A stretch of DNA of 64,000 nucleotides from Syntrophobacterales bacterium. Lineage in GTDB: Bacteria; Desulfobacterota; Syntrophia; Syntrophales; CAMTWB01. The notes under the pieces are model-generated. The model did no database searches. It was not told the DNA's origin and saw nothing but the letters and a program-made list of their open reading frames with translations. The stretch spans positions 1,708-65,707 of the forward strand of contig JBBIRO010000011.1 of the NCBI GenBank assembly GCA_037441775.1, written 5' to 3'. Both the position numbers and the translations under genes were made by a program. Numbering within the stretch: position 1 is the first letter of the stretch; each line of letters opens with the position of its first letter. Positions 1 to 64,000 of this stretch are shown one piece after another.

Positions 1-1
1 G

Positions 2-814
2 GCCATTGAGCCCAAGACGGCGGCTGACCAGGAGAAGCTGCATGTTGCCCTGCAGAAGCTAATGGAGGAGGACCCAACTGTCAAGTTAAGGTACGATGAT
101 GAAACCGCACAGACGGTAATCTCCGGGATGGGGGAACTGCATCTGGAGGTGCTTCTGGACCGCCTCGAACGGGAATTTAATGTTCATGTAAACGTGGGCC
201 GGCCCAGAGTTGTCTGCCGGGAGACTATCCAGCGAACCGCTGCAACCGAAGGCCTGTTTGAAAGGGAACTGGGAGATAAGAAACATTACGGACATGTTCT
301 ACTCATGTTGAAACCACGGCCGGTGGGTCTGGGGAATCAGATTAAATTTGAGCTGTCGGAAGAAGGGTTGCACCTGCCGCCTGAGTTTCACTCCGCGATT
401 GAATCGGGCATCAGCGAGTCCATGTACGCGGGCGTTCTCAGTGGCTACCCCGTGGTCGATGTGGAAGTAGTCATCACTGGCGGAACCTTCCGTGAGGGCG
501 AATCATCATTTTTAGGCTATAAGATGGCAGCCTCCATGGCCTTTAAAGAGGGGTGTCAGCAGGCGGAGCCGGTCATTTTAGAGCCGATCATGCTGGTTGA
601 TATCATTACTCCAAAGGAATTTATGGGCGAATTGATCGGGGATATTAACTCCCGCCGGGGTGAGATTCAGACGATTACCCCCAAGGGTGCGATAACCGAT
701 ATCAAGGCAAGAGTGCCCCTACGTTCCCTTTTCGGATACTCCACTGACCTGCGTTCCCTAACCCAGGGCCGGGCGGTGTTCACCATGCAGTTTTTGGCCT
801 ATGATAAGGCTTGA
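2..814 (+). CDS. Elongation factor G family GTPase, C-terminal domains (5-prime end lies outside the window)
   Basis: Frame is open from nt 2 (AIEPKTAADQEKLHVALQKLMEEDPT..., GELHLEV). The rest resembles EF-G domains III-V. The stop TGA at 812-814 lies inside a T-motif repeat. Confidence 0.85.
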   Translation, partial: AIEPKTAADQEKLHVALQKLMEEDPTVKLRYDDETAQTVISGMGELHLEVLLDRLEREFNVHVNVGRPRVVCRETIQRTAATEGLFERELGDKKHYGHVLLMLKPRPVGLGNQIKFELSEEGLHLPPEFHSAIESGISESMYAGVLSGYPVVDVEVVITGGTFREGESSFLGYKMAASMAFKEGCQQAEPVILEPIMLVDIITPKEFMGELIGDINSRRGEIQTITPKGAITDIKARVPLRSLFGYSTDLRSLTQGRAVFTMQFLAYDKA

Positions 815-832
815 CGACTTTGGCAAAAAGTC
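811..832. repeat. T-motif, L orientation, solo/degenerate (ttgacgactttggcaaaaagtc)
   Basis: Matches the family consensus TTGACGRCTTCGTAAAAAGTC. Contains the EF-G stop codon. Confidence 0.6.
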
Positions 833-883
833 ACCCGCTCCGGCGCCAAATTTCCGTTTTTTTGATTTTATAAAGGTTCATTG

Positions 884-3004
884 ATGAATGAATTGTCACC
901 AAACACCAAGCTTCAAACTACCAGGCCGCTTTTGGATAAGGACAAGCTGCTGAAGAGTATTTTCAAAATAAGCGCCTTTTTGACCGCCCCTTCCAATGTG
1001 GACGAAATTTTGGGAAAAATCCTCGACGAGGTGGTGGATACCATCGGTTTTCACCGCGGCATAATCCGCCTGTTTGACGATAACAGACAATATCTGGAGA
1101 CCAAGGTAGTTAAAAATTACGGTCAGGAAGAAGCGAAGCGGGCGTTTTCGGTTGCCCTCAATATGAACGAGCATGTTTGTATCGCCACCCGCGTAGCCAG
1201 AACAGGTATTCCGATCGCCGTCGAGGACGCCGCAACCGATCCACGGATTTCTGACTATGACCGCTATCTCACCAGCATATCGAATCAGGGTTCCTATTTC
1301 TGCTCGCCATTAAAGATTGAAAATGAAGTCATCGGCATAATCGCGGTATGGTGTCGGGAGGAAACCAGGTTTTATCCAGAGGAAATCAATCTTTTTCTGG
1401 CCTTTGCCAATCAGATCAGCATCATTATCCACAGCGCCAGGCTCTTTGAGAAAAATGCACAAAAGATCAGTCAATTAACCGCCTTGCAGGAAGCGGTAAC
1501 GACCATGAACCAGAGCTACAACCTGGATAATCACATCCACGATATCCTGGTAACATGGTCCAGGAGAATAGCGGGAGCGGAAAAAGCCCTTGTTTACTTC
1601 TGGGATATAGAAAATGACCGTTGCCTGATCAACGATGGCGAACGGGTAACGGTTGAAGATGGAGGGCCAGGTCAAGAGATTATCGGACGCAGCATAATAA
1701 AAAACGCGATTGAAACCGGTAAAATCGTAACCAGACAAGCGGCAGACAGAGATAAGCCGCCTCTTTATGATGGTTATGACTCTGAAATAGCGCTGCCGCT
1801 TTCAATCAGGGACAAGTTCAAAGGCGCCTTATATCTGGCCTCAAAGTCTGCCCGGTATTCGCAGGATTTGGTGAACATTATAGATATTCTGGTCAAGAAC
1901 GCGGCGATTTCCTATGATAATGCCATTATGCATTCGCTAATTTCTCTTGAGGCCAAAAATCTCAAAAGCGAAGTTGAAAAACTCAAGCAGCGGGAGGATA
2001 TTCTGCTGGGATTTCATAATATTATCGGTAAATCAAAAAAAATCACCGATATCTTTTACTTGATCCAGGAGGTGGCGGACCACAACACCAATATCCTGAT
2101 CCAGGGAGAGAGCGGCACAGGCAAGGAACTCATCGCCCGGGCTATCCATCGACAAAGCATCCGCGCCGCCAAACCTTTTATCTCCCTAAATTGCGCGGCC
2201 ATTCCGGGGACGCTCCTGGAGAGCGAATTATTTGGTTATGAAGCGGGCGCCTTCACCGATGCCAAAAAAAGGAAACTGGGCATTATTGATTCGGCCAACG
2301 GCGGCACCCTGCTTTTAGACGAGATTGCCGATATGAGTATCCACATCCAGGCTAAATTTCTGCGGGTCTTAGAAGAAGGCTCTCTCAGGCGCCTGGGGGG
2401 GACGGAAAATATTCCCATTGATGTCCGGTTCATTTTTTCCACCAACAAGGACCTCAGCAAAATGGTACAGGAGGGAACATTTCGGGATGACCTCTTCTAC
2501 CGGATCAGCGTCCTTCCCATAACCATTCCTCCGCTTCGAGAGAGACCTGAGGATGTTGCGCTTTTGGCCAATCATTACCTGGAAGAATTCAACCAGAAAT
2601 TCAAGAAACGGGTCAAGGGCTTCAGCTATGACGCGGAGTACGTGCTTAGGAATCACCCCTGGCCCGGTAATGTGCGGGAGTTGAGAAATGTCATTGAGCG
2701 AGTGATGATCCTGCAGCCCGCCGATTCGATTATTACCCTGGACAATCTGCCGACAGAGGTGAAATCTGCCAAAGCAGTCGGGCCGATCAACCTGACCATG
2801 AACAATGTGAATTTCCTGCTGCCTGCAGAAAAAATGAATTTCACCCGACTGACTGAAAATATTATTCATGAAATCAAGGATAAAATGATTAGACAAGCCC
2901 TGGAAACCAGCCGCGGCAACAAGACCAAGGCCGCCAAACTGCTGGGAATTTCCCGTTACAAGCTCATCAGGGAACAGAAAAAGACGTTGGCGGGAAGTAA
3001 TTAG
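884..3004 (+). CDS. Sigma-54-dependent transcriptional activator with N-terminal GAF-type sensor region
   Basis: AAA+ sigma-54 interaction core (GESGTGKELIARAIH, GAFTDA) and C-terminal Fis-type HTH (KAAKLLGISRYKL). No receiver domain. ATG at 884 follows an in-frame TTG at 881. Confidence 0.9.
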   Translation: MNELSPNTKLQTTRPLLDKDKLLKSIFKISAFLTAPSNVDEILGKILDEVVDTIGFHRGIIRLFDDNRQYLETKVVKNYGQEEAKRAFSVALNMNEHVCIATRVARTGIPIAVEDAATDPRISDYDRYLTSISNQGSYFCSPLKIENEVIGIIAVWCREETRFYPEEINLFLAFANQISIIIHSARLFEKNAQKISQLTALQEAVTTMNQSYNLDNHIHDILVTWSRRIAGAEKALVYFWDIENDRCLINDGERVTVEDGGPGQEIIGRSIIKNAIETGKIVTRQAADRDKPPLYDGYDSEIALPLSIRDKFKGALYLASKSARYSQDLVNIIDILVKNAAISYDNAIMHSLISLEAKNLKSEVEKLKQREDILLGFHNIIGKSKKITDIFYLIQEVADHNTNILIQGESGTGKELIARAIHRQSIRAAKPFISLNCAAIPGTLLESELFGYEAGAFTDAKKRKLGIIDSANGGTLLLDEIADMSIHIQAKFLRVLEEGSLRRLGGTENIPIDVRFIFSTNKDLSKMVQEGTFRDDLFYRISVLPITIPPLRERPEDVALLANHYLEEFNQKFKKRVKGFSYDAEYVLRNHPWPGNVRELRNVIERVMILQPADSIITLDNLPTEVKSAKAVGPINLTMNNVNFLLPAEKMNFTRLTENIIHEIKDKMIRQALETSRGNKTKAAKLLGISRYKLIREQKKTLAGSN

Positions 3005-3022
3005 CAGGCAAAAGAAATTGGT

Positions 3023-4987
3023 TCAATTTTGCCGTGACGTGGAAAGTAGTTCCAAACGGTCGCCTAGATCGTCCCAGGCAATATACATCCTGGTTAGCTC
3101 CGCGGTTATGACGACCAGTTCCCGGTGAAACTCCCGCACCCTGGCCGAATTTCTGAGAATGGCGGGGTCGCACAGAAAGGATTCGTTTTTCGCTCTTAGT
3201 TCTTCAAGACGAAAAATTTCCGCCTCCAGCGCGGCAAGTTCCTTTCGTAAAGCCGTCTTGAGCTGATAAAGCCGGTTTCTCTCCTGGGCCGCGCTTCTTT
3301 TATCTGGCAGGGATTTCGTGTCCGGGGCCGGTGACCCCTTAGGCTTAGCAGATAGGGCAAAAGCCGGCGCCCCACTGAGGAGTTCCTTTCTTTTTTCGAT
3401 AAAATAAGTGTAGTTTCCGGGATAATCAAACAGCGCGCCGCCGCTTACTTCCATGACCCGGCCCACCAGCCGGTCGAGGAAATAACGGTCATGGGATACC
3501 ACGATGATCGTACCCTGATAACCCAGCAGGGCCTCCTGGAATACTTCTTTGGTTTTCATATCCAAATGATTCGTGGGCTCATCGAGGATCAGAACATTGG
3601 TATTGCCCAGGAGAATCTTAAGCAGAGCCAGCCGGGATTTTTCCCCGCCGGACAGAACTGATATAGGCTTGAAGATATCATCAGCAAAGAAGAGGAAAGA
3701 CCCCAGCAGCGTTCTCTTTTCCTGGTCATTCATGCTGCTTGTGGTTGCAAGTATCTCTTCCCAGACGTTTTGCTGATGGTTCAGATTTTCGGCTGTCTCC
3801 TGGGAGAAAAAGGCTAAACGGACATTTTGACCCCATTCCAGACGGCCACAGGACGGCTCCTCGGTCCGCGCGATCAGTCTGGTCAGAGTTGATTTGCCTG
3901 CCCCGTTGACCCCCACCAGGGCCACCTTCTCACCGCGCAGGATGGTGAAATTAACCTTGCTGAAAACAGTCTTTTCCTCGTATTTTTTGCCCAGCTCCAC
4001 AGCTTTTATCACTTCCCGGCCGGTTTTTGGGGGTGTGGGAAAGCGCATGGCCACTTTTTTTTCGGGACGCTCTTGCTGTATAATGGGCATCTTCTCCAGC
4101 ATTTTTAGCCTGCTTTGGGCTTGCCTAGCTTTGGTCGCCTTATAGCGAAAGCGTTCGATGAAGGCCTGGTGACGGGTAATTTCGGCCTGCTGGTGGATAA
4201 TCTCTTTTTTCATCAGCTCATCGCGCTCCTTTTTTTCCTTAAGGTAGCGCGAGTAATTGCCGTTAAACAGTGTGAGCCTCCCTTTGGCCAGCTCGGCAAT
4301 CTGGGAAACCATCTTATCCAGAAACCAGCGGTCGTGGGAAACGACGATGATGGTTCCCCGATAGTCCGCCAGGTACTCTTCCAGCCATTCCATGCTTGGC
4401 GCGTCCAGATGATTTGTCGGCTCATCCAGCAGCAGGATATCCGGTTGGGATATCAGCAGAGCCGCCAGGAAGATCCGCATTTTCCAGCCGCCGGAAAAAT
4501 CTCGGCAGCTCTTGAACAAATCATCGTCCTTAAAACCCAAACCGGCCAGGATCTGTTTCGCTCGGGCCTCAAAGGCATAACCACCCCGGGCGCTAAAGAG
4601 GGCCACCGCCCGTTCGTATTCTTCTAAGGCTTGTGACCGGCCCAGGTCACCCTCTTCCCCAAGCGCTATCTGTTCGCCGCCGATTTCGATGGTCTTTTCC
4701 AGGGCGAGGATGCCGCTTTGTTTTTTCAGAAAGTAAAGCAGGCCGTCTTCCCTCAGCTCCAGCAGGTCCTGGGGCAGGTAGCCGATAATTTTATTCTTGC
4801 GGTCAGGAATGCTGACCTGGCCCCGGTCCAACTCCACATCTCCCATGATCGCCCTCAGGAGGGTGGTCTTCCCCGTACCGTTGTCTCCCACCAGGCCGAT
4901 CCGGCTGCCCGTGGGAATAGTGGAGTTAATCTCGGCAAAAAGAGTCTTCTCACCCAGTGACAGGCTTACATCCTTGATGATTATCAC
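3023..4987 (-). CDS. ABC-F family ATPase (two ABC cassettes, no membrane domain)
   Basis: Two Walker A motifs (GDNGTGKTT, GVNGAGKST), two signature motifs (FSGGWKMR, LSGGEKSR) and a C-terminal coiled-coil tail. Confidence 0.9.
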   Translation of the reverse strand: MIIIKDVSLSLGEKTLFAEINSTIPTGSRIGLVGDNGTGKTTLLRAIMGDVELDRGQVSIPDRKNKIIGYLPQDLLELREDGLLYFLKKQSGILALEKTIEIGGEQIALGEEGDLGRSQALEEYERAVALFSARGGYAFEARAKQILAGLGFKDDDLFKSCRDFSGGWKMRIFLAALLISQPDILLLDEPTNHLDAPSMEWLEEYLADYRGTIIVVSHDRWFLDKMVSQIAELAKGRLTLFNGNYSRYLKEKKERDELMKKEIIHQQAEITRHQAFIERFRYKATKARQAQSRLKMLEKMPIIQQERPEKKVAMRFPTPPKTGREVIKAVELGKKYEEKTVFSKVNFTILRGEKVALVGVNGAGKSTLTRLIARTEEPSCGRLEWGQNVRLAFFSQETAENLNHQQNVWEEILATTSSMNDQEKRTLLGSFLFFADDIFKPISVLSGGEKSRLALLKILLGNTNVLILDEPTNHLDMKTKEVFQEALLGYQGTIIVVSHDRYFLDRLVGRVMEVSGGALFDYPGNYTYFIEKRKELLSGAPAFALSAKPKGSPAPDTKSLPDKRSAAQERNRLYQLKTALRKELAALEAEIFRLEELRAKNESFLCDPAILRNSARVREFHRELVVITAELTRMYIAWDDLGDRLELLSTSRQN

Positions 4988-5010
4988 TTATCTAGTTCCT
5001 TGAAGACATT

Positions 5011-5030
5011 TTGATGCGCGGTAAAAAAGA
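5011..5030. repeat. T-motif-like, L orientation, solo (ttgatgcgcggtaaaaaaga)
   Basis: Closest to the variant at 38503 (tttgatgaagcggtaaaaagc). Lies in the 55-bp gap between the ABC-F gene and livF. Confidence 0.45.
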
Positions 5031-5042
5031 GGTGCGGCAGGG

Positions 5043-5750
5043 TTAGATACCAAGGTAGGCCTTCTGTACGTTTTCATTATGGAGCAGACTTTCTCCTGAA
5101 CCCGTGAGGGTAATCAGGCCGTTTTCCATGACATAGCCGCGATGGGCCACTTTAAGGGCCATGTTGGCATTTTGTTCCACCAACAAAATAGTTACGCCGT
5201 CCTCCCTGTTGATTCGTTCGATGATCTGGAAAATAAGCTTTACGTACAACGGCGCCAGCCCCAGGGAAGGCTCGTCCAGGAGCAACAGGCGGGGACGGGC
5301 CATCAGCGCCCGCGAAATGGCCAGCATCTGCTGTTCGCCGCCGCTTAAAGTTCCCCCCATCTGGTGGCGGCGTTTGCCCAGGACGGGGAACAGGTCCAGG
5401 AGGTGTCCCATATCCTTCTTTATTCCTGCGTGATCCCTCCTCAGGAAAGCGCCCATGTCCAGATTCTCCTGTACGGTAAGCCCCGGAAATATCCGACGGC
5501 CCTCCGGTACCTGGGAGATGCCTAAAGTCACGATCATATCCGGTGTCAGATCGTGGATATTTTTCCCGAGAAAGGTTATCTCGCCAGAGCGGATCGGGCT
5601 TACCCCGCAGATGGACATGAGGGTGGTGCTTTTGCCCGCGCCGTTTGCCCCGATTAGGGTGATGATCTCTCCTGGGGCAACCTGCAGGGTTACCCCCTTG
5701 AGGGCTTTGATATTGCCGTAATAGGTCTCTATGTTTTTAAGCTCCAGCAT
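5043..5750 (-). CDS. livF: Branched-chain amino acid ABC transporter ATP-binding protein (LivF type)
   Basis: GANGAGKST, LSGGEQQML, and the N-terminus MLELKNIETYYG aligns with the LivF start. The ORF track offers an upstream ATG at 5792, but the ATG at 5750 has the better AGGGG RBS. Confidence 0.85.
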   Translation of the reverse strand: MLELKNIETYYGNIKALKGVTLQVAPGEIITLIGANGAGKSTTLMSICGVSPIRSGEITFLGKNIHDLTPDMIVTLGISQVPEGRRIFPGLTVQENLDMGAFLRRDHAGIKKDMGHLLDLFPVLGKRRHQMGGTLSGGEQQMLAISRALMARPRLLLLDEPSLGLAPLYVKLIFQIIERINREDGVTILLVEQNANMALKVAHRGYVMENGLITLTGSGESLLHNENVQKAYLGI

Positions 5751-5778
5751 GCATGATGCCCCTGTTCGTCGTTCGCCG

Positions 5779-6564
5779 CTAATCTGTTTCATCGCCCAGG
5801 TAGGCCTTGATGACCTTCTGATTAGCTCTCACCTCTTGGGGAGTACCGTTGGCAATCATCTCCCCGTGATCCATGACAAATATCCGGTCGGAAAGGCTCA
5901 TGACCAGTTTCATGTCATGTTCGATTAGGAGGATCGAAATTTGCTCTTCATCCCGGATTTTCACGATCAAATCGTCGAGGGTCTTCGTTTCTTGGGGGTT
6001 CATGCCGGCAGCCGGCTCATCTAGCAGGATAATAAAGGGCTCTGTTGCCAACGCCCGGGCGATTTCCAGCCGCCGCTGGGCTCCGTAGGGCAGATTTTTC
6101 GCCAGCTCGTTGACATAAGCCTGCAGACCCATTTTTTCCAGGATTCGGTAACTTTTTTCAACAATGCTCTCTTCCTCGCGCCTGGTTTTTTTATCGCGGA
6201 TTATCGCGCCGATGATGCCGCCTCGGGCCCGGCAGTGGCGGCCGATCATGACATTTTCCAGGACGGTCATGTTCTGGAACAGGCGAATGTTCTGAAAGGT
6301 GCGGGCGACGCCCAGCTCCGTTATGGAATTGATTTTTTTTCCGTTGATCCGTTTTTTACTTCCGCCGGGAGGGTTGATATAAATATTTCCCCCGGTCGCT
6401 TCGTATACCCCGGTTATGCAATTGAAAACAGTGGTTTTGCCCGCCCCGTTGGGGCCGATGAGGGCCACGATCTCTTTCTCTTTGACCTCCAGGCTAACAT
6501 TAGCCGCCGCCCGCAGGCCGCCAAAATCCATGGTCAGGTTATCGGTGTGCAGCACAACTTCCAT
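5779..6564 (-). CDS. livG: Branched-chain amino acid ABC transporter ATP-binding protein (LivG type)
   Basis: GPNGAGKTT, the LivG-specific insert and LLDEPAAGMNP. Sits within the liv-type operon. Confidence 0.9.
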   Translation of the reverse strand: MEVVLHTDNLTMDFGGLRAAANVSLEVKEKEIVALIGPNGAGKTTVFNCITGVYEATGGNIYINPPGGSKKRINGKKINSITELGVARTFQNIRLFQNMTVLENVMIGRHCRARGGIIGAIIRDKKTRREEESIVEKSYRILEKMGLQAYVNELAKNLPYGAQRRLEIARALATEPFIILLDEPAAGMNPQETKTLDDLIVKIRDEEQISILLIEHDMKLVMSLSDRIFVMDHGEMIANGTPQEVRANQKVIKAYLGDETD

Positions 6565-7790
6565 TACTCGGTCCCACCCGCGTTTTTCGGCGCGGCTTTA
6601 AACTGATATTTGGCGCGCACTCCGGGAAGGATGCCCTGTGGCCGGAAAACCATCATCAGGACCATGCTGACGCCAAAGGCGATCATCCGGTAGTCGCTGA
6701 AGGCACGCAGGTACTCCGGCAGGAGGATCAGGATCAGCGCGCCCAGAATGACCCCCATAATGGAACCCATGCCGCCCATAACGACAATGCAGAGGATTAT
6801 GGCCGATTCCATAAAAGTGAAGCTGGCCGGATTTATAAAAGTGGTCTTCGCGGCAAAGATGACGCCGATCATCCCCGCCCAGGTAGCCCCCAGGGCGAAG
6901 GCGGCGAGCTTGGTCTTGGTCTTATCTATTCCCATCGCCTGACAGGCAATCTCATCTTCCCGAAGGGCGATCCAGGCCCGGCCGATGCGGGACTTCTCCA
7001 GCCGGTTGACCACGAATATGGTGAACAAGCATAAGGCAATCATGATGAAATAGATATAGATGGTTGCCTCGCTGAAACTGAGATTTATTCCGAAAAAACC
7101 AGGGCGGTCGATATTGGATATCCCGCTTGGTCCAAAGGAAAATTCGTTCCAGTTCTCCAAAATCAGCCTGATTATCTCGCCGAAACCCAACGTGACGATG
7201 GCCAGATAATCTCCCCTCAGCCTCAAGACGGGAAATCCCAGGAGAATACCGGCGATAAAGGCCAAAAACGCGCCGATGGGCAGGGCCGCCCAGAAGCCGA
7301 TATCGTAATGATGATTCAAAAGGGCGTAGGCATAGGCGCCGACCGCGTAGAAGGCCACGTATCCTAAATCAAGCAGACCAGCCAGGCCAACCACAATATT
7401 GAGGCCCAGTCCCAAGACAACAAACATCAGGGCAGTGACCATGATGTTGACCTGATAAACCGATAGGACAAAGGGGAAAATGATTACCCCGACCCCCAAG
7501 GCGGCCAGCAAGGGGATCAGCAGACGGGGGTTCTCCATAATCCGCTGCGTCCAGGGGAGCAGCGGGACTGCCGCTGCGCTTTCTTTTCCTCCAGTTGTCT
7601 TTATGGTAAACAGGTAACGCCAGGCAAAGGAAAGGACAAAACTGACGACAGCGACTAAGACCATATTATGCCAGCGCCACTCAATCTCGTTTTCGATGGT
7701 GTTGACCCTGATTACCATAATGGGAAAGGTCAAGATGATAAACCAGATGGCCACCAGGAGAGAGTCTTTTATTTGTCTGGCAATGTTCAT
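6564..7790 (-). CDS. livM: Branched-chain amino acid ABC transporter permease (LivM type)
   Basis: Polytopic membrane protein located between the LivH-type and LivG-type genes. Overlaps livG by 1 nt. Confidence 0.85.
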   Translation of the reverse strand: MNIARQIKDSLLVAIWFIILTFPIMVIRVNTIENEIEWRWHNMVLVAVVSFVLSFAWRYLFTIKTTGGKESAAAVPLLPWTQRIMENPRLLIPLLAALGVGVIIFPFVLSVYQVNIMVTALMFVVLGLGLNIVVGLAGLLDLGYVAFYAVGAYAYALLNHHYDIGFWAALPIGAFLAFIAGILLGFPVLRLRGDYLAIVTLGFGEIIRLILENWNEFSFGPSGISNIDRPGFFGINLSFSEATIYIYFIMIALCLFTIFVVNRLEKSRIGRAWIALREDEIACQAMGIDKTKTKLAAFALGATWAGMIGVIFAAKTTFINPASFTFMESAIILCIVVMGGMGSIMGVILGALILILLPEYLRAFSDYRMIAFGVSMVLMMVFRPQGILPGVRAKYQFKAAPKNAGGTE

Positions 7791-7797
7791 GCTGAAT

Positions 7798-8700
7798 TCA
7801 GACCTTCTGTGCGGTCGCCTTCCCTAAAAGACCAGTGGGTTTGAAAATAAGGATCAGTACCAGAAAGACAAAGGCAAACACATCTTCATAGTCGCTCGAT
7901 ATGTAGCCAGTGGCAAAGCTCTCGGTCCAACCCAGAACCAGCCCGCCCAGGACCGCCCCGGGGATGCTTCCTATCCCGCCTAAGACGGCGGCGGTAAACG
8001 CCTTGATCCCGGCAATGAAACCGATATAGAAGTTGATCCGGCCGACATGAGAAGCAACCAGCACTCCGCCCACCGCGGCTAGGGCGGAGCCGAGAATGAA
8101 GGTGTTGGAGATTACCCTGTTGACGTTAACCCCCAAAAGCATCGCCATACTGCGATCCTGAGCCGTGGCGCGCATGGCCTTGCCCATCATTGTGAACTTG
8201 ATGAACAGGGTCAGACAGACCATGACGACAGCGGTGATAGCGATAATCGCCAGGTCGGTTGATCCAATAATATGCTGATATTTCTCTGGTAATTCAAATT
8301 CCGGGATCAAACTGGGGAAGGGCAGAAAATCCGATGTCTGGGCAAGGAGAACATAGTTCTGCAGAAATATCGACATACCGATGGCGCTGATCAAAGGTGA
8401 CAGGCGCGGCGCCTGCCTCAATGGCTTGTAGGCTATTTTTTCGACGGTGAAGGCGTAGGCGGCAGCGTACATCATGGCCAAAACCGTCGAAAGGATCAGT
8501 AACGACACCCCTTCCATTCCGTACCAGGATAGGACACCGGAGACGATAAGCGCCGTGAAGGCGCCGATCATGTAGATCTCGCCGTGGGCAAAGTTTATCA
8601 GCTGGATAATGCCGTACACCATTGTATAGCCCAGTGCAATCAAGGCGTAAATGCTACCGCGGGTCAGGCCGCTGAAAAACAGTTCGAGAAAATATTCCAT
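7798..8700 (-). CDS. livH: Branched-chain amino acid ABC transporter permease (LivH type)
   Basis: N-terminus MEYFLELFFSGLTRGSIYALIALGYTMVYG is typical of LivH. Confidence 0.9.
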   Translation of the reverse strand: MEYFLELFFSGLTRGSIYALIALGYTMVYGIIQLINFAHGEIYMIGAFTALIVSGVLSWYGMEGVSLLILSTVLAMMYAAAYAFTVEKIAYKPLRQAPRLSPLISAIGMSIFLQNYVLLAQTSDFLPFPSLIPEFELPEKYQHIIGSTDLAIIAITAVVMVCLTLFIKFTMMGKAMRATAQDRSMAMLLGVNVNRVISNTFILGSALAAVGGVLVASHVGRINFYIGFIAGIKAFTAAVLGGIGSIPGAVLGGLVLGWTESFATGYISSDYEDVFAFVFLVLILIFKPTGLLGKATAQKV

Positions 8701-8816
8701 GGTTTAGGGATTATATTCTTTCTGCCTTAAGATATTGGACACAGTTCAAGAATTCTTAAAAAAATTTCCGAGAAGGCGTAAAGAAAACCTTCCCGGAAAT
8801 AGTGGCGCCGTTAAAA

Positions 8817-9941
8817 CTATTTGAGCTCCGTAAAGACGCCCTTCTTCACCTGATACACCGAGAAGCCGACGCCGATGGCATCACCCTTCTTGTCGAACTT
8901 GACCTTGCCCAGCGGGGTGTCAACTTCCTGGCCGCGAAGGACCGCTTCCACTTTGGCCGCTTCCGTGCTGCCAGCCTTCTGGATGGCGTTTAAGAGAGCC
9001 TGCGTGGCGGCCACCGCGTTGAGGAAAAAGGCGCCGGGATCAGCTCCGTAAGCTTTCTTATGGGCGTCATTGAAGGCCACGGCGAGGGGATTTTTCGAAA
9101 CATCACGGGGGCCCGTGGCATATACGCCTTCGGCGCTCTTGCCGGCGACCTTGATGAAGGTGTCATCCTTAACTCCATCGGCGGAGATGAAATTGGTTTT
9201 CATCTTCTTTTTTCTCATAAGCATCACGATGGAAGAGGCTTCCGGGTGATAGCCGCCATAAATCACCGTATCCGCCTTGGCCTGCCTGATCTTCTGGACA
9301 ATCGCCGAGTAATCCACCGCCCCGGGGGTGATGCCTTCGAAGAGAACGATTTCGGCGGTTTTCGCTTCCTCGACGAACTTCTTGGCAAACTCTGCATACC
9401 CCTTGCCGTAGTCACCCTTGTCATGAACAATGGCTATCTTCTTGGCTTTCAATTTGTTGAGGGTAAAATGCACTCCCAACTTGGCCTGATCGTCATCGGC
9501 GGCGATGGTGCGGTAGAAATTGGGAAAGTCGCCCGACTGGGTCAGGGCGGGATTAGTAGCGGAAGGAGAGATGGCGATCACCTTGGCGTCCTTGTAAATC
9601 CCCAGCGCAGCCCTGGTTGCGCCGCTGCAGACATGCCCTACCACCACATGAACACCTTTGGACACGAGCTTCGTCGCCGTATTGGTGGCCAGTTCCGGTT
9701 TGCAGACGTCATCTTCAACCAGAAGCTCCACCTGACGGCCCAGGACACCGCCTTTGGCGTTGATCTCCTTGACTACCAGTTCCGCCGCCTTGATGGACGG
9801 AATACCGTAGGAGGCAAGGTCACCGGAATGAGGCCCCGCAACGCCGAGCTTGATTGTCTCCTGGGCTAAAGCCATACCGGTAAACAAAAATAAAGAAATG
9901 ACCAATGTGGAGATAACGTTCCCGAACAACTTCTTCTTCAT
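8817..9941 (-). CDS. Branched-chain amino acid ABC transporter substrate-binding protein (LivJ/K type)
   Basis: Signal peptide followed by a type-I periplasmic binding fold (IKLGVAGPHSGDLASYG). First gene of the liv-type operon. Confidence 0.85.
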   Translation of the reverse strand: MKKKLFGNVISTLVISLFLFTGMALAQETIKLGVAGPHSGDLASYGIPSIKAAELVVKEINAKGGVLGRQVELLVEDDVCKPELATNTATKLVSKGVHVVVGHVCSGATRAALGIYKDAKVIAISPSATNPALTQSGDFPNFYRTIAADDDQAKLGVHFTLNKLKAKKIAIVHDKGDYGKGYAEFAKKFVEEAKTAEIVLFEGITPGAVDYSAIVQKIRQAKADTVIYGGYHPEASSIVMLMRKKKMKTNFISADGVKDDTFIKVAGKSAEGVYATGPRDVSKNPLAVAFNDAHKKAYGADPGAFFLNAVAATQALLNAIQKAGSTEAAKVEAVLRGQEVDTPLGKVKFDKKGDAIGVGFSVYQVKKGVFTELK

Positions 9942-10060
9942 AAATCCCTTCCTCCCTGTTTAAAGTAGATATAAATAAGCGAATTACCCGAGTCTTTCTA
10001 ACCAGAAACAGGCAATCCCGTCAAGTCAAAAATACTGTCTAGAGAGTCCCTTCGCGTCAT

Positions 10061-10450
10061 TCACTTCATTTTTCGCTCAGTTGTTTCTTTTGCTTTCTCA
10101 TCCTTCCGGGGCGCCTGGTCCTCATCTGACTTTGGCAACCATTGGTGCTTTCTGAGTAAATCGGCGCCTTTTCCCATCAAGTCCTTCACGTCTTGATACA
10201 TCTCATTGAATTTGTCCTTTGTCTCGATGGTCTTATCTATTGCCTCCTTGGCGGAAGGAATTACGTCTTGAGGCTTGCGCTGCGGATCCTTGAGGTAGTG
10301 ATACCCCCCGAAGATAAGGATAATCAACAGGAGGATTAAAAATATTTTAATAAATTGCTTGAAGATGAAATAGATGACTAAAAGCAGGACAAACCCGATT
10401 GCCAGGGCTGCCATGTGATTTTCAGCAATGATGGCCATCAGTCTGTCCAT
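10061..10450 (-). CDS. Hypothetical small membrane protein with charged C-terminal tail
   Basis: Two hydrophobic helices followed by a lysine/glutamate-rich tail. I recognise no family. Confidence 0.45.
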   Translation of the reverse strand: MDRLMAIIAENHMAALAIGFVLLLVIYFIFKQFIKIFLILLLIILIFGGYHYLKDPQRKPQDVIPSAKEAIDKTIETKDKFNEMYQDVKDLMGKGADLLRKHQWLPKSDEDQAPRKDEKAKETTERKMK

Positions 10451-10605
10451 TTTAATCCCCTTATCTGTGGGTAGAGGTTAGAACCTTCCCGCCAGCAGTG
10501 AAACGATCCTATCATAAAAGGCAAGGATTATTCTATTAGTATCTTGTCCTGAAATCTTTTCGAATCACCAAAAGGGTGGTTTTATTAATGCGATTGCGAG
10601 GCACC

Positions 10606-12111
10606 TTATTTCCCGGCTTTCGCCAGGGGGCTCAAGGCCTCCCGGTCGCCGCCGCTCATGCCGGCGATATACTTTACCAGCTTCTTGCGGGACTCTATGT
10701 CGTACTGGGTCGTAATCGCAATCTGCTCCATGATCGGCGAGCCGCCGCCATGATAATTGCCCACGTTCGCGATACCTCCCGATGCCGAGCAGAGCCCGTC
10801 GCCCAGAAATCTCCAGAACTGGGCCTGATCTTCCGCGGACATGTTGGGATTACGCCTGGTGTACTTCAGGAGCAACTCTCCCGTCTCGGGATTCATAAAA
10901 TCTTTCTCGTGGGGGAAGGTCGCCGTAACGCCGCCGGAGATGTCGCATAGAATCTCCGCCTCACGAAAGACCGCTTCGCCCGACAGGCAACGTCCGACAT
11001 TGCAGTAGATGGAATGCGGAATGTATGAACCCGGACCATAGGGCACAAAACCGAATCCGGGAACAAAAACTTCTGGTTTGCCCAGGTCGGAGGCCGTATA
11101 GCCTGCGGCGTAACCGAGTTCGATGGTCATGATGAGCTCGGCCAGCTTCTCCCTGACATGGGATTCCTTATGGATATTATTCACTTCCGCGGCAAGTGCC
11201 GCTGCGCCAAGGATGATGTCTCCTATGGCGGGCTTGCAGCCAGAATAAGAATGGCGGTGGAATAGGGCAAAAAGCAAGGCGCAGGCGCCGCCGTGTTGAT
11301 GCTCACCGGCCAAAAAAACCCGCTCCCAAGGAATGAAACAGTCCTCGAAGATCATGTAGGAATCTGTCGCGCCGGGCTGGAAGCCACGTTTGTAATGCTC
11401 GCGGGGACGGAGGTTATGGATGGTTACCACTTGCTTCAGGCCGTCCCAGTCGCCCGGAATGGCAAAGGCAACCGCATAATCTTTATCCTGGGAACGCAGC
11501 GCCCGGGTGGGAACCACCAGTACCTCGTCGGCCACGGAGGCCTCTGAAATGTGCACCTTGCAGCCCTCGACGACGATACCGTCCTTCAGACGCTCCTTGA
11601 TCCGTACATAGGCGCTGGGGTCGGGCTGGTCAGCAGGGCGAAGCATACGATCTCCCTTCGTGTCCGTCTGCGCGCAGCAGCCGATGAGGTCTTCCGTCTG
11701 GAAGCGGATGAGCCACTTCTTGAAGTTCTCATGGTACTGGGTAGCGCCATTGTTAAGCTTGTCCGCCTCGTAGGATACATTGTAAATGGCGTTTGTCCCG
11801 TCAATCCCCATGCAGCGCTGGATGCAGCCGCCGACCTTCTGGCAGAGCATGCGGGTCATGTCCTGTTTCCGGTGAAGGTCTTCCTTATTCTGGTGAATGT
11901 GATTAAACCGATTGATGCGCTCCCCCGTTAGATGAGAAATTGCCGTGCACAGATCCTGGTTTTCCGGCTTGGCCGCTTCGTCGTACGTTGTGCCGATGGT
12001 ATTGATACAATCCATCTGCAACTCGTCCGTCCGGTCAATCAACTGACCGTTAAAAAAAATGTTACGCTTCATTGTTGATAATCCCTTGATATAATCCTGT
12101 TTTGTTCTCAT
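10606..12111 (-). CDS. 4-hydroxybutyryl-CoA dehydratase/vinylacetyl-CoA isomerase family protein (AbfD-like)
   Basis: Collinear similarity to AbfD as I recall it: INRFNHIHQNKEDLHRKQDMTRML, CIQRCMGID (Cys cluster ligands), HRHSYSGCK, GAAALAA. Confidence 0.8.
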   Translation of the reverse strand: MRTKQDYIKGLSTMKRNIFFNGQLIDRTDELQMDCINTIGTTYDEAAKPENQDLCTAISHLTGERINRFNHIHQNKEDLHRKQDMTRMLCQKVGGCIQRCMGIDGTNAIYNVSYEADKLNNGATQYHENFKKWLIRFQTEDLIGCCAQTDTKGDRMLRPADQPDPSAYVRIKERLKDGIVVEGCKVHISEASVADEVLVVPTRALRSQDKDYAVAFAIPGDWDGLKQVVTIHNLRPREHYKRGFQPGATDSYMIFEDCFIPWERVFLAGEHQHGGACALLFALFHRHSYSGCKPAIGDIILGAAALAAEVNNIHKESHVREKLAELIMTIELGYAAGYTASDLGKPEVFVPGFGFVPYGPGSYIPHSIYCNVGRCLSGEAVFREAEILCDISGGVTATFPHEKDFMNPETGELLLKYTRRNPNMSAEDQAQFWRFLGDGLCSASGGIANVGNYHGGGSPIMEQIAITTQYDIESRKKLVKYIAGMSGGDREALSPLAKAGK

Positions 12112-12275
12112 TTGCCTTTTCCTTTCTGTTCGTGTACCGATGAGGACGCCGTAGGTTACGATGGGAACGCTTTTAACTTATTAACTTACTTCTTGACAGT
12201 GCCGGCAATGGAGCCTATTGAGGCGCCATGCCGCAAGGATTACGCTTAGCCGCAGCAGATGTCGTCATATAATGA

Positions 12276-12350
12276 CGATTTTTTACCACGCCGTCAAGCA
12301 TTGCGAATTCGTAAAAAGTCCGCACTCCCCTCACTTTTCTTTTCCCCCTT
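12276..12350. repeat. R/L T-motif junction plus CGCACTCC...TTTTCTT module
   Basis: cgattttttaccacgccgtcaa (R), then ttgcgaattcgtaaaaagtc (L), then cgcactcccctcacttttcttttccc. The same junction architecture occurs at 44607-44660. Confidence 0.6.
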
Positions 12351-12357
12351 TTCTCTT

Positions 12358-13998
12358 CTATTTGGTCATCTGTAACCGCTGCTCCTCCCGGGGAACAAAC
12401 CACTTGATGAAGTTGTGCCCAATTCCGATCGGCGCCGGCTCTATGCCCTGAAAACGACCGTGAATAATCGGCAGGGCGTCGGGAACATACAAAAATGTAT
12501 ATGGCTGGTCTTCGGCGATAATCTCCTGTATCCGGTGATAGGCCCGGCGGCGTTTCTCCAAATCGAAAGTGCCGCGTCCCTTTTCCAAAAGATCGTCGAG
12601 TTCTTCGTTTTTGTAGGAAATAAAGTTCAACTCCCGGGCGCCGACCTTGCTGGAATGCCAGACATCGTACATGTCCGGATCCATTGGAATCGTCCATCCC
12701 AAAATGGTTGCGTCGAAACGCCGCTTGTTGATGAATTCGTTTACGAAGGCCGCCCACTCGATTACCCTTATTTTCACTGTAATGCCTATCTCGGCCAGTC
12801 GCCGCTGAATGATCTCGGCGGTCTTGGCCCGTACTTCATTTCCCTGGTTGGTGATTATCTCGAAACTGAAGGGTTTGCCGTCCTTATCCAGAATGCCGTC
12901 ATTGTTGCTGTCGCGCCAGCCGGCCTCGGCCAAAAGCGCCTTCGCCTTCTTGGGATCATAGGGATACTTACGGACATTTTCATTGTGAGCCCAGCTGCCG
13001 GGCTTCAGAGGACCAGTGGCCTCCCGGCCCAGGCCGAGCAGCACGCCGTTGATAATCTCATTTTTGTCGATGGCGTGCGAAATCCCCTGGCGCACCCTCT
13101 TGTCCGCAAACAACGGATTTTTGAGGTTATACCCCAGGTAGGTATAGGAGAACGAAAGGTAACGAAACTTGTTGTATTTTTGTTTGAAGGCGCCGGTTTC
13201 CGTCTGTCTCGTGTATTGCAGAGGGGTAAGGCCCATCCGATCGATGTTGTTTGCCCGCAACTCCAGGAACATGGTGGCCATATCGGGAATGATCCGCATG
13301 ATATAGCCGTCGATATAGGGTCGGCCTTCGAAATATTCAGGGTTAGATATCAAAACTATTTTCTGCCCCGTAACCCACTCCTTGAACATGTAGGGACCGG
13401 TGCCGACAGGGTGCCGGGAAAGCGGGCTTTTTGTAATGTCTTTTCCGGAAAGCAGGTGACGCGGCAGGATGCTGCTGCCCCAACTGGCCAACGCCGGGGC
13501 GAAAGGTTTATTGTAAGTCACCCGAAAGGTGTGGGAATCCAAGACCTCCGCCTTTTTCACCTTCTGGAAATCTCCGGCGTAGGCGGTCGGGGTATTTGGA
13601 TCGATTGTCACCCGGTAGGTATATAGGACGTCTTCGGCGGTAAATGGTTGTCCATCGTGCCACTTGACCCCCTTGCGCAGGGAAAATGTGATAACCAGCC
13701 CATCAGGCGATATCTCCCATGATTCGGCCAGGTCGCCGACTATTTTTATATCCTTGTCGTACTTCACCAGGCCGTTATAGACCAGCGCAGCGATGCCGTG
13801 CGAGGTGCTGTCGGAGGCCAAAAGCGGGATCAGACTGCTGGCATCACCGATGGAGCCCTCCACGATGATATCGCCGTAGGCGGGCGTTGCCGGCCTCTTT
13901 TTATCGGCATAGGCCGCGGCGCCACCAGCAACTAAAATGAAAAAAGTCATCAAAACAAATATGAACGTCCTTTTCATGCAGTGACTTTTCATTTGCAC
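12358..13998 (-). CDS. ABC transporter substrate-binding protein, family 5 (peptide/nickel type), orphan
   Basis: Signal peptide plus an OppA/DppA-like fold (LVKYDKDIKIVGDLAESWEISPDG). No adjacent permease or ATPase genes. Confidence 0.85.
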   Translation of the reverse strand: MQMKSHCMKRTFIFVLMTFFILVAGGAAAYADKKRPATPAYGDIIVEGSIGDASSLIPLLASDSTSHGIAALVYNGLVKYDKDIKIVGDLAESWEISPDGLVITFSLRKGVKWHDGQPFTAEDVLYTYRVTIDPNTPTAYAGDFQKVKKAEVLDSHTFRVTYNKPFAPALASWGSSILPRHLLSGKDITKSPLSRHPVGTGPYMFKEWVTGQKIVLISNPEYFEGRPYIDGYIMRIIPDMATMFLELRANNIDRMGLTPLQYTRQTETGAFKQKYNKFRYLSFSYTYLGYNLKNPLFADKRVRQGISHAIDKNEIINGVLLGLGREATGPLKPGSWAHNENVRKYPYDPKKAKALLAEAGWRDSNNDGILDKDGKPFSFEIITNQGNEVRAKTAEIIQRRLAEIGITVKIRVIEWAAFVNEFINKRRFDATILGWTIPMDPDMYDVWHSSKVGARELNFISYKNEELDDLLEKGRGTFDLEKRRRAYHRIQEIIAEDQPYTFLYVPDALPIIHGRFQGIEPAPIGIGHNFIKWFVPREEQRLQMTK

Positions 13999-14194
13999 CC
14001 CATCCCTTTCTGATAAACCTAGCCCTCGAGATTGTTTTTTATAATCTATCCCAGTAACAGCAATTTTGCAAAGAGATTGCGCTAAAAATCTACCTGGTAT
14101 AGATGTAAGGTGGAAAATGCAGGTTTTTTGTTTCCATCGGACATATTACCGCTTACGACATAACAACTCGCCGATTCATAATGCCCTTAAATAA

Positions 14195-15727
14195 ATGATA
14201 AACAAAAAAAGCGATCGCCAAAACAAAAAAGCCGAGACGATTCAATTGCAACTGGCCGGCATCTTGGACATTGTGCTTGATGCGGCACGAAATTTTAACC
14301 TCAACTGCGGCACCAACCAGGCAGCGGCCATCGGGTTCTTTGCCCTCCTTTCAATTATTCCGCTCTTGATCCTCACGATGATCCTGGTGAACTATTTTTT
14401 TGGCTCCTTCCCCGGGGCCCAGGAGCTCTTGTTTGAGGCCATAAATGAATATCATCCTTATATCTCGGAAAAGCTGTTCGAACAGTTAGGTCGGGTAGAA
14501 GAAAAGAAGCGGCTTATGGGGGGTTTGGGCCTTCTTAGTTTGGCCTGGCTGGCAATAATGGTTGTCCGCGCCTTGGGACGCTCACTCAACATGATCTTCC
14601 GGGTAGAGGGAAAGCAGAACTTCATTGCCTCGACGTTGATCGCAATGGGAATTATATTACTGCTGTGGACGGCAACCATGGTGATGATTGCAGCCAATTA
14701 CAGCCGGGAGATCTTGCATCTTGATCATCCACTACAGGAATTGATCTTCGGATCAATCCCCCCTTCCCTGATGGTTCTTATTGACAGCGGCCTGCCAAAA
14801 CTGATCACGGTTCTGATGGTGGGGCTAAGCTACAAAGTCATCCCCAAAAGCCGGATAACATTTAAAAACGCGCTCGCCGGAGGGATCATCTTCACTTTTT
14901 TGATGGCTACAGCAAAAAGCGGGTTCTCTCTATATCTGGCCAACTATGCCCGCTACGGGGTCATCTACGGTTCACTCGATGTGCTGATCATTGTCATTAT
15001 CTGGATATTTTTTCTGTCTTTAATCTTTCTTTTTACAGCCGAACTAGTTTCTTCCTATTGTCGGCGGGATTTGATTCTCCTGGAGAGAATCATTCTGGGA
15101 CAGAAGAAAAAGATGTTCCGCGTTGCAGACCGGATTTATCGTAAGTTCGGTCAGACTTACCAACCTGGCGCATTCATTTTCAAAGAAGGGGATTCCGGGC
15201 AGGAAATGTTCTATATTCTCCGGGGACGTGTTCAGATGGAGAAGAGAGCCGGCGACATCACCAGGGTTCTGGCCCAAATGGGTGAAGGCGATTACTTCGG
15301 CGAGATGGCTCTTCTGGTAGATACCCAAAGGACCGCCTCAGCCAAGGTAATGGAAACATCGCTCATTGCCACGATTCAGCCAAAAACATTCCGTGCGCTA
15401 ATCAGGGAAAATGAAGAGGTAGCATTGCTGATGCTGCGGGAGTTTTCGCGACGGCTCAAGAATACCGGTATTCTCTTAGAGGAGCTCAGTCAGTCCTGGT
15501 CACGGCTGATGGTGGCGGCCTATATTATACTGCAAGAGAAAAGCCTTCCGGCGGACGCCCGTGATATATCCGCTCGTCTGGCCGCCATAACCGGAAAGGA
15601 CACGGGTGAAATAGCCGCGCTTCTGGAGAGCTTACACCAGTTGGGCCTTTTGACAGGTGAAAACGGGAAAATAACCAGCATAGACAAGTCCGGGGCGCTG
15701 GATCTAATAAAAAATGTAAAAAATTAA
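14195..15727 (+). CDS. YihY/BrkB-family membrane domain fused to a cyclic-nucleotide-binding domain and a C-terminal helical (HTH-like) region
   Basis: The N-terminal ~290 aa are polytopic with the YihY hallmark YGSLDVLIIVIIWIFFLSLIFLFTAEL. A CAP effector-domain follows (FKEGDSGQEMFYILRG ... GEGDYFGEMALLVDTQRTASAKV). Confidence 0.8.
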   Translation: MINKKSDRQNKKAETIQLQLAGILDIVLDAARNFNLNCGTNQAAAIGFFALLSIIPLLILTMILVNYFFGSFPGAQELLFEAINEYHPYISEKLFEQLGRVEEKKRLMGGLGLLSLAWLAIMVVRALGRSLNMIFRVEGKQNFIASTLIAMGIILLLWTATMVMIAANYSREILHLDHPLQELIFGSIPPSLMVLIDSGLPKLITVLMVGLSYKVIPKSRITFKNALAGGIIFTFLMATAKSGFSLYLANYARYGVIYGSLDVLIIVIIWIFFLSLIFLFTAELVSSYCRRDLILLERIILGQKKKMFRVADRIYRKFGQTYQPGAFIFKEGDSGQEMFYILRGRVQMEKRAGDITRVLAQMGEGDYFGEMALLVDTQRTASAKVMETSLIATIQPKTFRALIRENEEVALLMLREFSRRLKNTGILLEELSQSWSRLMVAAYIILQEKSLPADARDISARLAAITGKDTGEIAALLESLHQLGLLTGENGKITSIDKSGALDLIKNVKN

Positions 15728-15741
15728 CCGCCTCCGGCCGG

Positions 15742-17163
15742 TCACTTAGGAGAGCGCCCGCCGATCTTCTTTACCCGGATCATGTTGGTCGTGCCGGCCA
15801 TCATTAACGGGTGGCCCACCGTTATTACCGCCAGATCCCCCTTTTCCACCAATCCTGCTTCGAGGGCTGTTTGCGCCGACCTTTCAATCATTTCATCCGT
15901 ATCGGTAGGCTGATTGGTAATTATCGGCAGGCAGCCCCAGACCAACGATAGCCTTCTCACGGTGGTTTCACTGGGTGAGATGGCCAAAATCGGCTGCCGG
16001 GGACGAAACCGGGCAATCTGCCGGGCGGTCAGCCCTGATTGGGTGTGGGCGATGATCAGCCGGGCTTCAAGGTGATCCGCCAGAATACAGGAGGCATGGG
16101 CTACCGAGGCGGAGAGCTCCTTTTCTGGTACGGTTGCAAGATATGTTTGGTAGGGAAATCCGGTTTCCGCCGTTGACGTGATCCTGCTCATGAAGCCTAC
16201 CGCTTCCACCGGGTAACTACCTGATGCAGTTTCTTCCGACAACATGACCGCATCAGTCCCATCCAGAACGGCATTGGCCACATCCGCCGCCTCCGCCCTG
16301 GTTGGCCTGGGCTGACTCACCATAGAACGGAGCATCTGGGTTGCTGTGATCACCGGTTTTCCCTGACTATTGGCGGACCGAATAATTTTTTTCTGGATTA
16401 AGGGCACCTCTTCCGGTGGTATCTCCACCCCCAAATCGCCCCGGGCGACCATTAACCCGTCGGCATGGGTCAGTATCTCATCTAAGTGCACCAGTGCCTC
16501 ATGCTTCTCGATTTTGGCGATAACCGGAGTGTCGGCGGCATTTTCGGCGATCATCTTTTTGACGGCCAGGATATCGTCCCCGGATTTCACGAAGGACAGG
16601 GCAATGTAATCAACCTTGTTTTCCAGCCCGAAAAGGAGGTCCACCTTATCCTTTTCGGTTAGCGGCGGGGCGTTGATTGTATTGGTGGGTAAGTTGATAC
16701 CCTTATGGGAGCTCAATAAACCGCCGGTTATTACCCGGCAAACAATATCCGTTTCGTTAGTTTCTTCCACCGACAGCTCCATGAGACCATCGGCCAATAG
16801 CAGGCGGTCGCCTCTTTTCACGTCGCGGGGCAAGTTGCGGTAGCTAATGGAAACCATCCCGTCAATACCGTAGACGGAACGGCTGGTAAGAATAAACTTT
16901 CCTCCTGGCGCAAGCAGGATGCCCGGCTCGGGGATCCTGCCGACCCTTATTTTCGGTCCGGCCAGGTCCTGCAACACGGCCACGGGAATCCCCATCCGGC
17001 CCGATATTTCCCGGATCAGCCGGATCTTTTCAAAGTGATATTCTCTTGTTCCGTGGGAAAAATTGAGCCTGGCCACGTTCATGCCGGCATGGATCATCTG
17101 TTCGATTAAAACCTCGGTGTCACAGGAGGGCCCGATAGTGCATACGATCTTGGTTTTGCGCAT
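15742..17163 (-). CDS. pyk: Pyruvate kinase
   Basis: MRKTKIVCTIGPS start and NFSHG motif. The ORF track begins 24 codons upstream, but the ATG at 17163 matches the family N-terminus. Confidence 0.9.
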   Translation of the reverse strand: MRKTKIVCTIGPSCDTEVLIEQMIHAGMNVARLNFSHGTREYHFEKIRLIREISGRMGIPVAVLQDLAGPKIRVGRIPEPGILLAPGGKFILTSRSVYGIDGMVSISYRNLPRDVKRGDRLLLADGLMELSVEETNETDIVCRVITGGLLSSHKGINLPTNTINAPPLTEKDKVDLLFGLENKVDYIALSFVKSGDDILAVKKMIAENAADTPVIAKIEKHEALVHLDEILTHADGLMVARGDLGVEIPPEEVPLIQKKIIRSANSQGKPVITATQMLRSMVSQPRPTRAEAADVANAVLDGTDAVMLSEETASGSYPVEAVGFMSRITSTAETGFPYQTYLATVPEKELSASVAHASCILADHLEARLIIAHTQSGLTARQIARFRPRQPILAISPSETTVRRLSLVWGCLPIITNQPTDTDEMIERSAQTALEAGLVEKGDLAVITVGHPLMMAGTTNMIRVKKIGGRSPK

Positions 17164-17369
17164 AATCCTTCCTTTTGGCTGCACTGTATCACCGCATAAC
17201 GGCAAGGTAAAAATCATCCGCCCGGCAAGCGACACTTTTTTCTATAAAATCAAGCCATTTAAGTCAAGACATTTTCCGCGGGTGGCTGGTTTTTGCCTTT
17301 ACAATAACAGCAAATCCTGTTACTTAGTTCATTGAATTCAGGCATCAGCAAACGAAAGGATTTGTCACA

Positions 17370-18527
17370 TTGGAAGACGAACACATTATACGGATTAAGC
17401 TAAATGAAAAAGAGATTACCCTGGTCGGCACAGCTCATATATCCAAAGAGAGTGCCTTAGAGGTGGAACGGATAATCGAACAGGAGAAACCAGAGAACGT
17501 TTGTGTCGAACTATGCCAGGCCCGCTATGACGCTATCAGCCAGCACCAGGGCTGGCAGGAAATGGATATTATACAACTCATCAGGGGGAAAAGGGCTTCC
17601 CTCCTCCTGGCCCAGTGGATTGTCGCCGCCTACCAAAGAAAGATTGCCCAGAAGCTGGGCATCCGTCCGGGAGAAGAAATGATAAGGGCCATTAATAAGG
17701 CTCGCGAGGTAGGAGCAAGCGTCATTCTGGCAGACCGCAGCATCCGGGTTAGCATGCTTCGCACCTGGCGGATGATGAGCTTCTGGGGAAAGGCGAGACT
17801 CATGACTGAGATTATCGCCTCGGCCCTCTTTAACGAAAACATATCGGAAGAGGATATTGAAAAACTCAAGAAACAAGACGTGCTGGATCTGGCAATAGCA
17901 TCTCTCCAGAAAAGTCTTCCCACCGTAAAATCCACCTTGATTGACGAACGAGATCGCTGGCTTGCCCATACGATCGGCAATGCGCCGGGAAACAGGATCG
18001 TTGCCGTTGTGGGGGCGGGCCACCTGGCTGGAGTGGCGCAGAACCTGGGGAAAGACCTTGACTGCGAAGCAATAAACGTAATCCCGCCGGCATCCGTCTG
18101 GTCACGGGTAGCATCCTGGACATTCCCGGCCCTTATTGTAGGCTTGATCCTGGCCGGATTCTTATACGCCGGCGATAAGGCCGGAATAAGCATGGTTCTC
18201 TGGTGGTCCGCCATAACCGCCTCGGCCTCGGCACTGGGGGCGATTCTGATGCTGGCCCACCCGGCCACCATTCTGGCCTCCGCCCTGGCAGCCCCGTTTA
18301 CCACCCTCCATCCCTTTCTGGCGGCCGGTTGGGTTGCCGGCATTACCGAGGCTACCCTGCGTAAGCCCCAGGTAAAGGATTTCATGAACCTGCGGGATGA
18401 TATTATTAGCCTGCGCGGTTTTTTCCGGAACAAGATCACCAGAATTTTGATTATTGTGGCCGTGGTGAACATCACCACCTCCCTGGGCACCTTTGCGGCC
18501 ATCCCGATGATGATGAGGTTTTTCTGA
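17370..18527 (+). CDS. TraB/GumN family protein with C-terminal membrane domain
   Basis: ITLVGTAHISKES and VVGAGHLAGV motifs. The C-terminal ~130 aa are hydrophobic. Confidence 0.75.
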   Translation: MEDEHIIRIKLNEKEITLVGTAHISKESALEVERIIEQEKPENVCVELCQARYDAISQHQGWQEMDIIQLIRGKRASLLLAQWIVAAYQRKIAQKLGIRPGEEMIRAINKAREVGASVILADRSIRVSMLRTWRMMSFWGKARLMTEIIASALFNENISEEDIEKLKKQDVLDLAIASLQKSLPTVKSTLIDERDRWLAHTIGNAPGNRIVAVVGAGHLAGVAQNLGKDLDCEAINVIPPASVWSRVASWTFPALIVGLILAGFLYAGDKAGISMVLWWSAITASASALGAILMLAHPATILASALAAPFTTLHPFLAAGWVAGITEATLRKPQVKDFMNLRDDIISLRGFFRNKITRILIIVAVVNITTSLGTFAAIPMMMRFF

Positions 18528-18571
18528 CCAACAGGGAATTCCACACTACTGAGAGGCACATAACAGAAGCC

Positions 18572-19417
18572 ATGATACGCTCTACTCGGAACTCATTGCT
18601 TTGCCCCCGCTGTCGCAAGCTCATCAGCAGTGACGAGAGAATCTGCCCTTACTGTTCTCTTACCAATCCCGCCGACCGCAAGCTACTGAAGATGGTCAAT
18701 CTCTTGGGTATGGACAGACTAGACATGATTAATCTCATTGTTTACCTAAATGCCGGTTTTTATCTGCTGGCGTTGCTACTGGACCCTTACACTGCGACGC
18801 TGGCGATAAATCCCTTCACCTTCCTGTCACCTTCCAATGAAAGTCTTTTCTATCTCGGGGCATCGGGGGCAATCCCCCTGACCGGATACAACCGGTGGTG
18901 GACAATAATTTCCGCCTCGTTCCTCCACGGCAGTCTGCTCCACATTTTCTTTAACATGATCGCCTTTAAGCAACTGGGGCCTTTCGTTCTGAGGGAATAC
19001 GGGGTTTCCCGTTTTCTTGTCATATACATCCTGGCCGGGGGCATGGGTTTTCTCATCTCATCTCTAGCCGGGGTAGCCCTGACCATTGGCGCTTCCGCAA
19101 GCATCTGCGCCCTCATCGGCGCCATTATCTACTACGGAAAGAGCAGGGGGGATTTCTACGGCCACCTGATATACCGTCAGGCTCTGGGGTGGGTGGTCGG
19201 CCTGGTGATCATCGGCCTCATTGTACCGGGAATCAATAACCTGGCCCACGGCAGCGGTCTGGTCTCTGGCATCGCCCTGGCCTGGCTGCTGGGATACCAG
19301 GAGGGCAGGGATCGTCAGGTGGCGCTGGTTGTTGCCGGTTGGCTCTGTGCGGCGGCAACCGCGCTGATATTGCTCTGGGCAATTGCCGGAGCGCTGCTGG
19401 CGGCTTATGCCCAATAG
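18572..19417 (+). CDS. Rhomboid family intramembrane serine protease with N-terminal zinc ribbon
   Basis: CPRC...CPYC ribbon, rhomboid motifs FLHGSLLHIFFNM and GASGAI, and a later H in AHGSG. Confidence 0.8.
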   Translation: MIRSTRNSLLCPRCRKLISSDERICPYCSLTNPADRKLLKMVNLLGMDRLDMINLIVYLNAGFYLLALLLDPYTATLAINPFTFLSPSNESLFYLGASGAIPLTGYNRWWTIISASFLHGSLLHIFFNMIAFKQLGPFVLREYGVSRFLVIYILAGGMGFLISSLAGVALTIGASASICALIGAIIYYGKSRGDFYGHLIYRQALGWVVGLVIIGLIVPGINNLAHGSGLVSGIALAWLLGYQEGRDRQVALVVAGWLCAAATALILLWAIAGALLAAYAQ

Positions 19418-19474
19418 CAACAGGCTGAAGGGAGCCCATTAATATCCGGCGAAACATATTGGAAAAAGGGGGTC

Positions 19475-20038
19475 ATGATGATCGGATTAGTTAAGATTGA
19501 CGAACTCGTAAAAAGTCGTAAAAATGTGAGTTTCAGAACGGCTTTGCAACAAGGCCGCGGTCAAGGCGCGCAAATCCCGAAAAATGAGAGGGACTTTCCA
19601 CACGCCGCACTGACGAAGGATTTAGCGCAACGCCACATCCGATCTTTTTGCAAAGCCGTCAAGATTGTTCTTTGTATCATTCCGTTACTGCTCACCGCTT
19701 GTGATGGCGCCATAAGCGTAGGTGGCAGGACCATCGGGGTTCAATCGGGAAAGTTTATTTTCAGCGATGGTTTTGTCCAGACCAACTTCCCCTACCCCTA
19801 TGAGCGGACCTGGGCCGCCGCAGAAAAGGCCATGCTCGACCTGAAGGCGCAGGACATAATGAAAATGGAGCGTATCGGCCGCGGTGAGATCAAGGGCCTG
19901 ATCAAAGACGAGACGGTGACTGTTGCGGTTAAGCATATCCAGAGGGAAGGAACTGCCGTTGCGGTCCGCGTTGGTCTGGTGGGAAACAATATCGCCGCCC
20001 AACTGATTCTGGAACGGGTGGCCCGCAACCTGCAGTGA
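19475..20038 (+). CDS. Putative small lipoprotein whose signal peptide is interrupted in frame by a 162-bp repeat element
   Basis: GGGGG RBS then ATGATG. Removing 19499-19666 gives MMIGLVKIVLCIIPLLLTAC, a lipobox signal peptide. The intact ORF reads through the element. Confidence 0.55.
   Translation: MMIGLVKIDELVKSRKNVSFRTALQQGRGQGAQIPKNERDFPHAALTKDLAQRHIRSFCKAVKIVLCIIPLLLTACDGAISVGGRTIGVQSGKFIFSDGFVQTNFPYPYERTWAAAEKAMLDLKAQDIMKMERIGRGEIKGLIKDETVTVAVKHIQREGTAVAVRVGLVGNNIAAQLILERVARNLQ
19499..19660. repeat. T-motif-bounded element B (162 bp) inside a lipoprotein gene
   Basis: L end gacgaactcgtaaaaagtc and R end gatctttttgcaaagccgtc. Flanked by direct AAGATT copies at 19493-19498 and 19661-19666. 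Confidence 0.75.
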
Positions 20039-20080
20039 TAGCTGCCGCCAGAGATGGAAGCATCATCAAAATTAATTTTC

Positions 20081-20270
20081 GCGGCTTCACAAAAAGTCCG
20101 GACGCTTACGTTCATGATAAATCCCTCGTCACTCCAGACGTAAGCTGTAGGGGCGTGCTTCATGACCGCCCTTCTCATTCATCTTGATTTGCCGCTTAGG
20201 CCTTGCGAACTTTTTACGTGCCGTCCGAAAATTGCAGTTTTACGGAGTTTTGACTGTTTCATCAATTCTA
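20081..20270. repeat. T-motif-bounded element C with extended R-side module
   Basis: L gcggcttcacaaaaagtc and R gaactttttacgtgccgtcc, followed by gaaaattgcagttttacggagttttgactgtttcatcaattcta, which is ~90 percent identical to 35031-35073. Confidence 0.7.
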
Positions 20271-20289
20271 ACTTGGTAAAGGGGGCCCC

Positions 20290-22053
20290 ATGAGGAAACC
20301 GAGCAGCAATAATTCGGAGCAGGGCGAAAGTTCAATGGAGAGCATCCCCTCAGCAAGCGGGCCTTGCGTTGAGGAGCTCATCGGGTACAGAGCGCCCGTT
20401 AACTTGGAGGAGCGTTACCGGGCCTTAATCGACAGCATCGCCGACGGCTATTATGAGGTGGATATTCAGGGCAACTTCACGGTGGCATCAACTTACATGG
20501 AGCGCCTTGGCTATCTGGCAAGCGAGATCAGGGGAATGAATTTTGGCGCCTTCATAACAAAAGAGAATTACAAATTGGTTTTCCAAGCTTTCCATGAGGT
20601 ATTCAAAACAGGCAAGCCTATTAAAAACCTGGAATTTGACCTGACCACCAAGGGGGGTGAAGAAAAAACGGTTTCCATTTCCTCCGCTCCGATCAAGGAC
20701 GAAGCCGGCCAAGTTATCGGCTTCAGGGGGATTTTTCAGGATATAACCGAGCTTGTGGAACCGGAAAACCTCTTGCTGGAGATATCCCGAACCTCACCCT
20801 TCGGGATCTACGCCCTGGAGAGTGGTAAATTCATTTACGCCAACCAGGCCTTTTTAAAGCTTACCGGCTACTCTAAAGACGAACTAATTGGAATCAAACC
20901 CGGGTTATTAGTCCATCCCGAGGATTGGCAGCGGGTCAGAAACAAGGCCGTTACAATGCTCAAAGGACAAGCCTGCCCTCCCTATGAGTTCCGACTCATC
21001 AGGAAGGATGGCCAGATAATATGGGTTATGGAATCGCTCTGGTCCATCAGGCTGCGGGGGAAGAAGTTGGCCTTTGGGAGTATTTTGGATATCAACCCGC
21101 TTAAGAAGACCGAGTTGGCCCTCAGGCAAAGTGAGGAGCGTTATCGCACCATCATCGAAAACATTCAGGAAGGATACTATGAAGCCGACGAAGCCGGTCG
21201 AATAATATTTATCAACGACGCCTTCGGAAAAATATTGGGTTACGAAAGAGAAGAACTCCAAAATAAGGAATTTACGAAGCTATCGTCTGCGGACCATCTG
21301 GAAGAGCTAAAAGAGAAACTAAAAATAATTCGTGAGACGGGACAACCCAACCCATCAATCGAATGGGGAGCAGTTACTAAAGATGGCCTGCTGATATTTA
21401 CCGAACTGTCCGCGACACCGATGCGGGATGAAACAGGAACTCTTGTGGGATTCCGCGGAATCCTCCGGGACACTACGGAGCGGCGAGAGCGCGAGCAGGC
21501 AATAAAACAACTGGCCTATTACGATCCCCTGACCGGCCTCCCCAATCGCCGTCTTTTTGAAGACCGTTTCAATCTGGCGCTGGCCAACGCGTCAAGACAG
21601 GAGAGCATGCTCGCGCTTTTGGTCATTGATTTGGATAACTTTAAGGAAATCAACGATAACTATGGCCATGATGCGGGTGATAGCCTGCTTAGGGAAATCG
21701 GCAGCCGCCTATCAGACCTGCTCCGGAAGGGCGACAGTGTGGCCCGGATTGGCGGGGATGAATTTATGGTCCTGCTGCCTAATACCCACCGGAGAAACGA
21801 CATTGCCGTCGTAGCCAATAAGATTCTGGCAGCGATCGAACAGTCATTTCAACTGGGCGGAGAGCCAATCCGGGTAGCAGCCAGTATCGGTATCTCTATC
21901 TACCCAGAGCATGGCAGCGATAAAATAGCCCTGACGCGGCAGGCCGACCGAGCCATGTACCAGGCAAAAAGGACGGGAAACAGTTACAAGTTTTTCTCGC
22001 CCGTCCCTGTCAAAAAAAAACCGATGACCGCAAAAAACCTAAACAAGACTTGA
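20290..22053 (+). CDS. PAS-domain diguanylate cyclase (GGDEF)
   Basis: Three PAS-like segments followed by a GGDEF domain (RIGGDEFMVLL, YDPLTGLPNRR). Confidence 0.9.
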   Translation: MRKPSSNNSEQGESSMESIPSASGPCVEELIGYRAPVNLEERYRALIDSIADGYYEVDIQGNFTVASTYMERLGYLASEIRGMNFGAFITKENYKLVFQAFHEVFKTGKPIKNLEFDLTTKGGEEKTVSISSAPIKDEAGQVIGFRGIFQDITELVEPENLLLEISRTSPFGIYALESGKFIYANQAFLKLTGYSKDELIGIKPGLLVHPEDWQRVRNKAVTMLKGQACPPYEFRLIRKDGQIIWVMESLWSIRLRGKKLAFGSILDINPLKKTELALRQSEERYRTIIENIQEGYYEADEAGRIIFINDAFGKILGYEREELQNKEFTKLSSADHLEELKEKLKIIRETGQPNPSIEWGAVTKDGLLIFTELSATPMRDETGTLVGFRGILRDTTERREREQAIKQLAYYDPLTGLPNRRLFEDRFNLALANASRQESMLALLVIDLDNFKEINDNYGHDAGDSLLREIGSRLSDLLRKGDSVARIGGDEFMVLLPNTHRRNDIAVVANKILAAIEQSFQLGGEPIRVAASIGISIYPEHGSDKIALTRQADRAMYQAKRTGNSYKFFSPVPVKKKPMTAKNLNKT

Positions 22054-22071
22054 GGCAAGCCACCCGGGACA

Positions 22072-23289
22072 TTAATCGCCGAAAGACAGCATCAGCCCCT
22101 TCAAATACCTCCCCTCCGGGTGCCCGAGGTCAACCGGATGATCGGGGCCAGCACCAAGAGTCTTGAGCAACCGAGCATCTTTGCCCGCATCCCGGCTCGC
22201 CGCAAGGACGATTTTTTCAAACAGCATCTCATCAATGAAGCTGGAGCAGGAGAAGGTAAAGAGCAGACCTCCTTTCTTGAGCTTTTTGATGCCCTGTCTA
22301 TTGATCTCCTTGTATCCCGCCGCGGCAGCGGCAACATCTCTTGCGTTTCGGGCGAAAGCTGGCGGGTCCAGGATGATCAGATCGTATTGCCCCTCGGTCT
22401 GGCGCAGATAATCAAAAACGTCGGCGGTAACCACTAGCTGAGCATCCTCCGGAAGAGAGTTTTTCCGCCAGTTTACCTCGGCCAGCCTGGCTGCCGCGCT
22501 GGAAACATCCACCGAGGTCACCTCAAGAGCGCCGCCGCAGCCGGCATATACGGAAAAACCACCACTGTAGGAAAAGCAGTTCAGCACCCTCGCCCCGCCG
22601 GAAAGGGCGCCAACCAATTCCCGATTGACCCGCTGGTCCAGGAAGAATCCCGTCTTCTGGCCGGAGACGATATCAACATCAAAGACCAGGCCGTTTTCCC
22701 GAATTTCCACGGTCGGCGGCGGCATCCGGCCCATGGCCGGGCCTACCCGATCAGCCAGACCATCCGTATTTCTCGCCCGGCCTTCGCTGCGTTCAAAGAT
22801 CGCAATTGGCTGGAATTCTTTTTTAAGAATTTTCAAAACATCTCGCTGAAACCTTTCCATTCCGGCAGTCGCCACGGAAACTACCAGATATCGGCCGTAA
22901 CGATCAACCACCAGACCCGGCAGGCCATCGCCTTCGGCATTGATCACCCGGTAGGCATCGGTTTGGCCGCTTACCACCTTCTCGCGGAGATGCCGGGCCC
23001 GGGATATTCTTTGCCGGAAAAATCCCGCATCCACAATGGTATCCGGATCCCGGCTCAAAGAGCGGAAGGCGATGCTGTTTAGCGGATGATAAAAACCCAC
23101 CGCCAACGCCTCCCCGGCGGCGGAGACAATCCGCACGATGCTCCCCGGTGCAGGGGGTGTTACGCAATTTGCCAGCGCCCCGGAGAAGACCCAGGGGTGA
23201 CCTTTGAGGAGAGACCTCTCGCGGCCGGGCTTTAATAATAACTTGGGGTATCGGCTATCCACCAATTGCTCCTCCTGATTAACTGTCAC
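22072..23289 (-). CDS. Class I SAM-dependent rRNA methyltransferase with PUA domain (RlmI-like)
   Basis: N-terminal KPGRERSLLKGHPWVF (PUA-like) and a C-terminal methyltransferase fold (LNCFSYSGGFS, ILDPPAF). Confidence 0.8.
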   Translation of the reverse strand: MTVNQEEQLVDSRYPKLLLKPGRERSLLKGHPWVFSGALANCVTPPAPGSIVRIVSAAGEALAVGFYHPLNSIAFRSLSRDPDTIVDAGFFRQRISRARHLREKVVSGQTDAYRVINAEGDGLPGLVVDRYGRYLVVSVATAGMERFQRDVLKILKKEFQPIAIFERSEGRARNTDGLADRVGPAMGRMPPPTVEIRENGLVFDVDIVSGQKTGFFLDQRVNRELVGALSGGARVLNCFSYSGGFSVYAGCGGALEVTSVDVSSAAARLAEVNWRKNSLPEDAQLVVTADVFDYLRQTEGQYDLIILDPPAFARNARDVAAAAAGYKEINRQGIKKLKKGGLLFTFSCSSFIDEMLFEKIVLAASRDAGKDARLLKTLGAGPDHPVDLGHPEGRYLKGLMLSFGD

Positions 23290-23303
23290 AAATCCGCTTG
23301 CTT

Positions 23304-23371
23304 GCTTTTTACGAAGCCAAATGTATTGCGACGGGCGCCAAATCTATCGATTAACAACGCAAAAAGCAAGG
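23304..23371. repeat. Degenerate T-motif remnants (R-like gctttttacgaagcc; L-like aacaacgcaaaaagcaagg)
   Basis: Partial matches to the consensus, upstream of rlmI. Confidence 0.4.
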
Positions 23372-23568
23372 CCGGATGACCCAGTTGCTAACGATTCAGC
23401 CTCAAGCGGCCAGACAAGTCTTGCCGGTTTCTGCCGCTACGGCAATGAACCGCCGCCGCTCAAGACGGAATCGTTACCCCCTGGCCGCTAACCAAGTTGC
23501 CAGAGGCGCAGTTTTCTGCTAATGGTTTGCATTCGAGGTCGAGGACTTAGCCAAGGGAGGAAACCAAC

Positions 23569-24672
23569 TTGACCGTATCGGACGAGACAAATAGTCCCGC
23601 GTTTGCGGTAATCATGGCCGGCGGCAGCGGCACCAGGTTCTGGCCTTACAGCCGTCGGAAGCGGCCCAAGCATCTATTAGGAATATTTGGGGAAAAATCG
23701 TTGCTGCAACAAACGGTTGCCCGACTGATCCCCTTGATTCCTCCCGAGCGGATACTGATCGTCACCGCCCGGGAACATGCCCGGGAGGTGCTGCGTCAGT
23801 TGCCCGAACTGGCCGTAAGCAACATCATCAGCGAACCTGTGGGACGCAATACCGCCCCCTGTATCGGTCTGGCGGCAGAGCATATCCGGCGACGCGCCGC
23901 AAATGGCATCATGGTCTGCCTGCCGGCGGATCATTTGATAACGGATCAGGAATCCTTCCGCCGGACCATCGCAGCGGCCATTGACTTCGCCCGCTTCAAC
24001 GCAAGTCTGGTCACCATCGGGATAAAACCGACCGCTCCGGAAACAGGCTACGGCTACATTCAGCCAGGCGAGATGCTGCAAGAAGTACTTGGGAAAAAGC
24101 TGTACCGGGTCGGCGCCTTCCGGGAAAAACCATCAGCCGAGCAGGCCAAGGATTTTTTGGCCCGGGGAGACCATCTCTGGAACAGCGGCGTTTTTATTTG
24201 GCAGGTGAAGGTAATTAGGGAGGAGCTGGAGAAATGCCTTCCTAATCTCTACCGGCTCCTGGAGGAGATTGGTCAATGTCTGGGAACCAGGCAGGAGGCA
24301 AAAACGCTGAAAACAAACTACGGAAATATGGAACCGGTCTCCATCGACTACGGCGTCCTGGAAAGGGCCGAACGGGTACTGGTAATCCCGGGGGAGTTTG
24401 ACTGGCGTGATTTGGGAAGCTGGGACGCCTTCTGGGAGCTTTCCGAAAAGGACCGGCAGAAAAACGCAGTGCGGGCGGGCGACTCAATTCTTTTGGACAC
24501 GACAAACTCGCTCGCCGTAAGTCCGGGAAAACTGGTGGTCCTCCTTGGCGTGGAAGACCTGCTGATAGTGGAAACCAAAGACACCCTGCTCATCTGCCGG
24601 CGGGGGCGTTCCCAACATATAGGTAATGTACCAAAATTACTGGCTGCTCAAGACAAGACAAAGTACCTGTGA
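23569..24672 (+). CDS. Mannose-1-phosphate guanylyltransferase (nucleotidyltransferase domain only)
   Basis: AVIMAGGSGTRFWPYSR motif. TTG start 8 nt after a GGGAGG RBS. Confidence 0.85.
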   Translation: MTVSDETNSPAFAVIMAGGSGTRFWPYSRRKRPKHLLGIFGEKSLLQQTVARLIPLIPPERILIVTAREHAREVLRQLPELAVSNIISEPVGRNTAPCIGLAAEHIRRRAANGIMVCLPADHLITDQESFRRTIAAAIDFARFNASLVTIGIKPTAPETGYGYIQPGEMLQEVLGKKLYRVGAFREKPSAEQAKDFLARGDHLWNSGVFIWQVKVIREELEKCLPNLYRLLEEIGQCLGTRQEAKTLKTNYGNMEPVSIDYGVLERAERVLVIPGEFDWRDLGSWDAFWELSEKDRQKNAVRAGDSILLDTTNSLAVSPGKLVVLLGVEDLLIVETKDTLLICRRGRSQHIGNVPKLLAAQDKTKYL

Positions 24673-24956
24673 CGACAGGGCAAATACAGGAGACAGGAAT
24701 GCCTTTTTACATAAATATTATCGGACTTCTGGCCGCAGCGCTTACCTCCTTTGCCATGCTGCCCCAGGTGATCAAAATTTACCGGACGAAACACACCCGC
24801 GACCTTTCCCTTCCAACGTTCGTTCTTTTTAACTGCGGGCTTTTGCTGTGGCTCATCTACGGATTCCTGATCGCGTCGCCGCCTCTGATCGCTGGCAACC
24901 TGGTCAGCCTGGCCCTGACCGGCTACATCCTGACAATGAAGATCATCCACGGATAG
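24669..24956 (+). CDS. SemiSWEET / PQ-loop small sugar transporter
   Basis: Three predicted TM helices and the PQ motif (FAMLPQVIKIYRTK). The GTG start overlaps the upstream stop (GTGA). An alternative ATG lies at 24699. Confidence 0.7.
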   Translation: MTTGQIQETGMPFYINIIGLLAAALTSFAMLPQVIKIYRTKHTRDLSLPTFVLFNCGLLLWLIYGFLIASPPLIAGNLVSLALTGYILTMKIIHG

Positions 24957-24964
24957 GAGCCAGG

Positions 24965-25561
24965 ATGGATATCAAATCGGAAAGAGTCATCCTGGCCTCG
25001 GCTTCACCTAGGAGAGTCGAACTTTTGAGCCCGCTTTTGGGCGCCCTAGAAGTGATTCCCAGCGGTATAGACGAAGTACCCCTGGACGGGGAGGGACCGG
25101 CGGAGCATGTCCGGCGGCTGGCGGAGGAAAAGGCGCGCCAAGTGGCCAAGGCCTATCCGGACGTCTGGGTAATTGGCGCGGACACGGTCGTTTTCATCGA
25201 CGGCATGATCATGGGAAAGCCGGTGGATGCCGTAGCCGCCCGGGCCATGCTCGCCAGGTTAAGCGGCCGCCAGCACCTGGTTTATACCGGCTTTAGCATC
25301 ATGAAACTGGCGGCGGGACAAAAGTTGAACCAGGTTGTGGAATCCGCCGTCATCTTCCGCAAGATACCGGCGGATGAGATGAACTGGTACTTGAATTCCG
25401 CTGAACCTTACGACAAGGCCGGCGCTTATGCAGTCCAGGGTCAGGGCGCGTTTTTCATCCGGGAAATTCGTGGTTCATACACCAACGTGATGGGGTTGCC
25501 CCTTTGCGAGCTGGTCGATTCTCTCAAGTCGCTGGGGGTAATTGCCTTTAGCTATAGGTGA
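24965..25561 (+). CDS. maf: Maf-like nucleoside triphosphate pyrophosphatase
   Basis: ILASASPRR start motif and GAYAVQG. The ORF-track start at 24848 is an upstream extension that overlaps the SemiSWEET gene. Confidence 0.9.
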   Translation: MDIKSERVILASASPRRVELLSPLLGALEVIPSGIDEVPLDGEGPAEHVRRLAEEKARQVAKAYPDVWVIGADTVVFIDGMIMGKPVDAVAARAMLARLSGRQHLVYTGFSIMKLAAGQKLNQVVESAVIFRKIPADEMNWYLNSAEPYDKAGAYAVQGQGAFFIREIRGSYTNVMGLPLCELVDSLKSLGVIAFSYR

Positions 25562-25763
25562 TGACCTCGTAAAAAAGCACCGATCTGTCATATTGCCAAG
25601 GCGGACGCGGGCAGGAATGCCCGAGGCTACGGAGGCTTTACAAAAAATGGCAACGATTCGGTCTTAAGGAGCGGTGCTTGATTATCATGCCTGCAATAGC
25701 TATAAAGGCAACCCTCTTTCTTTAGGGGAGAGGGTGCTTGTGACTTTTTTACGAAGGCGTCAT
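25559..25763. repeat. T-motif-bounded composite element D (205 bp)
   Basis: L gatgacctcgtaaaaaagc, an internal L-like ggaggctttacaaaaaatgg, and R gacttttttacgaaggcgtcat. Carries module P (25592-25630) and the hairpin ccctctttctttaggggagaggg. Confidence 0.75.
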
Positions 25764-25779
25764 TGTTGAGAAGAGCAAA

Positions 25780-26469
25780 ATGAGCACAGTGGAAGAAAAC
25801 ATCAGAGCGATAAAGCAAAAAATAGCAGCAGCAGCCGGGCGGGCGGGACGCCGTCCGGAAGAGATAAAACTCATGGCCATTACCAAGACGGTGCCGGATG
25901 AACTGGTGCGGCAGGCCGTGGCCGCCGGGGTGGATATGATCGGAGAAAACTATGTCCAGGATGCCCAAAGGAGAATTGAAAAGGTTGCGACAACGATTCC
26001 TTGGCATTTTACCGGCCATCTTCAGACCAACAAGGCCAGGTACGCCGTTCGGCTCTTCTCGATGATTCATTCTCTGGACCGGATTGACCTGGCCCGGGAA
26101 TTGGACCGCCGGGCCGGGGAGGCAAGACGAAAAATCGAGGTTTTAATTGAGGTGAATATCGGGGGGGAGAGCACAAAAAGCGGGGTCCGGGCGGAAAATC
26201 TTATCCCTCTTATCCGGGAGACGGCCGACCTTGCCCACCTGTCGATCCGGGGACTGATGACCATCCCCCCATGGAGTGCTGACCCCCGGGAGACCCGGCC
26301 TTTTTTTCGGGAGCTTCGTCAGTTGCGAGACAGCATTATCAGGGAAAACATTCCGAACGTTGAAATGGCCGAGCTTTCCATGGGAATGAGCGACGATTTC
26401 GAAACAGCGGTGGAGGAAGGCGCCACCATCATCCGTATCGGCCGGGCTATCTTTGGCCCCCGGCATTAA
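25780..26469 (+). CDS. yggS: YggS-family pyridoxal-phosphate homeostasis protein
   Basis: Alanine-racemase-like N-terminal fold (LMAITKT, GENYVQDA, HFTGHLQTNK). Confidence 0.9.
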   Translation: MSTVEENIRAIKQKIAAAAGRAGRRPEEIKLMAITKTVPDELVRQAVAAGVDMIGENYVQDAQRRIEKVATTIPWHFTGHLQTNKARYAVRLFSMIHSLDRIDLARELDRRAGEARRKIEVLIEVNIGGESTKSGVRAENLIPLIRETADLAHLSIRGLMTIPPWSADPRETRPFFRELRQLRDSIIRENIPNVEMAELSMGMSDDFETAVEEGATIIRIGRAIFGPRH

Positions 26470-26623
26470 CGCTTTTTTTCAAGAAAAGACTAAAAAAGAA
26501 TAGTTCAAAATGATTTTGACCAGCACTGCCTTGAGGCCATGGGGTTTGCCACAATATAGTTTGACAAAGCCTGGGTAATGGTCTAGGTTGTAGGCAGGTC
26601 ACAAAACAGGTTACCGTCAAAAC

Positions 26624-26716
26624 TGACTACCCCGTGAAAAGTAACCGCGACGTCATTACCACGCGGGCGAAAATGACAAAATGTGAAGTTTCCCGACTTT
26701 TTACGCAGGCGTCAAA
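26624..26716. repeat. T-motif-bounded element G (93 bp)
   Basis: L tgactaccccgtgaaaagtaacc and R cgactttttacgcaggcgtcaaa. The core is homologous, in opposite orientation, to the core at 44556-44606. Confidence 0.75.
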
Positions 26717-26736
26717 ACTTAAATAGAGGTTTCAAT

Positions 26737-26925
26737 ATGTTCGGAATAGGAATGCCTGAATTGCTTGTTATTCTGGTGATTATTCTCATCATCTTCGGTG
26801 CCGGCAAACTGCCGGAAATCGGTAGCGCCTTGGGAAAAGGGATAAAAAACTTCAAAAAGGCAAACCGGGAACCGGATGAGATAGACGTAACACCTGAGTC
26901 CAAGAAGGTAGAAGACAAGAAGTAG
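26737..26925 (+). CDS. tatA: Twin-arginine translocase subunit TatA/E
   Basis: [29 protein letters not shown]. The upstream 18 codons of the tracked ORF are a translated repeat element. Confidence 0.9.
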
Positions 26926-27118
26926 CGCCAGGAATCAAATCGAGCGCTAATGGGGCTTAAACATGGCTGCTATATTCGTTACCTGCCGCGTCGCTAATGA
27001 AATAACTTCCCAATCCCTACCGCCGGAAGGCAGGATACTTGGGGGATTATCCAATCCACTGGACGGTCATCCCCCACAGTAACGGCCGGCGCCGGATCCG
27101 GCCCAGCTTTGAACCGGT

Positions 27119-27958
27119 TTATTTTCTTCTTGCTTTCCATTCGGCGGTATTAGCGCCGACCTTAACCACCCCCGCCATGCTGTTTCCGCTGACCAGGCCG
27201 CTATATTTCTCGTTGCCAAAGCTGAAGCTTATCTCGGCGCCGTATAATTTGCCATCCGTAATTACTTTGGTATCCGCTCCCGTTTTAAGGGTGCCAGAAA
27301 TCATCTGGTAGCTTTGTTTCAAAGTGAGTTCTCCCTGAGGAAGCTGCCACTTGCCCTCCACCTTGGCCGGGACAACCCAAAAATAGGCCTGGCAATAAGA
27401 GCTGTCACAGCCTTCTTCCTTGGTTACGGTCACTGTCTGGTCGGCCTGCCAGTCTCCCATGTGAAAGGAATTTGAGGCGATCCTGGTTCCTGGCTTGAGA
27501 TTAAGAATCGTGGGCCGAAGCCTCAGGTTGAGGTCTGGCAAAAGAAACATCGTGACCACCGTCGCCTCAGAAAAATTACTTTCAAAAATGTCGCCATGAA
27601 CAAAGATAGCCTTGTCGCCTACCCCTTCCCGGGCGGCGATGCGTCTGGACAGGGCCACCATATCAGGATTGTATTCGATACCCAGCGCCCGGGCACCCCT
27701 CTTCGCGGCGGTGATCACAATGCGACCATCACCGGAACCAAGGTCGACCACATAATCTTGCACCGTCACCTTGGCAAGGTCCAGCATTTTATCCGCAAGC
27801 GCCTGAGGAGTAGGCACCCAGATCACATCCTTGCCTACCTGGCCAACTGATGGCTGATACTCCTTGTCTCCATACTGAACCTGAGCATAAACGCCGCTGG
27901 TCAACAAAACCACACATAAAACCAATAAGCACTGGCGCAAACAGCGAACTGACTTCAT
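27119..27958 (-). CDS. Class I SAM-dependent methyltransferase-like protein with N-terminal signal peptide
   Basis: MKSVRCLRQCLLVLCVVLLTSGVYAQ signal-like N-terminus, motif I VVDLGSGDGRI, and a C-terminal beta-rich domain. AGGAGG RBS. Confidence 0.7.
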   Translation of the reverse strand: MKSVRCLRQCLLVLCVVLLTSGVYAQVQYGDKEYQPSVGQVGKDVIWVPTPQALADKMLDLAKVTVQDYVVDLGSGDGRIVITAAKRGARALGIEYNPDMVALSRRIAAREGVGDKAIFVHGDIFESNFSEATVVTMFLLPDLNLRLRPTILNLKPGTRIASNSFHMGDWQADQTVTVTKEEGCDSSYCQAYFWVVPAKVEGKWQLPQGELTLKQSYQMISGTLKTGADTKVITDGKLYGAEISFSFGNEKYSGLVSGNSMAGVVKVGANTAEWKARRK

Positions 27959-27998
27959 AAGTTTCCTCCTGCTAAATGTTAAAATTCCCCTGCCTTCG

Positions 27999-28496
27999 CT
28001 AATCAAAGGCAACAAATTCGGCTGCCGGAGCTCCGCAGACGGGGCATTCGGCGGGGCAGACCTGGTCCGCCACGTAGCCACAGACCCCGCAGACGAAATA
28101 TCCGGTTTCGCGTTCCGCCATCAGGTGCCCCATGGCTTCCTTGTAGAGTTTAACGTGGGTATCCTCCACGTCCCGACTCTGGCTGAAGAAGAGGGCCGCG
28201 GCGGCATTTCCTTCCGCCTCAGCGACGCGTAAAAATCCATCATAAGCAACCCCGGCCACTTTAGTTTCCGACTCGAAGGAGGCAGCCAGGTTCTCTTCCG
28301 TGCCTCTTATCTCTTTGAGCAGCCTAAGCGCCCGGGTAGCGTGAATCTTTTCCGAATGGGCGATCACCTTAAACAGCTTTGCCATCTGGGGATAGCCCTC
28401 TTCCCGGGCCTTATCGGCAAAGACCTCCAGACGAACCGCCGCTTTCGCCTCGCCGGCGAAAGCCTGGGCCAGGACACCTTTCGTATTGTCCATCAT
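27999..28496 (-). CDS. rbr: Rubrerythrin
   Basis: Four-helix diiron region (EAKA...EKIH, E..H) plus a C-terminal rubredoxin-like CGVCGY...CPVCGA. GGAGGTG is followed by ATGATG, so the start is 28496 or 28493. Confidence 0.9.
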   Translation of the reverse strand: MMDNTKGVLAQAFAGEAKAAVRLEVFADKAREEGYPQMAKLFKVIAHSEKIHATRALRLLKEIRGTEENLAASFESETKVAGVAYDGFLRVAEAEGNAAAALFFSQSRDVEDTHVKLYKEAMGHLMAERETGYFVCGVCGYVADQVCPAECPVCGAPAAEFVAFD

Positions 28497-28537
28497 CACC
28501 TCCACACCCTGTGGTGACAAACCGCCAAAGCAGGGTT

Positions 28538-28696
28538 TTATTCCGGCTCAAATTCATCCTTCCCGGCCCCGCAGACGGGGCAGGTCCAATCTTCCGGCAA
28601 GTCCTCAAAAGCAACCCCTGGTTTGATACCACTTTCCGGATCGCCCTGCGCCGGGTCATACACGTAACCGCAAACTCCGCATACGTATTTCTTCAT
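28538..28696 (-). CDS. rd: Rubredoxin (52 aa, absent from the supplied ORF track)
   Basis: Hand translation: [52 protein letters not shown]. Two CxxCG knuckles and an AAAGGAG RBS. Confidence 0.9.
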
Positions 28697-28755
28697 TTCC
28701 TGCTCCTTTCATTTTTTTAAAGAAACCCATTTTGGCTGCACTCAATTTTTTGGGC

Positions 28756-29973
28756 TTAGGATTCTTTCTCCGCCAGCTTTTCGTTGAGTTTTGCGCCCAA
28801 CAAAGCCCCCCTTTCATAGCAGTCCGCGAGAATATTGTTTGCCGGCCAATTCTTCACCCGAATCGCCTCTCCCACCAATTCCACCTTCAATCCCCTTAAA
28901 ACCTCCTCTATCTGGCCTGCCGCTTCACCCGACCAGCCGTAGGCGCCGAAGGCAGCTCCGAAAGGAATCAGCGGTTTAAGACCTTTGATATAGTTGAGAG
29001 CATCCGCAACCACGGGAAGCATTTGACCGTTAAGCGTCGAAGATCCCACCACCAGCACCCCGGCCTGATGAACTTCATTGATGATGTCGCTACGGTGGGA
29101 AGCGCTTGCCGACATGACCTTGACCTTGAGGCCGGAGGCGGCTAAACCCTCCCCGAAAGCCCGGGCCATCTGATCGGTCGCGCCCCACATGCTGCCGCAG
29201 ATAACTACCGCCTTTGCCTCCGGCTCCTGCCTGGCCCAGCGGACGTATTGAGAGACAATATTTCCCAAGTCTTTCCGCCAGATGGGGCCGTGATCCGGGG
29301 CGATGATTTTCAAGTCCAGACCCATTTTCCCCACCCGGTCAATGAGCTTCAGCACTAACTGCGAATAGGGGAGGATGATGTTGGCATAGTATCTGCGGGC
29401 CTCCTCGGTCAAAATCGCCTCGTCAATTTCATCGGCGAAGCGAGCGAGCGAGGCCAAGTGCATCCCAAAGGCATCCTGGGAGAAGAGAAATCCCGCCGCG
29501 GGAAGGTAGGTAAACATGCTGTCCGGCCAGTGGAGCATTCTGGTTTCCAGAAAAGAGAGGTCTACATTCCCCAGCGTCACACTCTGGCCGTCCTTCACGG
29601 GGGTTAGCTTATCACCCAGACCAAACAGTTCCTCCAGGGCCCTGGCCCCCATTATCGAAGCAAAGACCTGTTTTGGTTTTGTCTCCTCAATGATCTCCCG
29701 GAGGCAGCCGGAATGATCAACTTCGGCGTGATTGGAGATTATGTAACTTATGTCCCGGGGCTCCACCAGATGCGAAATCCGACTTAGCATCTCGGCCTTA
29801 AACGGCGCCTTTACCGTATCAATCAATATTACCTCCTCACCCATAATGAGATAGGCGTTGTAGCTGGTGCCCCGCCCGGTGACGTAGCCGTGGAAATCCC
29901 GGATGTTCCAGTCAACGGCACCCACCCAGTAGATATTTTCACTTACCTGGACCGGTTTATAAAAGTTCTTCAT
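28756..29973 (-). CDS. Flavodiiron protein (rubredoxin:oxygen oxidoreductase type, FprA/ROO)
   Basis: Metallo-beta-lactamase-like diiron motif (SNHAEVDHSG) followed by a flavodoxin-like domain (VVICGSMWGATD). Confidence 0.9.
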   Translation of the reverse strand: MKNFYKPVQVSENIYWVGAVDWNIRDFHGYVTGRGTSYNAYLIMGEEVILIDTVKAPFKAEMLSRISHLVEPRDISYIISNHAEVDHSGCLREIIEETKPKQVFASIMGARALEELFGLGDKLTPVKDGQSVTLGNVDLSFLETRMLHWPDSMFTYLPAAGFLFSQDAFGMHLASLARFADEIDEAILTEEARRYYANIILPYSQLVLKLIDRVGKMGLDLKIIAPDHGPIWRKDLGNIVSQYVRWARQEPEAKAVVICGSMWGATDQMARAFGEGLAASGLKVKVMSASASHRSDIINEVHQAGVLVVGSSTLNGQMLPVVADALNYIKGLKPLIPFGAAFGAYGWSGEAAGQIEEVLRGLKVELVGEAIRVKNWPANNILADCYERGALLGAKLNEKLAEKES

Positions 29974-29994
29974 GTTCTCTTCTCCCTTCCTAAA

Positions 29995-30618
29995 TCAAGC
30001 CTTCGCCATCAGCACAACCCCCTGGTCAAAGGCCTGCAGATTTGCCCCCATCTTGTCCCCAGTCATCATTTCGGCCATGATTTCCATAAAGCCATCTCTG
30101 CTCAAGGGGAGTTCCTTAAGCCCCGCCAGGGCGCCAATCATAATTATATTGCCTAAAATGGGGTTCCCCAATTTCACCGCCTCAGCAGTGGCATCTATAA
30201 ACCAGGCGGCAGCCGCCATTTTGGCAATTGCCTCTTGAATCTCCGCCGGGGAGGGATAGCGCTCTTGTCCCGCTATAACAGCCGCGGGGTAGATCGGCCG
30301 GGTATTGGTCAAAACCTTAATCCCGCTGTTGCCATATTGAGCCAGTACCCGTATTGCCTCTACGGGTTCCAGGGTTACTACCAGGTGGCCTCGCCCCTGA
30401 GGGATCTGGGGACTCCAAACCTTATCTGCAGAGACCCGCAGATGGCTCATCACCGACCCTCCCCGCTGTGATACTCCGAATGTCTCACCCACCACCACCT
30501 GAAATCCCTGCCGAACCAGCATTCCGGCCAAGAGGCGGGAGGCCAGGACGTTACCCTGTCCCCCAACACCGCAAATGATCAGATTGTAGGGATCATAAGC
30601 CAGAGCAATCTTTTTCAT
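29995..30618 (-). CDS. iorB: Indolepyruvate:ferredoxin oxidoreductase subunit beta
   Basis: NLIICGVGGQGNVLASRLL. The ATG overlaps the iorA stop (ATGA). Confidence 0.85.
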   Translation of the reverse strand: MKKIALAYDPYNLIICGVGGQGNVLASRLLAGMLVRQGFQVVVGETFGVSQRGGSVMSHLRVSADKVWSPQIPQGRGHLVVTLEPVEAIRVLAQYGNSGIKVLTNTRPIYPAAVIAGQERYPSPAEIQEAIAKMAAAAWFIDATAEAVKLGNPILGNIIMIGALAGLKELPLSRDGFMEIMAEMMTGDKMGANLQAFDQGVVLMAKA

Positions 30619-32567
30619 GCCTGCGCCGCCTCCTTTCTGACAATTGCCCCGGCGGGACATATCCCGGCGCAGATGCCGCAGCCCGCACAGACAACCTCGT
30701 CAATTGCGGCCTTCCCTTTTGAATAATCAATCATCAGGCCCGGGCAGCGCAATATCCGCGTGCAGAGGCGGTTGCAGCCGCAGGCTTCACTCAGGCAGAA
30801 AGATTCGTTGACGCTCATCTCGTAGCGCTTCTTCCCCCTACGTTCGGGGGCAAGCGCGCACATCTGGCGGAGAATCAGCACCCGGACCCCATCGGCTTCG
30901 TCATCGAAGGCATTTTCCAGCGCACGGCCGGTTTCTCCCAGATCAAAAGGATCGGCCTCAGTCACCCTCGCCCCAATGGCCTCGCAAATCCGCGCTATTT
31001 CCACAGGCTTTGCCGGGCCGTTCATGGCGTTTTGTTCCAGGCCGGGGTGAGACTGGAATCCCGTCATGGCAGTGCCGCGGTTATCAAGGATAATTATGAG
31101 AATATTGGCCCGGTGATGCACCGCATTGATCAAGGCCGGCAGGGCCGCATGAAAAAAGGTGGAATCGCCGCAGACGGCCAGCACCGGCTGGCTTAAGCCA
31201 AAGTGGCTGAGCTGACCGAAACCGGAAGCGATTCCCGTGCCCGATCCCATAGAATGGAGAGTTTTCAATGTGCTGAAACCGCAGGGGAGCAGGGCCATGG
31301 TGTAGCAGCCGATGTCGCCGCAGACGAACCCCTGGCGGCCGTCTAGTTGAATAGCCTTATGGATGCTCCAGAATGACGCCCGATGGGGGCAGCCGGCGCA
31401 AAAGGTCTGCTCCCGGACGGGTGCAAGCCTGAGACTCAAGGCCTGAGCCTTTTCCCGGTAGCCTGGGGATGAAAGCGGATATTCCCGACCCATGGCCTGG
31501 CCGATAGCGGCCATGACCAGATCCGGATTAAGTTCTCCCGTCGTGGGCAGATTTTCTTCACGCTTGCCGAAGAAGTTCTTGATTCCCACCTCTTTTGCCC
31601 TTTCGGCAGCCAGAACCTTGATGTTCTCCTCCAAAAAGGGTATTACCTCTTCCACGATAAGGACATTGTCCGTCAAGGCCAGGTGGCGCAAAACCAGCTT
31701 GTTCGGCAGGGGCCAGCTCGTGGCAAGCTTCAGGATGCCCACCTGCTCTTCCAGGCCCATGATGGCAAGCGCTTCCCGGCAGTAGAGAAAACAGACGCTG
31801 CTGGTTACGATAAGCAGTTCCGGCCGGGCTGGGCCCAGGTATCTATTGAAAGGACTTTCTTCAAAAATCTCCCCGGCCCGCTTCATCCTCTCCTGCTGAC
31901 GGCCGTGCTTGCAGGTGACCGGGGTACTGACCAGTGGGCCGTCATCCGGATCCAGGATTGACCCCTGATTACGGAACCAGGCCTTCCGGTGCAAGTCCCG
32001 CAGCCTTCCCAGGCGAATATTGCCGCTGGCGTGGGAGAGCCGGGTCACGCTTCTTAGCATGACAATGGTTTTTAGCTCCTCCGCAAGTTCGAAGGCCCAG
32101 GCGGTCATATCCTTGGCCTCCTGAAAATCGCCCGGCTCCAGCAGGGGAATCTCCAAAAGGCGGGCGAAATGACGGGCATCTCCCTCGTTGACACTGGACA
32201 GCGCGCCCGGATCATCGCAGGAGACAACAACCATGCCGCCCCGGATGCCGGAACCCGCCAGGTGGAGAAGAAAATCCGATGCCACGTTAACGCCGTTTTG
32301 CTTCATGGCGGTAATCGAACGCAGCCCCGCAAAGGATGCCGCGGCAGCCACTTCCAGTGCCACCTTTTCGTTGGCCGACCATTCCACGTAGAGGTTGCGC
32401 TGGCCGGCCACCCGGGAAAGGTTTTCAATGATCTCCGACGAGGGCGTGCCGGGATAGGCCGCGGCCACGCTTACCCCCGCCTCCAGAGCACCTCGGGCGA
32501 TCGCCTCGTTGCCCATGAAGAAATATTCTTTACCTTCGGTCTCATCCAGCAGCCTGGACATGAACAC
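30615..32567 (-). CDS. iorA: Indolepyruvate:ferredoxin oxidoreductase subunit alpha
   Basis: A TPP-binding 2-oxoacid:ferredoxin oxidoreductase fold (GDSTFFH) and a C-terminal 4Fe-4S region (CAGCGICAGICP). Confidence 0.9.
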   Translation of the reverse strand: MFMSRLLDETEGKEYFFMGNEAIARGALEAGVSVAAAYPGTPSSEIIENLSRVAGQRNLYVEWSANEKVALEVAAAASFAGLRSITAMKQNGVNVASDFLLHLAGSGIRGGMVVVSCDDPGALSSVNEGDARHFARLLEIPLLEPGDFQEAKDMTAWAFELAEELKTIVMLRSVTRLSHASGNIRLGRLRDLHRKAWFRNQGSILDPDDGPLVSTPVTCKHGRQQERMKRAGEIFEESPFNRYLGPARPELLIVTSSVCFLYCREALAIMGLEEQVGILKLATSWPLPNKLVLRHLALTDNVLIVEEVIPFLEENIKVLAAERAKEVGIKNFFGKREENLPTTGELNPDLVMAAIGQAMGREYPLSSPGYREKAQALSLRLAPVREQTFCAGCPHRASFWSIHKAIQLDGRQGFVCGDIGCYTMALLPCGFSTLKTLHSMGSGTGIASGFGQLSHFGLSQPVLAVCGDSTFFHAALPALINAVHHRANILIIILDNRGTAMTGFQSHPGLEQNAMNGPAKPVEIARICEAIGARVTEADPFDLGETGRALENAFDDEADGVRVLILRQMCALAPERRGKKRYEMSVNESFCLSEACGCNRLCTRILRCPGLMIDYSKGKAAIDEVVCAGCGICAGICPAGAIVRKEAAQA

Positions 32568-32570
32568 CCC

Positions 32571-33722
32571 CTATCGGAAATCCCGCGCCGGTTTGAGGCT
32601 GAGAATATCCTGAAGCAATGGATCTTGAGGATTAAGGTAGATAAGGTCATCCGGGCTGCCGCTTTTGGCAATCAGACTATCGAGTGCTTGTCGTTTCTTA
32701 GCACGGGCGGCCTGTTTGAGCTCCATTAGGGCGCCGTCAAAAAGCGGCCTGGTCTCGATCACACCCCTTTCCAGAGCAAGATTAAACAGCTCTTGGCCCC
32801 GTTCAGAACGGATGATAACCTGGTTCCAACCACTGGAATCGCCCTCTCCCTCGGTATCGCCCGCCGAACCGACCGAAATATCGCTGAATTCCGCCGTGGT
32901 ATCGACGCAGAAGCGGCAGGCGGGCCTGATCAGGCTTTGTATTTCTGCAAGCGGGAAATCGTAGCTACGCTCGCCGGCCGTGATCTCAAGCGTGTCTTTG
33001 CGCGGTGGGATGTCCATTCTGGTAACGGCAGCCACTTCGAGTCTGGTTTGCAAAAGTTTAATAAAGTCGCGCCAGACAAGACTCCAGCCGCAGAAAAGTC
33101 CGACGCCTAAAGCCAAAGGGCCGATAGGCTCATCCGTTCCTGCCGCCTCCCGACGCATCTTGGCCAGTGCCTGAAGCTGACAGGGCAAAAGCACCATGCC
33201 GATCCGTCCGCTGCCTTCCCGGACCGACCTTATAAACTGGGCTAAAAGCGGCGCCATTACAAAACGGCTGCCGGCGCACGTTACAATATCCTCAGAGCTG
33301 GTTGTAACGATAGCTTGTGGAAGAAATTTTTCTCTCTTTTCCGAAAGGATTGCCGTATCGATGATTCCCTCAGCCAGGGCCAGGTTCAACAGGCTGGTCA
33401 CGACACCGCCGTGCTGGACTTTCAGCCGATTTGCTGCCTGCCGCGATCGGACATGGTGATACCCTCTGAACGGTCCTAGTTCCGCTGTCAGTGGCGAGTC
33501 GGGGAAATAAAACTTTTGCAGCGCCGTTATGTCCAGACCGGTGCGGGGGCAGGAAGAGTAGCATTTACCATCGGCCAGATCACAGGGGTGGAGCGCCACC
33601 GTCCGGTCGCGATAGGAAACGAGATAGGGACAGTGAGTGGCGCAGGCGCCGCAGGAGGTGCATAAATCACGATTAGCTACCTGCGCCAGCAGATCCTTCT
33701 GCCCCTTGGCTGTTTTTTCCAT
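32571..33722 (-). CDS. FrhB-family (coenzyme F420 hydrogenase/dehydrogenase beta-like) iron-sulfur flavoprotein
   Basis: N-terminal ferredoxin-like CTSCGACATHCPY and CYSSCPR, then the FrhB N and C regions. Its stop is 3 nt upstream of the iorA start. Confidence 0.7.
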   Translation of the reverse strand: MEKTAKGQKDLLAQVANRDLCTSCGACATHCPYLVSYRDRTVALHPCDLADGKCYSSCPRTGLDITALQKFYFPDSPLTAELGPFRGYHHVRSRQAANRLKVQHGGVVTSLLNLALAEGIIDTAILSEKREKFLPQAIVTTSSEDIVTCAGSRFVMAPLLAQFIRSVREGSGRIGMVLLPCQLQALAKMRREAAGTDEPIGPLALGVGLFCGWSLVWRDFIKLLQTRLEVAAVTRMDIPPRKDTLEITAGERSYDFPLAEIQSLIRPACRFCVDTTAEFSDISVGSAGDTEGEGDSSGWNQVIIRSERGQELFNLALERGVIETRPLFDGALMELKQAARAKKRQALDSLIAKSGSPDDLIYLNPQDPLLQDILSLKPARDFR

Positions 33723-33881
33723 CTGCTGCCACCAACCTTCCCACAGCGTTTCCCGCCTTATACTGAAAAGTCAGCGTGCATTCAAGGGGATTTACGGTTA
33801 TCCGGAAAAAATTAATTTCCCGCCGTAATGCTAAAATTCTATCAATTTAACTTTCCTTGTGCTAGATAAGCCTTATAAATA

Positions 33882-33973
33882 GGGCGAAATCGTAAAAAGC
33901 AACGCCGTTGCCTATTGCCAAGGTAGCAGCGGGCAAAAAGGCCCGCGTCTACAAAACTTTTTACCGCGCCTTT
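33882..33973. repeat. T-motif-bounded element H (92 bp)
   Basis: L gggcgaaatcgtaaaaagc and R aactttttaccgcgccttt. The core is module P (33914-33952). Confidence 0.7.
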
Positions 33974-34018
33974 AAATAAGCAACCAACGCATAACAATAA
34001 TAACCAAGGGAGGCAAAA

Positions 34019-34876
34019 ATGTACGAAAGACAGAATTACGGTTCAAAAGAGGCGATGGATATGCTGTTGAAAAAGGGTCCGATGCGAATAATTTCCATCA
34101 TCGGCGTTCTTATCGTGCTGATTATCTTTTCCAAACCGTGGGTCCAGGTCGGGCCGGGCCAGCGGGGAGTCGTTATGAACTTCGGCGCCGTCCAGAAGCA
34201 TGTCCTGGGAGAAGGTCTTCATCTGCGGATACCGATCATGCAGACGGTGGTTCTCGTGGACGTGAAGGTCCAGAAGGTTGAGACCGACGCCGCCGCCGCC
34301 TCGGCGGATCTCCAGGATGTGAGTTCCCGAGTGGCCCTCAATTTCCATGTCGTCCCTGACAAGGCCAATACTGTCTATCAAACCATCGGGATTCATTTTA
34401 AAGAACGCATTATTGATCCGGCCATTCTGGAAGTGGTGAAGGCGGTGACGGCCAAGTACAGCGCTGAGGAGCTGATCACCAAGCGACCCGCGGTAAGCGA
34501 GGCCATGCGGCTCGCCCTGTCGGAGAGACTTTTGGCCTATAATATTGCCGTAGATGCCTTCTCGATTGTAATCTTCAGCTTTTCTAAGGTCTTCACCGAA
34601 GCCATCGAACAGAAGCAGACGGCGGAACAGCTTGCCCTGAAGGCCAGACGGGACCTGGAACGGATCAAGATCGAGGCGGAACAGAAGATCACCGCCGCCA
34701 AGGCCGAGGCGGAATCCCTCCGGCTGCAGCGAGCCAATATCTCCACCGATCTAATCGAACTCAGAAGGATCGAGGCGAACCTGCGGGCGATCGAGAAATG
34801 GAACGGCATCCTTCCACAAGTAACGGGCGCCGGAGCTGTGCCCTTTATCGGCGTGGGCGAGGTGGGGAAAAAGTAA
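34019..34876 (+). CDS. SPFH/Band-7 (prohibitin-like) membrane protein
   Basis: N-terminal TM helix, an SPFH core (VGPGQRGVVMNFGAV) and a C-terminal coiled coil. Confidence 0.85.
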   Translation: MYERQNYGSKEAMDMLLKKGPMRIISIIGVLIVLIIFSKPWVQVGPGQRGVVMNFGAVQKHVLGEGLHLRIPIMQTVVLVDVKVQKVETDAAAASADLQDVSSRVALNFHVVPDKANTVYQTIGIHFKERIIDPAILEVVKAVTAKYSAEELITKRPAVSEAMRLALSERLLAYNIAVDAFSIVIFSFSKVFTEAIEQKQTAEQLALKARRDLERIKIEAEQKITAAKAEAESLRLQRANISTDLIELRRIEANLRAIEKWNGILPQVTGAGAVPFIGVGEVGKK

Positions 34877-34939
34877 GAGCTGGAGATGGGTTTCAACTCC
34901 GCCCCCAACCAGCAGTTGATTTTTATTGCGTCGTCAGGG

Positions 34940-35073
34940 TTGATGCCTTCATAAAAACTCCACCTGCTCCTCCCCTCGCGCGAGGGGATAAGGGGGAGGT
35001 GGAGATGGCGGACTTTTTACCGCGCCGTCCAAAAATTGCAGTTTTACGGAGTTTTACCGCTTCATCAATTCTA
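34940..35073. repeat. T-motif-bounded element I with extended R-side module
   Basis: L ttgatgccttcataaaaactc, nested hairpin ccacctgctcctcccctcgcgcgaggggataagggggaggtgg, and R gactttttaccgcgccgtcc. The 43-nt extension ends 2 nt before the thiolase RBS. Confidence 0.75.
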
Positions 35074-35088
35074 CAGGAGGACGCTAAA

Positions 35089-36339
35089 ATGGAAGAGGTG
35101 GTTATTGCATCAGCCTGCCGCACCGCGATCGGCAGCTTCGGTGGTTCCTTAAAGGATGTGAACGGCGCCCAGCTGGGCGGCATCGTGATGAAGGAGGCGG
35201 TGATTCGTGCCGGCATCGAGCCTGGGATGATCGACGACGTCCGCTTCGGTTGCTGTTTGGAACCGGTCGATGCTCTAAATGTAACCCGCGTCTCCGCCCT
35301 AATGGCGGGCATTCCGGATTCGGTCAGCGCGGCCACGGTCAACCGAGTTTGCATCTCCGGAATGGAAGCGGTCGTCTCCGGCATGGCTATGATCCAGGCA
35401 GGCATGGCTGAAATCATCCTGGCGGGCGGGATGGAGCACATGTCGGGAATCCCCTATTCTATCCCCAATGCCCGTTGGGGTCTGCGCCTCCAGGATCAGC
35501 TCCTCGTGGATAACATCATCCACGCCCTCCATGCCGGCTCCCATCTCCTGCCCGGTCCGGAAACTGGCCCGCTGAAAGATGGGATGCCTCTGGAGCTGTT
35601 CCGGGGAAAACCTTACATCATGGGGGTGACCGCCGAGTTTGTTGCTCAGATGTACAACATCAGCCGGGAAGAAATGGACGAGGTGGCCTTAAGAAGTCAC
35701 AACAATGCCGAACGGGCCAATCGTGATGGCGACTTTGCCGCCGAAATCGTTCCCATCGAAATCCCGCGGAAAAAGGGCCAGGCGTCGCTTGTCTTCGCCA
35801 AGGATGAACACTTTCGGCCCGGGCTGACAATGGATGGGCTGGCCCAACTGCCCCCGGCCTTTATCCCCAAGGTCGGCAAGGTTACCGCGGGCAACTCCTC
35901 CGGCATTAACGATGGTGCAAGCGCCATGGTAATAATGTCGGCCGCAAAAGCCACCCAACTGGGATTGAAGCCCCTGGCCCGGATCAAGGCCGTCGGCCGC
36001 GGCGCCTGCCACCCCTCGGTGATGGGGATAAGCCCAGTTCCGGCAGTCCGTAATTTGGAAGCCCGGTCGGGCCTTCAACTGTCCGATTTCGAGCTTATCG
36101 AGGTTAATGAGGCCTTCGCCGGCCAGTATCTGGGCTGTGAAAGGGAGCTGAAGCTTAATCGGGAAATCACTAATGTGAACGGTTCGGGCATCGGCTTGGG
36201 CCATCCGGTTGGTTCCACTGGCTGCCGGATCATGGTAACCCTGATCCATGCCTTGAAAAAAAGAGGGAAAACTCTGGGACTGGCCACGCTGTGCGGCGGC
36301 GGCGGAGTCTCCATGGCCTGCGCTCTGGAAATCCTGTAG
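35089..36339 (+). CDS. Acetyl-CoA C-acetyltransferase (thiolase)
   Basis: MEEVVIASACRTAIGSFGG, NRVCISGM (active-site Cys), GCRIMVTL and CGGGG. AGGAGG RBS. The tracked ORF start at 34798 is translated repeat sequence. Confidence 0.9.
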   Translation: MEEVVIASACRTAIGSFGGSLKDVNGAQLGGIVMKEAVIRAGIEPGMIDDVRFGCCLEPVDALNVTRVSALMAGIPDSVSAATVNRVCISGMEAVVSGMAMIQAGMAEIILAGGMEHMSGIPYSIPNARWGLRLQDQLLVDNIIHALHAGSHLLPGPETGPLKDGMPLELFRGKPYIMGVTAEFVAQMYNISREEMDEVALRSHNNAERANRDGDFAAEIVPIEIPRKKGQASLVFAKDEHFRPGLTMDGLAQLPPAFIPKVGKVTAGNSSGINDGASAMVIMSAAKATQLGLKPLARIKAVGRGACHPSVMGISPVPAVRNLEARSGLQLSDFELIEVNEAFAGQYLGCERELKLNREITNVNGSGIGLGHPVGSTGCRIMVTLIHALKKRGKTLGLATLCGGGGVSMACALEIL

Positions 36340-36406
36340 CCGCGATGGGTAAAACCACCTGTCTCGGCTACAAAAACCACCCAGTGAAATTGGGACGTTC
36401 CCAAAA

Positions 36407-36533
36407 TTTGACGGCTTCGTAAAAAGGAGAGGGGGAGTTAAATACTTGGGATGGCAATTATTATCACCTTCACCGTAAACCCTCTCACCTCAAGAGAGAC
36501 AGGGAGCTCTTGAATTTTTACGAAGTCGTCAAA
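36407..36533. repeat. T-motif-bounded element E (127 bp)
   Basis: L tttgacggcttcgtaaaaa and R tttttacgaagtcgtcaaa match at 18 of 19 positions as inverted repeats. The core is homologous, inverted, to the cores of J and K. The R end contains the polymerase stop codon. Confidence 0.85.
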
Positions 36534-37836
36534 CCTTGATGTTCAGCAGGGGGATAGCAAGCCGTTGGCGCTTCGTATCACCGTGGGGGCAGGTATCCTC
36601 CCGGACGGTCGGGTCACCCCGGCGGCCATTACCCAGCATTTCCAACGGATGCGAAGAGCCAATGTGAAGGGAGTGTTTGCCGTATCTGGCGCTTACCTGA
36701 TCAACCGCCAGGTAGAGTTCCCTGATCCGCTCGGCATGGATGGGGTCCTCGAAAAGCGAGTATTGGACTGCCCTGTCCGGCGCCAGCTCCATCAGTACCA
36801 CCCCGGTCGCCCGGTAAAGGACATTTTCACGGTAGAGGCCGGCAAAGGCCTGCCGCAGCACTTCCGAAAGTTCGTGGGGGTAGGCCGAGGGGCGGCTGAG
36901 CTTGATCTCCTGGCTTTGGGTATTGAAATCCCGGGTACGCAAGACCGCCATAATCCGGCGGGCGGCAAGTTGATAGCGACGAGCCTTAATGCAGGCGTTT
37001 TCGAGGTTGCGCATCAGGTGGGCGAAGAGATATTCCTGCTCCGCCGTCGGGGGCGAAAAGGTTTTCATTTTGCTTATCGATACGTATGAGCTCTTCTCTT
37101 CCGTCGCCACCGGATAGACCATTTCGCCCCGCAGCTCCCTCCATATCTCCAGCGCCGGCTTCGTGAAGCGCGCCAAGATAACCCTTTCGGGAAGCCGGGC
37201 AAATTCCAGGGCGGTTGTTATCCCCAGCTTGGCAAGGTAACTGGTCGTGGCATGGCCGATACCCCAGATCTTTTCCACCGGCAGTCCCTGAAGGTAATCG
37301 GCGATGGACCGCCCCGGGATGAAAGTCAGGCCGTCTGGTTTTTTGTGCTTCGATGCAACCTTGGCCAAGACCTTGGTGAGACTTAGGCCCACGGAAACGC
37401 CGATCCCCAGTTCCTTTTCAATGGCTATTTTCATCATCCCGACAATATCTTCGTAGGAAGCGCCAAGGGCCCGGCGCATGCCGGTTAGATCCGCGAAGGC
37501 CTCATCGATGGAATATTCCTCCACCTGGGGGGTAAAGCGCCGCATGATATTGAACATCCGCCGGGAAAAGAGGCTGTAGGTTTCGTAATCGGAAGGCAGA
37601 ACAATCAGCCCCGGGCAGATGTTCCTGGCTAGCGCCAGAGGAACGCCCCTTTTTACCCCCCTGGCCTTAGCGGCATAACTGGCGCAAGCAACTATTCCCC
37701 GCTCCGCCCCGCTAACCAATGGCTTACCCCTAAGCTCCGGATGGATCGCCTCTTCGCAGGAGGTAAAAAAGGCGTCGCCATCGATATGAACTATCGCCCT
37801 GGGCCAGGAATGAATGTTGAATATCCGATTAGTCAA
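36529..37836 (-). CDS. Y-family DNA polymerase (UmuC/DinB-like)
   Basis: IVHIDGDAFFTSCE and YSIDEAFADLTG motifs. Starts 18 nt downstream of lexA. Its stop TGA lies inside a T-motif repeat. Confidence 0.85.
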   Translation of the reverse strand: MTNRIFNIHSWPRAIVHIDGDAFFTSCEEAIHPELRGKPLVSGAERGIVACASYAAKARGVKRGVPLALARNICPGLIVLPSDYETYSLFSRRMFNIMRRFTPQVEEYSIDEAFADLTGMRRALGASYEDIVGMMKIAIEKELGIGVSVGLSLTKVLAKVASKHKKPDGLTFIPGRSIADYLQGLPVEKIWGIGHATTSYLAKLGITTALEFARLPERVILARFTKPALEIWRELRGEMVYPVATEEKSSYVSISKMKTFSPPTAEQEYLFAHLMRNLENACIKARRYQLAARRIMAVLRTRDFNTQSQEIKLSRPSAYPHELSEVLRQAFAGLYRENVLYRATGVVLMELAPDRAVQYSLFEDPIHAERIRELYLAVDQVSARYGKHSLHIGSSHPLEMLGNGRRGDPTVREDTCPHGDTKRQRLAIPLLNIKV

Positions 37837-37854
37837 GGTATCGCCCTGCTAGAT

Positions 37855-38442
37855 TTACCGGTGATATTTGCGGATCACCGCCACCACAACGCCACCCAGG
37901 CGAAGTTCATTTTGGGGCCTGATAGTTGGATATTTGGGATTGGCCGACTTAAGAAAAACATCACCGCCTATTTGGGTAAAATACTTCATTGTCCAGTTGC
38001 CGTCCACTTCGGCCAAAACAATATCTCCGTTATTGGCCGTCCGGCCCCGCTCGACGATTACGAGATCGTTTTCCCTTATCCCTTCGCCAATCATGGAATC
38101 CCCGCTGACCTTAAGGAGAAATGAAGAGTCGGGCCGATTGATCAGGTACTCATCAAGGGAAATCACATCGCGCAACTCTTCCTCCGCGGGGGTCGGAAAG
38201 CCGGCCTGGATCTCCCCCGCCAGGGCCAGCGAGAAGGTTTGCCTTGCCGGCAGGAGATGTCCCTTTCCGTCGCGGATCAAAACCCCCTCCTCAATGAGCC
38301 GGTTTACCCAGAAATGGACGACGCTTTTGGAGCGTACCCCGAGGATTTCCATCATTTCCGCATAGGAAGGCATCCGCCGCTGTTCCCGGTAGAAATTGGC
38401 GATCTGACCCGTTATCAACGCAACGTTTCGTTTCTTTTCCAT
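37855..38442 (-). CDS. lexA: LexA repressor
   Basis: N-terminal winged HTH, an Ala-Gly cleavage region (LALAGEIQAGFP), an S24 peptidase Ser (SGDSM) and a Lys (WTMKYF). Confidence 0.9.
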   Translation of the reverse strand: MEKKRNVALITGQIANFYREQRRMPSYAEMMEILGVRSKSVVHFWVNRLIEEGVLIRDGKGHLLPARQTFSLALAGEIQAGFPTPAEEELRDVISLDEYLINRPDSSFLLKVSGDSMIGEGIRENDLVIVERGRTANNGDIVLAEVDGNWTMKYFTQIGGDVFLKSANPKYPTIRPQNELRLGGVVVAVIRKYHR

Positions 38443-38496
38443 AAGTGCCCCTTCTCCCGGCAGCGCCGGAAATATAAGCCATCGTTGGTGGATATA

Positions 38497-38667
38497 GTCA
38501 CATTTGATGAAGCGGTAAAAAGCTCAAAAACCCCTCTCACTTGAAAAAACAGAGAGGGCAACAGGGTGTCGATAGTAGCCATTTCAAGTATTTAGCTCCC
38601 CATTACCTTTATCCACTCCCACAATGAGAGCGGAAACGCGACTTTTTACGAGGTCGTCAATTGTGAC
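38497..38667. repeat. T-motif-bounded element J (171 bp including the extended inverted repeat GTCACAWTTGA)
   Basis: L gtcacatttgatgaagcggtaaaaagc and R gactttttacgaggtcgtcaattgtgac. The core contains hairpin ccctctcacttgaaaaaacagagaggg and the shared block aagtatttagctcccc. Confidence 0.8.
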
Positions 38668-38685
38668 GACTGAGATCACTCATAC

Positions 38686-38701
38686 TAGAACGTTAGTTCT
38701 A
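38686..38701. promoter_or_regulatory. Perfect palindrome TAGAAC-GTTA-GTTCTA, a candidate LexA operator of the GAAC-N4-GTTC class
   Basis: 6+4+6 palindrome read directly. On the minus strand it is followed by a TAGTAT -10-like hexamer. It lies upstream of lexA but is separated from it by repeat element J. Confidence 0.45.
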
Positions 38702-38798
38702 ACGCAAGGCTTTTTGGGGGGTAATTACGAGCAGGATCCTAATGCTCCGAAGGTAGGCGGGATTCTGATGGTCACATGGCGGGGTAGCAACGTGCGTT

Positions 38799-38873
38799 AT
38801 GGCATTGTGCACGGGTTTTGATTTACATACAAACAACAGCTACGCAGGGATCTTCAATGCTGATGGCAATAAA
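38799..38873 (+). pseudogene. Possible N-terminal remnant of an IS110-family (DEDD) transposase
   Basis: MALCTGFDLHTNNSYAGIFNADGNK resembles the G-x-DLH-S/T-NN N-terminus I recall for one IS110 subgroup. Similarity is lost after ~25 codons, and no further transposase sequence follows. Confidence 0.3.
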
Positions 38874-38974
38874 GCGGGCAACCAAACTACGGCGCCAGAA
38901 AAGATACCGATAACGGCTAAAGACGATTTAAATTACGTGAGAAAAATCATTTTCCTGCGGAGGGTATATTTTTA

Positions 38975-39655
38975 TCACTTGACAGGGTGCCTTTTAATGG
39001 GTGACCCCCTCTCTACCTGGAAGCACTCACAGAATCGGCCCTCCCCCGAGGCAACCCCTCGAAACCGGTTAAGTCCCATGATGGCCTCATCATAAGAAGT
39101 TGAACTGAGCTGAGATGAGTGTTTCCTCAGGGCAGCAAGCTTCAGATCCATCGCGTCGGTTATGTCAGCCACGTACGATACATGAGTCAAGGGAGTAAGC
39201 ACCTCATAGCACAACAACTGTCCAACTCGCCAAGTGTCCCGGCCGCACCCTGCAAACCATTCTCCGGCGGCCCGCCGGACAGCCTCGATCACCAACTGAT
39301 AGGTTACCCGGTGGTCAGGATGATCATCTCCCCCCTGAGGCGCCAGGACCAGTTCGGGCTTCTTTTCCCGGATTATCGCCACGATATTATTTAAGTTAGC
39401 GCGGGAATATTCCAGATAACCGTCCGGGTTATTGAGGAAAAGCAGGTCAGTAATCCCTAAAACGGCCAGCCCTTGACGCGCCTCTTCTTCCCTGATCCCG
39501 GCCAACTCCGCAGGTTTTTTGTCCAGGGAACCGGCTTCGCCGGAAGTAAGGTAAATCACGCTGACCGGACTGCCTCTCATGACAAGAAGAGTCATCAGGC
39601 CGCCGCAGCCAAGAATTTCGTCATCGGGATGGGGTGCGAAAACAAGGGTTCTCAT
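38975..39655 (-). CDS. PIG-L/LmbE family N-acetylglucosaminyl deacetylase
   Basis: FAPHPDDEILGCGG and DDHPDH metal-binding motifs. Confidence 0.85.
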   Translation of the reverse strand: MRTLVFAPHPDDEILGCGGLMTLLVMRGSPVSVIYLTSGEAGSLDKKPAELAGIREEEARQGLAVLGITDLLFLNNPDGYLEYSRANLNNIVAIIREKKPELVLAPQGGDDHPDHRVTYQLVIEAVRRAAGEWFAGCGRDTWRVGQLLCYEVLTPLTHVSYVADITDAMDLKLAALRKHSSQLSSTSYDEAIMGLNRFRGVASGEGRFCECFQVERGSPIKRHPVK

Positions 39656-39690
39656 TATAATGGCCTCATATTAAAAAAGGAGCGGTTAAA

Positions 39691-40713
39691 TCACTCTATC
39701 CTTCGATAAAGGGAAAGATACGAGTTGACCTCTCGCTCAAAACCGAAGTTCTTTTTTATCAGCTCTCCGGACCGCAATCCCTTTTCTTCCAATTTTTTAC
39801 GGTTGCTCATAATGGCCAGGACATGCCCCATAAGCTCTTGCCGATTTGAAAACATAAGCCCACTGTCTTCGTTTAGCAGTGACGCATTACCCGGTATGTC
39901 CCGGGCGATGACCAGCCGGGAAAAATACATTGCCTCGAGCATGGCATTTGATTCCGATTCAGAGAAGGACGTATTTATCAGCACATCGGAGCTTTCTATA
40001 AGGCCGCCAATTTTTTCCCTGGGAACGGCACCGAGATATTTTATCCATTGGCGATCCCGGATTCGCTGCATCAGCAGTTCAAATTCGTCAGCCTCCGCCG
40101 GCTGGCCCGCTATCAGCAGCAGAAGCTCATTTTTTTTGGCCTGCACCTCCTCGAGGACATCCAGGGCCAAAGAAATTCCCTTGACCCTCCTTATGGCGCC
40201 CAGGATAAGAAAAACCGTTACATCCGGCGCAACGTTTAATTCCTTGCGATAATCTGTTGGTATTTGTTTGGGCAGAGAAACTGATTGATGGATTACCGAT
40301 ATTCTTGCGGCAGCGATCCCCAGTTCAACGAGACCGGCCCTCGCCTGGTCGTTGAAGACGGTTATCTGGTCAGAGGCGGCCAGTACCGCCATAATATCCC
40401 GCAGCTTCGTCGGATCATGGATATCAATGTTTATATCCGTTCCCGTCATTGTCGTGATCATGGGCCTGTGAAACATGCTTTTGATTTTCATGCCCAGCAG
40501 GCCGGCTTTGTAGGCATGAAAATTGTGGATCACTTGAGGCTGGAATTCTGTTGCAAGGGCCAAAATTGCACTCTCTTCAAGGCTCTGCAGGTCAATGACC
40601 AGGCAGTTAATCCCCGACTGATACAAGCCCCGACTGATGCGGTCAACAGTTACGGCGTTGCCGGTAAGTTTGGGAAGGAAAGATGGCGTTATCAGGAGGC
40701 TTCTGTCAATCAT
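39691..40713 (-). CDS. Glycosyltransferase family 4 (GT-B, retaining type)
   Basis: C-terminal GT1/GT4 signature region (INTSFSESESNAMLEAM) and an N-terminal GT4-like domain. Confidence 0.8.
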   Translation of the reverse strand: MIDRSLLITPSFLPKLTGNAVTVDRISRGLYQSGINCLVIDLQSLEESAILALATEFQPQVIHNFHAYKAGLLGMKIKSMFHRPMITTMTGTDINIDIHDPTKLRDIMAVLAASDQITVFNDQARAGLVELGIAAARISVIHQSVSLPKQIPTDYRKELNVAPDVTVFLILGAIRRVKGISLALDVLEEVQAKKNELLLLIAGQPAEADEFELLMQRIRDRQWIKYLGAVPREKIGGLIESSDVLINTSFSESESNAMLEAMYFSRLVIARDIPGNASLLNEDSGLMFSNRQELMGHVLAIMSNRKKLEEKGLRSGELIKKNFGFEREVNSYLSLYRRIE

Positions 40714-40728
40714 TGCCCTGTCGTCTGC

Positions 40729-41595
40729 TTATGTAAGTTCTGCGGGAGGCAAGTCAAAAAAACCACCTATAATAGCGGCGATTCCAGCAGGGTTTTCCAT
40801 CGGCAACAGATGTCCCGCCTCTGGAATCAGCAAATGTTCTCCCTGCAATAAAGCCGCTGCCACTTTTTTCAAGTCCACATACTGGCTGTTGGTGCTTTCC
40901 CCTCCCTCTACGACCAATACCGGGCACTTTATTTTCGCCAAATCCTCCCAGGGGTCATACTGCAATCCGCCCATAAAGATCGCCGCCTCCATCCGGGGTG
41001 AACAGGCCAGCCGTACCCCTTCGTCGTCCTCCACCATGCCGTAGTCAAGGTAAAGTTCCAGCACCTCCTCGTCCCATAAACGGAAAAGCCGGTTTGATTT
41101 CAAATAGCTGCGGGCCTCTTTCCGGCTTGACCAAAGGTTTTTTCTTTTGATGGACTTGGCCGCCAGCGGATGCTGATCAAGGGTAATTTTCATCTGGTAG
41201 ATTTCCCGGGGCAGCAATATCGGCTCAACCAAGACCATTGCTCTGGCCTGAAGGGAAAATCTCCCTTCCGCGATGACCCAAACGGCTCCTCCCATGGAAT
41301 GTCCCACCAGAAGCGGCCTCTTTATATCAAGGCCTTCCAAGAGCAGTTTCATGTCGTAGGCTAACCGATGCCAATCCAGTCCGCCGGCATAAGGATCAGT
41401 TATCCGGTAGTCACACAAATATGGCGCTATGATCCGATATCCAGGCCACAAAGCTTCGGCTACCGGCTTCCAAAGCCAGGGCGTGAAACCTGTCGCGTTG
41501 AGCATAAGGATCGTTTCGCCGGGAGAATTCCATTCCAGAAAAGGCAGCCTGGCGTCAGCGAGATCTATTGTTTTTGTTTCCGGAAAACTAGCCAT
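40729..41595 (-). CDS. Alpha/beta-fold hydrolase
   Basis: GHSMGG nucleophile elbow. The ATG at 41595 follows a GAAGGGGAGGG RBS. The tracked ORF start at 41733 overlaps the upstream gene. Confidence 0.8.
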   Translation of the reverse strand: MASFPETKTIDLADARLPFLEWNSPGETILMLNATGFTPWLWKPVAEALWPGYRIIAPYLCDYRITDPYAGGLDWHRLAYDMKLLLEGLDIKRPLLVGHSMGGAVWVIAEGRFSLQARAMVLVEPILLPREIYQMKITLDQHPLAAKSIKRKNLWSSRKEARSYLKSNRLFRLWDEEVLELYLDYGMVEDDEGVRLACSPRMEAAIFMGGLQYDPWEDLAKIKCPVLVVEGGESTNSQYVDLKKVAAALLQGEHLLIPEAGHLLPMENPAGIAAIIGGFFDLPPAELT

Positions 41596-41617
41596 ACCCT
41601 CCCCTTCTTTATGCCTC

Positions 41618-42568
41618 TTAATATCCTTTGAGCCGGTCAACAAGCCCTTGAAGATCCTCTCCCTTGCGCCAGCGCTGATAGTTGCTAATGAAATTTTCGC
41701 CGACCTCCCGCGGGAGATTGATTCCTGAAACATGCGGCGTAATGGTCACGTTCTCCATCGCCCAAAGGGGAGAATCGGCCGGCAGGGGTTCGCTGGTAAA
41801 TACATCGAGTAACGCCATAATCTTCTTCCGGGACAGAACCTTTATAAGCGCCTGTTCGTCTATGGTCTTTCCCCGGCCCATATTTACAAACAGCGCTCCC
41901 GGCTGCAATTGCGAGAACTCAGCTTCCCCCAATATGCCGTCTGTCTCGGCTGTATGCGGTAAAACATTGATCAAATAGTCAAGCCTTGGCAAGAAGGCTT
42001 GAATTGCGGTCAGCGGAAAAACTTCATCCACATATTCAACCGGACTTGACGACCGGTTAACTCCCAAAACAGTCATACCAAAAAATTTGGCGCCCTGGGC
42101 AATGACTCGTCCGACAGCGCCCAGCCCGAGAATACCGATTACTTTCCCCCGCAACCGCTGGGGCAGCAGCGGGGTCCAGACCCTGTTCTTCTGAAGGTTG
42201 AGATAAAACGATATATCACGGGAAAAATAAAGCAAATAAGCAAATAGGTATTCCCTCATCATCTCACCGTAAACGTAAGTCTTGGTGATGATTACATCCC
42301 GCGCCAGAGCAGAACTGCCTAGCAGTCGCTCGTTGCCGGCAGCCAGAGAGGCAAACCAGCGCAGCCTGACCGCCTGTTTGAGCAGCTCATCCGGCAGCCA
42401 GGTGGCGAGAATAATATTTACCGTCCCGATATGCAACTGGGCTTCGCGATAATCATCGGTGGCAATCATATCCAATTCGGGGAGACTGGCGGTTATTATT
42501 TCGCTATAGGCACGGGCGTCATCACTGAAAATCAAAAGACGGTCGCTTGCCCCTTTTGTCTGTCGCAC
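41618..42568 (-). CDS. D-isomer-specific 2-hydroxyacid dehydrogenase family protein
   Basis: NAD-binding GILGLGAVGRVIA and a catalytic-domain HVSG region. Confidence 0.85.
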   Translation of the reverse strand: MRQTKGASDRLLIFSDDARAYSEIITASLPELDMIATDDYREAQLHIGTVNIILATWLPDELLKQAVRLRWFASLAAGNERLLGSSALARDVIITKTYVYGEMMREYLFAYLLYFSRDISFYLNLQKNRVWTPLLPQRLRGKVIGILGLGAVGRVIAQGAKFFGMTVLGVNRSSSPVEYVDEVFPLTAIQAFLPRLDYLINVLPHTAETDGILGEAEFSQLQPGALFVNMGRGKTIDEQALIKVLSRKKIMALLDVFTSEPLPADSPLWAMENVTITPHVSGINLPREVGENFISNYQRWRKGEDLQGLVDRLKGY

Positions 42569-42602
42569 TTCCCTTCCTCCCTGGTATTAATAAGCTGCTT
42601 CG

Positions 42603-43463
42603 TCACTTCGGGACTTTGGCCAGCGTCCGCAAAAGCGCATTGGCGAGCCTGCCAAAATCAGCCGATTCGATTGTTTCCGCCCTTTTTCGTCCATCAATGC
42701 CGATTTCCTCAAGTGTTCGAACAATCTGTGCCAACGACAGCTCCGGGCGGTCGAGGGTCTTGAGATTGTTAAGAAGCGTCTTTCTCCTCTTGCCAAAGGC
42801 CGTGCGAACCACCAGCCGGAAAAATGCCGGATCAATGAGCTCCACCAGCGGGACCGGCCGGAATTTAATCTCGATAACCATCGAGTTCACTCGGGGAGAT
42901 GGGAAAAATTGCTGCGGTGAAAGCGTCCGCCGGGGGGTGATCGTCGCATACATGGCCAAGATGACCGTAGGTATCCCATAAGCCCGGCTACCGGCGGGTG
43001 CCAGCAGACGTTCGGCAACCTCCTCTTGGACCGTCAGGATAGCTCTGTCAATAACATGTCTGTTATCAATAAGCTGAAAGACTATAGGTGAAGAAATATA
43101 GTAGGGAATATTTCCCGTTACCTTGATTTTATTATCATTGCTGCCTATTTTTACCGTACTGAAGTCGTATTTAAGAACATCCGTCTGGACTATATCAATA
43201 TTGCTCACTTCTTTAAGTTCGTTCTGAAGTATTGCCACCAAACCCCGGTCAAGTTCGAGAGCAATCACCTTTCCCGCTTGCGCCGCAATGGCTCGTGTCA
43301 TAACTCCCAGACCAGCGCCTATCTCCACTACGGTGTCAGCGCGATTAAACTCGCCCATCTCCACAATTTCAGCAATTGAGTTAGCATCTGCGAGGAACGA
43401 CTGTCCGAGGGATTTTCTGGGGGTAACATTATAGCGACGGATAATTTCTCTGACACTGTCCAT
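42603..43463 (-). CDS. rsmA: 16S rRNA (adenine1518/1519-N6)-dimethyltransferase
   Basis: KSLGQSFL, VVEIGAGLGVMT and GNIPYYISSP motifs. Confidence 0.9.
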   Translation of the reverse strand: MDSVREIIRRYNVTPRKSLGQSFLADANSIAEIVEMGEFNRADTVVEIGAGLGVMTRAIAAQAGKVIALELDRGLVAILQNELKEVSNIDIVQTDVLKYDFSTVKIGSNDNKIKVTGNIPYYISSPIVFQLIDNRHVIDRAILTVQEEVAERLLAPAGSRAYGIPTVILAMYATITPRRTLSPQQFFPSPRVNSMVIEIKFRPVPLVELIDPAFFRLVVRTAFGKRRKTLLNNLKTLDRPELSLAQIVRTLEEIGIDGRKRAETIESADFGRLANALLRTLAKVPK

Positions 43464-43479
43464 TTATGCGCTCTTAGAT

Positions 43480-44496
43480 CTAAACTGATAATCCGTCCGC
43501 ATCCCAACAAAAGCAAGAAACGGCATTCAAATCCAGACCATCGCTATGGCCTGCGGCCAGCAGGCGGTAGGCGGCGGCGGCAATCATCGCCGCGTTGTCA
43601 GTACAGAGAATCAGAGGGGGGATGAAAAGCCGATAACCGTTTTTGCGGGCTTCCTCAGCCATACGAAACCTTAGCCGGCTATTTGCCGCCACACCACCGC
43701 AGACAACAATATCCTTGAGGTCGATTAATTCAGCCGCCCTCAATGTTTTTGCCACCAGGACATCGACAATAGCTTCCTGATAGGAAGCGGCCAGATTCGC
43801 CAAGGAATCCGGATTATCTGGTACACCGTTTTTTTTCAGGTAATTGAGCAGCGCGGTTTTCAATCCGCTGAAGCTGAAATCACTCCCCTCCGGCAGGGGT
43901 CGCGGGAATGTCACGGCCGCGGGGTTTCCCTTTTGTGCCAGAGCGTCAATCACAATCCCACCGGGATAGCCGATGTTAAGAAGTTTCGCACCCTTATCAA
44001 AAGCCTCACCGGCGGCATCATCCCTGGTCTGGCCGATCAGCCTGATCTTCATCTTCTCATCAACCAGGCAAATGTTGGTGTGTCCGCCGGATACCACCAG
44101 GGCCAGGAACGGAAAAAGGGGCTGAATCTCGTCAAGAAAAATTGCCGCGATGTGGCCTTCAATATGATTCACCCCAACTAGCGGCTTTCCGATTGCGAAG
44201 GCCAGCGCCTTGGCAAATGACAGGCCGATCAGCAGGGAGCCTACCAGTCCCGGCCTGCTGGTTACCCCCACCGCGGCGATACTATCCAGCCCAACCCCCG
44301 CCTGATTGAGGGCTTCGGTTACCACCGGGATAATGGCGTCGAGATGCTTCCGGGACGCAAGTTCGGGAACTACTCCTCCATACGAGCAGTGGATGTCCGA
44401 TTGTGAATAGATAACATTGGAAAGGATGACGCGCCCGTCGCGGACCACCGCCGCCGCGGTTTCATCGCAAGAAGTTTCGATGCCCAGAATCAACAA
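43480..44496 (-). CDS. tsaD: tRNA N6-adenosine threonylcarbamoyltransferase
   Basis: ILGIETSCDETAAAV and VSGGHT motifs. TTG start. Confidence 0.95.
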   Translation of the reverse strand: MLILGIETSCDETAAAVVRDGRVILSNVIYSQSDIHCSYGGVVPELASRKHLDAIIPVVTEALNQAGVGLDSIAAVGVTSRPGLVGSLLIGLSFAKALAFAIGKPLVGVNHIEGHIAAIFLDEIQPLFPFLALVVSGGHTNICLVDEKMKIRLIGQTRDDAAGEAFDKGAKLLNIGYPGGIVIDALAQKGNPAAVTFPRPLPEGSDFSFSGLKTALLNYLKKNGVPDNPDSLANLAASYQEAIVDVLVAKTLRAAELIDLKDIVVCGGVAANSRLRFRMAEEARKNGYRLFIPPLILCTDNAAMIAAAAYRLLAAGHSDGLDLNAVSCFCWDADGLSV

Positions 44497-44497
44497 A

Positions 44498-44660
44498 ATG
44501 ACCTCATAAAAAGTCTTAAAAGCCTTGAATTTAGATTGGCTTCGTAAAAAGATCGAAAAACCTCACATTTTGTCATTCCCGCCTGCGCGCGAATAACGCC
44601 GTGGTTACTTTTTACGAAGGCGTCAACAAAAGCCGCACTCCTTTTTTCTTCCAAAAACGG
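44498..44660. repeat. Composite element F: two L termini, one R terminus and an abutting CGCACTCC module
   Basis: atgacctcataaaaagtc, attggcttcgtaaaaagatcg and actttttacgaaggcgtcaa, followed by caaaagccgcactccttttttcttcc. Confidence 0.75.
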
Positions 44661-44753
44661 TGTGCACAATATATATACTCAGGCACTGGTTGTAAACCTT
44701 CATTTTACCGGCAGGGCACGGCATTTGCGCCCCGGATTAGGAATTAATACCTT

Positions 44754-46394
44754 ATGGAAATCAAAACTGACTTTCTGGTGTTGGGAAGCGGCATTGCCGG
44801 ACTTAGCTTTGCCATCAAGGCGTCGCAACTGGGAACTGTCGCGATAGTGACTAAGAAAGATGTTTCGGAATCAAACACCAATTACGCCCAAGGGGGAATT
44901 GCCGCCGTTTCGGATCCGCTGGATCGTTTCGAGTATCATATCAACGATACCATTGTTTGCGGCGCCGGGTTATCCAAGCCGGATGTGGTTAAGTTCGTAG
45001 TTGAGGAGGGACCGGAAAGGATCAGGGAACTCGTCGATTGGGGCGTAGAATTTTCTCGTTCCCAGGAACCATGTTCAGCCTACGATCTTGGGCAGGAGGG
45101 CGGCCACTCAATGCGCCGGGTGCTGCACGCCAAAGATCTTACCGGACGCGAAATTGAACGGGTTCTGAACGAAAAGGCATCAGGGATAGAAAATATCAAG
45201 ATTTATGAAAATTTCATCGCCGTTGACCTGATTATGCCTTCTTCACCGACCGGAAAACAGAAGAGGGCTGCCGATACCTGTCTGGGCGCCTATATCCTCG
45301 ACATCCAGGCTAACGAAGTCCATACATTCCTTGCCAATTACACGATCATTGCCACCGGCGGGGCCGGCAAGGTCTATCTCATTACCACTAATCCGGACAT
45401 CGCCACCGGCGACGGAATAGCCATGGCCTACCGCGCCGGCGCCAAAATAGCCAATATGGAATTCATTCAGTTTCACCCCACTTGCCTCTATCACCCGGAG
45501 GCCAAAGCCTTTCTGATCAGCGAAGCTCTACGCGGGGAAGGTGGAATTCTCAAGCTCAAAAACGGCAGCACCTTCATGGAAAAATATCATCCCCAGGGAT
45601 GTCTTGCCCCGAGGGATATAGTCGCCAAAGCAGTCGACACGGAGATAAAGAAATCCGGCGATGAATATATTCTGCTTGACATCAGTCATCGGGACCGGGA
45701 ATTCATCATCGACAGATTCCCCAATATTTATAAGCGCTGTCTGGATTTTGGCATTGATATCACGTGCGAACCTGTCCCGGTGGTTCCGGCGGCCCATTAC
45801 ATCTGCGGAGGCGTTCTCGTCGATGGCGTCGGAAAAACCAGCATTGACAGGCTCTACGCACTGGGTGAGGCGGCGTGCACCGGGCTTCACGGCGCCAACC
45901 GTCTGGCCAGTAACTCATTACTGGAGGCGCTGATCTTCGCGCATCGGTCTTTTGTAGAGATTAGCCATGATTTCGCTCCGCTGAATTTAAACACGCTCGC
46001 TGTAGAACCATGGTGCACTCTGGGGGTAGTCGAAAGTGACGAATTTATTCTTGTATCTCATAACTGGGATGAACTGAGACAGCTGATGTCGGACTACCTG
46101 GGCATCGTCCGTTCCAATCAGCGGCTGGAAATGGCCTTAAACAGGATAAGGCTGATCGGCAAGGAAGTGGAAGATTTTTACCGTAATTTTCATCTTAGTA
46201 AAGACATTATTGAACTTAGGAACATATCACTTGTGGCATTGCTGATCGTTCGCTCGGCCATGAGCCGCCAAGAAAGCCGGGGGCTTCATTACAACGTGGA
46301 TTTTCCGGCTTCTGATGACACCAACTTTTTAAAAGACACCGTCATCTCGAAATACGATGACTTCGTAAAAAGTCAAAAGCCCCCTCTCCCTTGA
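44754..46394 (+). CDS. nadB: L-aspartate oxidase, with the last ~12 codons encoded by a repeat element
   Basis: DFLVLGSGIAGLS FAD-binding motif and RVLHAKD..TG. The tail DDFVKSQKPPLP is translated T-motif plus hairpin module. Confidence 0.9.
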   Translation: MEIKTDFLVLGSGIAGLSFAIKASQLGTVAIVTKKDVSESNTNYAQGGIAAVSDPLDRFEYHINDTIVCGAGLSKPDVVKFVVEEGPERIRELVDWGVEFSRSQEPCSAYDLGQEGGHSMRRVLHAKDLTGREIERVLNEKASGIENIKIYENFIAVDLIMPSSPTGKQKRAADTCLGAYILDIQANEVHTFLANYTIIATGGAGKVYLITTNPDIATGDGIAMAYRAGAKIANMEFIQFHPTCLYHPEAKAFLISEALRGEGGILKLKNGSTFMEKYHPQGCLAPRDIVAKAVDTEIKKSGDEYILLDISHRDREFIIDRFPNIYKRCLDFGIDITCEPVPVVPAAHYICGGVLVDGVGKTSIDRLYALGEAACTGLHGANRLASNSLLEALIFAHRSFVEISHDFAPLNLNTLAVEPWCTLGVVESDEFILVSHNWDELRQLMSDYLGIVRSNQRLEMALNRIRLIGKEVEDFYRNFHLSKDIIELRNISLVALLIVRSAMSRQESRGLHYNVDFPASDDTNFLKDTVISKYDDFVKSQKPPLP

Positions 46395-46475
46395 CGGAAG
46401 ATGGTTGGGGTGTTGTGATAATGGCGCTTAATTCTAAATGCTTAGCTCCCCATCCCCTTTATCCCCTCCCGCGAG
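46356..46475. repeat. Element K: an L terminus plus the J/E-type core, with no clear R terminus
   Basis: gatgacttcgtaaaaagtc followed by a core with gtgataatgg...aatgcttagctccccatcccctttatcccctccc, homologous to 38524-38638. The first 39 nt are read as the NadB C-terminus. Confidence 0.7.
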
Positions 46476-46565
46476 ACGGCCAGGATGAAAACCACCAAAC
46501 TGGTCAAGTGCCACTAGACCAACCATTTTTTTGACGAATGCCTGGCTTCCCGGTATGGAGCGGCA

Positions 46566-48302
46566 TTACACAAAAAGCGGCACCAGTTCAAATCGGCCGA
46601 CGTCCACAAGGCCCCGGTCGGTGATCTTCAGATCGGGAATTACGGGCAACGCCAAAAAAGAAAGGGCCATAAAGGGCTCATCGATTCGAACCCCCAGGCC
46701 GTTTAACGCCTGCCTCATTTTTTCCCAGCCATACGCAACCTCAGCCAACGAACGCTCGGACATCAGTCCGCCGATGGGAAGCGGCAGCCCGGCTACGACC
46801 TTGCGGTCTCTCACGGCGGCAAGCCCGCCTTTCATCGCTTCGACGGCCTTTATCGCTGTGAACATATCCCCATCGTCACAGCCCACGCAAATGATATTAT
46901 GGGAATCATGCGCGACCGACGAGGCCAACGCGCCTTCCTGCAAGCCAAAGCCCTGAACCAGCCCCAGGCCGATATTGCCCGTCGCCCGATGACGCTCCAC
47001 CACGGCGATTTTAATAATATCCCGGTCCCTGTCCGCGACGACCAGGCCCTCCCGAATGGGCGCCGCCAGCACCATCTGACGAGTCAGAAGCTGGCCGGGA
47101 ACCAGGCCGATAACACGAACCTTCCCGCCCCTGTCCTGGATGATGAAGGAATTCTCATGATAGGGGGCGATGTTCATCGGGCTTGCTAAGGCAAGCGGCG
47201 CCAAAGGCTTGATTTCGGGAATAATCTGACCGGCCTCGTAAACACGTCGGCCATTTTTGAAAACAGTAGTCACCGCCACCGGAGAGAGACTAGAAAGAAG
47301 TAACAGATCCGCCTGATAACCCGGCGCAATGGCCCCGCGGTAATCGAGACCGAAATAGCGGGCGGTGTTGTAAGTCGCCATCCGAATCGCTGTCACCTGG
47401 TCGATTCCTTCTCCCACAGCGCGATCGATGAGATGGTTCATATGACCCTGCCGCATCAGGTCATGCGGATTGAGGTCGTCCGTCACGAGTGAGCAGTGGT
47501 AGGCGGCAACCGGAGAAACCAGGGGGGCGAGAGCGCTTAAATTTTTCACCTGCGTCCCCTCCCTGATCATGATATGCATACCTAGCCTGATTTTTTCGCG
47601 CGCCTCAGCAAGCTCAGTGCACTCGTGATCCGATGACATGCCCGCCGTGATATAGGCGTTGAGATTTTGGCCGGTCAAAAGCGGCGCATGGCCATCGCAT
47701 CGGTATCCGGCAAAGGCGTTAACCTTTTCCAGAACCAATGGCAATCCCGACAGAACCCCTGGATAATTCATCATTTCGGCAAGACCGAGCACACGGGGCT
47801 CATCTTTTAGTATCAGCAGGTCATCGGCCGACAAGATGGCACCGGCGGTTTCCAGCGGGGTCGCCGGGACACAAGAAGGAAGCATAAAGAAAAAATCAAC
47901 TGGCAAGCCCGCGCTTGCAGCAAGCATAAAGCGGACCCCCTCAATTCCAAGGACATTGGCGATCTCATGCGGATCGGCGATAATCGTCGTCGTGCCGAAA
48001 GGCAGCACTGCACCCGCCAGTTCCGGCGGCGCCAGCATGCTGCTTTCGATATGGAGGTGGCCATCGATGAAGCCGGGGGCAATGAACTGCCCGGCAACAT
48101 CAATGCTATGCGGACCGTCGTAATCGCCCACGCCGACAATGATTCCGTCATAAATCGCCACATCCGCCGCGATTATTTCACCCGTAAATACATTTACGAC
48201 CCGGCCTCCCTTTAAAACAAGATCCGGCGCAACGTCCCCCCTAGCCGCCCAAATTCGCTGCCTCAGCCGTTCGATTGTATTGGGAACTTTAGCTTCCATC
48301 AC
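46566..48302 (-). CDS. ade: Adenine deaminase
   Basis: Amidohydrolase motif PGFIDGHLHIESSM. Length and architecture are typical of Ade. Confidence 0.9.
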   Translation of the reverse strand: MMEAKVPNTIERLRQRIWAARGDVAPDLVLKGGRVVNVFTGEIIAADVAIYDGIIVGVGDYDGPHSIDVAGQFIAPGFIDGHLHIESSMLAPPELAGAVLPFGTTTIIADPHEIANVLGIEGVRFMLAASAGLPVDFFFMLPSCVPATPLETAGAILSADDLLILKDEPRVLGLAEMMNYPGVLSGLPLVLEKVNAFAGYRCDGHAPLLTGQNLNAYITAGMSSDHECTELAEAREKIRLGMHIMIREGTQVKNLSALAPLVSPVAAYHCSLVTDDLNPHDLMRQGHMNHLIDRAVGEGIDQVTAIRMATYNTARYFGLDYRGAIAPGYQADLLLLSSLSPVAVTTVFKNGRRVYEAGQIIPEIKPLAPLALASPMNIAPYHENSFIIQDRGGKVRVIGLVPGQLLTRQMVLAAPIREGLVVADRDRDIIKIAVVERHRATGNIGLGLVQGFGLQEGALASSVAHDSHNIICVGCDDGDMFTAIKAVEAMKGGLAAVRDRKVVAGLPLPIGGLMSERSLAEVAYGWEKMRQALNGLGVRIDEPFMALSFLALPVIPDLKITDRGLVDVGRFELVPLFV

Positions 48303-48349
48303 TTGGACACCCCTTTTAAAAGGGTGACACTACCTAGCCCCATCTGCGC

Positions 48350-49642
48350 TTACCCGAATACCCGCTTGAATATCAGACCCACATGGCTGAGAAAATTATC
48401 GTAGTTAAAAATGGCGTCAATATCTTCCTTCGTGATATTTGCCATTACTTCTGGATCCTGTAACAGGAGGCTATGAAAATCAAATCCCCCTTCCCAGGAG
48501 GCCATGGCATTTTTTTGGACCAGCCGATAGGCGTCCTCCCGGGAAAGGCCGTTCTCAACAAGCTTCAAGAGAACCATCTGGGAGAATACCACCCCCCTGG
48601 TAAGATTTAAATTCTCCCGCATTTGCTGTGGATAGACCACCAGGTTATCCAGGAGACCAGTAAACCTTTTTAGCATAAAGTCCAAAAGCACTGTAGCATC
48701 CTCGCCAATCACCCGTTCCACGGAGGAATGGCTGATATCACGCTCATGCCAGAGGGGTATGTTTTCGAGGCTCGCTATGGCATAAGACCTCATCAGCCGG
48801 GCCAGTCCGGAAAGGTTCTCCGACAGTACCGGGTTCCTCTTATGGGGCATCGCGGACGACCCCTTTTGGCCGGGCGAAAAGTATTCTTCCACCTCTCGTA
48901 CCTCTGTCCGCTGCAGCAACCTTATTTCCTGGGCAAACTTGTCGATTGAGGAGGCGATAATGGCCAAAGTGCTAAAGAATTCAGCGTGGCGATCCCGCTG
49001 AATTATCTGCGATGACACCTTCTCCCGGCTAATGTCCAGCTTCCGGCAGACATATTCTTCCACAAAAGGAGCGACAAATGAGTAGGTACCCACCGCCCCC
49101 GATAGCTTGCCGTAACTGATGTTTTCTTGGGCGCGGATCAGACGCAGCTTATTTCGTTCCATCTCCTGATACCAGATGGCGAGCTTAAGTCCAAAGGTAA
49201 TCGGTTCGGCATGGATTCCATGGGTCCGGCCAATCATCACGGTATCCCTAAAAAGCAGTGCCTTTTCGCGTAACACCAAAAGAAGACGATCCAAGTCATC
49301 AAGCAGGATAGCGGCTGCTCTTTTTAACAGGACGCTGAAACTGGTGTCCAGAATATCAGAGGAGGTCAGTCCCCGGTGAATGTATCGCCCCTCTTCCCCT
49401 ACCCGTTCCGTGACGGCAGTCAAAAAGGCAATAACATCATGCCTGGTGATGGCTTCAATTTCCTCGATGCGCGCCAGATCGAATGATGCCCGTTCTTTGA
49501 TTGCCTTGATGGCATCAGGGGGAAGTTGCCCCAGTTCGGCCATAGCTTCACAAGCCAGAATCTCGATTTCAAGCCAGGTTTGATACTTGGTTTGGGGGGT
49601 CCAAAGCAGGGTCATCTCATTACAGGAATAGCGGGGAATCAA
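48350..49642 (-). CDS. purB: Adenylosuccinate lyase
   Basis: Fumarate-lyase signature GSSAMPHKRNP. The TTG at 49642 (MIPRYSCNEM) follows an AAGGAG RBS. The tracked ORF starts 10 codons upstream. Confidence 0.9.
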   Translation of the reverse strand: MIPRYSCNEMTLLWTPQTKYQTWLEIEILACEAMAELGQLPPDAIKAIKERASFDLARIEEIEAITRHDVIAFLTAVTERVGEEGRYIHRGLTSSDILDTSFSVLLKRAAAILLDDLDRLLLVLREKALLFRDTVMIGRTHGIHAEPITFGLKLAIWYQEMERNKLRLIRAQENISYGKLSGAVGTYSFVAPFVEEYVCRKLDISREKVSSQIIQRDRHAEFFSTLAIIASSIDKFAQEIRLLQRTEVREVEEYFSPGQKGSSAMPHKRNPVLSENLSGLARLMRSYAIASLENIPLWHERDISHSSVERVIGEDATVLLDFMLKRFTGLLDNLVVYPQQMRENLNLTRGVVFSQMVLLKLVENGLSREDAYRLVQKNAMASWEGGFDFHSLLLQDPEVMANITKEDIDAIFNYDNFLSHVGLIFKRVFG

Positions 49643-49680
49643 TGTTTTTCTCCTTCGGTCTTTTTTATACATCTATTATG

Positions 49681-49699
49681 TTGACCGTAATTGCGTCAA
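49681..49699. repeat. Short palindrome TTGACCGTAATTGCGTCAA, possibly a collapsed pair of T-motif ends
   Basis: TTGAC...GTCAA arms with a CGTAA core. Lies between purB and the small membrane gene. Confidence 0.3.
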
Positions 49700-49751
49700 G
49701 CTATTTCCAATTCCTGTTGCAGCTGCCGCAAATATGGTATAAGTGTAACAG

Positions 49752-49988
49752 ATGCGAATTTTGATCAGAAATGTTTGCGGCTGGATATTACTGATGGCTG
49801 GCGTTGTTGGGCTTTTCCTACCGCTGCTGCAGGGAATCCTCTTTATCATTCTGGGAATCATGATCCTGGCGCCCAACGTGCCTTTTTTTAAAAAAATATT
49901 GCATAATCTCCACGAGAGGAATCCCGAGATTTTCGTTCAGGCGAATAGACTGAAAAGTAAGATCCAATCACTCTGGTCTAAATACTAA
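49752..49988 (+). CDS. Hypothetical small membrane protein
   Basis: Two predicted TM helices. No family recognised. Confidence 0.4.
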   Translation: MRILIRNVCGWILLMAGVVGLFLPLLQGILFIILGIMILAPNVPFFKKILHNLHERNPEIFVQANRLKSKIQSLWSKY

Positions 49989-50056
49989 CAAGTGGCTTTA
50001 TATACAAGTCACCGCCGGCAATCGGAAAATGTTTATAATTTTCAGGGAGATATTTT

Positions 50057-51775
50057 ATGAAGAAGATTTTAGCTTTATTGTTGGGATTTATAATAATAAT
50101 TGGCTCATACGGAGTACTCAAGGCTCAGGATAAGAAAATTGTCGCCGTCATTCCCTTTACCGTCTATAGCGCCGAGAATATCGATTACATTCGCCAGGGC
50201 GTATCAGGAATACTTTCATCGCGACTGGCCGCATCCGACAAGATTGAGGTTACAAATCGCGAGGCAATAGCCGAGGCTCTAAAAGCTCTTGGCGTAAGAG
50301 AGCCTTCCGGCGCAGATGTCGAGTCTGTGGGAAAGGCGCTAAAAGTTCATTACGTTGTTTGGGGAAGCCTGACCAAAATCGGCAGCAGTGTCAGCATCGA
50401 TGCCAAGTTGTCCGAAATTACGACGGCCAAGCCTCCGGTAAACTTTTTTTCCCAAACGCAAAACCTAGACGAAATCATTCCTCGCACTAGCGAAGTCGCC
50501 GAACGGATTGCACGCCAGGTAACAGGAACGCAGCAATTGGCAGGCCAGCAGATTGAACCTCAGGCGCGCCCATCGGGGTCGGCGACATTACCCGTGCCTC
50601 CTCCCCCGGCCGGCAGTTCCCGGGAGGCGGAAATCATATCTTCGCTACGTGGCGGAGGCAAAAAGGCCACCTTTACCTCAATCATTAATCCTGACTTCAT
50701 CAACGTGCCTGGATCAACCGGTTTAGACCGGCGCGGCTTTTGGATGAGCAATGACTTCCCAAATGAATTCAAAGGAATGGACATCGGCGATGTCACCGGA
50801 GACGGCATGAATGATGTGGTAATGATAGATTCGACCAACATATTCATCTATCAGAAGAAAGGTCAGGAATTTAAACAGATCCACCATATTAGAGGTAAGT
50901 CTTACGACAATTATCTTTCCGTCGATGTGGCCGATATTAACAGAAACGGCATCAAAGAAATTATCGTCACCAATATCAACGAGACCCTTCTCAATTCCTT
51001 CGTCCTGGAATTCCGCGATGGGAAGTTCACGCAAATCGCATCGGACATAAGACTGTTTCTGAGAGTCATCAGCCCCGATGGCAAGGAACCAGTATTGCTC
51101 GGACAGAATTTCGGCAGCGACGCTATTTTCAATTCGCCGATACATGAAGTGGTCTGGCGTAACGGCCAGTACCAGCCAGGGAAAAGAATGAAGATACCCC
51201 AGGGGCTTCCCATTTACGGCCTCACGATCGACAGTCTCGCCGCCGGAGGGGAAAAGATAATAGTGCTCAATGATTTTGATAATATCACCCTTTACCATCC
51301 TACTGACAAGCCCCTGTCCCGTCTAGCCGTGTTTGGCGGCGCCAAAGAACTGATCTACCGTAGCGAAGAGCCTTTCGGCGGATCGAATAATTATCTGGCG
51401 CCAACCTCAAGTAGTAGAAATCCCGTCATCGATCAGGTCAATAACACATACCTTAACTTAAGAATATTGACCTACGATCTCGAGGGCAAGGGCAAAAGGG
51501 TAATCATAATCCCGAAAAACTCGTCCCCAATAGGCCGGGTCTTAAGCAATGTCAAACTGTTCACGAGCAGCGAATTATACTGCCTCTCCTGGGATGGGCT
51601 GGGTATGGCGGAAAACTGGCGGTCAAGAAAGATAAACGGCTACGTGGCCGACTACCAGATAAAGGACCTGAACAACGACGGCAAGGATGAAATAGTGATG
51701 ATTCTGGTTCGCGAACATGGAACCGGTAGAAAGGGGCATTCGGTGCTGGTTTCTTACGATCTTACCGTTAATTGA
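50057..51775 (+). CDS. Secreted FG-GAP/VCBS-repeat protein
   Basis: Signal peptide plus repeated D-x-N/D-x-D-G-x-x-E/D calcium-type motifs (DVTGDGMNDVVMID, DINRNGIKEIIVTN, DLNNDGKDEIVMIL). Its stop TGA lies inside a T motif. Confidence 0.7.
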   Translation: MKKILALLLGFIIIIGSYGVLKAQDKKIVAVIPFTVYSAENIDYIRQGVSGILSSRLAASDKIEVTNREAIAEALKALGVREPSGADVESVGKALKVHYVVWGSLTKIGSSVSIDAKLSEITTAKPPVNFFSQTQNLDEIIPRTSEVAERIARQVTGTQQLAGQQIEPQARPSGSATLPVPPPPAGSSREAEIISSLRGGGKKATFTSIINPDFINVPGSTGLDRRGFWMSNDFPNEFKGMDIGDVTGDGMNDVVMIDSTNIFIYQKKGQEFKQIHHIRGKSYDNYLSVDVADINRNGIKEIIVTNINETLLNSFVLEFRDGKFTQIASDIRLFLRVISPDGKEPVLLGQNFGSDAIFNSPIHEVVWRNGQYQPGKRMKIPQGLPIYGLTIDSLAAGGEKIIVLNDFDNITLYHPTDKPLSRLAVFGGAKELIYRSEEPFGGSNNYLAPTSSSRNPVIDQVNNTYLNLRILTYDLEGKGKRVIIIPKNSSPIGRVLSNVKLFTSSELYCLSWDGLGMAENWRSRKINGYVADYQIKDLNNDGKDEIVMILVREHGTGRKGHSVLVSYDLTVN

Positions 51776-51975
51776 CGACTTCGTAATAAGCACGGATGCA
51801 GCTTTGAGGCTAAATCCCTCGCCACTCAAGGCAATGCCCACCTTGTTGGCGCAAGCGCTCTTGACTATTGCCAAATCGCCGCGGGCACAAGGCCCGCGGC
51901 TACAGATAATTGGGCAATCCCGGCTCGTCCCGCCAGACAGCGGAAGTCAGAGCAGCGTACTTTTAGATTGACAAC
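51772..51975. repeat. Element L: an L terminus, module P and a degenerate R terminus
   Basis: ttgacgacttcgtaataagc, module P at 51867-51903 (9-bp stem gccgcgggc/gcccgcggc), and R-like gtacttttagattgacaac. Confidence 0.6.
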
Positions 51976-52011
51976 TGGCCCACGTTGTTATAGCAGTTCC
52001 GCGGCTTCAAG

Positions 52012-52083
52012 TTTGACGGCTTCGTAAAAAGTCAAAAGCCAGCTCTCCCATGAGGGGAGAGGGTTCTTGAATGTTGTGACGCG
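52012..52083. repeat. Element M (short): an L terminus, a hairpin and a degenerate R terminus, 14 nt upstream of a tRNA gene
   Basis: tttgacggcttcgtaaaaagtc, then ctctcccatgaggggagag, then cttgaatgttgtgacgcg. Confidence 0.65.
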
Positions 52084-52096
52084 TTTTTTTCGCTTC

Positions 52097-52173
52097 GGCG
52101 GTGTAGCTCAGATGGTTAGAGCATGCGGCTCATATCCGCAGTGTCCGGGGTTCGATTCCCTGCACCGCCACCA
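52097..52173 (+). tRNA. tRNA with CAT anticodon (elongator Met, or Ile2 if modified)
   Basis: Hand-folded cloverleaf: acceptor GGCGGTG/CACCGCC, anticodon loop CTCATAT, T-loop TTCGATT, encoded CCA. It lacks the initiator-specific features. Confidence 0.85.
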
Positions 52174-52293
52174 TTTATATTTAATTCGGGCCTTCCAATG
52201 CATTATGGCATTTCTTGGCCATATGCGACCACCTCCCTGACGGCAATCGCCAATATGAACCTGAAATTTTGTGCCTAAACAGCAATATCACCT

Positions 52294-52332
52294 AAAAAAA
52301 GGGGTTAACTTGAAAAGTTAACCCCTTTTAAT
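52294..52332. terminator. Bidirectional intrinsic terminator between convergent tRNA genes
   Basis: AAAAAAA-GGGGTTAAC-ttgaaaa-GTTAACCCC-TTTTAAT: a 9-bp perfect stem flanked by an A-run and a T-run. Confidence 0.7.
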
Positions 52333-52333
52333 C

Positions 52334-52410
<77 letters not shown>

Positions 52411-52443
52411 GCTGTTTATATATGCCTTTGTCAGCAGTTTTCC

Positions 52444-52519
52444 TGGTAGGCGGAACAGGACTTGAACCTGTGACATCCACGGTGTAAGCGTGGCGCTCTG
52501 CCGACTGAGCTACCCGCCT
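52444..52519 (-). tRNA. tRNA-Val (TAC)
   Basis: Minus-strand fold: acceptor AGGCGGG/TCCGCCT, anticodon stem CCACG/CGTGG, loop CTTACAC, T-loop TTCAAGT and CCA. Confidence 0.9.
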
Positions 52520-52578
52520 TCTGAACGTTCACTGAAGCGGGTATTACCAATGTTGCCTATTTATGTCAAGAGCAAATA

Positions 52579-52597
52579 ACGCCTTTGTAAAAAGTCC
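52579..52597. repeat. T-motif, L orientation, solo (acgcctttgtaaaaagtcc)
   Basis: Lies 12 nt from the lon stop codon. Confidence 0.5.
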
Positions 52598-52608
52598 GGA
52601 TGACCCTG

Positions 52609-55032
52609 TTAATTTACGTGCGGGCGTGGCCAGGGGGGGGTAGCATTCGCCCCGGTAAGGCGCCCATCAATTTCTATTTCCTTGATATTATCATCGCGAC
52701 ATAATGCAACTTTTAATACCTCGTCCACGTGTTCCACGAAAATTATTTCCATGGTCTTAAGAACATTCACCGGCACATCATCAAGATCCTTTTCGTTTTC
52801 TCGGGGGATAATGACCGTTTTTATATTTCCTCGATGCGCGGCAAGCAGTTTTTCCTTAAGCCCGCCTATGGGAAGCACCCTACCCCGCAGCGTTATTTCA
52901 CCTGTCATGGCCAAGTCGCCCCTAACCTTTTTTCCGGTAAAGGCCGACGAAATAGATACGGCAATGGCAATCCCCGCTGATGGACCGTCTTTAGGGATTG
53001 CCCCTTCCGGAACATGAACATGAATGTCAACTTCTTTATAAAAGTTTTCCGACAATCCAAACTGTTCCGCCCTGGCCCTCACATAAGTAAGGGCTGCCTG
53101 TGCTGATTCCTGCATCACATCGCCGAGCTTTCCGGTGAGTGTCATTTTTCCAGTGCCCTGCATAATGGAGGACTCAATAGTCAAGAGTTCCCCTCCGACC
53201 TCCGTCCAGGCCAGACCAATTGATACACCGACATCATCTTTCCCCTCTATTTCGCCGTGCCGGAATTTTTTTACACCTAGATAGACGGGAACTGTTTTCG
53301 AGCTGATTTTTATGACCTCGTCGGAAGCATCCGTTACTATTTTCCTTGCAACCTTGCGGCAGATGGAAGATATCTCTCTTTCCAGGTTTCTAACTCCGGC
53401 TTCCCGGGTATAACAGCGGATGATGTTTAGCAAGGCGCCATCGGAGAAAACTAATTTATCCGGGTTAAGCCCGTTAGTCTCGACAGATTTAGGCACCAGA
53501 TATTTTTTCCCGATGCTAAGTTTTTCGAGTTCCGTGTATCCGGCGATACGGATTACCTCCATCCTGTCCTGCAAGGCTGCTGGTATAGTTTGGAGAATAT
53601 TTGCCGTAGTAATGAACATAACATTGGAAAGATCGTAATCAACTTCCAGATAGTTGTCATTAAAGGCATAATTCTGCTCGGGATCGAGAACCTCCAGCAA
53701 TGCTGATGCGGGATCTCCTCGGAAATCCGAGCATAGCTTATCTATTTCATCCAGACAAAAAACAGGATTGTTTGATCCGGCCTTCTTGAGTAGTTGTACT
53801 ATCTTACCCGGCATGGCGCCGATATAAGTCCGGCGATGCCCCCGTATCTCCGCTTCATCTCGCACTCCCCCCAGGGATAGACGAACAAATTTTCTATTTG
53901 TGGCCCGCGCTACAGACTTGGCTACGGATGTTTTACCTACACCCGGGGGACCAACAAAGCACAAGATAGAGCTCTTGTTCTTTTTCACTAATGATTGAAC
54001 GGCAAGGTATTCGAGAATCCTTTCTTTTACCTTTTTTAGCCCGTAATGGTCCTCTTCCAGAATTGCCTCTGATTCCTTGAGCTTATAATTGTTTTCCGTA
54101 ACTTCCGACCAGGGCATGTCGAGGAGCCATTGGATATAGTTCCTGACGACCGTGGCTTCCGCTGACATGGGGGCCATCATTTGCAGTTTCTTTATCTCTT
54201 CCTGGACCTTTTTATGGGCTTCTTCGGATAGTTTTTTTTGTTTTAACCTCTTCTCCATTTCGGCGATTTCGTTTTTAAAATCGTCCTTTTCCCCCATTTC
54301 TTTCTGGATGGCGCGCATCTGTTCATTCAGATAATAGTCCTTCTGGGTCTTATCCATCTGTTTTTTGACCCGTTTCTTTATCTTATCCTCCACCTCCAGT
54401 ATTTCAATCTCAGCCATAATCATGGCATATATTTCTTCCAGCCGGTGGGTGATGTTGAAATTTTCCAGGATCCGCTGTTTGTCCTCCAACTTGACCCCCA
54501 GGTGGGATATGACAATATCACCCAGTTTCGATGGGTCATCAAAAGAATTGATAGTGCTGATTATTTCGATATTGGCTTTTTTGCTTAATTTTACGTATTT
54601 TTCGAAGGAATCTTTAATATTTCTAATCAAGGCTTCGGTTTGCACCTGATCCCCATCATCGAACTCATCGGCTTCCGTGACATTGACAAAGAAGAAATCT
54701 TTGCCAGGGAGATACTCGTTGATCACGGCACGTTTTATACCTTCAACCAGCACCTTCACAGTGCCGTCGGGCAGCCGCAGAAGCTGAATGATCATGCCTA
54801 TCGTTCCCGTTGTGTATATATCTGCTTCAGCCGGATCGTCTTTTTTGGCATGTTTCTGGGCAGCCAGGAATATACCCTTCTCTGTTTTCATTGCGTATTC
54901 CAGGCCGGCTATTGATTTTTCCCTTCCCACAAACAGCGGGATGATCATGTGGGGGAAAACAACCACATCCCGAAGGGGAAGGAGCGATATATTTGTCTTT
55001 TTTGGGTCATTGCCACTTTTCTTGTTTAACAT
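52609..55032 (-). CDS. lon: ATP-dependent Lon protease
   Basis: LON N-terminal domain, AAA+ motif (GPPGVGKTS) and protease-domain PKDGPSAG (Ser). Confidence 0.95.
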
Positions 55033-55054
55033 TTATTACCCCGGATATTCTGGC

Positions 55055-56317
55055 CTAAGCCGATTCAATTTTGTTTTCCAAGACCAGGATGGGCTTTTCA
55101 CCTCTGAGAACGGCCTCTTCATTAATTATGCATTCCCTTATGTCCCTGCGGGATGGAATCTCATACATTATCTCCAACATGATGTTTTCAAGAATAGACC
55201 GCAAACCTCTGGCCCCCGCTTTTCTGTCCATGGAGACTCTTGCAACTGAGCGTAAGGCGTCATCGGTAAATTTCAGCTTCACCTGGTTTAGCTCGAAAAG
55301 CTTCTTGTACTGTTTTATTATCGCATCCTTCGGTTCCTGCAGGATGCTCACCAATTCTTCCTCGGATAATTCATCAAGTGATGCAATGACTGGAATTCTG
55401 CCAATAAACTCAGGTATCAAACCAAATTTAAGCAGGTCTGATGGCTGAACCTCGGCCAGAAGTTCACCAATCTTGCGATCTTTTTTGCTTTTGATATCCG
55501 CGCCAAACCCGATCGAATTTGCGCCTAATCTCTTGGCGACAATATCCGGCAGGTCGTTGAACGCACCGCCACAGATAAATAAAATATTAGTCGTGTCCAC
55601 CGGTATGAATTCCTGCTGCGGATGCTTGCGGCCGCCTTTTGGTGGTATGTTGGCCACTGTGCCCTCGATAATTTTAAGGAGCGCCTGCTGAACACCCTCG
55701 CCGGAAACATCCCGCGTAATAGACGGATTGCCGGATTTTTTGGCAATCTTGTCAATCTCATCAATGTACACAATTCCGCGTGATGCCTTTTCCACGTCAT
55801 AGTCTGCGTTTTGTAACAGACTCAAAATTATGTTCTCCACGTCTTCGCCCACGTATCCGGCCTCTGTCAGGGTAGTGGCATCGGCAATGGCAAAAGGAAC
55901 ATTCAACATTTTGGCCAGAGTTTTAGCAAGAAGCGTTTTTCCAGAGCCAGTTGGGCCGATCATCAAGATATTGCTCTTCTGGATCTCAACCCCATCGCGC
56001 TCTGGCTGGCATTGAATGCGGCGATAGTGATTGTAAACCGCCACCGCCAGCATTTTCTTGGGCCTATTCTGTCCAATTACATACTGGTCTAAAAACTTCT
56101 TAATGTTCTTTGGCTCCGGAATTTTTTGCGATTGATCTTCAGATAAGTACACGGCTTGTTCTTCTTCGACAATACATCGGCATAACTCAATACATTCGTC
56201 ACAAATATAAGCAGTAGGGCCAGCCACCAATTTTCGGACTTCATGTTGTGTCTTGCCACAGAAAGAGCAAAACAGCATATTGCCCCTCCCCTGATTATAA
56301 CTTCCTTTTTTTGTCAT
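55055..56317 (-). CDS. clpX: ATP-dependent Clp protease ATP-binding subunit ClpX
   Basis: Zinc-ribbon CSFCGK...CDEC and [11 protein letters not shown]. Confidence 0.95.
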
Positions 56318-56386
56318 TCGAAATCCTCTTCTATCAGGCTATTGCCGCTTGTTTTTTTGCTGATTTTATATCTGGTAATCATCTGT

Positions 56387-56406
56387 GATGACTTCGTAAA
56401 AAAACC
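56387..56406. repeat. T-motif, L orientation, solo (gatgacttcgtaaaaaaacc) in the clpP-clpX spacer
   Basis: Near-identical to the terminus at 46356. Confidence 0.6.
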
Positions 56407-56412
56407 AATTCA

Positions 56413-56994
56413 TCATCTATTAGATACGATCTCATCGATCAGGCCATATTCCTGGGCCTGCTCCGGTGTCATATAATAGTCACGCTCCGTGTCCATCTTT
56501 ATCTTCTCCAGCGATTTACCGGTAAGCCCGGAAAGGATACGGTTTAGCTCATCCTTTAAACGGAGGATTTCCCTGGCCTGAATGTCTATATCCGTCGCTT
56601 GTCCATGAAAGCCGCCTAACGGCTGATGAATCAGGATGCGGGAGTGTGGCAGGGAAAAGCGCTTACCCTTCTTCCCGGCCGCAAGCAGGAGGGCGGCCAT
56701 GCTCGCCGCCTGCCCCATGCAGACCGTGTATACATCGGGCTTTATGAAATTCATCGTGTCGTAGATTGCCATCCCCGAGCTTACATGGCCGCCCGGACTG
56801 TTTAAGTAAAAATACACCTCTTTGTCCGGATTCTCGGATTCAAGATAAAGCAGTTGGGCAATAATAAGATTCGCCACCTGATCATCAATCGCCGTCCCAA
56901 GAAAAATGATCCTGTCCCTCAAGAGACGCGAAAAGATGTCAAAAGCCCTCTCGCCGCGGCCATCCTGCTCAATTACCATCGGAATCAGGTTCAC
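56413..56994 (-). CDS. clpP: ATP-dependent Clp protease proteolytic subunit
   Basis: [19 protein letters not shown] (Ser) and IHQPLGG (His). The GTG start overlaps the tig stop. Confidence 0.95.
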
Positions 56995-58316
56995 CGGGCA
57001 TCTCCCTTCTCATCAATCGCCGCAGCCTCATTTGTTAGTGCGTGATTTTCAATATATTTGAACACTTTATCATGCTGAAGTTGATGTATTAATTGTTCCA
57101 TCATTTTGCTTTCCGTAAACTTCTTTTTCAGCCCCTCAAAGTCATCCTTGCGTGCTTCCGCCATAGATCTCAGCGCGGACTCAACTTCTTCAGGACCGAC
57201 TTCGATGGATTCTTTGGCCTGAATCGCATCCAGGATATACATTGACTTTAATGTCTTCACCGCCGCAGGTTTCAGGGAGTTATATAGTTTGTAAGAACTT
57301 TCCAGTGCCTTCTCCTTCGGCATTCCGCGCGACATCAGATAGCGTGCGTTCTCTTCTATCATTGAAAATATTTGTCTCTCAATCATGGAGGGCGGCACTT
57401 CAAATTCATTGATCTTGATCAATTCGTCAAGGATTTCGCTTTCAAATTTTGCGTTTGCCTCGTTTGAATATTCTGCTTCCAGAGATTTTCTGATGCCGTC
57501 CAGCAATTCCTCGAAAGATGAATGCTGTTGAAAATTACTTATGAAATTATCATCGATCTCAGGAAGTGTCTGCTTTTGTATCTGCTTTATTTTTACTTGA
57601 AACAACGCGGTATTACCTGCGTAAGTACTGTCATGATAGTCTGACGGATAGGTAACGGTAAATTCCTTTTCATCACCTGTCTTGAGGCCCAGCAACTGCT
57701 CTTCAAAAGCGGGCAATGCTGAGCTTCCGTTTAGCTGCAAATTAGCGTCAAGCCCTTTTAGGGCATCACTGGGCTTCCCATCAATAAATCCTTGATAGTC
57801 AAATGTCACATAGTCGTCTGTAGTCGAGATATGACCTTCCGGAACAGCCGCGAAGGTAGCCAGGGATTTTCTTAATTTCTGTAGTACATTATCAATATCT
57901 TCATCCTTAACCGGACGGATAGTTTTCTTTATGTCTAAACCAATATAGCCCACGGGATCGATCACCGGCGGAACTTCCACCGTCGCAGTAAAAATGAAGT
58001 TTTTATCCGGCTCAATGCCCTCCTGTTCGATTTTAGGCTGGGTCAGAGCATCGATCCCATTTTTTTTCAGAGAATCGAAATAACAACTATTTACGATGTT
58101 ATAGACGGCCTCTTCTTCGGCCTTGTCCTTATAATAAGTCTCAAGAATCGGCCGCGGCACCTTGCCAGGGCGAAATCCTTTGAGTTTGGAGGTCTTGGAT
58201 ATCTTTGTGTATGCAGCATCCAGCTCTTTTTTTACCTTCTCCCAAGGCACATCGAATTGAAGTTTCCTGATAACCTGGCTGACCTCATCTATTTTAACCG
58301 CCGCCGTTTCAGTCAC
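56991..58316 (-). CDS. tig: Trigger factor
   Basis: GFRPGKVP motif plus PPIase and C-terminal domains. The GTG at 58316 follows a GGAGA RBS. The tracked 550-aa ORF runs upstream across two tRNA genes and is an artefact. Confidence 0.9.
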
Positions 58317-58351
58317 AGTAAAGTCATCTCCTTTTTTAAAGTTTTCTATCC

Positions 58352-58438
58352 TGGTGCGAGAGAGGGGAGTTGAACCCCTATCCGCCTGCGCGGGCTGGAT
58401 CCTAAGTCCAGTGCGTCTGCCAGTTCCGCCACTCTCGC
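58352..58438 (-). tRNA. tRNA-Leu (TAG)
   Basis: Minus-strand fold: acceptor GCGAGAG/CTCTCGC, anticodon loop CTTAGGA, long variable arm, T-loop TTCAACT and CCA. Confidence 0.9.
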
Positions 58439-58467
58439 CTTGCTGTACTTCAATAGCTTGTGAAAAG

Positions 58468-58496
58468 TATATATTCACTGCAGAGGTCATTGTCAA
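58468..58496 (-). promoter_or_regulatory. Near-consensus sigma-70-type promoter upstream of tRNA-Leu
   Basis: Minus strand reads TTGACA, then a 17-nt spacer, then TATATA. It ends ~29 nt upstream of the mature tRNA-Leu 5-prime end. Confidence 0.6.
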
Positions 58497-58550
58497 CCCG
58501 CAAATCAATCTCATAGACATCAGCGGGCCTAAGTTGCAGCGAATACTAAA

Positions 58551-58581
58551 CAAACAAAAGAAAAGCCGCCGAAAAGGCGGC
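58551..58581 (-). terminator. Intrinsic terminator after tRNA-Pro
   Basis: Minus strand reads GCCGCC-ttttc-GGCGGC followed by TTTTCTTTTGTTTG. Confidence 0.6.
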
Positions 58582-58598
58582 CCCTCTTTTTCTATTAA

Positions 58599-58675
<77 letters not shown>

Positions 58676-58924
58676 ACTGATGATGCTTGAATCTTGCGCG
58701 GCATTACCATTATAAAAAACTAAAGTCAAGGATAAGTCGAGTAACCACACAGGAGTCATATGACAGGCCTTAGGAGCGTCCCCCTTGGCGACAGGCAAAA
58801 CCGTTGCCACCCACAAGGGGCGGCACTTTCTACTATCTCCTGTCTGATTGCCATTTTCTCCTTGATATTGGCATCACTTTCTATTATGTAAGACCATCGT
58901 GATGAACGGATTGTCCAATATAAT

Positions 58925-59557
58925 TTGATTATGGGGTTTCCCGTGTCACATCGTTTCCCGCTTTTACTGGTTATTGCCGCCCTGGTCATCTGCGGTACTG
59001 GCTCAGCCCTGGCCAAAGGGAATATCTATCAATATATTGATGAATCAGGCGTAATCCATTTAACCAACGTCCCGTCGCGCAATGGCGTTCAATACACTTT
59101 GGTATGGCGAGAGAGGGTTCATATCGATCCCCGGATTGATGTGGCTCAGTATGATACGATAATTTCCAGCGCAGCCCGGAAATACAACATCGACAGGAAC
59201 CTGATCCAGGCGGTTATCAAAGCGGAGTCCAACTTCAACCCCAAAGCTGTCTCGCCCGTCGGCGCCCGGGGATTGATGCAACTTATGCCGGCCACCGCCG
59301 CGTCTCTCAATGTCTCGAATTCATTCCATCCAGAAAGCAATATCGAGGGCGGCGTAAGGTATCTGCGTTACCTCATGAATTTATTTCCGGGTGACTTGAA
59401 AATTGCGCTGGCGGCATATAACGCCGGCGAGGGCGCGGTGATGCGATACGGCAACAGGATACCGCCCTTCAAGGAAACGCAAACCTATGTCAAACGGGTT
59501 TTGGCCTTATACGACGCCTACAAGAGACAAAATGATTCGCTGGCCAGATACAACTGA
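58925..59557 (+). CDS. Lytic transglycosylase (SLT domain) with signal peptide
   Basis: AVIKAESNFNPKAVSPVGARGLMQLMPATA contains the catalytic Glu motif. Confidence 0.85.
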   Translation: MIMGFPVSHRFPLLLVIAALVICGTGSALAKGNIYQYIDESGVIHLTNVPSRNGVQYTLVWRERVHIDPRIDVAQYDTIISSAARKYNIDRNLIQAVIKAESNFNPKAVSPVGARGLMQLMPATAASLNVSNSFHPESNIEGGVRYLRYLMNLFPGDLKIALAAYNAGEGAVMRYGNRIPPFKETQTYVKRVLALYDAYKRQNDSLARYN

Positions 59558-60172
59558 TGAAGCAGATATTTTGTCCACATGGAAGTATTTTTTAAGGCTA
59601 TTGAACCGCTTTTCTTTGATCCCCTTGATTTCCTTTAATTCATCGAGTTTCCTCAGGCCGCCCCGCCCCTGCCTCAACCGAATTATTTGCTCAGCGGTCT
59701 TCTCGCCAATTTGGGGAATAAGCATCAGATCTTCCTTGGTGACCTGATTGATGTCCAGGGTCAAACCAAGCAGGAGCCTCTTGCTGGGCTTGATCATCCC
59801 CTTTTTTTCCAACAGGCCGTTTTCAAAGTGGTAATGATTCTCCTTTTCCAATATCTTTTGGAGACTTGCCTGGTTGGAAATATTCCGGATGTCGGCAGCG
59901 ATTGATAAATCCTGAAAAGTCGCCCCGGGAGGCAGAAAATAAATCCCCGGGGAGGGCGCATCGCCGCTAAGCTCAACAATAACATTTTCGATGTTAGTTT
60001 CATTATGGGGCAAAATGGCGCCGGGGGGTGGCCCCGGGGCAATCCTCTGGAAACCCCAAAAAATGACTGAGCACAGCAGAAAATAGGCCAGGCCGCGCGT
60101 CTGTCTAGGTGTTATTTTCACGGGTTTTCCTTTGGATAATACGATAATGGCGTGCTTTTGGCCAGGTCGCAT
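59507..60172 (-). CDS. ComEA-like helix-hairpin-helix DNA-binding protein
   Basis: N-terminal TM segment, SLBB-like middle region and tandem HhH motifs (LMLIPQIGEKTAEQII, LKEIKGIKEKRF). Its 3-prime end overlaps the convergent SLT gene by 51 nt. Confidence 0.7.
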   Translation of the reverse strand: MRPGQKHAIIVLSKGKPVKITPRQTRGLAYFLLCSVIFWGFQRIAPGPPPGAILPHNETNIENVIVELSGDAPSPGIYFLPPGATFQDLSIAADIRNISNQASLQKILEKENHYHFENGLLEKKGMIKPSKRLLLGLTLDINQVTKEDLMLIPQIGEKTAEQIIRLRQGRGGLRKLDELKEIKGIKEKRFNSLKKYFHVDKISASSVVSGQRIILSLVGVV

Positions 60173-60228
60173 TTATTAGCCACCTGCTCCCCTTACCCTA
60201 CCGATACCCAATGCTGCTGGCGCCTTGG

Positions 60229-61449
60229 TCAGGTCTTCCTATCCAAGCAAAAAGCCTGGTGCAGGACATTAACAGCCAGTTCCGTATATTTGGCCTCGAT
60301 TACACAGGATATCTTGATTTCTGAAGTGCTGATCATCATAATGTTAATGCCTTCCCTGGCGAGGGTGGCAAACATTTTGGCGGCGACACCGGAGTGACTC
60401 ACCATCCCCACCCCGATTATCGATATTTTAGCGACATTATCGTCAATTTCCACCCTCTCGGCTCCAATTTCGTTGACCACCTTTTCCACTATACGACGCG
60501 CCTCCTGCAAGTCTTTGCGGGAGACAGTGAAGGTCATGTCCGTATAACCAGCCCTGCTGGCGTTTTGTATAATCATATCCACCACGATATTATGCTCGGA
60601 AAGCGGGGTGAAAATGCGAGCGGCGACACCGGGCCTATCCGGTACGCTGACTACGGTAATCTTGGCCTGATCTCGATCATAGGTCACGCCTGAAAGGACT
60701 TCTTTTTCCATATCACAATCCTCCTTGGTCACCAGGGTGCCTCCCCCATCGGTGAAAGATGATTTAACATAAACGGGAACATTGTATTTCTTGGCAAGTT
60801 CAACGCTGCGCGGCTGCAAAACTTTGGCGCCGGCCCTGGCCATCTCAAGCATCTCGTCGTAGGAGATTCTGTCAAGGCGACGCGCTTTGATGCAAATATT
60901 CGGATCGGTGGTATAAACCCCATCCACATCGGTATATATTTCACAAACATCGGCTTTAAGTGCTGCTGCCAGGGCCACAGCGCTGGTATCAGAGCCGCCC
61001 CTTCCCAACGTGGTTATATTGTTTAGTTCGTCGATTCCCTGAAAGCCAGCCACCACGACAATAAAACCTCCGTCAAGCAGTTGGCATATTTTGTCTGTTT
61101 CTACAGCTAGTATTCGGGCCTTCTTAAAGGCTTGATCGGTCTTAACAGGCACCTGGAAGCCCAGTAAGGAGCGGGCAGCGTGGCCCATCCTGTTTAGTAC
61201 AATTGCAAGGAGGCTAATTGTCACCTGCTCGCCCATAGAAATAAGAGCGTCATACTCCCGGGGGTCGGGGTCATCGGCCGCGCTGGTGGCAAGCTGAATC
61301 AGCCGATCCGTTTCTCCCGCCATCGCTGAAAGAACTACTACGACGCCGTTCCCCTCCTCCTTGACCTTAACAACCTTGCGGGCGATGTTTTCTATCTTTC
61401 CCAGGTCAGCAACTGATGTCCCTCCGTACTTCTGGACGATTAATGCCAT
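60229..61449 (-). CDS. lysC: Aspartate kinase
   Basis: [13 protein letters not shown] start, kinase domain and two C-terminal ACT domains. Confidence 0.95.
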
Positions 61450-61936
61450 TAAAATGCTCCTCCTTGATTAACAAATTATAAATTTCTTCAATGATGATCG
61501 GTTCAGCTGACAGAATCAGTTCCCTGGTGCTGTCGGATTGGTAACAAATCGCGATATTGAGGGTAGGTTCCGGAAGTTCATCCCTGATTTTATCTGCCCA
61601 CTCGATAACCCAGACTCCCCGGCTGTCCCTGATTTCTTCGTAATTAAGATCCTCTAAATCTTCCACACCTCGGAGCCGGTAAGCATCCATGTGGAACAGT
61701 TGTATTGCCCCGGGGTATTCATTGATCAGCGTGAAGGTGGGGCTGGTGATTTCATATCTGCAATCTAGTCCCATACCCTGGGCAATACCTTTAGTCAGCC
61801 AGGTTTTCCCAGCTCCCAGCTCGCCCTGCAGGGCCACTGCCCAACCCGGCGTCAGGCACCTGCCAATAATAGCGCCGATCCGTATTGTAATTGCGGGAGA
61901 TGTTGAAATAATGCTGAGCCGGGATATTTTCGTCAT
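61406..61936 (-). CDS. tsaE: tRNA threonylcarbamoyladenosine biosynthesis ATPase TsaE
   Basis: [16 protein letters not shown]-loop and [10 protein letters not shown]. The 3-prime end overlaps the lysC start by 44 nt. Confidence 0.85.
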
Positions 61937-62009
61937 TGGCCTGGGTCTTCATCGGCAGAGGCAATCAGCACGTTTTAATAACATCGACACTGTGATCCCT
62001 ACAATCTCT

Positions 62010-62900
62010 TTAGGCCCTGGCAATGCTGTCGGCTACACGGGCTAATTTACTCATGGCAGCAACATCATGCACCCTGATAATCTGACTTCCATAAAGGATT
62101 GAGGCAGTCACCGCTGCTGCAGTGCCTTCAAAGCGTTCGTCCGGATGTTCATCAATGGCTGATCTGGTAAACGATTTTCTCGATACCCCAGTAAGCAGCG
62201 GCCGGCCAAGGGACTGGAAGAGTGACAGATTTTTGATGAGTTTCAGATTGTCCGCAGCCGTTTTGCCAAATCCCAAGCCGGGGTCCAGGATGATCTGTTC
62301 ATCCTGGATGCCCTCTTGGCGTGCAAAAAGCAACCTCCCCTGGAAGAAAGACCTTATTTCGGCAATTATATCGGTGTACAGCAGGTCTCCGGACTGCATG
62401 TCTTTGGGCGTTCCCCTCATGTGCATCATGACAAGAGCAGCTTTTGTTTCCGCAACTGTTTTTGACATCAGAGGATCAAACTTAAGGGCGCTGATGTCAT
62501 TGATGATCTCTGCCCCGGCAGCAATCGCCCTCCTGGCCACTCCCGACTTAGTGGTATCAACGGAAACCGGAACATCTATCTTGCCCGCCAGAGCTTCGAC
62601 AATCGGCATTACCCGTTTCAGCTCGTCCTCCAGCGGTATGGGAAGAGATCCCGGTCGGGTGGACTCCCCGCCGACATCTATTATATCAGCGCCCGCCTCC
62701 ACCATCCTCATGCCTTCAGTAACAGCCTCTTTTGCTGACCGGTATTTATTGCCGTCAAAAAAAGAATCGGGAGTAACATTGATAATCCCCATGATGATGG
62801 TGCGCTGTCCTACTTGGATTATCCTGTTGGGCGTTTTGATCAGCATATTCCCCATATGGCTTCCGCTGCAACTTAAAACATTGTTAATAAAATCGGTCAC
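62010..62900 (-). CDS. folP: Dihydropteroate synthase
   Basis: [15 protein letters not shown] and [10 protein letters not shown] motifs. The start overlaps the ftsH stop. An internal ATG start is also possible. Confidence 0.9.
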
Positions 62901-64000
62901 TGCGGCAGCGGCCGTTGCGCGGCCTTGATATGTTCCACGCCAATGAGCTCATCGAGTTCGGCGGTGTTCAATACTTCTTTTTCCAGCAGTTCGCTGGCAA
63001 TTCTGTGTAGAGTTTCAATATGTTCTGAGATGATCTCCTTGGCCCTGCCATATCCATTGTCGATGAAGCGCGTAATTTCCACGTCGATCTGTTTGGCGGT
63101 ATCTTCACTGTAATCCTTATGAACCGAAAAATCCCGGCCCAGGAATATCTGCTCGTCCTTCCTGCCGTAACTTAGAGGCCCCAATGCATCACTCATGCCC
63201 CACTCGCAAACCATCTTTTTGGCCAATCCCGTCGCCCTTTCAATATCATTACCCGCGCCGGTGGTAAACTCGTTGAAGGCAATTTCTTCAGCGGCCCGGC
63301 CGCCCAGGAGGATTGAAATGGTGTTCAACAAATACTCCCGTGGATAGGTATGTTTTTCGTCCACCGGCAATTGCTGCGTCAGGCCCAGGGCGCGACCACG
63401 GGGAATAATTGTTACCTTGTGGATAGGATCTGTCCCGGGCAAAAGCCTTGCCACCAGGGCATGGCCGGACTCGTGATAGGCCGTGATTCTTCGTTCCTCT
63501 TCGCTTATCACCATTGTTTTTCTTTCCACGCCCATGAGAACCTTGTCCTTGGCATATTCAAAATCACTCATGGATACCTTGTCATTCCCTTTGCGCGCAG
63601 CATGGAGGATTGCTTCATTGACCAGATTCTCGATATCCGCGCCTGATGATCCGGGCGTGCCACGAGCAATGACGGCCAGATCAACGTCATCCGAGATGGT
63701 TGTTTTTTTTGCGTGAACCAGAAATATCTTTTCCCGGCCCCTTACATCAGGCAGTGGCACCACTACCTGACGATCAAATCGACCTGGCCTCAGAAGGGCT
63801 GGGTCCAGCACATCAGGCCTGTTGGTAGCCGAGACCAGAATAACTCCTTCGTTGGATTCGAAGCCATCCATTTCCACCAGAAGCTGATTCAGGGTCTGTT
63901 CTCTTTCATCATGCCCCCCGCCTAGTCCTGCGCCGCGGTGTCTGCCCACCGCATCAATCTCGTCGATAAATATGATGCAGGGGGCATTTTTTTTTGCCTG
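62897..64000 (-). CDS. ftsH: ATP-dependent zinc metalloprotease FtsH, C-terminal part (5-prime end lies outside the window)
   Basis: Frame is open to nt 64000 ([17 protein letters not shown]). SRH region and HESGHA zinc motif are present. Confidence 0.95.

Follow-up and report, generated by a model that had tools for sequence, protein, structure and literature searches.

[quoted passage not shown] The elements described here, found in a 64-kb stretch of DNA (the window) of a Syntrophales-like bacterium, resemble them in having the same terminal inverted repeats as a transposase-bearing element and a target duplication of fixed length, in measuring 50–300 nt without an ORF, and in being numerous between genes, with empty sites in related genomes and lineage-specific bursts. 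They differ in that the partner insertion sequence was found only in other metagenome contigs and not in the sampled MITE-rich genomes, that their termini scarcely vary among several orders (and, going by MAG labels, in more than one phylum), that the commonest member is asymmetric, and that varied hairpin cargos lie between the same ends.

Three other families invite comparison. [quoted passage not shown] A deltaproteobacterial-type host, terminal repeats, stable folds and gene overlap of some copies are thus common to both; however, Chunjie has 9-bp direct repeats, is 178–235 bp long and A+T rich, whereas our elements duplicate 6 bp and are GC-rich inside, and it is on Chunjie's description that we set them apart. 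The Correia elements of Neisseria, to which a first-pass annotation had likened the window copies, are also dense intergenic MITEs of about 100–160 nt with long terminal inverted repeats able to pair in RNA, and they too lie beside gene ends and sometimes alter gene termini. The likeness holds for the architecture but not for the duplication, which is TA in Correia elements and 6 bp here. The two also differ greatly in host range, and the window lacks the Correia terminal repeat. ERIC sequences of Enterobacteriaceae and Vibrio are likewise imperfect palindromes of about 130–155 nt whose sequence is conserved in many species, with variants arising by internal insertions and a transcribed intergenic location. 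Unlike ERIC, to which they appear unrelated in sequence, the present elements extend beyond one family and have a 6-bp duplication and clear terminal repeats in common with an insertion sequence.

From their sequence, the motif copies in the window are very probably the ends of non-autonomous MITEs related to an insertion sequence of about 1.9 kb with a distantly IS1182-related DDE transposase. Gene-less MITEs with a transposase-carrying parent are a familiar kind of finding.

Termini and copies in the window

The first-pass annotation had counted roughly 30 or more copies of a motif by eye. With up to three mismatches, the 21-mer matched 10 times in 64 kb and never in 100 shuffles, and a position-weight matrix (PWM) built from 310 sites gave 26 matches at ≥8 bits and 21 at ≥12 bits, against about 1.2 and 0.35 in Markov-shuffled windows. 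The recurrence is well founded, with 25–26 copies in the window, and the count was therefore slightly high. The true terminus is 19 bp long (left type GACGGCTTCGTAAAAAGTC, right type GACTTTTTACGAGnnCATC) and bounds each element as terminal inverted repeats; the leading TT with which the motif had been drawn is target DNA, being part of a 6-bp target-site duplication outside the element. A characteristic left–right spacing was confirmed in 120 other loci, where distances from left start to right end peak at 128–131, 136–138 and 154–158 nt.

Nine of the eleven places reported to hold facing termini have a scorable terminus at both sides; in the other two (51772–51975 and 52012–52083) only the left end is good. 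Beyond the limits first drawn, two elements continue into a second, outer right repeat, which ends at 20263 in one and at 35066 in the other. Among the reported solo termini, those at about 12277/12300, 46354, 52576 and 56385 were recovered, while weak or incomplete matches lie at 811 (with a one-base insertion), 5011, 23304 and 49681. The copies are as follows, with the strand where one was assigned; in several, the right end or the duplication is not recognisable.

12277–12320: abutting termini, right-type (12277–12295), 6-nt spacer AAGCAT and left-type (12302–12320); PWM 23.7 and 21.6 bits; element bodies not recognisable
19499–19660, minus strand: inverted canonical-type MITE copy of 162 nt; full-length nhmmer match to the canonical profile, E = 8e-26; perfect duplication AAGATT at 19493–19498 and 19661–19666; included in the canonical alignment (A1)
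20080–20263, plus strand: decayed canonical-type MITE copy; nhmmer E = 1.5e-10; left terminus CGCGGCTTCACAAAAAGTC, inner right repeat 20208–20226, outer right repeat to 20263; flanks AATTTT/AATTCT (5/6 match)
25560–25761: MITE of 202 nt with two termini and several internal GC-rich hairpin modules; PWM 22.3 and 20.9 bits; RNA fold −81.6 kcal/mol, z = −5.8; duplication decayed (ATAGGT/ATTGTT)
26625–26713: short MITE, 89 nt; PWM 11.7 and 28.1 bits; perfect 6-bp duplication AAAACT
33883–33973: decayed MITE of 91 nt, both termini weak; PWM 9.4 and 9.0 bits; flanks AAATAG/AAATAA (5/6 match)
34942–35066, plus strand: MITE of 125 nt with left terminus and GC-rich hairpin; PWM 22.5 and 19.0 bits; inner right repeat 35011–35029, outer right repeat to 35066; right part 97% identical to 20220–20251; no duplication recognisable in the flanks
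36410–36530: MITE of 121 nt between convergent genes; PWM 28.7 and 32.0 bits, the best-preserved terminus pair of the window; fold z = −6.5 and −5.0; also detected as an inverted repeat
38506–38658: MITE of 153 nt, left terminus weak and right strong; PWM 12.4 and 35.4 bits
44498–44624: MITE of 127 nt in the divergent tsaD/nadB gap; perfect duplication AACAAA at 44492–44497 and 44625–44630
46356–46374, plus strand: left-type terminus, followed by hairpin modules as far as about 46480; PWM 28.1 bits; right end not recognisable
51774–51792, plus strand: left-type terminus, body with hairpin modules to about 51975; PWM 20.1 bits; right end not recognisable
52015–52033, plus strand: perfect left terminus (exact match, PWM 37.4 bits) and one hairpin, 64 nt upstream of tRNA-Met; right terminus absent
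52578–52596, plus strand: solo terminus between lon and tRNA-Val; PWM 23.8 bits
56387–56405, plus strand: solo terminus between clpX and clpP; PWM 22.2 bits

The right–6 nt–left arrangement at 12277–12320 recurs at another locus (L119), where it joins two full elements.

Window matches are intergenic or sit at the ends of genes. On a crude gene map, about 11–12 of some 17–19 gaps longer than 150 bp carry one, against 13 of 17 estimated by eye. Several termini meet the ends of genes. The stop codon of the Maf gene (24848–25561) falls at the junction with the left terminus of the copy at 25560–25761, that of the DinB gene (36529–37836, minus strand) at the junction with the right terminus of the copy at 36410–36530, and that of the gene at 50057–51775 is formed at the junction with the terminus at 51774–51792; the terminus at 46356–46374 encodes the final NadB residues (DDFVKS...), with the stop inside the element. 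Divergent, tandem and convergent gaps hold 26, 61 and 15 copies, in proportion to their shares of summed intergenic length (25.6%, 56.7% and 17.7%), which favours neutral accumulation over a dedicated role in regulation.

Target-site duplication and an empty site

The target-site duplication is 6 bp long and A/T-rich, approximately AANNTT. For 91 elements anchored on GAYG...CRTC, exact direct repeats in the flanks peak sharply at a length of 6 nt (31 elements), with 7 nt in a further 10 by chance extension; with permuted partners, about one element with such a repeat is expected. At one locus (L007) the flanking repeat is 12 nt instead of 6.

A look for presence/absence polymorphism had been suggested, and one window copy has an empty site in a related MAG. 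In two syntenic loci (L123 and L124, about 83% nucleotide identity), the site orthologous to the copy at 44498–44624 is empty and retains the target once. In the alignment, TCAACAAAA occurs twice in the filled site and once in the empty one, as in a clean insertion, and BLAST at the empty site gives a 9-nt overlap. The first of these loci does have the orthologue of the terminus at 46356–46374. Elsewhere, a diverged orthologous gap (L142) is without the element of 33883–33973, and a 3.1-kb gene of the same locus occupies the position of the copy at 36410–36530. The MITE-like reading of the first-pass annotation is thus supported by the inverted repeats, the 6-bp duplication, the number of small ORF-less copies, the empty site and full-length relatives.

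Canonical member and RNA folding

The canonical member is 155 nt long, aligns over 37 copies and is asymmetric, with one left repeat and two tandem right repeats. In its long hairpin, 95.4% of cells pair and 12 of the 28 pairs have changed on both sides, compensatory covariation that none of 500 shuffles reached and that slid controls fell far below. The interior is nevertheless not a single structure; interchangeable GC-rich hairpin modules supply differing cargos between the same ends. Copy interiors have a median identity of 94% within a MAG and 67% between MAGs, whereas the termini are nearly invariant. Well over 70 MAGs, most of them Thermodesulfobacteriota, and some viral contigs have these termini. 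The family had been called apparently undescribed. Rfam holds no match, either at its gathering thresholds or among hits with E up to 1, and a limited literature search found no paper describing the family.

The first-pass annotation had proposed each element as a candidate RNase III or structured-UTR substrate. It is unlikely that the elements are primarily structured RNAs (cis-regulatory hairpins, RNase III targets or bidirectional intrinsic terminators) under selection for their fold, with the inverted-repeat 'termini' forming a closing stem with an A-tract and a U-tract. The compensatory changes that preserve the canonical hairpin favour such a reading, as do the several window copies that fold at z between −4 and −6.5, and the A5–hairpin–T5 layout reads like a bidirectional terminator. 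However, a simple terminator scan showed no enrichment (21 found, 21.9 expected), and there is neither an Rfam match nor one common interior structure. Copies follow intergenic length without preference for 3' ends or 5' regions, and their orientation to genes varies. Their most conserved part is exactly what transposase-bearing elements have in common with them, and an RNA gene would have no reason to insert with 6-bp duplications.

Transposase-bearing relatives

The first-pass annotation had reported no intact transposase in the window and suggested a search for an autonomous element with the same termini. No transposase was found in the window by Pfam, precomputed Pfam on identical contigs or tblastn. 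Autonomous elements with these termini were found in other metagenomes, not in this genome. They are about 1.9 kb long, have the same inverted repeats, left/right asymmetry and 6-bp duplication length, and each encodes one distantly IS1182-like DDE transposase of 580–616 aa. One of them (L205) spans 1,948 nt between the termini GACGGCCTCGTAAAAAGTC and GACTTTTTACGAGTCCGTC, with a perfect AAAGTT duplication and a single 616-aa ORF matching the Pfam families DUF772, DDE_Tnp_1 and DDE_Tnp_1_6. Homologues of this transposase at 92%, 68%, 60–64%, 53% and 52% identity each lie between inverted repeats of this type, which are diverged in the 68% homologue (L209), and perfect 6-bp duplications flank three further insertions, those of the 92%, 53% and 52% homologues (ATGAGT, AATTTT and AAGATT). 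Only the termini are common to insertion sequences and MITEs; the subterminal sequence differs. The 120 copy-rich genome loci (0.77 Mb) contain no transposase of the L205 type, nor do the other fetched loci (1.49 Mb in all) except the transposase loci themselves, so insertion sequence and MITE were not seen together in one genome and the partner is known from other metagenome contigs.

Spread of REP/BIME-like palindromic units by a host single-copy Y1 tyrosine transposase (RAYT, IS200-like) is improbable. The elements are indeed intergenic, palindromic and very abundant, and in a relative a 285-aa Y1_Tnp gene flanked by inverted repeats lies exactly at the element-bearing gap 38443–38974 of the window. 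Nevertheless, Y1 transposases insert without target duplication, whereas a fixed 6-bp duplication is found here; the inverted repeat around the Y1 gene (GGGGTCAGGTCTATAC) bears no relation to the motif, and a DDE transposase with matching termini exists. Least probable of all is a host-protein binding site or promoter element acting in regulation and not mobility (TTGACG as −35 box, the A-tract as UP element), for although TTGACG resembles a −35 hexamer and tRNA-Val has a good sigma-70-like promoter with one solo copy immediately upstream, the TT of TTGACG is target duplication, a −10 element at proper spacing is absent from the sequence, paired copies face inward, some copies separate convergent genes or reach into the ends of genes, and there is presence/absence polymorphism with duplication.

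As MITEs, the copies would depend on a transposase that binds the conserved inner part of the repeat (TCGTAAAAAGTC), cleaves at the GAY ends and cuts the target with a 6-bp stagger, thereby mobilising gene-less copies in trans. The interior would be dispensable cargo of GC-rich hairpin modules, the 155-nt version being the commonest; at the base of its palindrome, the left repeat is predicted to pair with the inner right repeat, and the outer right repeat, the functional one, comes after the palindrome. Copies probably amplify within a lineage and then decay, persisting only at tolerated sites (between genes or within their last codons), which would explain the solo and degenerate termini in the window. 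Co-transcribed copies would form long RNA hairpins, and any effect on mRNA would be a side effect.

The parent resembles the IS1182 family in its single long DDE transposase with DUF772, DDE_Tnp_1 and DDE_Tnp_1_6, its length and its terminal inverted repeats. IS1182 is also its best NCBIfam match, and distant homologues on plasmids carry the annotation IS1182 family. The placement is loose because the L205 ORF scores 137 bits against a cut-off of 270; identity to annotated IS1182 transposases is 26–28%, and public annotations call the protein hypothetical. The parent family may belong to an ISNCY subgroup listed in ISfinder, ISDol1 of Desulfococcus oleovorans, with 6–7-bp duplications and lengths of 1.6–1.9 kb.

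Termini, target duplication and empty site

[quoted passage not shown] Inverted termini, a 6-bp target duplication, small size without a transposase ORF, an empty site and an autonomous partner were all found, so that the likeness to MITEs raised in the first-pass annotation of this sequence is borne out. Enrichment of the motif is clear. The 21-mer first described, which starts with TTGACG, occurs 10 times in the window at up to three mismatches and is absent from 100 dinucleotide-preserving shuffles. A position-weight matrix (PWM) of the terminus was derived from 310 sites, taken from the window and from related loci. At ≥8 bits it matched 26 window sites, where a Markov-shuffled window gives about 1.2; at ≥12 bits the figures are 21 and about 0.35. 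These matches all lie between genes or within the last codons of genes, and nearly every position of the 19-bp termini is conserved in the matrix. Eleven places had been reported to hold a left and a right copy facing each other; nine of them have scorable termini on both sides, while 51772-51975 and 52012-52083 have a good left end alone. The nine bounded copies and the solo ends together make up about 2% of the bases of the window; they fill much of its intergenic DNA and occupy most of its large gaps.

Bounded copies in the window and their flanking hexamers
19499-19660, canonical-type copy, inverted, profile match; AAGATT / AAGATT, perfect
20080-20263, canonical-type copy, profile match; AATTTT / AATTCT, 5/6 match
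26625-26713, bounded copy; AAAACT / AAAACT, perfect
33883-33973, bounded copy; AAATAG / AAATAA, 5/6 match
44498-44624, bounded copy; AACAAA / AACAAA, perfect
Remaining bounded copies; flanks decayed

Target duplication was scored as exact direct repeats flanking 91 elements, anchored as GAYG...CRTC with the leading TT of the original motif left out. Six-nucleotide repeats flanked 31 of the 91 elements, compared with about one when partners were permuted. Repeats of 7 nt flanked 10 elements, the rate expected from chance extension, and repeats of 8 and 12 nt were found once each. The duplicated hexamers are A/T-rich, approximately AANNTT. Since the mode is 6 nt with TT outside the element, and the hexamers follow this pattern, the TT of TTGACG must be counted as target sequence, which leaves a terminus of 19 bp. 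An interpretation in which the element ended in TTGAC and the duplication measured 4-5 nt gave way to the 6-nt duplication with a GAC end. Insertion in the IS200/IS605 manner beside a TCAA target was abandoned, the target being genuinely duplicated.

The metagenome-assembled genome (MAG) GCA_947085375.1 is a relative syntenic with the window over 39-51.5 kb at about 83% nucleotide identity. For the copy at 44498-44624 it has a clean empty site (loci L123/L124) reading GCCCAGAATCAACAAAAGTAACG, where the window has TCAACAAAA on either side of the element. This is one clean case of presence/absence polymorphism; two further orthologous gaps are too diverged to be scored as filled or empty, and an apparent strain-level indel in another locus (L144) proved to be a run of N. 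Copy interiors have a median identity of 94% within a MAG versus 67% between MAGs, and the termini are almost invariant, the pattern expected of within-lineage bursts under constant end recognition.

At 12277-12320 of the window, a right terminus, exactly 6 nt and a left terminus follow one another, the element bodies being gone. The same arrangement joins two complete elements at another locus (L119, ~2280-2320), as in insertion beside an existing end; it also looks like the circle junction of abutted ends.

Canonical layout and interchangeable hairpins

Among 120 listed loci, elements range in size from 48 to 303 nt; measured from the left motif to the final right one, they peak at 128-131, 136-138 and 154-158 nt, so that left and right copies pair at characteristic distances. 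The commonest, canonical form is about 155 nt long, and its layout was read from an alignment of 37 copies (A1). It starts with the left repeat, followed by a long imperfect palindrome (CCAxxTCTGCGTTGCGCTGCATCCTTCGTCAyTGCGGCGTAC, a loop, GTACGCCTCATTCCTCAGGATTTGCGCGCCTTGxAxxTGGA). After the palindrome comes an inner right repeat, rCTTTTTACTTTGCCGTC, which pairs with the left repeat, then a spacer of 7-8 nt and the outer right repeat GACTTTTTACGAGnnCATC. The term 'modular' used in the first-pass annotation is apt: different hairpins occur between the same ends, for instance a pair of GTCATTCCGGCGAAGGCCGGAATCCAG-type palindromes, or hairpins of the GGGGAGAGGG type, and hairpin modules recur between elements within the window.

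Compensatory substitutions maintain the canonical hairpin. In A1, 95.4% of cells pair and 12 of the 28 pairs are changed on both sides, values reached by none of 500 column shuffles; in slid controls, with the 3' partner moved by 1-3 columns, 34-43% of cells pair. These changes are the best argument that the structure matters, be it in RNA, in single-stranded DNA while the element transposes, or by way of how such palindromes originate. The RNA strand that would be favoured differs by criterion. The reverse complement folds more stably (-59.6 versus -51.3 kcal/mol, in 32 of the 37 copies), whereas G-U pairs are commoner in the forward orientation, opposite to the folding-energy preference.

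Further repeats accompany the family. One subfamily, 190 nt long and bounded by the same ends, contains GGAG, ATG and a 21-codon ORF (MMSLALKIASCLRALAR...) at about 28 of the loci L147-L207 (e.g. L157 1080-1270; also L012 and L062). Its sequence is highly conserved across contigs, although the ORF may be due to chance, as the search pattern itself selected GGAG and ATG. Other hairpin repeats, of the CCCCCCTGCCCCCCTTTGGGAAAGGGGGG and GTCATTCCGGCGAAGGCCGGAATCCAG types, lie in the same gaps (L123 19567-19795; L142 16950-17250) and in many cargos. The GTCATTCCGGCGAAGGCCGGAATCCAG type resembles the RS3 repeats of Neisseria.

A probable transposase-bearing partner

That the window contains no intact transposase, as noted at first reading, is supported by Pfam searches of the ORFs of the first 25 kb, by precomputed Pfam annotation of identical contigs (for 26.7-47.8 kb and 58.6-64 kb) and by a tblastn query using the transposase described below. 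Left and right termini lying 0.5-5 kb apart in the window and the 120 listed loci all enclose ordinary genes, with no parent element among them. In those 120 loci the ORF families retrieved were housekeeping ones (ABC ATPases, sigma-54 regulators, HdrA), and no ORF was multicopy.

Autonomous elements with the same termini were found on other metagenome contigs, all with a DDE transposase. The first, L205, came from scanning metagenomes for a terminus followed after 25-55 nt by GGAG (a ribosome-binding site) and ATG; it lies on a groundwater contig and is an element of 1,948 nt with AAAGTT on each side, the termini GACGGCCTCGTAAAAAGTC (left) and GACTTTTTACGAGTCCGTC (right) and a single ORF of 616 aa. 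Its Pfam domains, DUF772, DDE_Tnp_1 and DDE_Tnp_1_6, are typical of the IS5/IS1182 group. This transposase has 4,637 homologues at E ≤ 1e-20; the majority measure 580-600 aa, come from contigs some 2 kb long and are named 'hypothetical protein'. No transposase of this type was detected in the 1.49 Mb of fetched DNA outside the transposase loci, the 120 listed loci included.

Fetched homologues and their identity to the L205 transposase
L208, 92%
L209, 68%
L210, 60-64%
L211-213, 53%
L214-219, 52%

All of these elements end in 19-bp inverted repeats of this type, those of L209 being diverged, and in each the stop codon of the transposase lies within the right repeat. Perfect 6-bp duplications surround four insertions: L205, L208, L211/213 and L214/216, the last three flanked by ATGAGT, AATTTT and AAGATT. 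L208 has a GACG-type end upstream of the transposase and a GATG-type end at its 3' side, mirroring the asymmetry between the left and the outer right terminus of the MITEs. In L214-L218 (204-3737), the full-length element sits between an ISAzo13-type transposase gene and a DDE_Tnp_1 fragment, and this nest of ISs recurs in several assemblies.

Considering these features, the DDE transposase would bind the inner conserved block TCGTAAAAAGTC of the termini and cleave at the GAY ends. It would then insert the element at A/T-rich hexamers through 6-bp staggered cuts, and the gene-less copies would be mobilised in trans. What is notable in this pairing is the near-invariance of the ends across several orders, the asymmetry of the canonical member and the interchangeable cargo. 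A transposase with well-conserved 19-bp ends also offers a compact, testable transposition system from anaerobes that are genetically hard to work with.

As to the affiliation of the parent, the best NCBIfam model for the L205 protein is NF033551 (IS1182 family), at 137 bits and thus below the curated cut-off of 270; NF033593 (ISNCY_1) gives a partial match of 62 bits. Distant homologues on plasmids (26-28% identity) carry the annotation IS1182 family transposase. The parent element would also fit the ISNCY subgroup ISDol1 of Desulfococcus oleovorans, for which ISfinder lists duplications of 6-7 bp and lengths of 1.6-1.9 kb.

Comparisons of the MITEs with described repeats point away from each of them. 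Chunjie MITEs have 9-bp direct repeats and measure 178-235 bp (PMC3184786), whereas the elements described here have a 6-bp duplication and main sizes of 128-158 nt. REP/BIME-RAYT systems insert without duplication and have short GTAG-type palindromes, in contrast to the fixed 6-bp duplication found here. The resemblance to Correia elements suggested at first reading does not extend to identity, as Correia elements duplicate TA instead of 6 bp and their 26-bp terminal repeat has no match in the window at up to three mismatches.

A link to Y1 transposases is very unlikely, as the Y1_Tnp gene of L142, a locus of the related MAG, has a different flanking repeat, unrelated to the motif. This gene (8081-9003, GCA_947085375.1) encodes an IS200/RAYT-like protein of 285 aa, has the inverted repeat GGGGTCAGGTCTATAC on either side and lies upstream of lexA-like and dinB genes. 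Its counterpart in the window is a gap of 532 nt (38443-38974) that holds a MITE.

Rfam retrieved five tRNAs alone from the window at gathering scores, and nothing convincing over the elements at E ≤ 1. Literature searches with the motif sequence as text gave nothing relevant, and those combining MITE or REP with these taxa gave no description of the family. The family can thus be called undescribed in the sense of having no Rfam match and no description in the literature searched, as a new member of a MITE/IS pairing that is known in kind.

Distribution and effects on genes

The NadB and DinB proteins of the window have their best named relatives in Smithellaceae, Syntrophus and Syntrophales MAGs, and contigs near-identical to the window are found in GCA_964457235.1 and two Logan assemblies. 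An exact scan for TTGACGNCYTCGTAAAAAGTC in one genome per species retrieved at least 120 loci, from about 75 MAGs among the matches listed. Nearly all of the listed matches belong to Desulfobacterales, Syntrophales, Syntrophobacterales, Desulfatiglandales or unclassified Thermodesulfobacteriota, and a few are labelled Nitrospirae, Acidobacteriota, Neomarinimicrobiota or Gammaproteobacteria. An exact 21-mer shared across orders implies that the motif is not a species-specific repeat. Complete MITE copies also occur on IMG/VR contigs classed as viral (L128, L129, L130/L141 and L137/L138), one contig of 44.9 kb providing two of these loci; such copies hint at how the family might pass from host to host. 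A blastn search of plasmids with a canonical copy gave no match.

The ends of the family recur in the genomes of many uncultured sulfate reducers and syntrophs. Recognition of the family would improve annotation, namely of spurious small ORFs, gene ends running into elements, breaks in MAG contigs and 'hypothetical' proteins of 580-616 aa that are transposases. For strain typing in these communities, the empty sites together with the constant 6-bp duplication are ready markers.

Copies are distributed among divergent (26), tandem (61) and convergent (15) gaps almost exactly in proportion to summed intergenic length (25.6%, 56.7% and 17.7%, respectively). A role as terminators was not supported, as a simple consensus terminator scan showed no enrichment and the copies showed no 3'-end bias. 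Proportionality to gap length and unenriched terminators argue for neutral accumulation wherever insertion is tolerated. We also considered a wider joint reading. The parents would be an IS family or deep subgroup unrecognised by annotation, and the MITEs a phylum-wide chassis with near-invariant 19-bp ends and interchangeable hairpins. Selection would act on the structure of the modules, in line with the compensatory changes. Phages would carry the elements between lineages, and in Thermodesulfobacteriota they would have been co-opted to mark mRNA ends, to terminate or process transcripts and to donate C-termini to genes. Taken as a whole, this combination seems to us rather improbable.

The elements do reshape genes, as the NadB tail and several stop codons derive from element junctions. 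NadB ends in ...YDDFVKSQKPPLP*, its DDFVKS being encoded by the terminus at 46356-46374 (window 46356-46394), and L123 has this terminus at the orthologous place. Three other genes stop in a TGA formed by the TT of the target and the GA of the terminus.

Genes ending at an element junction
24848-25561, stop codon 25559-25561
50057-51775, stop codon 51773-51775
36529-37836, stop codon 36529-36531

A near-consensus sigma-70-type promoter (TTGACA, 17 nt, TAATAC) for tRNA-Val and tRNA-Asp was observed at 52540-52596 on the minus strand. It lies directly downstream of a solo terminus, whose A/T tract falls at the UP-element position. Differences in gene content between the window and L123 also occur at MITE-bearing gaps. 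L123 carries a 4.9-kb block at 11645-16500 (a small ORF, a PfkB kinase, ThiC and a poly(A) polymerase) versus 171 nt at 46395-46565 of the window. Conversely, 1.9 kb of additional genes are found in the window at 40714-42629 versus L123 8010-8025.

Follow-up and report, generated by a model that had tools for sequence, protein, structure and literature searches.

A MITE-like repeat element inserted in frame within the signal-peptide coding region of a DUF3568-type lipoprotein gene of a Syntrophobacterales bacterium, with probable retention of function

Can a lipoprotein gene accommodate a mobile repeat between the first codons and the hydrophobic core of its signal peptide, and can it still work afterwards? 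The question is raised by one locus in a stretch of 64,000 nt (hereafter the window) of a Syntrophobacterales bacterium (GCA_037441775.1 JBBIRO010000011.1:1708-65707). A reading made from the sequence alone (hereafter the sequence-only reading) had described a repeat element inserted in frame inside the signal peptide and flanked by a direct repeat of 6 bp. It had further proposed that such elements are, or were, mobile and duplicate their target, and that the gene either tolerates a 56-residue insertion or is silenced. The coordinates given there were all confirmed by direct reading and by script, as were the GGGGG, the ATGATG, the AAGATT pair with 162 bp between its copies, and the lipobox; the features of the locus are collected in Table 1.

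Table 1. Features of the interrupted lipoprotein gene and of the inserted element (positions counted from the first letter of the window)
Feature	Coordinates	Strand	Basis
DUF3568/Flpp3-like lipoprotein gene with insertion	19475..20038	+	ORF list, 187 aa; 186 aa from ATG 19478
GGGGG, Shine-Dalgarno-like, 5' of ATGATG	19468..19472	+	direct reading: AAAAAGGGGGTCATGATG
left copy of target AAGATT, codons K7-I8	19493..19498	+	direct reading; single counterpart AAGGTT in L001
MITE-like element body, 162 bp	19499..19660	+	missing in L001 orthologue; full-length match to family
outer T-motif TTGACGAACTCGTAAAAAGTC	19497..19517	+	18/20 to family consensus
inner T-motif, degenerate, GAACGGCTTTGCAACAAGGCC	19537..19557	+	alignment A4; host-frame translations of 21 copies
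inverted terminal T-motif, reverse complement TTGACGGCTTTGCAAAAAGAT	19642..19662	-	16/20 to consensus
right copy of target AAGATT, codons K63-I64	19661..19666	+	direct reading and script
hydrophobic core and lipobox, KIVLCIIPLLLTA followed by C	19661..19702	+	hydropathy peak aa 61-68; lipobox regex, Cys 76
mature lipoprotein domain, intact	19703..20035	+	dN/dS 0.169 vs L001 orthologue; AlphaFold pLDDT 85-93

The gene lies among genes for a TraB/PrgY-like protein, a rhomboid protein, a PAS-GGDEF protein and a PUA-SAM methyltransferase. Direct reading and script give AAAAAGGGGG, then TC, then ATGATG at 19475-19480. Both ATG codons that had been named as the start are thus present; the start codon is probably the second one (19478, 186 aa) rather than the first, since the ATG of the gene at the orthologous locus L001 (see below) aligns with the second ATG and the public gene calls comprise 186 aa. 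The identical 186-aa product is already on record (P0001). The protein with the insertion (the filled protein) matches Pfam DUF3568 (PF12092) with E=8e-15 and 55.4 bits (cut-off 23.2), and the match, residues 64-185 to profile positions 6-124, begins right after the insert; the 131-aa protein restored by removal of the insert scores as well (57.2 bits). In the AlphaFold model of the filled protein, residues ~100-187 have a pLDDT of 85-93, and residues 1-44 are below 50. The best Foldseek matches are Francisella Flpp3 structures (6pny/9nlt/2mu4; E 1e-6 to 1e-4). The mature domain of the host protein hence resembles Flpp3 (PDB 6pny, 2mu4) in fitting both Pfam DUF3568 and the Flpp3 fold; unlike the host protein, with which it shares 16-19% identity, Flpp3 has an ordinary, short signal peptide.

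Removal of the element together with one copy of the repeat, 168 nt in total, yields MMIGLVKIVLCIIPLLLTAC, so that a lipoprotein signal peptide with an L-T-A-C lipobox is restored, as had been claimed. The right AAGATT (19661-19666) is directly followed by KIVLCIIPLLLTAC; the lipobox is encoded at 19691-19702, with the Cys codon at 19700-19702. The direct repeat is actually identical over 7 nt (AAGATTG), a G being next on both sides, and the chance of identity at all six flank positions is about 1%, calculated as the product of shuffled-partner column frequencies with the flank composition of the family. The length of the element becomes 166 bp if the TT and AA of TTGACG...CGTCAA are counted in. 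The 56 inserted codons contain no stop, as previously stated; one of the six frames of the element is open, namely the host frame, which gives a low-complexity peptide of 54 aa, and the other five are closed; in the two remaining forward frames the stops are a TGA and a TAA that belong to the outer T-motif itself.

The element carries at its ends the 20-nt terminal motif (T-motif) of a repeat family, TTGACGnCTTCGTAAAAAGTC. The window contains 29 T-motif sites with at least 14/20 matches, often as facing pairs, versus 1-8 sites in 20 shuffles. The insert aligns at 66-77% over essentially its full length with copies in many genomes; 96 BLAST matches to it, many of them full-length, were obtained in the fetched loci, the family has more than 90 copies at unrelated loci, and the best match (L009, 77%) is in the same MAG as L001. 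Facing pairs in the loci from the T-motif scan fall into size classes of 128-129, 136, 155-157 and 187-188 bp. An exact scan for the 20-nt motif, with one genome per species, gave at least 120 stretches; nearly all of the matches listed are in MAGs of Desulfobacterales, Desulfobacteraceae, Desulfosudaceae, Syntrophaceae/Smithellaceae and Desulfatiglandales. The exact motif is, among these matches, common to several orders of the Thermodesulfobacteriota. No match was found among the viral contigs of IMG/VR (T-motif, 0 matches) or the plasmids of PLSDB, and Rfam has no family that covers the element, whether judged by the gathering threshold or by E<=1.

An alignment of 21 copies (A4; window 19493-19666 and loci L001-L125) shows the order outer T-motif, 8-20 nt, inner T-motif, core, and inverted T-motif. 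Each element thus has three T-motifs in an asymmetric arrangement, the outer and inner at one end and one at the other, around a core that is rich in GC and has the hairpin GGCGTAC...GTACGCC at its centre. In the RNAalifold prediction, the inner T-motif pairs with the inverted T-motif of the right end, the outer T-motif is unpaired, and each pair of the core stem shows 5-9 double (compensatory) changes. The copy in the lipoprotein gene is decayed, with the central hairpin lost and the inner and right T-motifs degenerate; its DNA fold is not significant (z = -1.2) because the central hairpin has decayed.

Several neighbouring features of the family may be recorded here. At 12285-12320 of the window, two family termini stand back to back (GCCGTCAAGCATTGCGAATTCGTAAAAAGTC), and inverted CGTCA remnants are found 5' of other ends at ~26612, 34930 and 38670; these arrangements suggest that copies inserted next to or into one another, or that sites like the element's own ends are preferred. 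T-motifs at 51772, 52013 and 52576 cluster round the tRNA genes at 52097-52519; the one at 52013 is a perfect 20/20 match 84 bp 5' of tRNA-Met, and its TTGACG resembles a -35 hexamer.

For the target-site duplication, the family data were compared with the 6 bp that had been proposed for the AAGATT pair. In the logo of the flanks, TTGACG is preceded by A (77%), A/T, n, n, and copies read AAnnTTGACG...CGTCAAnnTT. Of 98 automatically paired termini, 35 have the same central dinucleotide on both sides versus 7.7 expected, with a maximum of 17 in 1000 shuffles of the partners. By column, identity versus shuffled partners is 0.86 versus 0.51 at position -3, 0.89 versus 0.47 at 0 and, slightly raised, 0.94 versus 0.79 at +1; there is no excess at -5 and +2, and -4 is uninformative. 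In a second column test, for which termini were located without their outer six bases, non-consensus bases were shared versus mismatched in 9 versus 4 cases both at -3 and at 0, in 0 versus 4 at -4, and in 3 versus 3 at +1. By these counts the duplication spans no less than 4 bp (AnnT) and no more than 6 bp (AAnnTT); targets show so strong a preference for the outer A and T that 6 bp are inseparable from 4 bp. The AAGATT duplication itself is real, and its length is fixed by the family only as 4-6 bp. A 4-bp duplication would imply that the element ends in 5'-TG...CA-3', and 6 bp, with a body GACG...CGTC, are admissible as well; all readings lead to one and the same excision product. A 2-bp duplication with terminal inverted repeats (TIRs) beginning at TTGACG was rejected because non-consensus bases at -3 and 0 are common to both flanks. 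Targeting of sites similar to the element's own abutted ends (CGTCAA-nn-TTGACG) and site-specific recombination were also set aside, as the AAnnTT preference and the duplication together account for what look like 7-8-bp repeats near 20.06 kb and 26.6 kb.

Small size, lack of transposase coding, TIRs, target-site duplication, dispersed copies and presence/absence polymorphism are characters of a miniature inverted-repeat transposable element (MITE), and these are found here. By its sequence characters the element is classed as a MITE-like non-autonomous transposon, because it matches the family over its full length and is flanked by a 4-6 bp duplication of an AAnnTT-like target. A search of ~0.88 Mb revealed no element that has T-motifs as its ends and carries a transposase, and no cognate IS is known for the T-motif family; T-motif pairs 400-6000 bp apart were considered as possible autonomous elements and rejected, since the four long pairs enclose ordinary host genes, for example permease genes and the rhomboid gene.

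Alignment with orthologous loci had been set beforehand as the test of an insertion. A search with the restored protein recovered P0001, which is filled, and five homologues of 129-130 aa (85, 73, 64, 53 and 48% identity), none of which has the 56-residue segment. The first of these (P0002, 85% amino-acid identity) is encoded at locus L001, on a MAG contig of 44 kb (GCA_947085375.1) that has the gene order of the window (TraB, rhomboid, DUF3568, PAS/GGDEF, methyltransferase). The DNA of L001 reads ATG ATA CGA CTA GTT AAG GTT GCC CTT TGC ATC ATC CCG without interruption, with a single AAGGTT at the exact site, and its pairwise alignment with the window has one gap of 168 nt, which is exactly the element and one copy of the repeat. 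By this alignment L001 represents the orthologous empty site with a single AAG(G/A)TT.

The exact 186-aa product is encoded in three more assemblies (GCA_964457235.1, SRR11582140 and SRR11582139), which are counted as independent strains because 20-21 of 2561 positions are different in them and in the window (~0.8%). The same insertion, including the AAGATT duplication, is present in L005 (100%) and in L006 and L007 (99.4%) over 19493-19666, and the duplication is thus reproducible. Neither the restored-protein search nor an exact scan of the JGI metagenome contigs revealed an empty allele from this species; among the JGI contigs the predicted empty junction has 0 exact matches.

That the gene originally had the 56-residue segment and the relatives lost it precisely, or that the segment is an artefact of assembly, can be regarded as effectively refuted. 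Deletion between direct repeats of 6-7 bp is mechanistically possible, and nothing specific points to it here; the segment is, however, a full-length copy of a repeat dispersed over unrelated loci in many genomes, is bounded by family termini and a typical AAnnTT duplication, and is missing in the homologues down to 48% identity as well as in the Pfam model. The three independent assemblies that carry the insertion speak against an artefact. In-frame insertion into the signal-peptide coding region is thus documented by family membership, target duplication, an empty site and persistence among strains, and we have very little doubt that the insertion event is real.

The mobility of such elements, proposed in the sequence-only reading, is borne out by the TIRs of the family, the duplication statistics and the empty sites in comparison with L001. 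Over their 20 kb of common sequence (dS ~0.5), the window and L001 differ by at least four further insertions, in both directions, and the comparison indicates that the family is one that has been mobile since the lineages of the window and of L001 split. The lipoprotein gene had been put forward as the clearest case of mobility in the window. The case is clean, and it is not the sole one: at 26619-26719, a short copy with an 89-bp body is flanked by a perfect AAAACT duplication, L001 is uninterrupted there (ATCGTAAAATTTGAA), and this insertion is as clean as that in the lipoprotein gene. A copy at 20074-20269 (body 20080-20263, 184 bp; flanks AATTTT/AATTCT) has a doubled T-motif at its right end and fills the spacer between the stop of the DUF3568 gene and the start of the PAS-GGDEF gene, which measures 251 bp in the window versus ~55 bp in L001, where the copy is lacking. 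At 25558-25763, a copy at the 3' end of maf, with the TGA stop of Maf within the element terminus (GTGATGAC), parts maf from the downstream Ala_racemase_N (YggS-like) gene; the two calls overlap in L001. In the opposite direction, L001 has at 8790-8964 an element-B-like copy at the TraB stop codon (flanks TTTTTT/ATTTCT), where the window is empty (TTTTCT); it is in opposite orientation to the window insert and ~68% identical to it over the full length and 80% over a 72-bp core. L001 also has a partial terminus at 9944-9968, 30 bp 5' of the start of its DUF3568 gene.

Among the ~15 copies in the window, the one in the lipoprotein gene is the only intragenic copy. Two further hosts were considered and rejected: the real start of the thiolase gene lies 3' of the element, and in maf the element sits at the end of the gene. 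A peptide search against 1.8 billion representatives gave five short ORFs only, which are translations of other copies. P0007-P0011 from public protein collections, and likewise 1908-2066 of L128, are 'proteins' of 52-126 aa with ...RRQGAQI..AAMTKD.AQRSIRTFYEAV; short proteins of this type almost certainly go back to spurious gene calls, for which the repeat is the seed. P0011, which ends in ...AVKIVLK, was examined as a second insertion into a DUF3568 gene and dismissed, its locus being unrelated and adjoining a T2SS pseudopilin gene.

With the insertion established, the explanation that we favour, with a probability of roughly 0.6, is that of a MITE-like insertion followed by continued function of the gene via a long, cleaved signal peptide. 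An element of 162-166 bp transposed into codon 8/9 of the DUF3568/Flpp3-type gene, presumably mobilised in trans by a putative DDE-type transposase that binds the repeated motifs, and its insertion duplicated the AAnnTT-type target AAGATT. The gene has stayed one ORF because exactly 168 nt were added and are read in the element's only stop-free frame. Translation through the insert would make a signal peptide grown from 19 to 75 residues the likeliest product. The 56 extra residues, hydrophilic and with a net charge of +7, would form a cytoplasmic extension of the n-region, and the original hydrophobic core and L-T-A-C lipobox would still direct export, lipidation and cleavage by signal peptidase II. 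We propose that the insertion is tolerated because the extension is cleaved off and the mature protein is unchanged.

The properties of the precursor bear on this proposal from two sides. The insert peptide has 12 K/R and 5 D/E, and the hydropathy peak of the filled protein stays at residues 61-68. Lipoprotein signal peptides are commonly recognized by the PROSITE PS51257-type rule, which combines the pattern {DERK}(6)-[LIVMFWSTAG](2)-[LIVMFYSTAGCQ]-[AGS]-C with a Cys at positions 15-35 and a K/R within the first seven residues. LCIIPLLLTAC fits the pattern in the filled and in the restored protein. By position, the restored protein (Cys20, K7) is within the rule, and the filled protein (Cys76, K7) is outside it; the filled precursor is thus atypical and would escape the standard rules of annotation. 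Its hydrophobic core of 12 residues, 63 residues away from the N-terminus, may be poorly recognized. Export of the filled precursor is plausible rather than proven, because Cys76 breaks the usual positional rule (15-35).

This geometry, with Cys76 far outside the usual range, is also what speaks for a gene that was killed by a real insertion, and that persists either as a young pseudogene, open by luck, or as the source of a precursor that is made and not exported. The sequence-only reading had left tolerated insertion and silencing side by side; signs of selection in the ORF, in dN/dS and in the synonymous changes disfavour silencing, which we consider unlikely. The element copy looks old, with degenerate inner and right T-motifs and the hairpin lost, yet 187 of 187 codons are intact, as are the RBS and the start codon. 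An open frame is not what the family would generally provide, with one of six frames open in this copy. When the 21 full-length copies were translated in the host-equivalent frame, 18 contained stops, and only the window copy and L043 were both stop-free and frame-preserving; random insertion of the family into coding sequence would thus very rarely leave an ORF, because only 1 of the 20 other copies has both properties. The codon at 19547-19549 is CAA, and L009, L079 and both copies in L001 have TAA there in frame; a repair of TAA after insertion was considered and downgraded, as P0008 and P0011 carry CAA or GAA at this place, and the source copy may already have been open at this codon.

Constraint on the coding sequence argues in the same direction. 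The dN/dS of the host gene versus L001 (0.163) equals that of the neighbouring genes (rhomboid, 0.156; TraB, 0.101), as an average over both lineages that includes the time preceding the insertion. The strain-level signal consists of three substitutions only (19528, 19804 and 19873), all of them in third positions and synonymous, and one of them lies within the insert. On the side of a killed gene, the window has 8 derived replacements versus 5 in the sister lineage, which is not significant in a relative-rate count, and three otherwise invariant positions are changed in the window alone: H155, R158 and G160 are unique, where the five homologues have Y, K and E, respectively. These changes may hint at slightly relaxed constraint, or at adaptation in the lineage that bears the insertion.

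Expression could alternatively start from the element itself, with the outer T-motif as a promoter (TTGACG-17 nt-AAAAAT), GTG 19526 or TTG 19544 as the start codon, and the original start as a decoupled remnant; we judge this to be very unlikely. As the script confirmed, no ATG, GTG or TTG is in frame between the element and the lipobox, in agreement with the earlier claim, and the only such codons before the lipobox are those at 19475 and 19478 and, both within the element, GTG 19526 and TTG 19544. The promoter-like match (9/12 at 19497-19525) and these two in-frame codons would be compatible with a start in the element. The match is weak, however, with 2 found in the region versus 0.6 expected; neither GTG 19526 nor TTG 19544 has a Shine-Dalgarno sequence within 20 nt upstream; GTG 19526 is GTA in L006 and L007; and the original strong RBS and ATG are conserved. 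An internal start would in any case leave an extension of 40-58 residues, and the main picture, an original lipobox behind a long n-region, would be the same.

Like the classical MITEs (Correia/NEMIS, ERIC, RUP, Chunjie of Geobacter uraniireducens, and bcr1 of Bacillus cereus), the members of the T-motif family are non-coding, 90-250 bp long and able to fold back, have TIRs and a target-site duplication, exist in many diverged copies, and are present in some relatives and absent from others. Tolerated insertions have precedents in ERIC copies within genes and in Chunjie copies within operons, and the Chunjie MITEs of Geobacter are MITEs in a related group. Unlike these, the T-motif is without a literal match in the literature searched, and the family has three asymmetric motif copies, a 4-6 bp AAnnTT duplication, and an exact motif that extends, among the matches listed, across several orders. 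No description of the family was found in the literature searched, which covered MITEs of sulfate reducers as well as the motif sequence, and the family is apparently undescribed.

Rickettsia palindromic elements (RPEs) were reportedly described by Ogata et al. in 2000. In Rickettsia, in-frame insertion of such small (~150 bp) palindromic repeats in genes is known, and intragenic ERIC elements are likewise established as in-frame insertions of small palindromes (PMC10969869). The similarity lies in a small palindromic repeat placed in frame within a gene, with the added peptide tolerated by the protein. RPEs differ in being often intragenic with a conserved peptide, whereas the T-motif family is overwhelmingly intergenic and its copies are mostly stop-bearing (18/21), with no recurrent in-frame use seen; furthermore, the host phylum is another one, the T-motif family has clear TIRs and target duplication, a relationship in sequence is not to be expected, and the likeness is that of a functional analogue only. 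In-frame tolerance of MITE-like elements is already known; here the element is inside a cleavable lipoprotein signal peptide.

For long signal peptides, too, there is a precedent: Sec signal sequences that exceed 50 residues are documented in which a charged extension at the N-terminus is combined with a C-terminal part that targets autonomously (PMC2805444). The extended signal peptides of autotransporters (EspP, 55 residues) resemble the filled precursor in that a charged N-terminal extension precedes an autonomous Sec signal, and they are exported and cleaved (PMC2805444). Their extensions, in contrast, measure ~25 residues, are conserved and have evolved in situ; that of the filled precursor has 56 residues and is of transposon origin, the signal is of type II, and its function is predicted from sequence.

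The T-motif family might be a phylum-wide family of structured mobile elements whose invariant 20-nt motif and covarying core stem are kept up by a function other than selfish transposition, such as the binding of a conserved protein of the host or of a transposon, or a role as RNA; the copy in the lipoprotein gene might then have been co-opted, and not just tolerated, as an N-terminal extension that modulates the timing or route of export. We regard this as rather improbable.

If the gene continues to function as proposed, this locus, for which filled and empty sites are both in hand, would be a natural example of a mobile element that survives in the discarded part of a protein, and it is a ready test of the limit of n-region length for lipoprotein export. 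Rule-based annotation, with its limits for the position of Cys and its choice of start codons, would mis-call such genes. The locus also documents the T-motif family as a repeat that is abundant across genomes of the Desulfobacterales/Syntrophales type, that appears to have been active since close lineages split, and that seeds spurious 'proteins' in the databases.

Follow-up and report, generated by a model that had tools for sequence, protein, structure and literature searches.

Short mobile elements with common termini and different cores form a MITE family in a Syntrophobacterales genome

The window analysed here is a 64,000-nt stretch from a Syntrophobacterales bacterium (GCA_037441775.1, contig JBBIRO010000011.1, positions 1,708-65,707, + strand; coordinates below count from its first letter) which carries about 17 sites of one family of short repeats, together roughly 3% of its length (Table 1; the letters C to N denote the named T-element copies). 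Several of the copies lie against or within genes. Element C, according to a protein alignment, is in frame within a DUF3568 lipoprotein gene and adds 56 residues to the precursor, element E separates maf from yggS, two genes which overlap by 4 nt in a relative (L123), and element I sits between a thiolase gene and a Y-family polymerase gene. At the gene ends, an FAD-binding gene (44754-46394) takes its final 13 codons and its stop from the L terminus of element L, whilst the stop of the gene at 50057-51775 is made of a T and the GA of the element M terminus. The comparison set comprised about 125 related loci, plasmids, three viral contigs and a metagenome pattern scan; it includes two loci (L123 and L207) of a relative with about 82% nucleotide identity to the window, and a strain locus (L121) that is 99.4% identical.

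The sites share a 19-21-nt motif, GAYGNNYTCGTAAAAAGTC (the T-motif), with 13 window matches at three or fewer mismatches where 0.01 would be expected, an enrichment of more than 1000-fold. It occurs in inverted pairs, 105 of which bound elements in the window and the related loci, and is the terminal inverted repeat (TIR) of a MITE family. The preliminary description had called the termini identical, which overstates their likeness: each departs from the consensus at 0-6 bases, several variants can be told apart (GACGRCTTCG..., GATGNNCTCG..., GATGAAGCGG... and, in the P copies, ...AAGCA), and they are similar rather than identical. A full end holds two tandem terminus copies about 8 nt apart, an outer one of the GATGNNCTCG type and an inner one of the GACGGCTTYG type, so that the family normally varies between two, three and four termini per copy. 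Stacked termini had been taken to mark composite copies, yet the three-terminus form is standard in many genomes (50 of 109 copies), and four termini were found in a further two copies, both symmetric. The bounded window copies are non-coding and 89-203 nt long, those in other genomes mostly 128-200 nt. Many window copies are decayed, with an imperfect duplication or none in E, H, I and J, and one end missing in L, N and the copies at 12302, 52578 and 56387.

Table 1 Sites of the repeat family in the window
Feature	Position	Strand	Details
Weak solo L terminus (GACGACTTTGGCAAAAAGTC)	813..832	+	TGA stop of the EF-G-like ORF 62-814 consists of the preceding T and the terminus GA
Solo R terminus (GATTTTTTACCACGCCGTC)	12277..12295	-	Back to back with the 12302..12357 part
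L terminus and CCGCACTCC/CT-rich block, without R end	12302..12357	+	First copy of block 4
Element C, full canonical 155-type, three termini	19499..19660	-	nhmmer E=1.8e-32; target duplication AAGATT at 19493-19498 and 19661-19666
Element D, diverged canonical, T1-core-T2 (20207-20225)-T3 (20247-20263)	20080..20263	+	nhmmer E=3.3e-12; flanks AATTTT / AATTCT
Element E, composite	25560..25761	.	P-type left part (T-L', 13 nt, then P hairpin 25592-25630); module-2 right part (inverted, partial, with CCCTCT/AGAGGG hairpin)
Element F, module-3 core, single ATTxCCxC...GxGGxAAT hairpin	26625..26713	+	Duplication AAAACT; empty site in L123
Element G, short 'T-P' MITE, two termini around P (33914-33952)	33883..33973	+	Flanks AAATAG / AAATAA
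Element H, T1, CT-rich palindromic core, canonical T2 (35011-35029)-T3 (35051-35066) tail	34942..35066	+	Fold z -3.97 (core)
Element I, module-2, inverted whole	36410..36530	-	Fold z -4.98
Element J, module-2, variant L terminus GATGAAGCGGTAAAAAGCTC	38506..38658	+	Module-2 similarity
Element K, module-3, three termini (44500-44515, 44536-44554, 44606-44624)	44497..44624	-	Duplication (A)ACAAAA; clean empty site in L207
Element L, module-2, no recognisable R end	46356..46480	+	L terminus orthologous in L207
Element M, degenerate canonical (profile positions 1-54), P hairpin nested (51867-51903)	51774..51976	+	Canonical profile match
Element N, perfect L terminus and CTCTCCC/GGGAGAG hairpin only	52015..52075	+	22 nt upstream of tRNA-Met
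Solo terminus	52578..52596	+	Adjoins TTGACA-17-TAATAC promoter-like site of tRNA-Val/Asp pair
Solo terminus (GATGACTTCGTAAAAAAAC)	56387..56405	+	T-motif match

The element borders carry target duplications. Flanking 6-mers were identical in 35 of the 105 bounded elements (AANNTT-like duplications) and flanking 7-mers in 13, with a mean flank identity of 3.92 of 6 positions compared to 2.92 ± 0.08 with shuffled partners. Readable empty sites exist in the 82% relative for C, D, E, F and K, which represent canonical, P and module-3 cores (C and D are missing in L123), and the single-copy targets at empty sites in L123/L207 are GTTAAGGTTGCC, CGGTAAAATTTG and ATCAACAAAAG. G and H are likewise missing from L123, where the spacer orthologous to that of G lacks the element, with blurred junctions. 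In the reciprocal direction, L123 carries two copies of its own, and for the one checked, a canonical copy, the orthologous window site (18527-18570) is empty. In a relative, one copy has a scaffold gap inside it. In the nearly identical strain locus, the right 57 nt of F are missing. Element C is 70-84% identical to copies in other MAGs, and when GTDB species genomes were scanned for the exact 21-mer, at least 120 stretches were returned, of which the matches listed are nearly all in Thermodesulfobacteriota MAGs, many at contig ends; exact termini are common to several orders. Genomes of sulfate reducers and syntrophs very commonly carry the family. With small size, no coding capacity, TIRs, target duplications and presence/absence at orthologous sites, the repeats are a real and ordinary MITE family, for which we found no publication in the literature and which is probably not yet described.

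Between the similar termini lie several unrelated cores, and some elements are mosaic, as the preliminary description had proposed. Clustering by core gave 80 canonical copies and 11 of class 2, the rest being pairs or singletons; the 155-nt canonical form occurs across Thermodesulfobacteriota MAGs, and its profile matches C, D, the tail of H and the left part of M. Three shared modules were recovered as described. Module P is present at 25592-25630, 33914-33952 and 51867-51903, all on the + strand, with no further copy in the rest of the window, the about 125 related loci or the metagenome pattern scan. Module 2 is found at 38506-38658, at 46356 to about 46480 and, inverted, at 36410-36530, with partial copies at 25631-25761 and 52015 to about 52075 and a related copy in the relative (L207 20251-20280, 90% over 30 nt, inside a longer 84% match). 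Module 3 joins 26624-26702 with 44547-44625 (76% complementary over 79 nt, both termini included), and a class-2 copy has a 95% match to its hairpin over 20 nt. A proposed fourth module fell away, its copies having only a 9-mer (CCGCACTCC) and a T-run in common; by our estimate chance alone would give about three 9-mer matches of this kind in about 30 flanks, and blastn-short found no block 4 similarity at E<0.05. The 44634-44655 block falls beyond the target duplication and is orthologous to L207 sequence that has no element, and is therefore native flanking DNA; module 4 is a chance match. The block in the 12302..12357 part is similar to the inner flank of element H, being 70% complementary to it over 37 nt.

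The occurrence of cores in either orientation had been offered as a sign of exchange between elements. Whole elements are inverted, however, and because a TIR element inserts either way and the similarity spans both termini, the argument fails. Nor are differing interiors between shared ends unusual for simple MITEs, as had been suggested: shared TIRs and target duplications with different interiors are the norm in MITE families, and the cores here are subfamilies and derivatives. Chance resemblance within low-complexity, GC-rich spacer DNA does account for block 4, and several window copies fold no better than shuffles, but the enrichment of the T-motif, the target duplications, the empty sites and the cross-genome homology led us to reject it for modules 1-3 and the termini, and as a general explanation it is next to impossible.

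Hairpin potential, described as preserved, was found in part of the copies. It is real for P, the core of H, element I (Table 1) and the canonical subfamily, whereas the folding of J, K, F and L does not exceed that of shuffles (z -0.7, -1.2, -1.3 and +0.3, respectively). As single-stranded DNA against dinucleotide shuffles, the P copies gave z = -1.45, -3.0 and -4.46, two of three beating the controls, but the stems do not covary: all three have the same sequence (GCGGGC/GCCCGC), which is conservation and not compensatory change. In the canonical fold-back, covariation is present, with 48 double-change cells versus 14.9 ± 3.8 in shuffles (0 of 500 reached 48) and at most 11 with slid partners. 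This covariation is a point in favour of sequences with a host function that selection, not transposition, has spread (for example as UTR hairpins, small RNAs, protein-binding sites, promoters or terminators), as are the several copies that end 15-45 nt before start codons, the exact termini common to several orders and the two insertions which are now part of coding sequence. However, copies lie between convergent, divergent and tandem genes as well as inside a gene, are missing at orthologous sites in the close relative and have target duplications; Rfam covariance models matched only tRNAs in the window, both at the gathering score and at E<=0.5, and promoter- and terminator-like sites were not in excess at the elements. 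We consider selection for a host function a highly improbable origin of the family, though individual copies could have been co-opted by the host.

Module P alone may be read as a REP-like unit, handled by a RAYT-type Y1 transposase and merely sitting inside T-elements. On the minus strand, all three copies have GTAG, then a GC-rich palindrome, and a second conserved flank (TTGGCAATA), and in M the self-contained hairpin (extended within 51860-51920, z -5.0) is nested in a canonical-derived copy. Yet the three copies are all within T-elements, in one orientation and without inverted doublets, none was found in the related loci or metagenome scan, no Y1 transposase was present among the 20 window ORFs scanned, and the same 13 nt between terminus and P in E and G fits descent rather than independent insertion, which makes this reading very unlikely. 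As for REP/REPIN features in the wider family, the T-motif does not fit a GTAG-palindrome, and the elements have TIRs and 6-7-bp duplications. GC-rich hairpins also occur inside some canonical copies elsewhere. A further proposal, which we regard as unlikely, has two mobility layers, an undescribed Thermodesulfobacteriota MITE superfamily and tiny hairpin units, such as P and these GC-rich hairpins, which the MITEs capture or into which the units insert themselves. If true, a superfamily with double terminus copies at each end and a covarying core would point to an unrecognised common transposase or to strong structural selection, and the MITEs would be platforms on which mosaic elements assemble.

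The preliminary description further suggested that recombination at the T-motif generates new combinations. One chimera fits: the tails of D and H (20220-20270 and 35024-35073) are 92% identical over 51 nt, and the similarity begins at the internal terminus T2, the cores upstream being unrelated. Element E joins its P-type left part to its module-2 right part near a degenerate terminus-like stretch, and 19-21-bp repeats at such density would be plausible substrates. These are one or two candidate events only, however; the orientation differences are whole-element inversions, the multi-terminus architecture is ancestral and does not derive from stacking, block 4 is native DNA, and the P-bearing copies are accounted for no less well by nested insertion together with internal deletion. 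That new combinations arise mainly by homologous recombination or template switching between T-motifs, with the T-motif as module junction, is possible though doubtful; such exchange is a contributing process at most, and leaves the identity of the elements unchanged.

Like bacterial MITEs (non-autonomous TIR elements moved in trans by an IS transposase), the elements are short and non-coding, have TIRs and target duplications, and occur as many dispersed copies with insertion polymorphism, fold-back potential and subfamilies that share ends and not interiors. In a survey of 183,232 genomes, 97.4% of MITEs were genus-specific at 95% identity clustering (PMC11602168). The family here differs from bacterial MITEs in general in spanning several orders by the same ends and in its tandem double terminus copies. 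In Neisseria, Correia elements (CREE/NEMIS) are about 100-155 bp, with long TIRs, deletion size variants and very high copy number, often beside genes, and in size, TIRs, internal-deletion variants, copy number and gene proximity the family resembles them; identity with them was rejected, as Correia elements have a TA duplication and unrelated 26-bp TIRs, whereas the duplication here is 6-7 bp and the TIR sequence another. Like E. coli BIMEs and Neisseria NIMEs, the family combines a small number of short motifs into mosaics within spacers, but BIMEs are REP units linked to RAYT transposases, without TIRs or target duplications, which bound the elements here. The module-3 hairpin ATTCCCGCCTGCGCGGGAAT may fit the Neisseria dRS3 pattern, ATTCCC-N8-GGGAAT. 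Rickettsia palindromic elements (RPE) and ERIC/IRU sequences are likewise palindromic 100-150-nt repeats with conserved fold-back, and in-frame insertion into genes, seen here for copy C, is also a feature of RPEs, but their sequences are unrelated, and RPEs and ERICs are not known to have clear target duplications or TIR-defined ends comparable to those here.

The inverted repeats and target duplications that we observed, the sites empty in the relative or, reciprocally, in the window, the relationships among subfamilies and the covarying fold-back are the ground on which we propose that this is, very probably, a MITE family with T-motif ends moved by a transposase encoded elsewhere, its cores being subfamilies or derivatives. 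A transposase made elsewhere in the genome would bind the T-motif (GAYGNNYTCGTAAAAAGTC), and insertion would duplicate 6, sometimes 7, bp of an A...T-ended (AANNTT-like) target. Because only the ends would be needed for movement, any sequence between two ends could be carried along. The 155-nt canonical fold-back form comprises C, D and parts of H and M, the module-2 subfamily I, J, L, E-right and N, and the module-3 form F and K, its hairpin recurring in a second widespread core class; P sits nested within the canonical-derived M, and deletion apparently trimmed the P-bearing forms down to G and E-left. We infer DDE-type cut-and-paste by a putative transposase, and likewise the sequence in which nesting, deletion and recombination took place. 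The search for an autonomous element with these ends was negative between terminus pairs 0.5-4 kb apart, beside orphan termini, among the window ORFs, and in the about 125 loci, the plasmids and the three viral contigs. The ISDol1 group (ISNCY) of Desulfococcus oleovorans has 6-7-bp direct repeats and inverted repeats in the ISfinder tables; its likeness to the family lies in the 6-7-bp duplications (35 six-bp, 13 seven-bp here) and the same host phylum, and it may be a candidate parent. Our literature search found passing mentions only of this group.

This is an ordinary kind of element, which reveals no new kind of mechanism. The family nonetheless breaks MAG assemblies, with many matches at contig ends, inflates gene calls where ORFs run through copies, and rewrites gene ends, termini having supplied three stop codons and a conserved C-terminal tail. 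A description and profile would help to annotate Syntrophales and Desulfobacterales genomes, and the family would serve as a marker of strain-level insertion polymorphism.

The terminal motif (TTGACGRCTTCGTAAAAAGTC and its reverse complement) has 13 matches in the window at up to three mismatches, against 0.01 expected, and with looser scans and a reading of the spacers some 17 sites were found, 11 of them bounded by a left and a right copy 89–203 nt apart. The preliminary description had these termini as identical; they are only similar, their sequence differing between copies. The window, a stretch of bacterial chromosome, is gene-dense and has a GC content of ~52%; its YggS and RsmA proteins are 98–100% identical to MAG proteins, and their nearest source-labelled matches (56–72%) are from Smithellaceae or Syntrophales. 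Its Rfam matches are five tRNAs only, also at E ≤ 0.5, a threshold at which no family element in the window was matched, and a known structured RNA was rejected on this ground. Scanning GTDB genomes, one per species, for exact matches to the 21-mer gave at least 120 stretches, and the matches listed were nearly all from Desulfobacterales, Desulfobacteraceae, Desulfosudaceae, Syntrophales, Syntrophobacterales, Desulfatiglandales and unclassified Thermodesulfobacteriota MAGs. Many of the matches listed are at the ends of contigs, where repeats that break assemblies are expected. A scaffold run of N in a near-identical strain (L209, ~14808–14907) falls exactly at T2, the internal terminus of element H (letters C to N denote the window copies), which likewise indicates that family repeats break assemblies; the apparent extra 100 nt inside H in that strain is this run, not sequence.

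Flanks were compared for 105 bounded elements from the 21-mer loci and the window, using the bases outside a left GAYG and outside a right CRTC. The flanking 6-mers were identical in 35 of the 105 and matched over 7 bases in 13, with a mean flank identity of 3.92 of 6 against 2.92 ± 0.08 with shuffled partners. The leading TT in TTGACG and the final AA in CGTCAA are thus part of an AANNTT-like target duplication, and the inverted repeat proper begins at GAYG. In a relative, G05_MAG_00005 (~82% nucleotide identity), two loci (L123 and L207) span much of the window, and empty sites were readable there for copies with canonical, P-hairpin and module-3 cores. Elements D, G and H are likewise missing from the relative, H, with its CT-rich core, being simply absent, and the relative carries two canonical copies of its own, for one of which the orthologous window site was checked and is empty. 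Elements with differing cores thus behave as members of one MITE family, in which the ends are what the transposase needs.

Features of the element family in the window, with corresponding sites in related genomes
Feature	Window position	Sequence or corresponding site	Observation
Family ends		GAYGNNYTCGTAAAAAGTC	Terminal inverted-repeat sequence
Element C	19499–19660	GTTAAG(A/G)TTG interrupted; empty site in relative	Duplication AAGATT
Element F		CGGTAAAATTTG interrupted; empty site in relative	Duplication AAAACT
Element K		ATCAACAAAAG interrupted; empty site in relative	Duplication (A)ACAAAA
Element E			Separates maf from yggS; 4-nt overlap of the two genes in relative
Window site orthologous to a canonical copy of the relative	18527–18570		Empty
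Part of F lacking in strain L121	26660–26716	L121 10880	Right 57 nt of F
Block beside K	44634–44655	GTAACGCTCCTTATTTCTTCC at same place in L207	Native flank
Module-3/class-2 hairpin	44575–44596	ATTCCCGCCTGCGCGGGAAT; L035 ~5163–5182	
Module-2 copy of relative		L207 20251–20280	
DUF3568 lipoprotein gene	19475–20038		Contains C
EF-G-like gene	62–814		Stop at 812–814
maf	24848–25561		Stop at 25559–25561
FG-GAP protein gene	50057–51775		Stop at 51773–51775
Left terminus of element L	46356–46394	L207 ~7216–7260	Orthologous
Segment from I to J	36410–38658		Peptidase_S24 (LexA/UmuD-like) and Y-family polymerase (36529–38442) genes
tRNA segment	52013–52620		Termini at 52015 and 52578
Spacer repeats of relative		L123 18760–18850, 12500–12560; L207 13150–13250	None seen in window

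Two observations concern the related genomes themselves. The strain truncated in F (L121, 99.4% identical) shows the junction ...CATTAC/TTAAAT with microhomology AC, which may be an assembly artefact, the site being 55 nt from a contig end. The relative also has spacer repeats of its own: AAATCCCCCCTGCCCCCCTTTGGGAA units in tandem, and hairpins of the form CCCCCAACCCCTCTTTT...AAAGAGGGG.

The dominant form in other genomes is 155 nt long and consists of a terminus T1 (GACGGCTTCGTAAAAAGTCC), a palindromic core of ~85 nt, a second terminus T2 (GAACTTTTTACTTTGCCGTC), about 8 nt and a third terminus T3 (GACTTTTTACGAGNNCATC). Among 109 elements, 44 had two termini, 50 had three (in either orientation) and two had a symmetric four, as in L084 (20–197; T3' T2' core T2 T3), so the stacked termini first read as composites are the native arrangement, with two terminus copies per end, and not local pile-ups. 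In an alignment of 38 canonical copies the fold-back, in which T1 pairs with T2 and further stems form inside, was paired in 96.6% of cells. Double changes were seen in 48 cells, against 14.9 ± 3.8 in shuffled alignments (none of 500 reaching 48) and at most 11 when partners were slid; the preservation of hairpins is therefore real at the family level. Longer canonical copies (L071, L118, L025, L085, L026, L112, L002 and others) carry 14–34-nt inserts at varied positions, some of them GC-rich hairpins (CCCCGC-TTAC-GCGGGG, z −3.7; CCCGCC...GGCGGG, z −4.3), and a 21-nt insert, GCTTACGCCTTGTAAACATGC, recurs in four loci.

Clustering of 110 elements by core placed 80 in the canonical group and 11 in a second class, which has two hairpins of the GTCATTCCGGC...GCCGGAATGAC type; the remainder, the window's own cores among them, are pairs or singletons. 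A profile of the canonical alignment recovered C at full length (E 1.8e-32), D (E 3.3e-12), the T2–T3 tail of H and the first 54 positions of M, and as the left core of M also matches the relative's canonical copies, M is a degenerate canonical copy with a nested P hairpin (z −5.0 when extended). Module P is indeed present at the three positions first given for it, always on the plus strand; two of its stems exceed shuffled controls and one does not (z −1.45, −3.0, −4.46). All three copies keep one and the same stem sequence, which is conservation and involves no compensatory change. The left part of E and element G have in common the ...AAGCA version of the terminus and the 13 nt ahead of P, and look as though they arose by deletion from a form resembling M. 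Module 2 also stands, as a true subfamily, since the relative holds a copy, and the right part of E is a partial, inverted module 2. Module 3 is real too, F and K giving a 79-nt match at 76% complementarity; this match spans both termini, so the whole element is inverted and not the core alone. Over 20 nt the module-3 hairpin is 95% identical to part of a class-2 copy, and it fits the Neisseria dRS3 pattern, ATTCCC-N8-GGGAAT. The fourth block reduces to a 9-mer and a T-run, for which blastn-short gave no match, and it is native flank at K because the orthologous sequence occurs in L207, which lacks K.

Recombination at the terminal motif had been proposed as the source of new combinations. The right 51 nt of D and H are 92% identical from T2 on, whilst their cores are wholly different; these tails fit an exchange at a terminus copy, or the replacement of an inner T1-core-T2 unit. 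We count exchange at the motif among the contributing processes and see in it no sign of a special mechanism; overall, the earlier observation is confirmed in part and its interpretation supported in part. For P only, a REP/RAYT origin is possible, as P reads GTAG plus a palindrome on the minus strand, on the basis of three copies. A metagenome scan with the P pattern returned 78 loci, none of them P copies. About 55 of these, on soil metagenome contigs (L129–L206), carry a strongly conserved hairpin, TATTGCCAATCGTTTAGCGGGC...GCCCGGCCAACGATCAG, unrelated to P and matched by chance. This hairpin has no Rfam match and lies in a spacer of abundant soil bacteria, with a conserved coding region downstream of it. 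A function of the elements for the host is contradicted by the varied genomic contexts of the copies, the empty sites in the relative, the target duplications, and the lack of an excess of promoter- or terminator-like sites, whose counts in elements were no higher than in shuffles.

Insertions have also altered genes. Canonical element C with its 6-bp duplication adds 168 nt in frame after codon 8 of the DUF3568 lipoprotein gene, so that the ORF has 187 aa where that of the relative has 130, with a 56-residue insert followed by the lipobox (LLLTAC), and the insertion is shared by the 99.4%-identical strain. Each terminus carries a TGA-type stop in one frame, and in three genes (EF-G-like, maf, FG-GAP) the TGA is formed by the last target T and the GA of the terminus. 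In both the window and the relative, an FAD-binding (aspartate-oxidase/fumarate-reductase-like) gene takes its last ~13 codons and stop from the terminus of element L, an old insertion retained as coding sequence. The Peptidase_S24 and polymerase genes lie between the opposite-oriented module-2 elements I and J and are lacking beside the orthologous PIG-L gene of the relative; they may form a MITE-flanked mobile cassette, with outer flanks matching at only 4 of 6 bases. Elsewhere, two terminus copies bracket tRNA-Met and a divergent tRNA-Val/Asp pair, the second abutting a TTGACA-17-TAATAC promoter-like site. A conserved tRNA-linked element was rejected: in L044 the copy follows tRNA-Val, at its 3' end, and in the window it is upstream, which indicates independent insertions.

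Pfam scanning of 20 window ORFs found no transposase or RAYT. Terminus pairs 0.5–4 kb apart with matching flanks, ORFs beside orphan termini (Pfam), plasmids (blastn) and viral contigs, examined for a parent insertion sequence, yielded only housekeeping genes or further MITEs and no parent transposase; elements of the ISDol1 group are a possible lead. Literature searches found no paper carrying the terminal motif and none describing MITEs of the host taxa. The elements are real and of an ordinary kind, and the family is probably undescribed. As the majority of MITE clusters in a large census were genus-specific (PMC11602168), the breadth of the family ends is mildly notable.
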